Source: Magallana gigas | Taxonomy: Eukaryota | Assembly (NCBI RefSeq): GCF_963853765.1 | Contig: NC_088862.1 | Coordinates: forward strand, 19,344,001-19,408,000 | Reading direction: 5' to 3' | Length of the DNA stretch: 64,000 bases | Part shown: positions 1-64,000 of the stretch, piece by piece | Layout of the letters: every line of letters begins with the position of its first letter | Numbering within the stretch: position 1 is the first letter of the stretch | Position numbers and translations under genes: made by a program | Notes under the pieces: generated by a model | Told to the model about the DNA's origin: nothing | Databases searched by the model: none | The model's input: the letters and a program-made list of their open reading frames with translations, nothing else

Positions 1-13168: not shown

Positions 13169-13220
<52 letters not shown>
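13169..13220. repeat. (TC)n microsatellite
   Basis: 26 TC units. Confidence 0.98.
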
Positions 13221-13224
<4 letters not shown>

Positions 13225-16200
13225 ATTAAGTACACTTTACATTAGTTTGGACTGATAGAAAATACAAGATTCATGTATTTTTTCTATTACTGCACTTAAT
13301 ATATCCTAAGATAAAGATTGTCAAACAGTACTTTTCAGTCCAAGCTTCGACGGCTCCTGTAAAACATTTATTTAGTATAGCTGGGAAGATTTTCAAACTA
13401 ACAGGATGCAGTTAAAAGATGAACCCTTTGAAACTTCGATCATAAAGTGCAACAGCAATCTTTGTCTTAAAGTGTCCTCAGTAGAAAGAAATACGATTAA
13501 AATAATTATCTTAAGAAATATAACTGGGAAAAACCATCTGTTTATGAATTAATACAATTAAGTGTCCAAAATTATAAAGATTTGTGTAATCTGGGGAAAT
13601 ATCTCTATTTAGCTTTTGATAACCGCAACATTATTCCATAAATTGTTTTTTGTTATGCATGTAATTCTGTGTTTCTATTTCGTATCCTACATTGTATCAT
13701 GCCAAATGTCTATAAATATCATTTTACTTATGTAATATGTTGTTCATAATACCACAAGATGATTACATATTGAGCAAATAAAGAATGACTCTTGTATAGT
13801 CCTTGAATTTGAACCCGATACTGAGCATGAACCTGTAGATATGTTGAAGAGTGTTTTATATTTGAAACATTTGCAAAAACTCTTTATTAGCTTTACTTTT
13901 TTAAAACAAAGTAATGGTAATGGTAATGCATTACTTTACTCATGTAATGGTAATGTAATGCATTACTTCCAGAAAATCAAGTAATGGTAATGGTAATTTA
14001 ATGCCCAAATTCATGAAGTAATGGTAATGTAATGCATTCTTCAAAAGCAATTCTCGAGTAAACCCAAAGTAAACCTACAGTGGACCCAAATTGTCAAAAA
14101 GTAAACCCATAAAGTAAACCCAGGGTTAAGTTTGGTGTTAGGTTGGGTCCGATTGGCACTGTACTTCACACAAAGATTCCTTATGACCTGGGAATGTGTC
14201 ATGAACTTGACCCAAGGTCATTTTGGCAAGGTCAAGGTCTCTAGCAGGAACAGGTCAAAAATCGTTCCCAGTCATTTTTGTTAAGAAACATTGGAAGTTT
14301 TTTTTTTTTTTTTTACACAAACCTGAGGATGAGTCAAGATTTTGTCCCATGGTCATTTGGACAAGTAAAAAGGTCCCGAATGTCTTCCTAATGTAATACT
14401 GTTGTTTTGAGATTCAGTAATGCGAGTCCGACACCAGAGTCCTCGCCGAATTTTCGCTGAGACAGGCAGCAACCGAGCCTGGTTTTGCTAACGGTTAAAA
14501 CAGAAACAAAGGTGTCATCATCAAGCAAGGTGCAGTTCTCTTTTTTCCGTTGCTTTTAAAGAGAATGTTGCCATTTCCATTTTTTGGGACACGTTAGTCA
14601 TCAGTACCGATCAATATTTTCTATAAAGTTGTTAGCAGTTACATAGGATGTAACTATACAAAATACTATGTACATTACAAAAGAATGTGTAAAAATCTAA
14701 TTTTTATCACAATTTTTGAGAGAACAGTATTGAGTTTAAATAAAACATTTTATTGAAATTAAAATAAAGATAGCTGAGAAAGAGGAAGAATCGCATTTAA
14801 AACACTTAATATGATAAAGGTAATGAAAGTTGTCAGGCTAACTATTTTTATACCCCACGCAACGAAGTCTTTTTTTCTGTGTATATGTGTGTAAGCGCAA
14901 CTTCTTTTAAACCGCTGCACGGAATATCATACAGCTTTGTAGGTATTTAGTACACAGTTAAAGCATGCATATTTTTGGGTTATTCCAATGCTATTATTCC
15001 CATCGATCAATTAACCTTTGGTGCCAAGTTTAGTTGAAATTGACCCAGTGATTCTAGTTGTACTTATATGAAAGGCATTATAGAGCAAAACGGTTAATGA
15101 CAAAGTGACAAAACAATTAAATGTCAATAAAACTCACTTTACTTTATATAAACAAATGTACTTTTGATATTATATTTTTAAAAGTACTTTTGAAATTAAA
15201 TATTAAAACATCTTGATTTATCAAATAACAATAAGAAAGAATTTTAATCATTTTATCAGCAATATCTTTAAAATTGAATTTAAACATTTTGATTTTTCTT
15301 TGGTTATCTAGTCACCCGAGTTAGTCAGGAGACCTTTTGCGATATGTTTTCGTCCACCGTTGAACATTTTCAGCTTTTTTCTGAAACTACCAGAGTTATA
15401 TTGAGTTATATTGGCCAAACTTAATGTCTATAGTATTTTTAGGGGAAGGGGTACTTAAGTTTTGAAATTAATGACTCCCATCCCGTAGGGCCATAAATTT
15501 TTGGTACTAGTAATTCATTTCTACAAATGCGATATTCACGAAAATTTCATCTGAGTTAGAGTAACTAAATATATATCAAAATCAATCAAAAATGACATAA
15601 AAATCGAATAAGATTTTTATTAGTGACCATTTAAAATACTGTATTACTTCTCTTTTTGTGGAACGCATTCTTGTTAGAGAACAAATGGTTTGTTTTTAAA
15701 ACCTGCAATAGATTTTCTATCCAAACATGATATTTTTATGATGATTTTGAATCAATATCATGTAAACAATAACCATGCCCTCCACTTCGTTTTTTCGGGG
15801 GCACATGCCAAAGTGCGGTTAGTCTTTTATTTTCTTGTTTAATTGTATTTAGCGCCTTGGCGCCCCCGCACGTCCTTCTCTATTCTTTTATTAAAAAAAA
15901 AGCTTCCCGTAGTAAAACACTCAAATGGCGTCCAATTTTCATGATCGGCTTCGGCCGATCAGTTGTGTCCATATAAGGCATCAAACTATTTGCGCACGCA
16001 ATGCTCCTTGCACTACTTTATTTACAATGCAATGAAAACCTCTTTCAATTACATAATTACAGGTACGTGCGGATTACTAAAAAGTGACCCTTATACGATT
16101 GAAGTGAAATTAAAAACATTCACAGTCACATACATGTAAATAATTATTCAAATCACGTTTTTTTTCACATATGTGTAAGAATATTTATCGGTAGTATAAT

Positions 16201-16714
16201 TCGCCTACTAAAAGTAAAACTTATGTATGCCTTGCTTTTCTTCCGGAAGTCAACAAAATGGTGCTCTATAGAGTTTATTGCATGTAGCGTAATGCTTTCG
16301 TAGTACATTAACAGAGCTGAGCAATGCTATAATATGCCGATCATTCCTTTAAAAGGAATACTTGTTTTGAAGTATTATTGTTTTCATTATGTCGAGAAAT
16401 ATCGAGCCCGATACTGTAGACTCCTTAGTTTACGCAACTCCTTAAACCCGCAATTCAGCTGTTTTCCATCAAATCGCGTAATACAAAAACTGAATGCCAA
16501 ATTTTTATCATAGCTTGATATAGTTTACATATGTCAATTTTACCAGTACCTATTCATGATGTATAAAGGTTATTTATCAAGTGAGAACTTCTTGTCAATT
16601 TAAAAATTTAATATTGCAAGGTACTACTATACATAATCAAAGTACTGAAGTACTGAAAGCCGGTCTCTTTTGGTGTGTCTTTATGCATATTGTGTAGTAA
16701 AGACTGAAAAAAAT

Positions 16715-16777
<63 letters not shown>

Positions 16778-16781
16778 TCTC
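16715..16781. repeat. (TC)n microsatellite, interrupted
   Basis: TC run with two interruptions. Confidence 0.98.
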
Positions 16782-17268
16782 ATGCTTTTAATGTCGGCAA
16801 AGCGTCAGGGAGCGACCAAATTTTGTAAGCGACTATCAACAAAAATATGTCTGTCTAGTAAAAAAAAGTTCAGCAGTTGCTTTCTTGAATTTTGCAACAA
16901 GCGTTATATATTCAATCCCCATTTCTTCAACGCGCAGCAAATAGTTCATGGAAATTCATGCGTATTGTATGTGTCCTAAATGCATCATCTTGTTAATAGG
17001 AAAACTAAAAAAGATAGACAATTCTCTCGAAATAAAAAAAAAGAAACAAAATGCCAACACTTTTGACAAAACGTGGCTCTTTGTGTAACTATTTGGTACA
17101 GCGGAAACCCCCCTACCCCCCCCCCCCCCCCCCCCCCCCGATGCTATGTGCTTGGACAGAAACTTAAAATTGTATTATACACATCAAACAAACTAGAAAC
17201 GATAACAACATTCACAGCATCAAAACAGTTTTAGATTTCTTTCTCTCATTCATTTTTATCATCTCTAT

Positions 17269-17431
17269 CATGCGCGGATCTTGAAGGAAGTCAGGGGGTC
17301 CTGACCCCCCCCCCCTCCCTTCTCCACCCCTGCAGAATTCAAATTCTTTAAATTTACATTAGACCCCCTGGCAAACTCGAATACCTTCGGACCCCCCCCC
17401 CCCCCGGAAATATTTTGTCGATCCGCGCATG
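17269..17431. mobile_element. MITE with 5-bp TSD (hAT5-like, tentative)
   Basis: TIRs catgcgcggatc / gatccgcgcatg; flanking direct repeat TCTAT (17264-17268, 17432-17436); internal poly-C tracts. Confidence 0.8.
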
Positions 17432-17511
17432 TCTATATTTCTATAATAGTTTGTTATTGAAAAAGACATCAAGTGCCTCATTTAATTCAAAGCCCATGAT
17501 ATCATAATTAT

Positions 17512-18101
17512 TTATTAGTCCCCTACCCTATCGGTTTCACCGGAGGGGACTATAGCTTTTCTCTGCGTCCGTCAGTCCGTCCGTTTGTCTGTCTGTCCGT
17601 CAGTCCGTCTGTCCCACTTCAGTTTTCCATACCCTTTTCTTTATGCGTTTGAGGAATAATATGAAATTTGCTGAACAGCTTCAAAATGTCAAACTAAAGA
17701 TCAAGTTTACACTTTTGTAGCGTCTGGTTGACATGTTTTCGAGAAAATTAATTTTTTATATTCCAATTGTTTAATGTTTGGGTTCGTTATCGGGTTCGGT
17801 GTCTATTGAATAAAGGAAGCTAGTGTGTAGTCAGTAATAATATCGTGCATTTCTTGCACCATTCCTTTTATTGTTTCTAAGTGTGCATAAAACGGTAAGA
17901 ATTGATATTCGGCGAAATTTCATTTTTTATTTAATGTTTATATCAACTATGTAGTTTGAATTTCCTTTGTTCTTTTATCTCTGATTAAAGCATAACATGT
18001 CGTTCATTTTTGGAATTGATGTATGCTTCGAAGCTTTCAAAGAATAATACAAACCGGTAGGGGACGTGTATTGCTTGTGCAGTACTCTCAGAATGCTTGT
18101 T
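17512..18101 (+). mobile_element. Complete HINE/DINE-1-like non-autonomous Helentron, copy 1
   Basis: 5' ttattagtcccctac...ccggaggggacta, (gtcc/gtct)n, conserved core, 3' aaaccggtaggggac plus gtattgc..gcagtac hairpin and gcttgtt end; second copy at 44469-45031. Confidence 0.85.
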
Positions 18102-18812
18102 ACATTGTGCATCAACCTCTATCGTGGTACACTTCTCATTCTGGCAGAGTGAAACATCGTATAATAAAATTGTATGATCGATAATTGAATTTAACAAACA
18201 AAATTTGTTCTGCGAGCGCGTTGACGCGCCAAATACAATTAGCCGGATTCTTCAATTTTTTATAATAATTACTGTGCAAACTTTATAAAAAGGGTTATGT
18301 ACATCATTTCGAGGTTGATTTATTAAACAAAACAACTATTAAATTGTGCTGAGCATTTTTATGAAAAAATATTTCAAAACTTGAGCACGGGGACGTTTTT
18401 TCCCCTCATTCAATACGAGTATTGAAGCGGATCGGAATGTAAATGATTTGTTGACGGCTCAATTTCTGTTAACTAATGTATGTAGATGGTTAGGAATAAC
18501 TTAAGTTAATATAAAACTCACAACAGTACAGTACAGTACAAAACCTTGTGCATCTTTTAATGTTTAAAGGTGTATTTTAGCAAGTTTTACTAAAATGTTC
18601 AATTCGATTCAATTCATTTATTCTCATATTGTATAAAACTTAGAAAAAATGTGCAATACAAACAGTATTATACAAAAAGCAAAAAGCAAGAGTGTATACT
18701 GTACACATCAACCTGCAGAGTTGACTCTCTTATTTATTATATTGATAAATTTACTAAAATTATTAAGAATAGCTATTTTTTTTAACAAAATTACATGTAT
18801 TATAAAGGATTA

Positions 18813-19990
18813 TTTATTATATTTTATTCAAGGCTAAACAGATATATTCATCGTCAATTTTATTTTCATCTTTTTTTTGTATCAAAGATACAAAATCTTT
18901 ATTTCTGGGTATGTTGTCCCGTCTACTTGTCTCAATTGGAAGTTTAAGATCGCTCGTTCTATATCTAAGTAATGTAGTATTATTCATAGCAACACTAGGG
19001 TTTATGTAATTTCTAGGTACAAAAATATTATTGGTAAACAAATGACAGTTCAATCCTTTACTAGATGCGATAAAATCCCATTTTTGTTGAAACTGGTCAA
19101 ACAAAACTAGCTTTTCAACATTTAAAAGCCAATTTTCATTTTCTACATTATTCGTCAACCAGACATAGCTTAAACCACATTCATGTAAAATATTCTGTAT
19201 TATACATTTTACCAATTTGAAGTTGTGTTAGGCTATGTCAGAGGTTAACCATAATGTATTACAATTTTGATTCTTTAAGAAATGAAGATAATAATTTTTC
19301 TATTGATCGTCGTATCAAAGAAAAATTGACCGGAAAACCTCATCAATGTTTTCCAAAAGCTCAACCTTTCTCATTCACACACAATGGATATCTAGCAAGT
19401 TCGCCATAGATCATACAATTTGGTGTGGCTGTCTTAAGACTAAGTACAAGTTTACAAAACTTAAGATGCAATTTTTAATTATATGTAAATTCTCAAAACC
19501 CCATAACTGATAAACCATACAGTAAAATTGGAAAAATACGTTTTATCAGCGTTTTATCAGTTTTAGCTTAAGTCAATAAATTTAATTTTCTTGACTTTTT
19601 AATTGTTGCATATATAACTCTGCTATCTCTTGTCACTACATATTTGCTTGTACTGTAGAAAGATCCTGCTCTTGAAAATATAACTCTAAAATATCTAAAT
19701 TCTGTAACAATTTTTGTTTCGATAACATTGTATAAAAATGATACATTTGAAGTTTGTCTGCCTTTACCAAAAATTATAATTTTAGTTTTCTCAACATTCA
19801 CTTGTAATTTTCAGTTTTTTCACAGTATATTTGAAAACAATTAAGCTGATATTGTAAATCATCTTTAGTTTCGGACCCTAACACAGTGTCGACCGCATAC
19901 AGCATAATCATGATTTCTTGATAACAATTTAGTTTTTGTCCAATTTCCTCAGAGAAGCTTTTCAGTCCAATGACATTTCCATACATTATT
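18813..19990 (-). mobile_element. Degenerate 3' part of a non-LTR retrotransposon (RT C-terminus and downstream domain; CR1/L2/RTEX-like)
   Basis: MLYAVDTV..SETKDDLQYQLNCFQIYC (YADD region), VNVEKTKIIIF...RYFRVIFS, and RYRTSDLKLPIETSRRDNIPRNK...IDDEY across frameshifts and deletions. Confidence 0.85.
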
Positions 19991-20156
19991 AAATACTAAA
20001 GGTCGTTAAGATATAAGGCAAAAAGCAATGAATAAGTTTTCTCCCTGACGGACACCATTCTGACAAAGGAAATATTCAGAAAATCAGCATTACACCATTG
20101 TTTTTTTTTTTATTAATCTGAAGTCTTATTACGGGGAAAATTGCCACCAAAGTAGC

Positions 20157-20291
20157 CTAGACTGAGGATAGTAGTCTTCTCTCGTTTTTCGTGACATTTT
20201 CCACCTTGATGTCCTCCACCTCTTTCTTCAGAACCTCCAAAGCTATATCTCCTGTCAAACAGTCATTTACCTCCAGCAACTCACTCAAAGT
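20157..20291 (-). CDS. Putative isolated terminal coding exon (44 aa), gene unidentified
   Basis: Acceptor ttgtttcag|; phase-0 frame TLSELLEVNDCLTGDIALEVLKKEVEDIKVENVTKNERRLLSSV*; purine-rich coding-like composition; attaataaa about 40 nt after the stop. Confidence 0.35.
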   Translation of the reverse strand, partial: TLSELLEVNDCLTGDIALEVLKKEVEDIKVENVTKNERRLLSSV

Positions 20292-21589
20292 CTGAAACAA
20301 TTCATACATAAACCTTCAGGAGTGACTTTCTTTATTATTCTTTTTCTTTCCTTTTTTAAGGGAGAGGTGTTTTAGGGTTTGTTTTTTTTAGTGAATCGCT
20401 TCGATTTGAAAGTAATTGAGAGTAACCACCAAAAATATTTTTCAGTTTACAAATTGAGCAAAATAATTAGATTGTGTTAAGTAGAGGAAAAAATAAAACA
20501 CTGTGGATGTTAGGAAATATTCACTCAGTACTCGCAAAACAGTTCATTAACAAGGGCGTCGGTTGCTTTAAGCGTTCTTAAGCAAGGCCAGAGACAGTGA
20601 TAGAACAATTCTGTGTGTCACGTTATTAATTGATAGATGATTTTGCAAAACGTTCTCTTTTTGTGTCATCGTTTTCTTCGGCATGTGAGACACAATAACG
20701 CTGTTCTGTAAGTTGTAAATTTAAGTGTCTCCGAACTGGGAAGCTTCTAGATAGTTGGTAATGTCGAGTGATAATGAATGAACCAAATAACCCAAACAGA
20801 CCCCGCCCTTTAACCTTTAACCGATATTTCCTCTTGCTAGTATTATTTTAAGACCAATGCTTAAACATCAATTAAATTAACAATATCCGTCTATATGCAC
20901 TTCTTACCACAAAGCCTACACTCAGACTGGCGGAATCTTCTTTCTAAAGAAAATTTAAAGGTCAAAGTGTTTTAACAAATTAATTTAAGTGCTCGTTATT
21001 CTAATTCATTGCTTGGTTTTATTGTTATGGTTTCCTTGTTGGATTAAGTTTCAAAAGATGTATTTTTTTTAATTGATCAATTCCAAACTTTTAACCCTCT
21101 AGACGCTCTATAGCGCTATCAAATCTAATTACAAATAAGTTTTAAGGATGTTCAAAAATATAATCATCAAAAGACAACGTATCACTCTTTAAGTGATAAA
21201 TAAATACGAGAAGGGTTGATGGACTCAGTATATCCGGGGTATAACAAAGACCTAAGAATGCACGTGTCAATACATAAATTTCACAACACTTTAGATGTCA
21301 AATCACAAAACAAGAACGTTTTATCACTTTTGTTATTCGTAGCACTGATTGTGGAGGAAATTACTGTATTGCTTATTAAACAGTGGTTAACTTTATTAAC
21401 CGGATTTTCCGTATGAAAATGGCTGTCCCTTTTGTCCAAATAACTCCTCGTACAGTTAGTTTTTGAAGATTTTTTTTTCCAGATCAAATTGAAAAATGCA
21501 GATGTGCATATAGCTTGGATTTTAATTTTTGGTTATTTAGGCGAAATACAAGCTGTTGAACTTTGTCATTTTTTGGTGATAAATGAAAA

Positions 21590-21860
21590 AACGACAATAA
21601 CACACCGTCAACCATCTCAAAAATCCATAAAACGAAATACAAATTCAAAGCAGAGCAACACGGACCTCCAAAAAGATAGAGGTAGGATCAGGTGCCTAGG
21701 AGGAGTGAGTATCCTCTGCTGACCGGTCACATCCGCCGTGTGCTCTTTGTCGTAATCGGGAACCCCCCCCCCCCCCCCCGGAAAAGTCCGTAGACAATTA
21801 GGTGATTAATTATGGTCTAACAATTAATATGAAAAACGTCAGTCAGCATGCGACTCAGTA
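21590..21860 (-). mobile_element. Non-coding tail of a bivalve retroelement family (Penelope-like, tentative)
   Basis: Core gaggtaggatcaggtgcctaggaggagtgagtatcctctgctgaccggtcacatccgccgtg matches my recollection of a widespread bivalve repeat; no ORF here. Confidence 0.4.
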
Positions 21861-21959
21861 GAAGATTGTTTTCAGGATAGGAAGTTGTTCGTTTTGGAGA
21901 TCATTTGTACATACAAAACTTTGCCGGGTAATTTTAATGCCAGTGCCAAGGTGACATTT

Positions 21960-22400
21960 ATTTTTACCTGTCTGAGATGCGTGTTTAAAAAAAAATCAAA
22001 TATTTTCTATGATAGGCCATTTATAACCACTTTTGGTATTGATGTATCTCACCTGTCAGGTAAGATGTTCACCTTTATAAAAAATCATGTAGGAAAAATA
22101 TTTCCCCTTAAGGATATTGAGAATTTCCTATCTGAAGAAAAGAATTTTCCTGTAGAAATATAATTCCGATATGATTTGAACAAAATTCCTTATAGAATTT
22201 TAAAATGTATGAAGACTACCCACCTTTCCACTTTTCTCTTGAAGGAACTATAAATCATGTAGGACTTTAAGAGATACCTTTCCGATTTTCAATAGTTTCT
22301 GTAGGAAAATTCTTAAATAGGAATTATCTTTTTTTCTATGGAATAATAATTTTTTATGGTAAATTATCTCACCTGTCAGGTGAGATCACAAAAAATAAAA
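21960..22400. repeat. Dispersed repeat with two atctcacctg-t-caggt(g/a)agat palindromes; related copy near 37530-37940
   Basis: Palindromes at 22046-22066 and 22366-22386; shared ataaccacttttg context and acctgacaggtgagataa at 37899-37920. Confidence 0.6.
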
Positions 22401-23848
22401 ATAGCAATATACCTTCTAGACAATGGTCTATCTTTAATGGATCCTTACGAAACTACATCCAAGTCTTAAGAAGGTGCACAAATGGCACCTGAATTGCCAC
22501 TGGCATACTTATCTGGCACGGTGTTTTAAATCAGAGCCAAGGTCGAAGTTTACAGTCTTTCTCTTTCTCTCCCTCTTTCACTCTCTCCTATTTTGTTGGA
22601 AAGGGGATATATTGGCATTGGTTTGCGACGATGGTCTGTTTAATTTAGAAACAAGAAAACAAAGACAAGAGTCAGTCGAGTATATTAATAAACAATTTCT
22701 AATTTAAATTTCTGTGATTTTTTTTACAGCAAACTGCGCCACCTTCTAATCCTTTTTGAAAATAAACTTGTATTTCTCAAATACATCTGACAAAAATATA
22801 ACGATTCTTAAAAAGTTTTATTTATTATATGGTTCTGATTTTATGCAGAATAAAAACACTTTCTAATGTATAAAAAGTTCCCAACTTAACAGCTCATATT
22901 GCATTAATGAATTATACCCAAAGGTGTTTCATAGGTTTTTATGGATGATGATAACGGCTACTTCTAATTCATTTAAGTACAGATCTCAAGGTGAATCCTG
23001 GGACCAGATGTTTACCCGGGCAATGTAGTTGGTACTAATAAAGACTGACAAATCAATGTCCTCTTGAGTGTTTCTGTTACATGTAAGCTGAATATTTCTA
23101 TGTAAAGCTTTTCGATCATAACAAAATAATGACTGCAGAGCTTGCCACCGAATTATTATCTTACATACACCATTTTCAAAAAACACAAAGTAGTAATGTC
23201 TAGGTGAAGACTAGATGAATCAAATTATGAAATGGTCTGTACATGTAGTAGGACCGTGAGGTCGTAGTTAAGGCTACATGTAGTAGCCTCAAATTATAAA
23301 GATAAGATTGATGATATGCAAGACAAATAGAAATGTCCGTTTTTGAGAAAAATTAAAAACAAAAAATAAAAAAGGACTGGCCTATAAAGAAATGATAAAA
23401 AAGTTTAAAAGAACAACAATCTCATGACCGGCTGTTATGCTGAATACCAGTGCAATGCTACGATGGGTTTTTTGTAATAACGAGGAAATAAGGTTAGGTA
23501 GGCGTTAATATCATTGACTTTTTCGTTCTTGTAAAGAAGACAAAAACACTATTTTTTCATTTCAAGTTATCTCGTTTGCCTCCTCATTTAAAATCGGTCA
23601 AATATTTCGTAAAAATGTTATGATGTAACTTTCACTTTTGCTTCCATCCAAGGTGAGGGAGTAAAAAGCTTATAATATTACTGTTCAAAGACGTCTGGTT
23701 TGGTATGGTGTATTATTATGCCTTCTGTCAGTTTGTCACTATATATTCAATACTCATCTATTTTCGCATAGTATCAAAGGATTTATATAGCGTAAGCATA
23801 CTATGCCGAAATAGAGCACGGCGAATATTTTCAACGAAAATCTGTCAA

Positions 23849-23930
23849 GCGCCGACAGCGGGATTCGAACTCACGACGCTAAAATCATTAAATCTAGCAT
23901 GAAGCCCAACGCGTTACCGCTACGCTAAAT
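23849..23930 (-). repeat. tRNA-derived (SINE-like) segment
   Basis: Minus strand reads tagcgtagcggtaacgcg (A box) ... gtgagttcgaatcccgc (B box); central region does not form a cloverleaf. Confidence 0.6.
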
Positions 23931-24451
23931 TAGCCGTTATTATGACAACCGGTATTTAGGTATATAAAACGTAGATATGTACGACTGACATCAAGCAATT
24001 AAAATTATTCATTTTTCCAAAAAAAACCTTCATTTTTGACGGTAATTTTAAAGTTAAAGTTTCCTATAAACTTTTGAACAAATTGATTGAACATTTTTCA
24101 AAGAAATTCTACATGAGAATCACAAAAACGCTTTTTTAAATGACGCTTGATAAAGAATGTTCAAGAAAAAAAATTCACTGAGATTTCGTCTGCTAAACAT
24201 TTCGAGTTTTCTCGGTAAGGCCAAACGTCTCTCTATTTCTTGAAAAGAACATAAATCTTTGTTGACTTTTTATTGTACAACAACTTGTTGATTAAATAAA
24301 CAATCAAATCAATTGATTACACGTAATTTGAAAAACAACAAAAAACGCTTGCTTTTCCGGTGATTATTTTAAGGGACTTGTCAACACTCGAACGTCAGAG
24401 CTACTTATAGCAAAGCACGTCAGTATATTTAACAGTCGGCATAATAATAAC

Positions 24452-24541
24452 AATAGTGTTGTGTTGTGCATGTACTATGCCTAAATAGTAGTCAGGGTTT
24501 GATACATAGTGCACTCGCCTCCGGCACAACACAACACTATT
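24452..24541. repeat. Inverted-repeat element with 18-bp perfect arms
   Basis: aatagtgttgtgttgtgc (24452-24469) / gcacaacacaacactatt (24524-24541). Confidence 0.75.
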
Positions 24542-25436
24542 ATATAAGTAGAGTCTCTCATGGTATGTTTCCTTCTACATGTAACATCTATTGACAAAAC
24601 ACTTCTGTGTCATTTTCAGAATCGGCTAGACATCGTGCAAGTGCCATGAACTAGTGTGCGACTCAAAGGGCTTTCACTTCAAGTATGTATGATTTATGTT
24701 AAAGAAAGATGTCCTTCAATAGAAACTTTTTTATTCGCATATAAATCTAGGGGGAAGTAGAGAAAGAAGGAAACAAAATTTCTTTGTTACTTATAGAAAG
24801 ATATTCATGTCTGCTTCCTTTTAGTGCAAGACAGTTTTTGTCATCTATTTATGATAATGTTTGGATCCGTTTTTCTGAAACTTGATTTGCTTTGCTTGCT
24901 GTGATTTCAAGTCATGTTGCTTCTAAACCATCTAATAAGATTGAAATATATTCAAAGTGTTGCTTTAAGTGAAAAGATTTTGAATATAATTATTGACTAA
25001 ATAGGTGGTTTTCCATTTTTGAATTAATGAGGTTCACATCGGAAAAAATTGTGTCTCGATGTCTCTCACTGCTAGAAAGACAGCAGAAGCACTGGTTATC
25101 TAACAAACTAATGTCGTCGAATGAAATTGGAAAAATAACAATTATCTTCAATCCAATTATCTAATATCCCCCTGTATAATGCACATATTATGTTATGATC
25201 AAGTTTGTTCTCGTTTTATTGCACTAGACTTGTACAAATACTGAAAGAAATGGTCATAAAATAAGCAGGATCTTAGTATTTTGTTTTATATCTCTAATAA
25301 ACAGCATTTCCCGCCGTTTAAAAAAAATCCAATAGTTCACGAAATAACGAGTTTACTCCAAATAATTCAAGTTTAGTTCTCTTAGATAAAAATGTTTCTG
25401 GGTTGTGAGAACTATTTAATGTAAATCTTTAAATTT

Positions 25437-25605
25437 CATGCACGGATCCAAAGGGGTCTAGACCTTCCCCTTGAAAAAAAATAAAGTTAGCGAAAATGGT
25501 CCTCGGAATGTATCCACACCTTATGGCAAATATCGATATCCCTCAGTCTCCATCCCCCCCCCCCCCCCCCCCCGGTCGAAAATTTTTGAATCTACGCTTT
25601 GCATG
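25437..25605. mobile_element. Degenerate MITE of the catgcgcggatc family
   Basis: Left TIR catgcacggatcc, poly-C tract, decayed right end gaatctacgc. Confidence 0.5.
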
Positions 25606-27057
25606 TAATACTGTAGAATTAACATCATGCTAGTTTTTACTATTCCTAAGTATTGTCAAGCTATTTCATTGATTTTGATCTCTCAAAGCATACAATCAGA
25701 CTTCGAAAGCCAAACGTTCCGATGTATTGATTCAGAATAGACATGTATCTCCGTTTTGCGTTCGCGGAATTCTTTTAAAGCATGAAAACAAACAGCAAAA
25801 AGCTTCAATCATTGACCTAAACAAAAGAAACTATATAGTCAAAAGCCATCGATTCAGCCTTAAACAGTCACGTTTTGTTTGAAATACATAGTGACTTTTT
25901 GACCTCATGATCACTTGTTTGACTTTTGTTGTTAATGATAATACCTAATTTGCAATTATATTACAAGCAGTCCGAAGAGAATATCGAGGATTTATAGATA
26001 ATTCTTACAAGTGTTCTTTGTTTGGAGTTTGTTCTCTCTTTGTGTACTGAAAAAGCACCAACACCAGGCTTCGTTTTACATATGCATGAACCTTCTATTT
26101 ATGTAAATACAAAGTTGCTTTTTTTACAATGATTTCAAATGGTCAGCGAAAATAGCCCATATGTATTGAAGCGGAAGTAGTTGATTAGAATCGAGTATCC
26201 CTTTCGGTTCTCTAGAGTGTGTTTTTATGATTTCCTGTATTATACTCCGTACTGTTTTGCGAGGCTTTTGTTACTCGACGGAAGGATTCGAGACCTGCCA
26301 AAAAACCTTGTCTTGAGACTTTCAAATAATACACATTATAAGTCAATTTTTGCAATTTTCAAGTCTGGGTTCTTAATTTTGGTATTTATCTTTGTGAGCA
26401 CATCATGTAGACTTGGTGGGGGGGGGGGGGGGGGGGGGGGACAGGTGCTTGCAATTACATCAAGTGGAACATCAAATGGATTTTCATCCGAACATTGCAA
26501 ACCAAAGAAAAACTTTTCTTTTTGTGAGAACAGTTGCTCGACACATGTGACTCACAGGTTGCATGTATCTACAATCAAAATGATGGCAATATTCCATACA
26601 TTTTCATAATGACACATTTTCAAAATTTACGTAAGCTGTATTTATGTACCATAACTCCTAAAGATCATGATTGTACCTCTACTTCTACGAATACAAGACA
26701 GGAATCTTGGAATATGTGTCCCTCAAAAGTGTACCCCACATCAACTTTCCTCTCTTCCACTTGAGCCTCACCACCTTCTGTACCGTAATTTTTTTCAAAT
26801 TAATATATACTTTGGATATAATTTTGAGAAACGAGTGTATGTTTTGACATCTACAGATTTTGCATCATGTGAAAAAAAAACCGATATTGTTTGGTCCGTT
26901 CTCTATTTCAATATCAGTATACTTTATTTGCACCAAAGCTCATCACTTCTGTTCTGTTTTATGTTTACCCAAATTTTGTCAGTGTGATATATTTGAAATG
27001 GAAACGTGTGTGATAAAGTTCCTTATGTTAACTTATTAAAATGGAGTTCAGATCTTG

Positions 27058-27455
27058 TTATTATACCCACGTAACGAAGTTGCGGGCGGTCCGTCAGTCA
27101 GTTAGTACGCCAGTCCTGTTTTTGTTTTTGTAAACTGCTGCACAGGATTTCAGTAAAGTGGGCATTTTGAAAACAATGTGTAGATGTTCATATTATCAGG
27201 AAATTCCGATTCCATTATAACTCTGGGGAGTTAGGTCCTTTTGTTCTTAAAATTTTGGTCCTATATTGACCATATTAAAGAACAGTTTGTAAGCGCAGCT
27301 CCTCTTAAAACGCTGCAAGGAATTTGTTGAAACTTTCTAGGTATTTACGACACAATGTGTAGATGCGCATATTACTAGGAAATTTCGATTTTATTACTGT
27401 TCTAAGAATTTTGGAACTTTTGATCATATAAAATTGGTCCTATATTGTATATAAA
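27058..27455 (+). mobile_element. HINE/Helitron-N-like element with two ~165-bp units; fragment also at ~14846-14985
   Basis: ttatacccacgtaacgaagttgcg start, gtccgtcagtca microsatellite, duplicated acaatgtgtagatg..catatt..aggaaatt..gatt unit. Confidence 0.65.
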
Positions 27456-30000
27456 GAGCTGTGATACCTAGCTAGCTGACAAAAATGTTTACACTATTAT
27501 GCAATCCATTAAGCTATTGAAAACTCTACAGGTATTCTGATTACATGTATCTGTAAGGAACCTGAGTGAAGGATTTAATTGCATAAACTTGATGCTTCAG
27601 GACATCAATGAGTCATTGATGTCCTGAAACTTTAAAAAGAAAAGAAATAATTGCACAGTGGTGTCTTAGGATATTAGAAATCATTGATACCCGTCTCTTA
27701 CGTAAAATCAAGCAGAGTATAAAAAGTGTCTATGATTTATAGAAGAAATAGCTTTGTTGATATTAAGTTGTGAGAAAATATGACAAAACATAATTATGTT
27801 AAATTTGAAAAAGTACAGTCTTAAACAAAATTAATAAAGTGTGAAATTTCTACTGTGATACTAGTATCAACCCGACATTTTCCGTATAGCAAAAGTATTA
27901 GAGCTCATTTTTATCTTTCATTTGAAAAAATAAAACACGCTTAAAGTCGATGCATGTGTTTTTTCGTAGTGCAAATAGTAGGATGTGAACGATGTTTTTG
28001 ATGTTTGATCCCTGAAACAATAATATAATTACCGTTTCAGGACTAATATTTAGTAGAATATAGTTTATGATGAAATCGGATTCATTTTGTACTTTTTCAT
28101 AACTTCACTGTACCATTAGTTATGGATTATGTAACTTACGCCGACAAAACATTTCAGTGGTTTTAGATAATTGGTCGTAGAATTCAATTGTTCATACATG
28201 CAGCTTGTGCGGATTATTGAATGTACTAGTATTTGATGATCGTATTTTGCAGAACAGTTGGTCAACATATGGCCACGTAAAACAAGTAATCAAGATTATC
28301 CTTCAGATTATCAAAAATTCATTAAAATGTATCGATTTCTTACTTTCCAAATCCAGGTTTACCTGTTCAATTAAAGTAAGGGTAACTCCTTGCAATGTTA
28401 TCTACCTAACTACAGAAATATTCAACCTTATTACTGATGTTATCAATATTTTTCACACGTTAAGCGATTGTTAGATGTTACCAAACGTAAGCACCGAACA
28501 ATGAAATATATAAACATTTTCCAATGAGACATTTAGTATGTACGAGTTCTTTTTAATATCTATTGAAAAGGTAATAATTTAAAATTACATATTTTTATAC
28601 CATTTCACTGTGAAAAAAAAGTATATATAAGGCCTCTGAAAAAAATGAAAATTAAAAAAATAATCATTTATTTTTTTCTTCTCAAAAGGTCAACAGAACA
28701 TACATGTTACGCTAACTAAAAATGACATTATTTTTCCGTTATTTTGTTATTGTTCATTTCGATAAATAATACGTCACAACATGGAGGTGTCCCATACCAC
28801 CATAAGCCCGCATCACAATAACATATGTTGAATGTTTTCATAGGAAATTTATTTGATCAAATCGCATGCCTGTGTATTGAATGCAGAGTCCTTACTAAAT
28901 ATCTAGATTATACGACCCCCAGAGATATATGTTTTTCTTAGGATCTTGATAGTCTGAAATTTCCGATATCTTTGGAAAGCAAAAAGACACGTTTTATCAT
29001 CACGTCTGAACTTTGCGTAACTTAAAGTCTTTAATATACTTTAAACAGAAATGATACATTTATTGTTGATCAAAAACATTTATATTTATATGCTTTTGGT
29101 GCTATCGACTTCTTTAGGCCGTCTCAACACCCATGGGTAAATGCCTTGGACTTTTTATGAGTGATGTTTATACAGTATGTGATATGGGAGCCAGCAATCT
29201 GTGCATACTGCAAAAAGTGGTCTTTATACCACAAGATGCTACTTTAACGGGAAATAAAAATACATGCATCATGGGTTACTGTACACGAAAAAAGCCAATC
29301 ATGGTTTAGGTAAAAGCTGTATGTTGTATAGAATTAATGTTTGAATTTTTTTGGTCCGTTTGTAAGATGTCATTAAAAATAAATGTCGCACAACGTATTT
29401 CCTCATCACATAAATGGGCAAAAAATCCAAGAGATGTCAATCGATAGGAATGGAAAGTCCATTGTGCTCTAATTGACGTCTTACAAGAATTAAACCATTC
29501 AATATAGACTCCAATAATACTGAATAACATTCCAATTAAAAGTTAATCTCCCAAATAAGTTGTCTGGGAGAAACCCTGTGCTGTGGGCAGACAATCCATC
29601 GCATCAAATGACAATAAAATCCCTTGTCTCTGACGGACGAGCGTTTCAACAGATAATGGAAAAACGCGGAAAGTTCCGACATCAATCAAAGGCGATTTTA
29701 GCATTTCATCTTGTGTGACCTTACAGTCATCAGGTTCATATCTGTGTGATTGTGATTATTTTTAGGTATCTCACTCCAAAAGGTGGTTGTATCAAGAATT
29801 TCTCAAGAAGTATATCATTGAAATATGTAGACAAAACATGCTTAAGAAATGCAAAGAAAAAAGGGGGGGTCAGTGTTCATCCCTCTGAGTTAGGGCAAAT
29901 TTGATTGACCTTTAGAATTGACATTGCAGCTTTTCGTTTATTGACACTTGTCACTAGGTTCTCTAACCAAGCAGAGTTTTTACATCAAATATTGTTTTAA

Positions 30001-31084
30001 AGTATACGCAAGAATCCGATTATATTTGGTCATTAAAAAAATCTACTTTTTGTACTTAAGGAATACGTTTACTCAGAAAAAATACACTGATGATAATGAA
30101 AAATCATCTATTATGTGTTAAAGACCTATCATGGAAGTGCTTTTTTTCACTTTAAAAAAATAGGTCAATGACCTACTTCTTGAGTTAATGGCCATAGAAT
30201 ATTTTTTTGAAAATTTAAGAAAAATCCCTAAAAATTTTACACTATGATTGAGATTTTCTTAATTGCGAAAGAAATTCAAATTGCTTAACTCTTTTAAAAA
30301 TGAAAAACAGTTTATGAATGGCAGTAGCACTAAACAGACAAAAAGCACTAAGTTTCATTCACAATTTTTATAAATATTCCAGTCCGAATTTCCTCTATCA
30401 GTTTTCAAATCCCTACCCATTTTTGATTCAATTTAACAAAAAACTGAATAAGACATTTATAGCATTAAACTAAGTATATTGACCTTACTCTGCATGCATA
30501 AAACTTATAAGAGGTTAATGATCAAAATTTTGAGATATGGTGTTTGTTATCTTTTTATGCATTTTTCAATATTTTTTAGGTGTGTGATTATCGATTATCT
30601 AAATGAAAAGTTGAGATAAAACCAACAGAAAATATGCAAAATTATGTTGACTGACAAATAAAATCTTTACTTTGAATATTACAGTACAAACAAATACATT
30701 TCAGTGAATAACAAAATCTGAAAAATTTAGTCCGAATTTTCTCTGTTTTGCTAAAAGTCCAATTTTGTTTGAGCTGAATTCCATAATATAGTAAAAATAT
30801 CAAATGGCATGTCAATAATAATTTATTTCACAAATACTTAGTGTTTAGAACATTAACTCTTGACATTGAACTTTTTTACAATCCGAATTTGAGAACTCAA
30901 GCCCTGAGTAAACAACGTCCTTAAAACTGGGTTTTATTTCAATAGGAACAATTAGATTAGCAAAAAAATCTCTCAGAATATCAAACACTTTTTTAATCCA
31001 ATGCAGTTTGTTTAGATATGTGCCCAGTATGTAATTGACGAAATAATACATGTGTACATGGGGGGTCAGTAATATCAATTTGCT
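30001..31084. mobile_element. TTAA-flanked non-autonomous DNA element (Kolobok-like, tentative)
   Basis: TTAA at 29997-30000 and 31085-31088; recognisable oyster-type repeat ends agtatacgcaagaatccgattata / catggggggtcagtaatatcaatttgct. Confidence 0.45.
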
Positions 31085-31088
31085 TTAA

Positions 31089-31485
31089 AGGAGTATGGTC
31101 ATGATATTTGTCAAAATTATTTTTCCAAATTTAATGTTTACAATGGTTCAGTAAAGCATTTTTAATAGGCAACCGAAATTTGAGGGTCTTTCGTTTAGTT
31201 ATAAGCAAGTTACAGAACTTTTAATTCTTTGTAATGTAAACAAAGCTTTTATTTACATTTTAAATGTTGAAGAAAAAAAATCGTTTTCGACCTAAAATGA
31301 ATGTATGAAACGTTAAGAACTGTTTATTTATGCTTAAAATGGGTAAGAAGATAGACAAGCCAGCTTAAAATGATTTTTTTTACATGTATTTTGAAGATAT
31401 GTAAACAAAAACGGGACAGGAGCCTTGTTTACATGACAAATTTCGAGCACTGTATCTTGCTTATGACTTCCGAATTTCATTCCCT
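31089..31485. mobile_element. TTAA-flanked non-autonomous DNA element (Kolobok-like), internally deleted
   Basis: ttaa|aggagtatggtcatgatattt...cattccct|ttaa; shares its left TTAA with the preceding element. Confidence 0.55.
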
Positions 31486-32673
31486 TTAAAGGTAAAATTT
31501 TTGCAAAATTTGACTAAACATTTTTCAGACTATTTTTTTTATATTGTCATCGTTTTACGATGAAAGTCACTCAAATTCTTTAATTTCGACTTCTAGATGC
31601 AAAACAGGGCTTACAGAAATTTTTCAAAATATCACAAGTTGAAAGTTTGCGTGCATTAAAATATTTTTTAAATGTTAAGTGCTAATAAATTTTTAAAGAA
31701 TGCTGATTTTCATTATTTACCTCTATAAAACCTTCCGTGCGAAAATATAATTCCAGACAAAACTTACCTGTTTATCAATTTTGGATCGATTTTCTTTATG
31801 AATGTTATGTATAAATGAAATAATTATCGTTTTGTGCTAAATTATTATATATATTCTACAATTTTTAAAGAAAATTATCATATTCGCAGTGAACAAGTGA
31901 TATATCTAAGTCGCATACATTGAAATCAAATAAAAGGAAGAACTTTCTTTCGTATGATCATCATAGCGAAACTTGATCAAAGAAAGGTATGGGAGTGGAA
32001 TTAGAATATCAAATACAAGAGACTGAATGAACAGAAGACTTTCATTATGTTCTATTAAATTCGTGTTCTGTGTCACGAAATATTGTGCGGTTGATTTTTA
32101 CATGGTAGTTTTTCATTCATGTTTATTGAATACTATTTAGGAGGTTGGATGTTTACAAATAAAAATACACGTACTTTAGCGTTTTAAATTTTCTGTTTAC
32201 ATAAATAATTGATGATAGCAGTGATATTGTATCTCGCGTGGCATTCGTAAAGAAGACATTCCTGCTTAAGTTCTCACAATATGCTTTTTTGCACTTTTTG
32301 TTTGTCAATACTTCATTACTCACATCCAATTAGAGATAACTTTGTCTCCTTTTTTACTGTTTGCAATTTGATTTTCATCTCTTCAGTCTTTTCATATATT
32401 TTATTTTAAAATACTTAAGTCAATTTTAGTATAAATTATCAACCATTGTTTGTAATGAACTCTTTTAAAAAAGATTACTATATAAAATATTACAAAACTT
32501 TAACAGGAAGGACACACAATTTTATACTGATATTTAATTTGATATGCAGTTTAGTTTTGGCTTCGCTTCATTTTTCCGCTAGAAGACGTCGCTGTTGATA
32601 TAATTTATTTTGGTTGATTTCGGTGAATTAGAATAAAATTATTTTCTTTTGTGGAAACGCAAGTAAGGAGTAA

Positions 32674-32703
32674 GGGGCGGGGCTTAAGGTTTTGTAGGTA
32701 AGT
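32674..32703 (+). promoter_or_regulatory. GC box and candidate 5'UTR splice donor upstream of GPCR exon A
   Basis: GGGGCGGGGC at 32674-32683; AG|GTAAGT at 32696-32703; matching acceptor ttttctgttcacag| at 33378-33379, 14 nt before the ATG. Confidence 0.35.
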
Positions 32704-33393
32704 CGTGTTCGATATGTATTCATTTTGGAGTTCAAACTTTGCACAGGAAAGTTTAAAGTGTATGATTGTGGTAACCAGTACCAGATAAAGTTCTTATTGA
32801 GTATACCGGTATAATGGTAATGTGCTCTTGAGCAAATATGACAAGCTGCCTGTCAAATCAAAACTTCGGAAGTTTTCAGATATGGTTGGTGTTGAATATT
32901 GAAGAATATTGATGTTAAATATTGCAGATTCTGTGGGAGTGACTTTCTGAAAGCAAGAACACAAATGCAAAAAATAAAATTAATATAGTTTTTTGTTTTG
33001 TTTTTGGTGTTTATTGTTGTTGTTAAGTGCAAGTACAAAAGAAGAATATAATGATACATATGCCGCACATGAATACCCATGTACATAACACGATAAACAT
33101 TCATTTTTACATTCACTAGATTCTCTCCAAGTTAAATGAAATAAATTAAAAAAAAAAGAAAGAAATGGAGTGCCGAAAAATCATGTATCCATGTTAAGAG
33201 CATCTTCATAATCTCAAGGTTGTGTCATTACGGAAGCTCACTCGGAGCTGCTTAATCACAAAACATTGACATTGTGAAGTTGTGTTAGAGTAAATATTTT
33301 CCTGAAAAACCCTTTAATGAAAGTTTGTTTCATTATTAGTTCATGTATTATTACAGAGTTTTTGATTTTCTGTTCACAGTTAAATAAAGAAAG

Positions 33394-33723
33394 ATGTCTA
33401 CAACAGAAGGTTTTGAAATCATCCATTCCACTTCCGGTTTTGACAATGAGAGCCTTGCCTTGGACCCCTCTCCCTCTAATTATGTCCACGTTCCTATCAT
33501 CTGGACAATTCTGATCATAGTTGGCGCTGTGGGCAATGGATTGGTTCTTTACATTGTGTTTCGATATGGAGAGCGCTCAGTGACGAACATCTATATAACA
33601 AATCTAGCCCTGGCGGATTTAGCTTTTCTTCTAATTGTGGTGCCAATCACAGCTATCAGCTTCGCAATGCCAGCATGGGGATTCGGTGACGGAATGTGCA
33701 AGTTCTTTACATTCACTATATAC
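33394..33723 (+). CDS. KISS1R-like: Class A neuropeptide GPCR (KISS1R/GPR54-like), first coding exon 'A': N-terminus, TM1, TM2, ECL1, start of TM3
   Basis: 110 codons; N-glycosylation site NES; VGAVGN, TNIYITNLALADLAF, VVP, W.FGDGMCK motifs; ends FTIY|GTAAGT, phase 0. Confidence 0.93.
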
Positions 33724-34367
33724 GTAAGTTTTTATTGATATTTATTACAGAACTAGAGAGCTATCTTTGAACGTAGAGATTGTAACAATCTAATGTAACA
33801 ACTGGTACAGTTCCGTTTCCAAATTCTCATCATTTAATTCGAGATCCTAGTAAAACAATGCTCGCTTTCTCTCTAACCGTTATAAACCACTACAAAAAAG
33901 CCCCGCTTTAAAAATCTTTCTGTTAGTTTTGTGTGTGAGGCGATTACTCAAACTGTTTTTAACAAGACATTTTCAAAAGGATCTATTGCGAATACCAATA
34001 CACATTGCGAAAACCTATAGGGGAGATAATTTCCCAGAATATTTTTTTGTTATTTTCTATCGTACATCTTTACTTATAAATTAAGACATTTTGCAAATAA
34101 ACTCAAAATGCCTGCAACAGAGTAACTGCTTACACCTTTGGTATTCAAACATGTGTGAAATGATGTCCTTAAGCTATAATTGAATTTCAACTGATAAGTT
34201 ATAATTATTGTGAAATTAAAAACCTACTTTCATTGTCGATTAACAAGCCCGAAATAGCAAAAATGAAAGTAAGGTGGTGGACACGCTTTAGCGGATCAAA
34301 GTCTGGGGAAGTTTGCATCCAATTATACATTTGCAATAAAAGAAACTCTTCTAGATTGTCAAGACAG

Positions 34368-34890
34368 TTATGCCCCCTCCCCCTTTCAAAGAAGGAAGGC
34401 CATACTGTTTTGCTGTTGTTGGTCGGTACATCATCAGTTTCCGTTCATTCTTTTCGCAGAGGCTGCATCTACCGAAATGAAATTTGGTATACAGATTTAT
34501 CTTATGAATATCAAGATAAAGTTAGATTTTTTGTATGATCGACCAATTTTTGTCCATTGGACAAATATTTGCAGTTTTCTTTCATTTTCTTCGTCGAGGT
34601 TGCACCTGAAATAAAACTTTTGTATACAGATTTATCATATGAAAATCTAAATCAATTTTGAATTAATATACCGAATTATCATATGAAAATCTAGGTCAAG
34701 TTCGAATTTGGGTATAATCGAGCACTTTGTGTCAGATTTATGCTCCTTGGACGTCGAAAAATTCCAGTCATTTGCAGTTTCCGTTTCACAAAATCCTCTT
34801 GTTTGTAAAAGATACTGTAATGCTGATTTGATCAGTTTTAATTTGGCTATTGATGCTCAGGTAAGCGATGTGGCCCATGGGACTCCAGTT
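34368..34890 (+). mobile_element. HINE-like element with tandem units
   Basis: ttatgccccc..cttt..gaagga start, repeated aaatttggtatacagatttatc..atga units, 3' end caggtaagcgatgtggcccatgggactccagtt. Confidence 0.7.
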
Positions 34891-35994
34891 ATTAAATGAC
34901 CACTGAGTTTCAGTACATGTATTTAAATGTCACTATCCTGGAGCAATTCTTAGTGGAGCCCTACTCATTTATTCAGTTTTCTAGTATGTTTATATTCAAC
35001 GTTTAATCAATAAAATCTATTGGTAAGAACTTTTGGGACTGATGTCAGATTTATTATTAGCTGATGATATATATATTGATTTAAATGTCTTAATCAATTT
35101 CATTCTTGTTATATCTAATGATGTCATTCGGTAAAGTATCATTCACCAATCGTGTATTACAATATACCTCCCATTGCTTCAGTTACCAGTTCCATCCGGA
35201 TTGTTCACACAATCGCTTTTTAACAAAGTCTCTTACACGAATAAAAAATCTGCGTACAATGTATTAAGTTGTACAATCTTATTCAACATGGTTAAAAAAT
35301 ATAGCCAAGAATTAATGTAAAAAATTAACTTGAGAATGATTTCAATTTTGTTGTAATTCATGAGCAAATCATTAACATATGGGTCCTAAGCGTATTCATG
35401 TTTTGATAAAGAAGGAAATGGGGTGTATATAATGTTGACAAGAAATATCTTCGACTTGAATGCTATGTGTTACTTGATATGTACATGTATTTACTGCTTT
35501 ATTAGCTACAAATCTTAGTTGCGAGGGAAAATATGTTGCGTGCCAGAGTTTTCTTTTCTAATTCAGATAAAACATAACAATGTTCTTCAAACCAAATTGT
35601 GGCTTTGTTACCCGGGTCTTTGTTCACCATAATCAATGGTTGTCGAGATTACAATAGTTACGATAGAAGATAAAAGCAAAAGCTATCTGGTATCTGGATT
35701 TATTGTAATATACGTATTCAGGTACTTTTTGTGAATTTGAAGGTTTGTTGCTCCGAAAATTTCAGACATTCAAGAAAAATAAGAAAATTTGAATATCAAT
35801 TATATGTTAACAGCTTACCAAAACTATATCACATCTTGTTTATACATGTAGCATTGATAATTTGCAGAAATACTGACATTGGTGTTGTATTTTACTTCCT
35901 TATCTGGTTGTCTTTACTGAAGCTCGTATCACATCACCATTTACAACGATGTAGTAGGCAGTGAACACTTTCATTAGTTTGAGACAGCAAAATA

Positions 35995-36458
35995 AACAAG
36001 ATATCCGTGAGCCAATGCTCACTAGTAAATACCCCCGCTCTGATGTGAATATGCAAAATAAGCAAAGTCTTTATTTCACAGGAAGTTGATGTCCTATTGG
36101 TACAAAAACATACCAGACACTATGGCATGGCTATACAAATAGTGAATTAATTAAAATTTCAAGCATCTGCGACAAATAGTTGTTGAAAAATCTTTGACGA
36201 AAATTTGTTTGATAATTTAGGCTAAAAATAAACAAAGTCGTCATCCAACATGAAATTGAGGTCCGATTGGTACAAAAATATACCCCACGATATGACATGC
36301 TAAAACAAATAGTGTGTTAAAATTTCAAGCATCTGCAATGAATAATTGCTGAGAAAAATGCGGCAGAAATGTTTGTTACGAACAGCCATACAGAAGGACG
36401 GACAGACTGACACAAGGGTAAAACAGTATACCCCCTTCTCCTTCGGAGCGGGGGTATA
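35995..36458 (-). mobile_element. HINE-like element with two ~170-bp units
   Basis: aacaag at the 3' end, duplicated gattggtacaaaaa...aaatttcaagcatctgc unit, ggacggacagac microsatellite, terminal hairpin tataccccc..cttcggag.gggggtata. Confidence 0.7.
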
Positions 36459-39400
36459 GAAAAATTCTAAACTGTACAAACTGGTCTGAGAGGAAACTGC
36501 CAACTTCTTTAATGGAAATATGACTAACATTAAAACAGAAATATCAGGGTATACACCATGAAAAATCGTTGGCGGGCGTTACGCGTTTCATCTTGATTGC
36601 TGATGAACAAAAGCTACCTCGGCCAGCGAACTGCTAAAAAAATCGACAATTTATGTAATTACCATGTAACAAACTATTTGCTGTTGACATTGATAGCAAC
36701 AACACTCAGAATCTGAATAAAAATGTAATATTTAACATCATTTAAAATTTACGATCTTTATTTTGCAACCTTTGATGTGATCAAGCATTTCCTCTGTTGT
36801 TTGAGCCGCTTTTGCGGAGGATGGAAAAAATCAATGGCTGAATAATTTTGAATTTACAGCTTTGACACAGAGTTATGTAAACAATCAGCCGACGCCATTC
36901 CTGTATACCGGTCCTTCCTCATTTTTTCTCTTTCATAAGATTAATTTGAAAATTATTGACGTAAGTTTGGACTTAATATCTTTTGATAACATCTATCGCC
37001 CTTTATCGCTTCACTTCAGCATACTTGTATCTCTTTCAAGTTAATAAAAAGTCCTTACATATATTTTTATAACATATAGTAGTATGCGGGAACAACATTT
37101 TGAGCGTCATTAAGTTGTATTCAATCCAGAACTGGTAGGCGAAAGATTGATTTTTTAAAAAAAATTGACATGTGATTCAAGATAAAACCGTTCTGTATAA
37201 TATGAGGACTTATCATCAAGTCTATTCAAAACACTATCGACAATCAGATCGTGTTTGGGCGAGAAATAAAAAGGATACTTAAAAAAGATTTGTTTATTTT
37301 GTTTCATTAGTTTTTTTTCATCAGTTCGCTGTGTGAACAAGCGCGTCCAAATTTGTACAACATGTAAAATAAAAACAAAATATTATTTTTATTCAAGACA
37401 ACACATCGAAAACAAATTAATTTGGTATGGGTCAGTTTACACTTAAAAAAACAAACAAACAAAGGTACATTAGAAGAATAGTTGATTTCGTTTATCACGA
37501 ATGTTTGATTCACTTAATTTAATGTGGAGCTGCAAAGAGAAATCAGTTCTATCTGACACGCCTTATTCCTCAAATTCCTCGATAAAAATATGAGATGTAG
37601 AAAAAGTTCCTTTATGGTTGATGAAAGCCCGTGCAAACCCTATGTTTAAATATCAAAAAAGGGTGATTCTACGGCTCTTTTTGACGAAGGAATTCTATAA
37701 TAAAGGAGAAGTGGGAAAGCAATGCAAAAAAAATCTTTATGAATATAAAAGTATAGCATACAACACTGTGCCGGATAATTATGCCGGTGCCATTGTGGTA
37801 TTTTTGCACCGCTTACGATGAAGTTTCGGAAAATTCCATATATACCTAATGATAGACCATTGTCCAGAGAATATATAACCACTTTTGTTTTTAGTGAGTT
37901 TTACCTGACAGGTGAGATAATTACCTTTTAAAAACAAATATCTGGTAGGAAAATGACAAGCTAGCTTTAAAATCTTGATGTAAATGTATACATGTATACA
38001 ATTAAAGGGAACTATATTATGAGATCTTAATTATCAACTCTAAAAAACATTGCTATGACAATCTACCCACATCTGCTCTTTTTAGTTCGCCAAATTTGTT
38101 GCATATTTTTTTCTTTTGAGGATTGATGTGACTAGGTCGATTACAAAGCCAATCTGATTTCCTGATTAGAACCAATGAGAAGTGTAAATATTTCAGCGAT
38201 AAATTGATTTTCCTTGTCTTGTAAAAATCCACTGTTCTCGAAGAGCTTCTAATTGAGTTTGCCGTGGTAGTAACATTTAAAATGAAGTTTATTTCTGATA
38301 ATACACAGGCCATACTCCTGTGCCGTGAATCCTTTCCAGAAAGACCTGTTAATACGATAGGGTTTCCCTCCATTTTTCCATTACAAGAGAACACAAAGAA
38401 AACAAATTAGTCGCTGCTTGAAATTACTGATAATCCTCTCCGTCAGAGGATATTAAAACCAATATCATCTTCGAGAATGCTCGTGTATCTCATTATTGAC
38501 TATTTCTCTCCCCCTTGTAACATAATTCGTGGATGTTGATCATTGCCTGAGTTTGCTTTGCTGTCGATTTGACATTTTCCTTAATTGTATTACCATGGTC
38601 TAAGTATTACCTCGACAAAATGGCCTAGTGAAACAGTCCAATGATGAGAGGGTACTTGTACATTTTTATCTGAATTATGAGTGGCGTTCTTTTATTTACT
38701 GGTGGTATTTGTGATAAAATTTTAAAAATCCGTTATTCAATTTTTGTGCCAGAGTCAAAAAGGCACTTTGCAGTTGCGTCGGCCGTATACCACAACATTC
38801 GAGTTGTATATTATGTTGTACACGTGGTGTATGTTTTTGAAGTGGCAAAAAGGAGGTTACGCGAAGATTTTTGGCTAGATTCTTAATTTATGGACTTATT
38901 TTGCCAGTCAGAATGTGCTTACGGAAGAAAGCATTTATTCATATTAAGATTTTATACACACCTTTGATTCCATCGTACACGTTTTAGTTTTCTCAAACAC
39001 CTCATCACATTCCCGCGATCAAATTTGACTGTGACGTATGTTTATGTTCAAATATCAAGACAAAGCTTAGGTTCATTACAATGTTTATATCATTTACAAA
39101 TATACGTCATCTGTACATGTTTGTGTTAACACATATTGTATTAGTTAATGAAATATAATGTACACAAAGTCATTGATGAAAAATTAATGTTATGCATGGA
39201 GTATTATAGTCAATTTGTTGTAACAGGGGTGAAAACACCTAAATAATTTAGAAACTTGATCGACTCTCAGAGTTTTCTATAGTCTTTCACGACCTAAAAT
39301 CATTGATGTATATTACATGTATATATATATAGCAATGATGTTACTTTGAAAAAAATATGTATTTTTAATTAGCATACACTAAACAGAAAAATAGATGTAT

Positions 39401-39594
39401 GTGCACATAGTACCATTATAAGCTTATGAGAAAAAAATGTTGAGATTACAATTTACAGTGGTCTTCTTTCCTGGGTATATTTTAACTTGTCAACAACTTT
39501 GAGAAAGATAGTCATTAGATTACATCCAAACTCAATAATCAACAAAAGAAGCAAAGTAAAAAACAACTGAGGACCAAAAACAATCAAGAAGTAA

Positions 39595-39909
39595 CATAGG
39601 CGTCGGAACTGGGGGGGGGGGGGCTTTTTGCAAAAGTAGACCTTACCATTAGGCACATATCATCATAAAGGGTTCAGCCCCCCCCCCCCCCCAACTTTTT
39701 CTCGCAGGAAATATAATTGTTCCCAAATTTACCTTCGAAGAGTAAAATATTGAGAAGTTGGAGTCATGGGGCCCCCTCCCCCGGGCCCCCCCCCCCCCCC
39801 CGATTAGGATTTTCATGATTTTGGGAATTAGGTTTTTTTTTCAATATTTCTGAGGATTAGACTAGCCCCCCCCCCCCCCCCCACTTTCAATTTGCTTCCG
39901 ACGCCAGTG
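39595..39909. mobile_element. MITE with 5-bp TSD (hAT5-like, tentative)
   Basis: TIRs cataggcgtcggaa / ttccgacgccagtg; TSD AGTAA (39590-39594, 39910-39914); poly-G and poly-C tracts. Confidence 0.8.
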
Positions 39910-40563
39910 AGTAAGAGAGGAACTATATATTCCAGACCCTGATAGTCATGGACATGAGACGAACGCACTTTTTACGTGACGCTTGCAAAAAATATAAAAA
40001 GTAGAACAGTATATGGCTTTATAGTTTTAAATAAGCTTACTTCATAATTATGTTAACCAGGAGGTCCTCTACTAAAATTGTAAATTTCATGTCCCCTGGA
40101 TTATGGGTTTTTTCTCTAAGAGGGGCCAAAAATGGATGTATAGTGTTAATGCTAATAATGTTTTAAAACCATCTTCTCTTCTCCCACACATCTGTAAAGA
40201 AAACTGAATTCATAATTATAAATTCCATGTTTTCCCATAGAAGAGTACCCCTTTTCTGGATGGTAATTTTCCTCCTGATATCGTTGTCGTATCGGTCGAA
40301 AATTTAGTTAGTTCAAAACACAGTTCAAAATTAAACAGTTAGTTTTCCTGCAGTAATCAAGCGTCGTTTCATGTCCTTGTATCCATGTTCAAGGTATCCA
40401 CCCCCCCCCCCCACCCTTAAAAAAATCCAACACTTTCAGAAAAATATTTGGTGCCATAGATTGATTTCATGTTTAAAATATGTTTTACTATTTGAATTAA
40501 GAAATGGTTTCGTTTCATGTTAAAGCCCTTAACTTTGTCCGACCGCGAATAAATATATATAGG

Positions 40564-40656
40564 ATCTCTCATGATTTGCGTATTTTCTATCCCCGAGCCT
40601 TGGCGAGGGGATAGAAAACACACAACTAGTTGGTACCATCCCAAATCATGAGAGAT
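40564..40656. mobile_element. Palindromic mini-element with nested stems
   Basis: atctctcatgatttg (40564-40578) / caaatcatgagagat (40642-40656); inner ttttctatcccc / ggggatagaaaa around gagccttggcga. Confidence 0.7.
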
Positions 40657-41027
40657 TCTTTTTATCACATGTTTTACCACAAGTTAAACCTCAATCTTCT
40701 GTTAAACCTCAATCTTTCTGTAAACATTATTAATAATTTTGAGCCGCACAACACATTCACTACAAGGCGTCAACAACTTTACGCAAGGAAAAAAGTTCCT
40801 TGAAGATAAACAACATTTCATTTTGTGGTATATTTTTATCAATTTTTTATCAATAGTAAAAAAAAACCCCTGAAACAGCATGAAATGCTGCACATTTATA
40901 ACTCTACGCTTTTCAACTGAATTATTTTGATACTTTTTCATTCTACGTCAATAATCAACCTAAAGGTACGTAATGTTTAATTATGACGTCACGTGGATAA
41001 ATATCAAAAATGTATCCCATGAGTGAT

Positions 41028-41239
41028 NNNNNNNNNNNNNNNNNNNNNNNNNNNNNNNNNNNNNNNNNNNNNNNNNNNNNNNNNNNNNNNNNNNNNNNNN
41101 NNNNNNNNNNNNNNNNNNNNNNNNNNNNNNNNNNNNNNNNNNNNNNNNNNNNNNNNNNNNNNNNNNNNNNNNNNNNNNNNNNNNNNNNNNNNNNNNNNNN
41201 NNNNNNNNNNNNNNNNNNNNNNNNNNNNNNNNNNNNNNN
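41028..41239. other. Assembly gap (N run) between the two GPCR first exons
   Basis: 212 consecutive N. Confidence 1.
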
Positions 41240-42495
41240 TTAAAACACATAATAATAACCCTCGATGAAACCTCTCTTTCAATGAATGGACCAGAACCAC
41301 CCGTTTAATCAGACAGGGAACCATTTCCTGTAACTAAATGAGACAAAGCAGAGATTTCTTTGATAAGGAAGCAATCAATCCAGTTTATTGCCCTGCCCTT
41401 TTATGAAAAATGAAACTATGCATGAAAAGCGATACTGTAAATTCATGCACGTTTAATTTATGTACTATTATCAAACTTCAAACCCCCGAGACAGAAGAAC
41501 ACCGATCTATTCGACGCTATTTAACCTTTATTACAAGACATCGATTACGTTAATGACTTCTAATGTAGAATGATTCTAATATAATATCGTTCATTTAATT
41601 CATACAATGGAATTGTGGGGTGTATGAAATAGATGCGTCCCGCCATAGTTATGACATGATCGATTATTGAATCTTAGAGTTGTAGGATCTGCCATTATGA
41701 AATTTAAAAACTTCAGTTTTTTTAGACAATGATACCTGGACATACCAATATCTCGTAAGAATCCTGCTTGACAAACAACTGATCGATTGAAATTGATATT
41801 AGATTTATGAGAAAAAAGCTTAATCTCGCACTTATATACTTTTGTTCTTTTTGGAGTATAAAAGCAAGGTTACAAAAATTACATTCAAATCACTCAAAAA
41901 AAAATTTAATGTACCGAAAACTGTTTTGAATTCTGTAAACGATAAAAGATAAAAAACAGGTTACCTATATTTATAGAAAACTGTATACTTTTTTATATAC
42001 AGAGATAAAATCGGTTTAAACTTGCCTTGGGTTTAGGCCATTCCAAGTTTTTACCTATGTTTAACGTCTGCGGACAGATTGGTTTCGAGATGTGAAAATA
42101 AAAAAACCCACACACACACAATGCTTGTTCATAAATTAGATCGCTTTTTCATATGTCGGGCTCGGGATTGCATTTTTAAATCGGGATCGGAAATCAAAAA
42201 TTAATTATAACAACTTTTGATGGAAACGATAATGGTTATTTCTTGTGTTTGTATTTTTGTTACAAGATGAAGAAATTACTTCAAAATGTAATATGTTTTA
42301 CGGTGCTACCGTTTTGGCGAGCGCAGCAAGAATTACACATACCTTGCATCAACTTATTGTCATAAGTTGTCAACTTATAGTTTTATTTAGGTATCAATGA
42401 ACGTCAAAGAATTTTTGAGAGAGTATTGCTCTACAATAAGTATGCCAAAGGTACTAATTTTAATGGTTATGATACATACAGCGCAACCTCCTACC

Positions 42496-42497
<2 letters not shown>

Positions 42498-42559
<62 letters not shown>
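42498..42559. repeat. (GA)n microsatellite
   Basis: About 31 GA units. Confidence 0.98.
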
Positions 42560-42565
<6 letters not shown>

Positions 42566-44468
42566 CCTGTTTGTAGGTGTGTAATTTCCCACTTTTAAAT
42601 TTAATAGTCTGACTATATGCAATATCTACATAATTGTTTTTACCTGTTTATTGTTTCATTTTATTCCTTTTTATTTAGTTCAAAATGTCCTATTGTTTAT
42701 TTCCTCCCTACTCATATACTTACCTGCCTACTGTATACATGCATGCACAATTAGCTTAAAAATGGATCGATATGACAGTAAAGTATGCCTCTTGCTAGTA
42801 TATATATCAATTTCAATTCAATTTAAATTTAAAATCTCTATATTAAAAAAAGATTAAAAACAAATCATATGTTAATGAGACAGGTATCGCAGTCTATACT
42901 GCAATAGCCAGTACACTCATTACAGATGTTTGATCCACCTCTAAATTTATCGCGGGAAATATAGCGCGAGTGCATTGTGACGTCATCCATGATTTTGTTC
43001 GTCTTTGTTTACGTTTCTCGACTCAATACGAAGGTATGGAAGCATGTAACAAATCTTTTGAGTCTCGCCAAAGTATATGCGGTACTCAAAACGTGTCTTC
43101 AAACTTTAAGTCACCGTAAATTACGAGTTACAAGTCAGCCATTAATGGTAACACGTATATATAAGAAAATCAGTGAAAAATGAAAGTTGAATCAGGGGTA
43201 CTAAGGCCAAACAAATTTTCTTCCAGCCCTGGGCGGCGCCATATTGGCAGCCATTTTGTTTTTTAAAAGTTAGTTCGATAACTGATTGACTGGTACATAT
43301 CAATGTTTATTGGAGCTAAACTCAATTAAAATTTTCCAATGTTTCAATAGAAGGTAATTTGAATTAAAAGAAATAAAAGAGGACACCAGATAAGTTTCAA
43401 TAGTTTCAAGAAACACGACTAGTTCTATGTATGTCTTATCAAATTATCAGATGGAAAATAAAAACATTAATATCAAGGAACTGATCTTTTAGATACTGAA
43501 TAAAGTATTCAATTTTATTACCGCAGCATTTATATGAATTAAATTGATAAACAATGAAAGAAGAAATAAAAAAGTTCGGAATAACGTAACTCGATCTTCG
43601 GCTATTTCCGAAGACAAAACGTGTACGTTTTACGTCTGTAACATGACGTCATAATGTTGACTGAGCACGCGACGTTTGGTTTAACTTTGGCTGATGATTT
43701 GAGTAGGCAACCAGGCGGATCCTACTGTGTACGTTTCAAATAAATTTAGTTCTATAAAAATCAAACTCCACTGTGTTAAATCTGCGCTCGGTCCAACGGT
43801 CACATCGTTTACATATTATTAGATTTAAATTATGAAATTCATGACCCTCGGGTAGGGTTTCAGAAGCTTGGGTGGAGCCGATAAAACCAGATATAACTTT
43901 TTATCCTACTCAATTTGTGCTTTCAGTATAAGGGAGTAAACAAATGCATTGTTATTGTGTTTATCATGTCCTCGTCTGAATTGTCAAATTCACATAAAAC
44001 TGCTTTTTTGGGGGAGGGGGGCCACATAGTGAACATATTTTATAGGTCACTTGAGGCGGTCGAGTAACTTATTGCTGTTGGGAGCTAAAAAAGCGGGGTT
44101 ATAGTTCGAGGAGTCTTGGATTATGGTTTAATAATGAATTAATAAGAAGACTCTATAATGAAGCTTAAAATGCAAACATGAGACTCCTATAACAAATTTC
44201 AGGCAAAGATTCCAGTTGATGTGGCACTTTAAGATAAATCCAAGATGGCAGCGATGTGTACCTTGTGTGTAATTAAGTTTGGTTATATATTTTTACTAAT
44301 GAGAAAAATATATAACAATTCTGAGTTTCGTATTCGCCGCATTTTGGGGGAAAAAAACCACAAGTGGTATCTACTTATTTTGTGCCTTCATGCGGAAGGT
44401 GAAAGCTCTTATAATTAGCGTTCGAATTTTTCACACCTTATTTCAAAGAAAACGAAAATTGTCTAGCT

Positions 44469-45031
44469 TTATTAGTCCCCTACCGGTTTTCACCGGAGGG
44501 GACTATAGCTTTTCTCTGCGTCCGTCCGTCTGTCCGTCTGTCTGTCCCATTTCAGTTTTCCACACTTTTTTCTTTATGCGTTTGAGGAATAATATGAAAT
44601 TTGCTGAACAGCTTCAAAATGTCAAACTACAGATCAAGTTTACACTTTTGTAGCGTCTGGTTGACATATTTTCGAGAAAATTAATTTTTAATATTCCAAT
44701 TTTTTAATGTTCGGGTTCGTTATCGGGCTCGGTGTGTATCAAATAAACGAGGAAAGTATGTAGCTAGTAATAATATCGTGCATTACTTGGACCATTCCTT
44801 TTATTGTTTCTAACAAACAAATAAGTTCTGTAAAATAGTGTCAAGCATTGTGTTGTAAATTTAATCGACAGGGTTTTTTGTATCATTACAATCGGGTTCT
44901 TTATCGGATTGGTCTGTTGAGACGGTAAGAAATGGAAATAATATTCTGCATAACAGTGCATTGTTTTCACAAATTTCTACAAACCGGTAGGGGACGTGTA
45001 TTGCTTATGCAATACTCTCAGAATGCTTGTT
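44469..45031 (+). mobile_element. Complete HINE/DINE-1-like non-autonomous Helentron, copy 2
   Basis: Near-identical to 17512-18101 over the 5' ~350 bp and the 3' ~55 bp; different interior. Confidence 0.85.
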
Positions 45032-46249
45032 TTTATAAACATTATTATGATATTGTAGTAGTTATAATAATATTGAAAGCTAACGAAAATATCTACTGCG
45101 GAAATTGCGTACATGTACATGTACTAGTTTATTCATCACTTTCTTTGTAATTTGTAAATCTAGCTTACTGTATACCAACGTTGATTGAAAACAATGTTAT
45201 TGACAATAATCCTTCCAACTACGACCAGCTATTGGTAGCTTAAAGCTGCGTGCATGGAATATTGTGCATTATAAACCTTATTCAAAGAAATCGTTATTTC
45301 AGTCGAAAGTGTTATGTTTAGCAATTGTGAGGCTCTCATTCACTTTACACTGACCAGAAATTTTCTGATAAAAATCTATTTCGTCGGCACATAAAACTTG
45401 TTTCAATTTTCAATGCGACGGAATTGAAATTAATTTGTAACATGGGAGGTTTATTTTCTTTGGCTTGTTCGTTCCAGGCAGCATTTGCATTTCAATTCAT
45501 CATTACAGAGAATTTGGTTTTCTGCTCTTGTCTAATGTAAGGACATTTTAGTGGAATACTGACAGTATACTTCTTATCTTCAGCCATTAACTCAACGAAT
45601 ACGCCGAAATCAAAGCATATTGTTCCGAGTCCGCGTATTATCTCAATATCTTAACCTCGATTAAGCACTATATGTTTTTCACAAAAGGTGATCAATCTGA
45701 TTTTGTGAACTTTTACATGTAAATGAAAATTAAACCAGCATAAAGGAACAAAACGCAACGCACAACGAGATGTCTCTTTGATTACTTGAAGGTTACCCAA
45801 TTTCAATATTAATTTTGAAAAATCTGTATGAATTTTTTAACCGGACAATAGATCAGATCTTTGACGTCACGATGATGACCGCGCCATATGGTTTGACAGC
45901 TACATTAGTATACACACTAACACACGGTTATATTTACAAGTTTAAATCTGACTTTCTCAAATGAAAATATAAGGAAAAAATCCAAAAATGCACACTGAAA
46001 TATGAACGTAGTTGGTACGGGATCGAATCTTCTAAGAAGTTCACAGGATTTGATCACGTGATCAAGCAATTCTTTAAGAACTTTTAACTTGCTATTTGTT
46101 TTTTAAATAAAACTCTTAAAAAGTAAGCTTTTGATTATGAAGTTGAAATGAGTAAAATTCCTGAAAAGGTCACAAGTATTTCGAAGAGAAGGTCACCTTT
46201 AAAAAAATTGCTGATGCGATTGCGATATAACGAGAAAAAAAGATTCTCA

Positions 46250-47160
46250 TCATTCAGATAGGTCGAGTTCTTTGGTTACAGTAGCTAAGTCATAAGTAAA
46301 AATCGAGAAGAGGGTGGGTGATCTTCTTGTCGAACACCAGTAGCACAGTTGACCAATTTGTAAGGTAGCCACGATAGATATACATGATTCTGTGTCAGTA
46401 TAAAGACTGGCTATAGTGTTGTACATATATCCATCTATACCACTAAGCTGAAGTTTGTATCGAAGGAGGTTGCGGTCCACAAAGTGTACAAATGTAGATG
46501 TACAGTTCTGAATTAAACTATTTAATGTAAATCATGATCTACATACATATATGACCTATCCTCTCTGAAGCCATTCTGTATATCCACTATGACGTTGTTT
46601 TCCTCTAGAAAAAATGTATTCTGTTATTTAGTACACAACTGGCCACCATAAACAATAGGCCAATTCCTCTATAGTTTAATGGTATTCTTGGATCTAACTG
46701 CTGTGTCCTTGGGAATGGGGTAAATAAGTGCTTTCCTCAACGGTTGTGGTACTTTTCCTGTTTGAAACCACAACTGAAATAATTTCTGTTGTACGGTTAT
46801 GGTTTCATAGTTCTTGCTGTCTTCATATTAATACATCTGGTCAAACCCAGGTGCCTTTCCTTCTTTTGAATTTAATACGACAGGAGCAACTTCCTCCCTA
46901 GTAATAATCTTGTTAGGTAATCTATTTGGTATGTATGAGGATCAACTTTCTCCCTAGTAATAATCTTGTTAAGTAATCTGTTTGGTATGTATAGGGACAT
47001 CGTCATGTTATCTTCAAGAGATTGTTTATGTTGTACATGTAAGCATTCATTATAGAAGTCTTATTCAAAGTTCGTGTTCGCTTTTTTCAGTTCCTCCCAG
47101 AATTTTCGTGGATCACTAGTTGAGACATTTTCAATGTTGAGTGCAAGATCCTTTTTGAAC
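46250..47160 (-). mobile_element. Degenerate non-LTR retrotransposon RT fragment (CR1/L2-like)
   Basis: DPRKFWEELKK; ITREEVAPVVLNSKEGKAPGFD; LFQLWFQTGKVPQ..RKALIYPIPK; EENNVIVDIQNGFREDRS; DRNLLRYKLQLSGIDG...SPTLFSIFTYDL, with stops and frameshifts. Confidence 0.88.
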
Positions 47161-47299
47161 TAAGGCTAAAAAATCTTAAGTGCCTATCAAAGAGTTTCTG
47201 ATCCGAGAGAAATGCAATTTGTTGAATGGTTTTTTTTAGCCTTTAGAAACAGTTTCTTAATCCCGCATAGTTTTCCATAAAGTTGAAAGTTGATCGATA

Positions 47300-47895
47300 T
47301 CATTCCAATAGGGTTTACTTGAAATTTTACAAAGGTATATACCAAAACAATTCTCAAAAACAGTTTGACTAGAAACTTGTGTGGAAGCACCATCAGCGTA
47401 GATTGGAGTTAGATCAAATCATGTTCCGTGGAGAAAGGTTATGGCTACTAGGGGGTTGAATTTTTACGTAGTTATAAATAAAGATAGAAGCTGTAACTCA
47501 AAATTTTCTTCTCAAAATCCACTTGAATTGAAATGCTGAAACTTGGGTGGAAGCATCCTCAGGTAGTGATGTTTCAGGTTTGTACAAAAATTATCCATAG
47601 AGATAGAATGGGGTTGAACTTATAAAGAGTAATATATAGGGGAAACATTTTTTAAAATCTTTCTAAAAACCGTCATATTAGAAATGAGGAAACTTTTGTA
47701 GAAGCACTCAGGTAGTTTAGATTTTTTTTAAATTCATGATTCCCAGGGGTAGTGTGGGTCCACAATAGAGAGCTGAATATTAAAACAGTAGTATACAGAG
47801 AAATCAATTTTAAAAATCAATTGACCAGAGAAGCTGAAACTTGTTTAAAAGCACCCTCATCAGATAGTTTATATTCAAGTTTGTTCAAATAATGA
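47300..47895. repeat. Degenerate ~165-bp satellite-like array, about 4 units
   Basis: Recurrent (gctg/gagg)aaactt..gtggaagca..ctcaggtag...gggg..gaa units. Confidence 0.6.
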
Positions 47896-48009
47896 TTGAG
47901 CAAATTCCGGCTAAACGTGAATAACTCGCTGACAATATAGACAATAAGGCTCAACTACATTACCACCATGTCCATGCCTATGCCATTGCATAAGATCAAA
48001 TTCTTAATG

Positions 48010-48358
48010 AATCAAAAGTGTGTTTTAAGGGACTTGGTGAGTTGAAGGGGAAGTGTTATATCAAACTTGACCCTAGAGTGAAACCAGTTCAACGACATCC
48101 CAGAAGAGTGCCACAAGCTCATCATGGGGATATTGGATAGATAATGTGGCAAGTGTCAAAACGTCTGATAAGTTGAGACTATGCATTGATCTGAACTCAG
48201 CTGTTGAAACATCACAGTACCAGATGCCGACCGATGACGATATGATATCCTACCTAAATTCTCAAATACCAGAAGGTACCAAATACCTAAAGGTCGTGAA
48301 AAAAGGTTACTACTATGTAAAACTGAAAGAAGAATCTAGTATATTTACCATATTTTGA
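48010..48358 (+). mobile_element. Gypsy/Ty3 LTR retrotransposon pol fragment (RT N-terminus)
   Basis: FKGLGELKGKCYIKLDPRVKPVQRHPRRVPQA followed by KLRLCIDL..NSAV..QYQMPTDDDMI...KGYYYVKLKEESSIFTIF. Confidence 0.85.
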
Positions 48359-48504
48359 ACTCAAAGAAACTCGGTCGTTGTGAGCTATTGACGATAAATT
48401 TCAAATGGTATCAAAGAAGGTTTTATAGTACAATTTCTACTTAGTCATGGTAGTGTTTCACACTGTTCTGTGGACACTCGCCTATAATTGAAATACCACA
48501 CTAT

Positions 48505-49030
48505 TGACAAGGAACAGTAAACGCAAATAAGTAAACTTAAAAAGGAAACTAAAGAAATGTCAGAGGTAAGCAAATCGTTCGCATAAACTTATGGACGCAG
48601 AACTGTAAAGAGAAATGAATAGACGGTGCAATAAAATACTAGTAACAGAGACATTTAATAGAAAATTAGAAAAAAAATAATGACAAAAGATCGATTTTCT
48701 TACACAAAATGAGCATAAGCTGGCGGAAAACTGATGTCTAGTAACAAAGAACTTAGAGAGACCAAAACAAAATGTAGAGGAAATGAACGCGTATCTATAG
48801 AGGCTTTTCCATCGGGAAACTAAAACGAACAAAACTCAAGAAAACACAATTTTAAAATCATTGAAATACCAGAGGAAGTCAATGAAAACATGTGATGGGA
48901 GATTATCAAAGAGTTTTTAAAAGACAAACTACAAGTCCAGGTAGATGACAGGGTCCCTGGAGTGATGATTAAACCAAGATCATTATCAACACCAAAACAA
49001 ATGATAAGGAAAGCTAAGACTCGCGGATGG
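48505..49030 (+). mobile_element. Decayed LINE ORF1-like (coiled coil plus Tnp_22/RRM-like) fragment
   Basis: A-rich coiled-coil-like stretch, then EQNSRKHNFKIIEIPEEVNEN..EIIKEFLKDKLQV...KPR, resembling the LEQYSRxNNxxIxGIPE motif. Confidence 0.6.
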
Positions 49031-49929
49031 GGCCAATCCGTTACCAAACTGACTCGTACCCAAACAGACTTGTATCCAAATTGTCGATTAAAAATATCAA
49101 TTATAATATCATGCCTGCCTTCAAAGAGTGAGAAGAATTTATAAATTCGTCAATCTAATTAATCGGATTTTTTTTTAAAGAAAGATTGCATGTAAACAGA
49201 AATTTACTATCAAATGTTGATATAGGGACCTCTTTGGCAAACTTATTGAAATGGCATGATTATATTATCAAAAATTCTACATTCATTTATCTCATTTCTT
49301 AATTATTGTAATTATATCAAAACCTAACCTTAACAGATTATCTTTTACATTTACAACCCAAGGATCATTGTTTACCACCGGACCAATGAATTATTAGTCG
49401 GTTTGAGTACGAGTTGGTTTGGGTACGACTTCACTTGTCGTACCCAAAAAGAGAAAGCTTGCAATGCACACTTGAGACTCCTTTACAGCCCTACGTACCA
49501 TGATCCTTACTGCTACTCAGGTGACTCTCAAGGCTTTGGGCCTCATGTTTAAAATTTACTCAATAATTGTGCACTTTTCATTTCATAAATTTGATCTTTA
49601 AAGATTTCAATGAAAATACCTCAGAATTATTTTTTTTCAAATTCGATCTACTGAAGACAAAATTTAGTAACGTACCTAAATATGACTTCATAATGTAGAC
49701 TGAGATTGTGACCTTAATCGTGTTAACGTTTGCATTCTGACTAACATAGTAGGAAGGCCAGATTGTGCATGATTTAAACAAGTGAACTGTTTCCGTAACG
49801 CTAATCATTGCCTACAATAACATGTTACACCGTTTACATATTAAATTATATTAGAAAACTGTAAAGAACACTAGGCGAGAGACATTCAATGTGCTTGTTT
49901 AAGAATCGAATCATTGTTAGGGCGGCCTA

Positions 49930-50235
49930 AAGTGATTAGTCTGTTTGTCCGTCTGCCTGTCTGTCCGTCCGAGATCACCTGTCCGGACATATTTTCTCTC
50001 CCCTTGGCCCAGTCTGGCTCTCATACGTCACTGTGCCTTTGAGTAAAGAGTAAGCAGTGACCATGAACCACGTTTCTGGGTCATAGCAGAATTATCAGAA
50101 AAGTCCTTGTCCGGATCATATATATTATCTCACCTTGGTCCAGTCTGGCTCATACTTCACACACAGGGTGCCTATGGTCAAATGGTGTGCAGTGACATTG
50201 AATGACGTCTCTAGGTCAAGAGTCAAGGTCAAAAC
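49930..50235 (+). mobile_element. HINE-like element of the same family as 5322-5660
   Basis: gtccgtctgcctgtctgtccgtccgagatc start and two cccttgg.ccagtctggctcatac...gcagtgac..tgaa units. Confidence 0.65.
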
Positions 50236-51861
50236 CTTTTTCAGAGTTGATTTTCATTCACCAATGCAGGTGGGTTTTAAAAAACAGTATTAAGAATGAG
50301 AAGAAATAAAATCTATAAAAATTCGAATATCCATTCCATCCTTTCCCTTTGAAAAATCTGTTAAAATAGGATTATAATGAAATGTGTCGGAGAAAATATT
50401 TTGCCGAAAGAGATGGGTTTTAGATAATACTCTGGTTTGTTATTAGAATATTGTTTTTGTTTTTGGTTGGTTTTTTTTTTTTTTTTTTTTTGGTGTTTTT
50501 TATGTCATGTGGGAGTAACAACAAAAGGCTTTTCGAAGGGTCAACATAATACTGGGTAAAACATGAAAACTAAATTATCTGTCATTCTACGACCATTTTC
50601 GTGTTATTTTTGATATTATGCAACAATTTGTATCTATTTTAATTGATAGGAACTGTGAAACAGTGAACTATGAATCATTTCTTGCTCTAATTGACAAGAG
50701 ATCCTAAAAGTGTAGATTGATGACAAACGTCAAGATTAAATGCATGCAATTATTGTCTAATCAAACAATCAAGAGGCTAAGCATTTAAAAGTGTACAAAT
50801 AAGTTTATCTCTGGGAATTTCCCAATTCGTTGCGTATTACGTCATCAATTCTACTGATATTTTTTTTCTTTTCATGACAATGGCCTGTAACGATTTCTGC
50901 TGATTTTTTAAAACATTTATTAAGGTATATCCAGACGCAAGCATAATTTGTTTACCAAAATTGGGCTCTGTCTTTAAATACTCTCATTCAAAAATAGGTA
51001 ACTTTATAACATTCAAACTTTGGCTTAGTGCACATGCGAAATAAGTAAATAAATACTAAAAACATTAACCTCATTTCAATTCAAATCTAACTCTAAGTTT
51101 TTCAATATGCAAGATGATTTTGCAACAAAAACATGAAACGTTGCCAAATTGTTCCACAATGTAACATAATCGTGTTATCAGAACACTTTCAGTGTTTCTT
51201 AAAACTATGTATGTTAAAGAGACAAAAGGATACACAAATTAAAGGTACTTATTTACCCAAACCATCTATTTTTTAACAAAATTTCAACAATTTAATTGTC
51301 ATATGAAAATATTAACTTTAAAAAAAAACACGATATTATTAAGTGTGTATGGAAATAAGGTTAAACAGTCCAAAACTAGCGCAAGTTGTTGGGCACTATA
51401 AATTGCAAGATTTTACCACGCACGGAATTGTCGCTCCCAGGTCCTCCATCCGAGTTTTTTTTTCAGACGGGAGCTACAGACCTGCAGCTATATTTCAATA
51501 TTTAAAGTTTTAATTTAAGAACTAATTTCTGTGTTCAAATTATTTAAATGCCTTTAAATATCAGTCAATACACAACTTTTAGAAACAGAACTAAGAAGGA
51601 TAAAACATTTGTTTGGCGGACAACTTTATATCAACAAATAAAATAATGAACTTTCTATGTCTAATACAACACGTACTCGTTCGCGTTCAAAGGCTTACAT
51701 CGACTAACATTAATTTTTTTAGAGGAAACTATAGGTAGAAAGCAGTGAACTACGTAGTTGTAAAGAGTAACTTGTAAAGATACAATTTTCTTTACTTATT
51801 CACTCTTACTATCTTTAAGTACTAACATAACTGCACACGTTCAATCTTAGAAAAGCAACCA

Positions 51862-52800
51862 CAGGAGTGTCGGGAGGTATTTCATATTGGGGCGGCGAGA
51901 TTGATCGATTGGGGGGGGGGGGGGGGGGTGACATGGATTTGAAGGTATTCTACGTAATCATCTATGTCTAATGATTCTTTAATTAATAAAGTATATTGTC
52001 ACTTGTTTAATGGCACTATGAGAAACAATTTTAAACCAAATTGTGCTTAATGTTTGTGTATTTACGTTTGACGACATAAAAGATAACGCGACTCACATTT
52101 AAATTAGTTATAGAGAATATAAGCATCACTTTTTATTCAACTTATCAGTATCTCTGGCACTTAGAAAACGTCCAGAAATGGATAGGCCTATCTGCAAATC
52201 ACGTGCTGCATGTCGGTGAATGTGCAAGATCAGGTAATCTTTAATCCTCTTTTGAGTCATAGTAAAACAAAGATCTTCAAAATTCGTTTTGATAATAAGA
52301 TCGTACATTATGTACATTAACAAGAAAGCTATGATTTGTGATATTAGCCTTTTCAAATTGTATCGTAGCTATAGCCATTGGTCGTAATTTTTTTTGCCGA
52401 AAGAACGCTTTGGAAACATGAAATACACAGGGTGATTATTATACATGTTAATATCTCTAGTTTTTAATTTGGCATCATTTTATATATCAGTAATTGTAAA
52501 AAGTTGTTAAAGATATTTTAACTATAGTTTGTGTATTTTGCACTTTTTACATATCATCAAAGATAGAGAAAAATGTAATCTTTATAGTTAATTTACACGG
52601 AAATAGGTACATAATATACCCCTTTTTGGCTGTGAAAACAGAGTTCACACTTCGCCGCTCTATTGAACACAGATCGCCGTTATCATTGCCGCTCAAATAA
52701 ACATAGATTGCCGAAATTCAATTTTAATCTATTTTTAAAAAAAAATCTTTTTTTTGGCAAAATCATTGGGGCGAAGGACGCCTCTGTTCCGACGCCCTTG
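51862..52800. mobile_element. 939-bp non-autonomous element with 5-bp TSD (hAT5-like, tentative)
   Basis: Ends caggagtgtcggga / ttccgacgcccttg; TSD AACCA (51857-51861, 52801-52805); poly-G near the left end. Confidence 0.65.
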
Positions 52801-54037
52801 AACCAGACCTTTTTCGCCCACTTGCATCGGTGGTTGACCGATAAAAAGGTGACAAACTGAGATAAATGCAAACTGTCATTCCGCTCGGATCTATTTACAT
52901 TGAATTGATCTGAACACTGTATCAAATTATTAATTCCCCCACCAAATGACTATATACAGGAGCGCGCTGATTGACACTCTCAGTAATGCCGCCTTGTTAT
53001 GTGACAAACTATGCTGTAATTTGCCAGTGAATTTAGCTGGAAATAATTGTAAGCATCTTTGAATTAAAATCTTATCTCCTCGTGGCTGAGATTGTAGAAG
53101 TTCTAGGCGCCACAGGAAATCAAGCATCGATGCAGGAATATTTACTCTAACTACAGAGAACAAAATCAATGTGATTATTTATCGTTAAACAGGCCAAATT
53201 AATGTCATTAAATGCGTTTTGTGATGATACAAGTCACATCCTATACTCAGTGATTCCTTTATTCCATGACTGCCTTGGTGTATTTCTCGACAACAGGCGT
53301 TTTTATTGTGGTTTTACATTGGAGATTTTATTCACGGATTTTCGGGCTCCCTTGAGATTTATTTTGGTAAAGTATGGAAAGAACAAAATCTTAAAATATG
53401 CAAATTGAATGATTGATCCACTTGTGTGTATAACTTTGAATGACTAAGCTGTCAAGATGCTGCAAAAATAGTCTCAAATTGTTTAGGAATAGACATTCGT
53501 AAAATGTGCAGGAATTTGAAGAAAATTCTGAAAAAATAAGGTAATTGCACCTCGGGACATACATGTATAGCGCAATGCATCAATCATTACATTATGCCGG
53601 AGAGAACACCGCACGGAAAGCAACATTGATTAACGAATGCGTGCTGTATTGAGCTTCACTTGGAAAGAAAAATAAATCAAAAAAAAAAAAGAAATTGAGG
53701 AACGAGGTGTCATTATATTTCATTGGTTACTTAAAGCTGCAGTCTTAAAAGAGACACGGACAGAGATTGAATTGACATGTGTCTTAACTGTGGTTGCATA
53801 GAAAAGAATATATAAGACTTGTGTGTTACTTAAGGTATGGGTGCATTGGATCTTTGTTATCAACTTCAGTTGTTTTTCGAATTCTTGTTCTACAGTCAAG
53901 TCAAAACCGCGTGACGACACCTACGTTAAATAAGTACATCTTGCTTGTGAAGTAGCCAATTTCGAGACCCGAAGCCGTGGTTTACTTTAATACCTAGTAC
54001 TAAAACAGTGAAAGAAAACGAGACACAATAGTTCGTC

Positions 54038-54319
54038 ATGAATAACTCAACTCAGGTCATGGGCGACCAAATACAGCCTTTACCAATACTATTTACTTGG
54101 TCACTGTTGACCTTTGTGGGGTTGGTTGGAAACAGCGTTGTGATCTACATCACGTGCTTACACGCCGGCAAGTCCGCCACTAACACCTACATCCTAAACC
54201 TGGCCGTGTCAGACATTGCCTACCTGATCGTTGTCGTTCCTTTCACCTGCCTGGCATTCATTTTCAATCACTGGGTATTTGCTGAATTTGGGTGTAAATT
54301 GTTCATCTTTACACAGTAT
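54038..54319 (+). CDS. KISS1R-like: Class A neuropeptide GPCR (KISS1R/GPR54-like), first coding exon 'B': N-terminus, TM1, TM2, ECL1, start of TM3
   Basis: 94 codons; N-glycosylation sites NNS/NST; VGLVGNSVVIY, TNTYILNLAVSDIAY, VVPFT, W.F...GCK motifs; ends FTQY|GTAAGT, phase 0. Confidence 0.93.
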
Positions 54320-55860
54320 GTAAGTATAAACAAAATCAACGAAACGAGATAAAACGTTAACCTAAAATGTGCAATGTAAACCTCGTAAAAAGAAATATCA
54401 GATCTCATAACATTTTTTTTTTTTGTGTAGACAGATGTCCGTCCTTTGATTTTTCTGGAAAGCCAAAAAGGCCACTTATAATGTTTCAACGATGAATGTC
54501 CGATATTTGTAGTAATTTTTAAAGGATTCAATATATTACAATTATATATTACATGTATATATGCAGTTAACGACTATTCCAACACGTTGTTAACTTCATA
54601 GCATTCGTTATGATAACAATTTTCTTTATAGTTTTAAGCGGACTACAAATAAGAAAGCTTAGCATTTTAAACTTATTTAACGTTATTGAAGATTGTGAGT
54701 ACTTAATTTATGTCGTTTTCTAAAATCTAACAAATGGCAAAGGTGCACGTGCTTCGAGACAGTACATCCCCACCCACCCATCCTGATATAAATTGTTGTT
54801 GACACTCTTGTTGAAATGTCTTTTAAATAATGTTTGCAATCCATCCCATTTTACAAAGTCAGAATTATACAAGGAAAAAATCAGTTTTTAACAAGTATTT
54901 AACAGTATTCGCATGTATTGCAAAGAAATGGTAAATGATAATAGCATACAAAATGAAAAAAAACGATTTGAACAGTCTTAAAGCTATGTTCTATCCAATG
55001 AATGTTTTTAATGAAAGGAACATTTGTGGGTTTTTTCCATTAAGTCACACTATAATCATAAACTTAATCATAAACTTTCTGCTAATCATACAATTTAATT
55101 TAAATGCACTTCAAATTATTGAATATAATTTTCATTATTTTATACATTCCGGACTTGACTGTAAACGCCACAGTTTATAATCTACATTACCACGTGATGT
55201 CGAAAGATTTGTCAGTGTGTAAACCAGATGTTGACGCAATTTAAGCTTGTTTATAGTGTGCTAACGCTCTTGGAGACAGAAGAAATGATCAGACATGAGA
55301 CGATGGTCTAAATTTTCAATAATATTTCCTGCATTTTTCTATCGTAAGGAAAGTTATGAATGAGTAAATAATTTGTCAACGTCACAAAAGTATTTTCATG
55401 CTATTTAATAATGTGAGAAAAAATGCCTCATTCTCCTTGCTGGTTCTCTCGATTACTTTGGGGGGCAGAGGATGGTTTGCCTGTCGAGATATTTTTAATT
55501 AGTCAATTTTAAAATTGCTGAAACTGGTATAAATCCCAGGGACATATTGTTCTGACTCTTGGTAATTTTCAATCATTTTTCTAGCGTAAGAAATCTTCTT
55601 AGAAACTATGTTGTGTGTTCCGGTAAAAAAAATATCTTCTTGCAGTAGATTACGTTGACTCTTTTAAAGATCATTTCTATGTAAGAATCAATGATTTATA
55701 ATAGGGTCTGGCCACGCATAGTAACCAATTTTCTTTATATTTCATACATTGATACATGTAGATGTAAAACACAACAGCTTAAATATTCATTTAGATACAT
55801 AAATAACAGTAAGAACCAGATAATTTATGCTAAATGTTTCTGGTCAGCAATAATCAGCAC

Positions 55861-56016
55861 ATTTAAGAAATAAACAACGTTATTTAGGGAACATGGCGTA
55901 ATGCTCTGTTGGCATATTCCATGATGCGCTCTAGCGCATCATGGAAAATATGCCAGCAGAGCAGTTGCTATTCATAACGCCATGCACACTAAATAATCGT
56001 TGTTTATTACTTATAT
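55861..56016. mobile_element. Palindromic mini-element
   Basis: Termini atttaagaaataaacaacg / cgttgtttattacttatat; inner stems gctctgttggcatatt / aatatgccagcagagc and ttccatgatgcgc-tcta-gcgcatcatggaa. Confidence 0.75.
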
Positions 56017-57630
56017 TTGCATTTTACCACTCGCAAATACCTTGTATTAGTCTAGACCTTGACATTTAACTATTGCATCAAAAATAAACATTCAGACTGT
56101 AATGTATCTTTTTAATTCACATAGATTTGTTAACAGAATCAATGATATGTTATAACAGTAATTCCTTTAAAATGTTATCATAAGACATGCTTTAATATTT
56201 TAATAAATTTCTGTTTTTAGCATGATTTACATGTAATTCAAAATGAAATAGAATGACTTAGTCATCATTCACAGTAATTCCAATGTTCACCAATTTGTTA
56301 TATTAGATTTGTTGACTTACATGGCTAGGCTGCTTTAAACCAGGTACTATATAGTAATTCCAGTTTCATCGCATGCGTCAAGATTAAATATAATGGGGGA
56401 CTGGTGTTAGACAAAGATGGAATCTCTCTCGCCGAACACCGCAGCAGCTTAAACAATATCAGATTCATCCCAAGCCTTTCTGAGTAACATATTCATTATA
56501 CCAAACTGTTCAAATCAGATTTGGTTTTTTTTTACTTTTAGAATTCGTGCATTTAACTAAAACAGATAAATGCAGAGGTTGTGTGCAATTAATACAGTAA
56601 TACAATAGATTATAACAACAGATTGCCTACGTTTGGCGACTGCTTCTACAGGTATTTCATCTGATACCCCATATCACTAAGATTGACTTTATTTAATGAA
56701 CCGATCAATATTATCTTTGGAACATATAAATATAACATATAAATGAACGTTTTTACAATTAGAGATTTCCATGAATATATTGTTAAAGACAACAAACAAT
56801 AAAGAATATGCATTTATTTCAGTTAATCATATAAATTTGAACCTGTCAGAAAAATTGAATCGTTGTTTAAGTATTTAAAAATTTCGTAAACGTAATCTCA
56901 GTGGGTACGATTCTAAATGTGTACTTTACCATGGAAGCACCGTTTGCAAACAGTTAAAGCTTGAATGATTTTTAAACAATAATCGCTAAGATATAAAAGG
57001 GACCAGGGGGAGTTTTTTTATAACTGGTTCATCAAGCAATGCTCGGTATCACTGTTGTTGTAAAACCAATCTGATACAAATCTCTATCTTTGTAATTTAG
57101 TCGTACAAATTACTTCTAGCCATTATTCACGTGCGTTAAGGCGGGAGATCTAGTTAAAAGGACCACAGACAATGCTTTGTATCATTAAATATCCCATCGA
57201 CTGCCAGAGCCATTGGAGACTCAATTAATTACTGAAGTAAGGGCTAGATCCACATCGTCATATAAATAAAATATCAATTGTATCAAAACAATGGGTAAAA
57301 ACAACAACCGGAAATGACCTATGATTCACAGAAATGTCTCGATTAACAGTTGATTAGTATATGTTTTGATATATCAGCGCTTATTCCCTGTGTAACTTGC
57401 ATGTTACAAAAATAATCAGTTGTCTCTTCAAGTTTTTATGTTGTAAACCTTTCTTAATCCCTTGTGCAAATGTTTGTAACAATTTCGACTAAATCTCGTT
57501 CGAGTTCACGCTACATAAAGTACATGCTTGTGCAAATTTTCGTAACTATTATCAGTTAATTTTGGTTGTAGTAAAACTACCTAATATTGCAACAAAATGT
57601 TCGTTTACGTAGTAGTTACCCAAATTAATA

Positions 57631-57739
57631 TGTTGGTTATGTGCAGATGTCAGATGGGCGTGGTCATAATGACACAAAGAAGCGTTGCTCCCGAGTGTCG
57701 TTATGACCACGCCCATCGGGTATCTGCACATAATCAACA
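57631..57739 (+). other. Long hairpin (~45-bp stem, 19-nt loop): palindromic mini-element or pri-miRNA-like structure
   Basis: tgttggttatgtgcagatgtcagatgggcgtggtcataatgacac / gtgtcgttatgaccacgcccatcgggtatctgcacataatcaaca. Confidence 0.7.
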
Positions 57740-60084
57740 ATATTACATGTATATGTGGTAAGTTACTTGTACCATAGTTTACGATTATTCATTATATCTT
57801 ATTATTCAATGATATTACAGGTTTACTTTATCGACTTTGAGTTTTAGCAAATGTCATTTTTCTAAATCTACATTAAGACACACAATGAATTTTAAAGGAA
57901 AACATAAATGGTTATGTCCTTTTTATTTCAATGTAAAATTTTAAAGCTAGTCTTGTGTAATGTTTGTGCTTTGTTTCTAAATATTAAAATCAAATGAATT
58001 ACTTTTTAAACATAATAGTCTTCAAATTCATTTGAGTAAACGATAGAAATGAATTTTATTAGAAGAAATATTTATGGACAAATTACAGATGGATTTGGAA
58101 AATACCAAGGCATGATGAATATGCATTGCCAATTTATAGTGGTATTGTTTGCAGTGTGGCAACACCAATACTTATTACTTGTAAAGATTTTTTGAAAGGG
58201 AAAATCCCAGGTGGTTTGATTTACATAAATCAGTTAGGACCTGTGAACAGTTTGGAGGATTTTGTTTTCTCTCTATTTAAAAGTGTTAGGAGTAGACCTT
58301 TGGGATCTTATTTTATTCCTAGGCAGAGTATTGAATGTGCATATTCATGATTCATACAGATTGTAAGTCAATTTATCCATAAAAACGTGTGGCATGCATG
58401 CAATCGGGTTATAAGAAAGTGTGCCTCAACTGTGAACTGAAAATGCAAATGTGCTTGATGAACCTTTGGACGACAATTAATATATAACAATAAGAAAACC
58501 AATGATTAAGATTAAAATTAAGAAAGAAATTGTTAGAGAATATGTCTGGGAAACATATTGATTTTTTTTATTCCATAGTTTTTGTTTACTATAGTTGAAT
58601 ATATAATTAGATTTTAGAGTTCCTGGTTATTTTATTACATGTAGTTCAAGGATAGTTAGACGAATGTACTACATGTATGAAAGCGCTTGGTAATGGTCTT
58701 AAACTTTGATATTTCCATTTTACTTTTTTTAAATAGTTTTTGGTAGTATCAAGTTTACATTTATTGGTATACTCTATCGGCCGTATGTATATGAATAAGT
58801 TAGGCATTATTTTTTTATAATATAACTTTCTCTTTTGAGACTCTCATTTATTCATTTTGTTAAATTGCTATAATACTAATCACAGTTACATTAAACACTA
58901 AGCAAAATATCTTTTGTTAAGTGTATTGATCGATATTAAAATACAAGAACTAATAGAACAAGAAATATGTTTACAAAAAAAAGATCGATTTTCGCCACTG
59001 CTTTCGCCTTCATTTGTCAAAATGTTGAGAATTTTCAACATGGCATCTTCTTCAACCCCGACCAAGATGGAGAGAATAGTGTTTGTGCCAGTGGTTTATG
59101 GCGATGAAAAGACATCTACAAGGTGAACACACTGTTAATTGATTATAGAATCGTCAGCCAAGTAACAGCTGTTTGTACGACGACAGTTTCCTTTAATTAT
59201 TGAATAGCTCTGCAGCGGAATATTGTAAGCCTATGTTAGAGATTAGTCAATTTGCTTGTGAATTCCATCTCTGCGTACCGTCGTTAGGGCCTGCGTATGA
59301 GATTTGATTGCCTCCCGTTGTGTTTAAATTTCGATCTATAACAATTTGTTTCTGCAGTATTATATAATGTTTAACAGAGATCAATATTAACTTTGTTCTA
59401 TAAATCGTTCATTTCCTGTTATACAGATTAGGCATACTATTTGAAGGTTAAGTTAACGAAACTCAAATGATTAGATGCGATCTCGTTGTTAACAACGACT
59501 AGGTATACTTTACGGTTTCAAACGGATAAGATACAATCCTGAAAAAATATTTACACTTTATAAAGCCAAATTTCCAAACAAAATTTTATTATAAATGATT
59601 CAACTGCAATTGTCAGCCATTGTTTTTCAAAATAGTTCTCCCTTTCTAAATATGCAAGATCAAAGTATTGTAGGAGAACACCTTCCTTTAAACGCGTTAT
59701 TAAGTAACACCCAAATTTCTGTAATTATGAATCAAATTATCAGGAAAAATCAATTTTAAGACCTCCATGTTTCTGCAATGCATCGTCTGATTTTAAAACC
59801 GATTTCACATGTTAAAGTAAACATCAATGTTAAAGTTTTAACGATACGATAAACAACACATAGAAAAGGCTGCTTTTTAACATCATACCTAATTAGATCT
59901 AAGATGACCAACTGACCAATCTTATTATCCTATGCCTCAACTTATTAAAAGATAACAAAATTGTAAAACGAGCAATAAATTTTCATAACAATTTAAAGGT
60001 TATTGTGACCTTTATATAAGGTTATGAAAATACGAGGATGTCTATTTACTGTAGCAATCATTGGATTGGATTTCTTGAAAATAA

Positions 60085-60611
60085 ATTTTAAGTCACCTCT
60101 TTTTGAAAACTACAAGACCACTCATTACCATTTTTGATTTGAAGCATCTCTAGGATAAGAGGAATATAAATTGTAAAATTTATGACTATACCACCAAAGG
60201 GGTCTCTTTGGCGGGGTCAAATAAGCTAAATTGGGTCCAAGTTTCAAGAATCTCCTTTTATATTCCCACACATGTGGGCATAAAACTAAACCCATGGTAA
60301 TGATGTCATTGAAGCCCTCAACAAAATTGTGACATTCATTACACCTTGATAAGGGGTTCAGAACGATATGGTTCCTGGGTTCAGGGGTTTATTGTCCTTG
60401 TGTATGGCCAATATGACCACCTATTAAAAATTTATTGAATTTTATAATATTTTCTTCGGTACTTCTATACTTTCACAGTCGTGGGAGATAAACTAAATGT
60501 ATTAACATTATGTACTTAAATTGAGCTCACAATGAAAAATGAGACCCTCTGACAAGTCAATCTTAGGGCTATGGTACTCAGGTGACCGTTAAGGCCTGCT
60601 GGTCTCTTGTT
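60085..60611 (+). mobile_element. HINE-like element with satellite-type monomers
   Basis: 3' end caggtgaccgttaaggcctgctggtctcttgtt; internal aaaattgtga.attcat..cc..ggggttcag monomer motifs. Confidence 0.65.
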
Positions 60612-61715
60612 CAAAATTTTTATATATTTCTATGTTAAACTTTGAGCCTCTTTTGGATTCCAGTGTCAGTCCGGGGTCACGGTTTTTACGATTTACAATC
60701 TACACTATTTTAAGATGCTTAAATATTTATCTCACAGGTTGTAATGTAGCATTATTATAGTGCTTGAAAAGAATATTTTTGAATATTTCCCTACATATTT
60801 TTCTGTTAAATTTTGAACCCTTTTTGGATACTAAATATTAGTCCGGGGTCTTGATTTTAACAGTTTAGAAAGAACACTATCTTAGGATGCTTGCAAAGTA
60901 ATAACACAAATTGTAGCATTATAGATCTTGAGAAGAAGATGTTTAAACATATTTCTTATATATTTCTATATTTAACTTTGAACCCCTCTTTAGACCCTAG
61001 TAATGGTCCACTAGTCACGGTTTAACAAGATAAAATCTTCACTATATATACAAGCTTTTACGTAAATATTGGTATTTCTGATGCAACGTTTATTGAGAAG
61101 AAGATTTTGAAACATTTTACCTATATATTTAATGTCTGATTTTTAACCCCTCTTTAGTCCCAATTATTGGTCCTAGGGTCACTGTTATAACAATTTAAAA
61201 TCTGTACTACTTGAGGGTGTTTGCATAGTAATATCACACATTGAAGCTTTGTAGCTCTTGAAAGAAATTGTTAAACGTATTCCCTATATCCCTAGAATTA
61301 GATCGGGGAGGGGGTATCAGTTTTAAAATTTTAGAATCTTCCCTACAACAACAAGATCTAATGTAAATAATGGCATGTTTAGCGGAATAGTTATTGAGAT
61401 GAAATTTTTTAAAACATTTTAGCTATATATTTCAGTGTTAAACTTTGATCCTTTCTTTTGGCCCTAACATTGGTCTAGGGGTCAAGGTCTTCAGCAATTT
61501 GAAATATATACTATTTGAGGGTGTTCGCGTAATAATATCACACATTGTAGTTCTTACGAAAAATATTCTAAACATTTTCCCTATATATTTCTATGTTAAA
61601 CTTTTGTAAATATTATTCTTGGTGAAGTGGGTCTTGGGAAGATTTTTATACATTTTCTCTTTACATTTCTCTATTAAACTTTGAACCCCTCTTGGAGCCC
61701 TAAATATTGGTCCGG
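60612..61715. repeat. Degenerate ~165-bp satellite-like tandem array, about 7 units
   Basis: Recurrent ctatatattt...ttaaactttgaacccctctt...tattggtcc..gggtca...tttaacaa.tt..aa.ct.cacta...gagga.gctt units. Confidence 0.75.
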
Positions 61716-62045
61716 CATAAAGGGTACGCAAACACAACAATACATACTAGAACTTTTCAAATGTAACCATTGTTTATGATGTAGAAATGTCAGAAAGTAT
61801 AAACGTAAACGATTTAAGGTGGAATGGGGCACCTGTCGATATTAATATGGATAAAATGATATAATAATCAAAATAAATTTTTCAACAACAATTTAACAAT
61901 ATTTGACTAAAATATGTTTAAAAAATTTTTGGAAAAGTAAAATCTATATAAGTCCCAGCGGAATTCAACATCTTAGACTCAAAAATATGACAGTCAATAA
62001 AAATCTGTGTTAAACAAGATGTAATTATAATCGGGGCGATTATAG

Positions 62046-62840
62046 AGTCTCCCAAACGAACGAGGCCATCATTGGGAGTTGCGTCAAACTTTAAAGACAA
62101 AAAGATTTGATTATTTTTATTTCTGAAGTTTCATGATGTTCCCCAGGACCCAAGGAACAAGAATAAATATATAATATATAAGGGGTGGGGATCTTAACCG
62201 TTTTCAATATATTTGGGCACTTCCTGTTTGAGGGGAGTCAGGACCACCTCCGGGGCCAATGACCTACATACCATTTGATGTCCCTTGACACAAGGAACAA
62301 GAATATATATGGTTAAGGGGTGGGGATTTCAACCGTTTTCAAGTTATTTGTGCACTTCCTGTTTGAGGGGGTCAGGACCACTCCCGGGGCCCATTACCTA
62401 CATACCATGTGATTCCCCTTAACACAAGGAACAAGAATATATATGGTTTAGGGGTGGGGATTTCAACCGTTTTCAAATTATTTGTGCACTTCCTGTTTGA
62501 GGGGGTCAGGACCACCCCCGGGGCCCATTACCTACATACCATGTGATTCCCCTTAACACAAGGAACAAGAATATAGATGGTTTAGGGGTCAGAATTGTAA
62601 CAGTTTCTGAGATATATGGTCATTTCCAATTCCTGGGGGTGGGGATGACCCCAGGGGTCAGATCTAATAAACCCTATATATTGCCTGTAACAGTCAATAT
62701 ATGATGCTGAAAACCCTATATTATTACCTTTGCCCATTTTTAAGTTATAACAATTTACGCTTGAGTTTACAATTTTTCCATAAGGTTCAATGTTAGACCC
62801 ACGACCTTTTGACCCCCCAGAAAACTTCGTTTGGGAGACT
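62046..62840. mobile_element. HINE-like element bounded by a 15-bp inverted repeat and carrying a 134-bp tandem array
   Basis: agtctcccaaacgaa (62046-62060) / ttcgtttgggagact (62826-62840); caaggaacaagaat starts at 62151, 62291, 62425 and 62559 (periods 140, 134, 134). Confidence 0.8.
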
Positions 62841-63756
62841 TAATTATCGAAACCGGTTTATTATAATTGAAAATGCTAATAAATCATTTTCTAACAAATG
62901 AATAGAAAATTCACTATCTTTCAAAGTGTTTCAGGACGAATCCATTGAGCCATGCGACTTCATTTTCTTTTAAAAATGATTGGAAAATCATATTTTGTCA
63001 TCTCTCCATCTTTTTCAAGCCGCATATTCTATTTACTAAATATGCAATCAACACATTTCAAATTCATGGGAAGAAGATCAAAGAGACGTCAAAATCGTTG
63101 AAAAACAGCTTTATATAAGTAGGATTTTGGATCGATTGTGTTGTGTTGAGACCCATATTATGGTAAAACCAAATGGATTTAGAAAATTGTTTTTACTAAT
63201 TCACATGTCCAAACCAGATAACGATTGTAATTCAAAAATTGCACAAATAATAGATGAAATTTTCACTATTCACGTGCACCCATATTCCCGTCGAATTACT
63301 AGTAACATCTTTTGGGCCCATTTTCATAAAGAAAATCCAAGCTTTTAATGTGTTATGAAGAAAGATTTTATTTCACAAAGCTATTAAAAGGATATTTAAG
63401 ATATATCCCTACCATAACATAAATATTAGAGAAATATATTCTTTGGGAGAATATGTAGAAAGCATGTTTTGAAAAAGAAATGTAGAAGCCTAACAAACAA
63501 ATTTTAGTTGTTGGCATAACCCTATTCCTTATATGAATAATAGTTTTAAAAGTTTAATTTAGCATTGAAATATTTTAATTTGAAGGAAAGCTTTTTCAAG
63601 TAAGTGATGGATTTGATTTGCAAAATTTAAGTACACGTATGTTTATTATGACGTTTGAAAATCAGAATACGCCTTTCACAATTATTTCTATCGCAACCCC
63701 TGTGGGTCATACATGTTTTCAATGTGGCTCTTAGATATGTTTCTCTTCCTTACTAG

Positions 63757-63892
63757 GTTACGGTCCATGCCACCTGCCTGACATTGATGGCTATGACGAT
63801 AGACAGGTACCAGGCAATCGTGTATCCCATCCAGTCCATGAACTGGAGGAACACCAGGGCATCGACTTTTGTTTGTCTTGGCGTCTGGAGTG
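63757..63892 (+). CDS. KISS1R-like: KISS1R-like GPCR second coding exon (TM3-DRY-ICL2-TM4); the gene continues beyond the window
   Basis: Acceptor tttctcttccttactag|; 136 nt; VTVHATCLTLMAMTIDRYQAIVYPIQSMNWRNTRASTFVCLGVWS-G|GTAAGG; phase 0 in, phase 1 out; closely resembles KISS1R VSVQATCATLTAMSVDR. Confidence 0.93.
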
Positions 63893-64000
63893 GTAAGGGT
63901 TTAGTATGACTTTTAATGCTGGGTTAATTTTATCAATTTCATAGAAGGGTCTGCTTCTTTAAGTCAAGGATAAAAACTTTTTTATGCTTTTAAATTTAAA

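What the first reader, a model, noticed from the sequence alone, without database searches (positions are those of the whole stretch)
33394..63892. Two intact, diverged first coding exons and only one downstream exon: candidate 'variable-exon' neuropeptide GPCR locus
Seen: exon A (33394-33723) and exon B (54038-54319) each encode N-terminus to TM3. They align without gaps at about 34/77 identity over TM1-TM3, keep all class A motifs (GN, NLAxxD, WxF, CK), have no stops, and end on the same codon with a phase-0 GTAAGT donor. The only exon that can accept them (DRY exon, 63757-63892) lies downstream of both. I found no DRY, TM5, TM6 or NPxxY exon in the 20 kb between A and B, which is mostly transposon debris. 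Inference: A and B may be alternative first exons, each with its own leader, spliced onto shared 3' exons, as in clustered protocadherins or UGT1A. That would give receptors with different N-terminus/TM1-3 and identical TM3b-TM7 and C-terminus. An unused exon this diverged would be expected to have decayed, so A looks maintained. I do not know of this architecture being described for a peptide GPCR.
Basis: partly seen in the sequence, partly recalled or inferred. Interest (0 to 1): 0.88.

Follow-up and report, generated by a model that had tools for sequence, protein, structure and literature searches.

The report
Oyster kisspeptin-type receptor, two alternative fronts
One oyster neuropeptide-receptor gene makes two receptors that differ in their first third (N-terminus to mid-TM3) and share the rest, by starting transcription at two promoters; this is real, expressed and conserved in oysters, already sits in automatic RefSeq annotation, and I found no paper on it.

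Summary
Exon A (33394-33723) and exon B (54038-54319) are intact, 45% identical N-terminus-to-TM3 modules with identical phase-0 GTAAGT donors. Only one set of downstream exons exists: the DRY exon at 63757-63892, plus two exons just past the window end.

The interpretation also holds.
- A spliced RNA contig joins a non-coding leader (ending at 24682) to exon A and then to the DRY exon.
- Another contig joins exon B, with its own contiguous 268-nt leader, to the same DRY, TM4-5 and TM6-7 exons.
- The gap-free Saccostrea cucullata locus has the same layout, and RefSeq lists A-type (X1) and B-type (X2) isoforms there and in C. virginica.
- Both exons are under strong purifying selection. pN/pS is about 0.1-0.2 with synonymous sites saturated.
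- There are 24 fixed type-specific differences, including pocket position 3.32.

Scallop and pearl oyster have a single exon 1, so B is an oyster innovation. The assembly gap at 41028-41239 is intronic and does not affect the result.

The gene is a kisspeptin-type receptor by the conserved intron test. The locus has two variable exons, not a protocadherin-like array. It is a new variant of a known kind and of moderate interest. Different ligand selectivity of the two forms is inferred, not shown.

The parts
24653..24682 (+). 3' end of the non-coding leader exon of the A transcript, with a GTATGT donor at 24683. The 5' end is not determined; the contigs carry 202-238 nt of leader.
   Evidence: The last 30 nt of the 238-nt loose end before 33380 in RNA contig X1 match here at 28/30, uniquely in the window. 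The sequence and donor were read.
33380..33723 (+). Exon A: AG acceptor at 33378-33379, 14 nt of 5' UTR with an in-frame TAA, then CDS 33394-33723 (N-terminus, TM1, ICL1, TM2, ECL1, TM3 up to position 3.33). Phase-0 GTAAGT donor.
   Evidence: Contigs of 3 runs from different studies start exactly at 33380 and end at the donor. Ortholog comparison gives pN 0.128, pS 0.731.
41028..41239 (.). Assembly gap (N) inside the A-B intron. It was not filled.
   Evidence: No exon is adjacent to it. The orthologous S. cucullata interval has no gap and no GPCR exon.
53015..53240 (+). Conserved non-coding block 0.8-1.0 kb upstream of exon B's ATG. It is a candidate B-specific promoter or enhancer, or a further leader (inferred).
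   Evidence: It is the only syntenic non-exonic block in the locus that aligns with S. cucullata (75% over 236 nt, at the same distance from B), although synonymous sites are saturated.
53770..54319 (+). Exon B as a true first exon: at least 268 nt of contiguous leader, an in-frame TAG at 54029, then CDS 54038-54319 (N-terminus to TM3 position 3.33). Phase-0 GTAAGT donor. No usable acceptor lies upstream (purine-rich).
   Evidence: Contig L008 is colinear with 53770-54319 and then jumps to 63757. RNA-type runs of 6 studies hold 0.93-0.96 of its words. pN 0.099 versus Saccostrea.
63757..63892 (+). Shared exon 2 (TM3 from position 3.34, DRY, ICL2, start of TM4), phase-1 donor. The shared exons 3 (L002:1423-1652, TM4-ECL2-TM5) and 4 (L002:4301-4726 CDS, TM6-TM7-H8-tail, 3' UTR to about L002:5724) lie beyond the window end.
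   Evidence: It is 100% identical at protein level to the C. virginica and S. cucullata exon.

Best explanation
This is one kisspeptin-type (GPR54-like) class A neuropeptide receptor gene with two transcription units that share exons 2-4. Promoter 1 lies upstream of 24682 and gives leader, exon A, DRY exon, exon 3, exon 4. That product should be 371 aa in this species (computed); its orthologs are 371-372 aa. Promoter 2 lies inside the 30-kb intron, just upstream of exon B, and gives exon B, DRY exon, exon 3, exon 4 (357 aa). Exon B has a donor but no usable acceptor, so transcripts from promoter 1 splice over it. The ancient phase-0 intron in TM3 makes either module fit the same acceptor. The products share TM3b-TM7, ICL2/3, helix 8 and the tail, which is the G-protein and arrestin side. 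They differ in the N-terminus, TM1, ICL1, TM2, ECL1 and the top of TM3, which form part of the peptide pocket. Shown: the exon anatomy, both junctions in RNA, conservation of the layout in Saccostrea, purifying selection on both modules, and absence of B in pearl oyster and scallop. Inferred: exon B arose by duplication of exon 1 in the oyster lineage; promoter choice sets where each form is made; and the two forms differ in ligand affinity or selectivity rather than in coupling.
For: Junctions:
- A to DRY: the loose end of contig X1 matches 63759-63786 at 27/28. The X2 contig also runs 20 nt past the donor.
- Leader to A.
- B to DRY to exon 3 to exon 4.

Single constant set.

Ortholog locus: S. 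cucullata L009 has no N run and has A at 10001, B at 30806, DRY at 45918, exon 3 at 46620 and exon 4 at 49376.

RefSeq: the X1 and X2 proteins are identical from VTVHATC onward in C. virginica and S. cucullata.

Selection:
- A: pN 0.128, pS 0.731.
- B: pN 0.099, pS 0.894.
- Constant exons: pN 0.061, pS 0.80.

Divergence between modules: 24 positions are invariant within 7 A and within 3 B sequences but differ between the types. These include 2.60, 2.64 and 3.32 (I in A, Q in B as in human KISS1R).

Origin: there is one exon 1 in Pinctada (L010) and one in Mizuhopecten (L012). A and B forming one clade is not rejected (AU p 0.49).

Folding: both isoforms fold as complete 7TM plus H8 with equal confidence (pTM 0.79 and 0.77).
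Against: The A junction in this species rests on short overhangs of assembled contigs, 28 nt and 20 nt. I found no full-length A transcript or A-type protein of this species in the collections. Contigs cannot give expression levels, so A or B could be a minor form. Neither transcription start is mapped; B's leader may extend further or include the conserved block at 53015-53240. Functional difference between the forms is untested, and the ligand of lophotrochozoan kisspeptin-type receptors is unknown (PMC9400282). The exon-1 tree places B on a long branch near the base, so an older origin of B is not excluded.
Confidence: 0.86

Rival explanations
1. A and B are ordinary tandem paralogs. Exon A has its own DRY/TM4-7 exons, hidden in the assembly gap at 41028-41239 or elsewhere.
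For: The gap content is unknown. A weak TM7-like motif (SY.N....PF.Y) sits in an open frame at 36826-36909 downstream of A (E 0.07).
Against: RNA joins A directly to the DRY exon at 63757. The gap-free S. cucullata interval between A and B holds no GPCR exon. Genome-wide there is no spare DRY exon. RefSeq X1 in two other oysters uses the shared exons. No TM6 motif lies upstream of the TM7-like frame in any frame, and that frame is not conserved in Saccostrea.
Confidence: 0.02
2. One of the two exons is an unused relic or yields only non-productive transcripts, so the gene makes a single receptor.
For: No full-length A cDNA of this species was retrieved. Contig data give no expression level.
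Against: Both exons are intact in at least three oyster species (A in S. echinata too) while synonymous sites are saturated, with pN/pS of 0.11-0.18. Both are found spliced in RNA contigs, and their words are held by RNA-type runs of several studies, some runs holding both (X3, X5, X6). Start codons, donors and class A motifs are all kept.
Confidence: 0.03
3. Both isoforms are made but are pharmacologically equivalent. The duplication only supplies a second promoter for another tissue or stage, and the sequence differences have no effect on ligand choice.
For: B has its own leader and a conserved upstream block. Alternative promoters mostly serve regulation. The disulfide Cys, N1.50 and D2.50 are kept in both.
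Against: A second promoter does not need a second coding module. The modules are only 45% identical, yet each is 82-88% conserved between species. There are 24 fixed differences, several at positions that line the pocket in class A receptors (2.60, 2.64, 3.29, 3.32, ECL1). This is a mapping by numbering, not a test.
Confidence: 0.3

Closest known systems
Kisspeptin-type receptors (KISS1R/GPR54 family), bilaterian clade 2 of Escudero Castelan et al. 2022 (PMC9400282)
   Same: The best solved relative is human KISS1R (8xgo, E 3e-58; GALR2 gives 4e-47). It has the family's two diagnostic introns, in TM3 at phase 0 and in TM4 at phase 1 (PMC9400282 section 6). RefSeq names its orthologs kiSS-1 receptor-like or GPR54.
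   Different: That paper's account of the gene structure mentions no second, alternative exon 1. The ligand in molluscs is unknown.
Insect ecdysis-triggering-hormone receptor subtypes ETHR-A and ETHR-B (PMC8291126, PMC8175484)
   Same: One neuropeptide GPCR gene gives two receptor subtypes by alternative exons that encode transmembrane helices. The arrangement is conserved across a large clade, and the subtypes are used in different cells.
   Different: I recall that in ETHR the alternative exons are at the 3' end, with the shared part at the 5' end and the choice made by splicing; I did not check this in the papers. Here the alternative part is the 5' third and the choice is made by promoter use.
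Variable-first-exon loci: clustered protocadherins and UGT1A (from my own knowledge, not tested here)
   Same: A variable exon with its own promoter and a donor but no acceptor is spliced to common constant exons. The variable part is the recognition side and the constant part is the signalling or catalytic side.
   Different: There are only two variable exons, not an array of 9-50. Exon A is preceded by a separate leader exon. There is no evidence of stochastic choice. The boundary runs through the middle of a helix bundle, so both modules must pack against one shared TM3b-TM7.
Alternative-promoter GPCR isoforms such as OPRM1 exon 1 versus exon 11 (from my own knowledge)
   Same: Two promoters and two 5' exons feed the same downstream exons.
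   Different: The OPRM1 exon-11 forms lack TM1 (6TM variants). Here both forms are complete 7TM receptors with homologous but diverged TM1-TM3.

Membership tests
Class A (rhodopsin-like) GPCR | 7tm_1 profile match and the N1.50, D2.50, C3.25, DRY, CWxP and NPxxY motifs | tested here: met
   Pfam PF00001 is hit by exons A, B and the DRY exon. GN, LAxxD and CK are in both modules. DRY, CWLP and NPFVY are in the shared exons. AF2 gives 7 helices plus H8 for both isoforms.
Kisspeptin-type receptor (KISS1R/GPR54) | Closer to KISS1R than to the galanin, allatostatin-A or somatostatin receptors | tested here: met
   phmmer against PDB chains gives KISS1R 201 bits, GALR2 164, GALR1 156, SSTR2 148. I did not build a full family tree with all outgroups.
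Kisspeptin-type receptor (KISS1R/GPR54) | Two conserved introns: in TM3 at phase 0 and in TM4 at phase 1 (PMC9400282) | tested here: met
   Intron 1 follows position 3.33 on a complete codon. Exon 2 is 136 nt, so intron 2 is phase 1 and falls in TM4 (GVWS|VS). The same positions hold in S. cucullata.
Kisspeptin-type receptor (KISS1R/GPR54) | Activated by a kisspeptin-type peptide | not testable with these tools
   Ligands of lophotrochozoan members are not identified (PMC9400282, section 12).
Clustered variable-first-exon locus (protocadherin/UGT1A type) | A tandem array of many variable exons | tested here: not met
   There are exactly two exon-1-type sequences in 123 kb here and in 60 kb of S. 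cucullata.
Clustered variable-first-exon locus (protocadherin/UGT1A type) | Each variable exon has its own promoter and leader and only a donor site | tested here: inconclusive
   B: the leader is contiguous with the genome for at least 268 nt and there is no acceptor. A has an acceptor and a separate leader exon 8.7 kb upstream. Transcription starts are not mapped.
Clustered variable-first-exon locus (protocadherin/UGT1A type) | All variable exons splice to one set of constant exons | tested here: met
ETHR-A/B-type receptor subtypes by alternative TM-coding exons | Alternative exons at the 3' end chosen by splicing | tested here: not met
   Here the alternative exons are at the 5' end and are tied to separate leaders. 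It works in a similar way but is not a member.

The most novel reading that the evidence does not exclude
The two N-terminus-to-TM3a modules give one signalling core two different ligand specificities, for example for different peptides of a still unidentified molluscan kisspeptin-like precursor. Promoter choice would then set which peptide a cell responds to. The B-plus-constant unit later budded off as free-standing, fast-evolving receptor genes in Ostrea and Saccostrea. That would show module-level GPCR evolution: exon duplication, then an internal promoter, then a new gene.
Probability: 0.35. Interest if true: 0.7.

Novelty: new variant of a known kind. Interest (0 to 1): 0.5.

Why it matters
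This is a clean natural case in which the ligand-facing third of a peptide GPCR has been duplicated and swapped while the coupling part is kept. Both versions have been preserved since before Crassostrea and Saccostrea diverged, which is long enough for synonymous sites to saturate. It offers a ready-made chimera pair for asking which part of a kisspeptin-type receptor sets ligand selectivity. It also gives two receptor forms to include when molluscan kisspeptin-type receptors are deorphanised; a screen using only one RefSeq isoform would miss the other. The short B-type paralogs of Ostrea and Saccostrea suggest how an internal promoter plus shared exons can seed a new gene. For annotation, the old UniProt model K1R8Z6 (B exon without the DRY exon) is wrong.

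Tried and rejected
- The representative search with exon A returned predicted proteins with 4-11 repeated N-terminus-to-TM3 stretches (P0002, P0003, P0004, P0006, P0024). Their sequences are unrelated receptor types of unknown origin, partly exact internal repeats, so I did not use them as support.
- I looked for an A-type full-length protein of this species. Only genomic read-through ORFs (exon A plus intron) turned up. The C. gigas 'isoform X1' implied by the name 'isoform X2' could not be retrieved.
- The look-up of encoding contigs had no record for P0162, P0155 or P0156. No C. virginica or Mytilus locus could therefore be examined.
- The TM7-like frame at 36826-36909 (E 0.07) is single-copy in the genome. 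It has no TM6 or CWxP partner in any frame and is not conserved in Saccostrea. I treat it as chance.
- Read laying cannot span 30 kb within the 6,000-letter limit, so the A junction was read from loose ends rather than from a joint table.
- The bacterial promoter scan is not meaningful for an animal gene.
- The AF2 models only show that both forms are foldable. No coordinates were available to compare the interface or the pocket.
- Literature searches and the scan's own notes gave no description of this architecture.
- dS could not be estimated for B or for the constant exons because synonymous sites are saturated. Only pN/pS is reported.
Full report
**Observation**

The window is G000:C10:19344001-19408000. 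Exon A (33394-33723, 110 aa) and exon B (54038-54319, 94 aa) are open. Both match Pfam 7tm_1 from profile position 1 to 65/66 and are 36/80 identical, E 2e-23.

Both end on a full codon before GTAAGT. Each ATG has an in-frame stop 9 nt upstream. The DRY exon is 63757-63892.

I extended the window by 59 kb. tblastn with the window's own exons and with full-length relatives was run over the 123 kb, together with per-exon HMMs using all heuristics off. These found:
- two exon-1-type sequences;
- one DRY exon;
- one TM4-5 exon at extended coordinate 64423-64652 (L002:1423-1652);
- one TM6-7 exon at 67301-67726 (L002:4301-4726).

Genome-wide, the only other close exon 1 and DRY exon belong to a paralog 3.3 Mb away, which has its own 27-kb first intron.

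**The assembly gap**

N 41028-41239 lies in the A-B intron, far from any exon. I did not fill it or look its letters up. Three independent results make it irrelevant to the question:
- RNA joins A to 63757 (below).
- The orthologous S. cucullata interval has no gap and no GPCR exon.
- The genome has no spare DRY exon.

**Transcripts**

For B, the Logan contig L008 (2344 nt) is colinear with 53770-54319. It then continues at 63757-63892, 64423-64652 and 67301-68724. B is therefore a true first exon with at least 268 nt of its own leader. The sequence before its ATG is purine-rich, without a credible acceptor, and the same is true in Saccostrea.

For A, RNA-type runs of six studies hold about 0.55 of the words of 33300-33800, which is what the exon alone would give. 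I laid four of these runs on 29000-34500.
- Contigs of three runs cover 33380-33723 exactly.
- The X1 contig (612 nt) carries 238 nt before 33380. Its last 30 nt match 24653-24682 at 28/30, where a GTATGT donor follows.
- The same contig carries 28 nt after the donor that match 63759-63786 at 27/28, uniquely in the window. The one difference is a synonymous GTT/GTC.
- The X2 contig carries 202 nt of leader and 20 nt past the donor.

Removal of an 8.7-kb and a 30-kb intron shows that these are spliced RNA, whatever the library label says. The A transcript is thus leader (ending at 24682), exon A (33380-33723), then the DRY exon. Several runs hold both A and B (X3, X5, X6). Contigs give no expression levels.

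**Other oysters**

RefSeq lists kiSS-1 receptor-like isoform X1 (A-type, 372 and 371 aa) and X2 (B-type, 356 and 355 aa) in C. virginica and S. cucullata. The two isoforms are identical from VTVHATC onward. S. echinata has the A form. The B form is 'GPR54 isoform X2' in C. gigas and C. angulata, so the window is one of these or very near.

The S. cucullata locus (L009) is gap-free and has the same order and similar spacing: A 10001-10330, B 30806-31087, DRY 45918-46053, exon 3 46620-46849, exon 4 49376-49795.

Outside the exons, only one syntenic block aligns between the two species. It is 53015-53240 against 29689-29920, 75% identical, and lies 0.8-1.0 kb upstream of B in both. This is a candidate B promoter or enhancer.

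**Selection**

Nei-Gojobori counts, window versus S. cucullata:

| Region | pN | pS |
|---|---|---|
| Exon A | 0.128 | 0.731 |
| Exon B | 0.099 | 0.894 |
| Constant exons | 0.061 | 0.80 |

For A the corrected dN/dS is about 0.05. For B and the constant exons synonymous sites are saturated. Both modules are therefore under strong purifying selection.

Among 84 aligned positions from TM1 to the exon end, 29 are identical in all 7 A and 3 B sequences. Another 24 are invariant within each type but differ between the types. These include 1.51, 2.49, 2.60, 2.64, four ECL1 positions, 3.27 and 3.32, which is I in A and Q in B. Human KISS1R has Q at the position aligned with B's Q. That these positions face the ligand is general class A knowledge and was not tested here.

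**Family**

The nearest solved structures are human KISS1R (E 3e-58), then the galanin receptors. Escudero Castelan et al. (PMC9400282, section 6) report that kisspeptin-type receptor genes share an intron in TM3 at phase 0 and an intron in TM4 at phase 1, and that galanin and allatostatin-A receptor genes do not. Both introns are present here with those phases. The duplicated module ends exactly at the ancient phase-0 intron, which explains why either copy fits the shared acceptor.

**Origin**

Pinctada (L010) has one exon 1, A-like, 9 kb upstream of its DRY exon with nothing B-like between them. Mizuhopecten (L012, 100 kb) also has one.

All non-oyster orthologs are closer to A (46-54% identity) than to B (31-36%). 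A groups with them in the exon-1 tree.

B sits on a long branch. A tree with A and B as one clade is as good as the free tree (AU p 0.49). The most economical reading is that exon 1 duplicated in the oyster stem and B then diverged quickly. An older origin, or a tandem gene duplication followed by loss of the upstream copy's 3' exons, is not excluded.

Short receptor genes of about 300 aa in Ostrea and Saccostrea (P0200, P0204, P0230, P0260) have a B-like first exon (98/99 support). Their remaining exons nest inside the oyster constant-exon clade, excluding Pinctada (98/100). The Ostrea one is a free-standing gene (L011), and the window genome has no copy. They look like duplicates of the B-plus-constant unit, which fits with that unit being transcriptionally autonomous.

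**Mechanism and what is not shown**

The splicing logic and both products are shown. AF2 predicts a complete 7TM bundle plus helix 8 for both forms with equal confidence, which is weak support. Three things are inference: different ligand selectivity of the two forms, different sites of expression, and the position of either transcription start.

**Novelty**

Six literature searches found no description of alternative TM1-3 modules in a kisspeptin-type or other peptide receptor. The gene-structure section I read in PMC9400282 covers C. gigas but mentions no second exon 1.

The isoforms do exist in automatic RefSeq annotation. Receptor subtypes made by alternative TM-coding exons are known, for example ETHR-A/B (PMC8291126).

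Noticed in passing
window 53015-53240: This is a conserved non-coding block, 75% identical over 236 nt to S. cucullata L009:29689-29920. It lies at the same distance upstream of exon B in both species, while the rest of the introns do not align. It may be a B promoter or enhancer, or a further leader exon.
   Followed up: partly
window 36826-36909 (+), inside open frame 36805-37041: This is a single-copy open frame with a TM7-like motif (..SYVNNQPTPFLYT against the family's SYANSCVNPFVYA), HMM E 0.07, 3 kb downstream of exon A on the gene's strand. No TM6 partner was found and it is not conserved in Saccostrea. It is probably chance. If real, it would be a relic of a lost 3' exon set of A.
   Followed up: partly
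L011:10001-23447 (Ostrea edulis); P0200, P0204, P0230, P0260: Short receptor genes (218-301 aa) in Ostrea and Saccostrea have a B-like first exon. Those with exon 1 (P0200, P0204, P0230) have lost C3.25 and the ECL1 Trp. They sit on long branches in the trees. No ortholog exists in the window genome. S. cucullata 'isoforms' X3 and X4 differ throughout, so that RefSeq gene probably merges tandem copies.
   Followed up: partly
G000:C10:22688113-22720946 (-): This is the closest paralog in the genome, with exon 1 54% identical to A and a DRY exon 60% identical. It has the same exon plan, a 27-kb first intron and only one exon-1 copy. It corresponds to the 'galanin receptor 2a-like' P0165/P0163 group.
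   Followed up: no
L010:9625-9992 (Pinctada imbricata): Just upstream of the DRY exon there are two or three partial tandem copies of its first roughly 20 codons (HMM E 2e-7 and 8e-6).
   Followed up: no
window 3236-3427: A second assembly gap (N run) lies upstream of the gene.
   Followed up: no
window 42290-43820; also 30100-31500: The introns contain dispersed repeat families. Window 42290-43144 and 43142-43820 have dozens of 84-98% copies on all chromosomes. Many short, deep RNA-run contigs pile up on 30100-31500.
   Followed up: partly
P0185 (UniProt K1R8Z6, Magallana gigas 'KiSS-1 receptor', 296 aa): This old gene model joins exon B directly to exon 3 and skips the DRY exon, so it lacks TM3b and the DRY motif. 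It is a mis-prediction of this gene.
   Followed up: yes
P0002, P0003, P0004, P0006, P0024 (representative search): These are predicted proteins of 618-948 aa, of unknown origin, with 4-11 tandem N-terminus-to-TM3 (or TM2) stretches of other class A receptors. They may be read-through of duplicated 5' exons or assembly artefacts.
   Followed up: no
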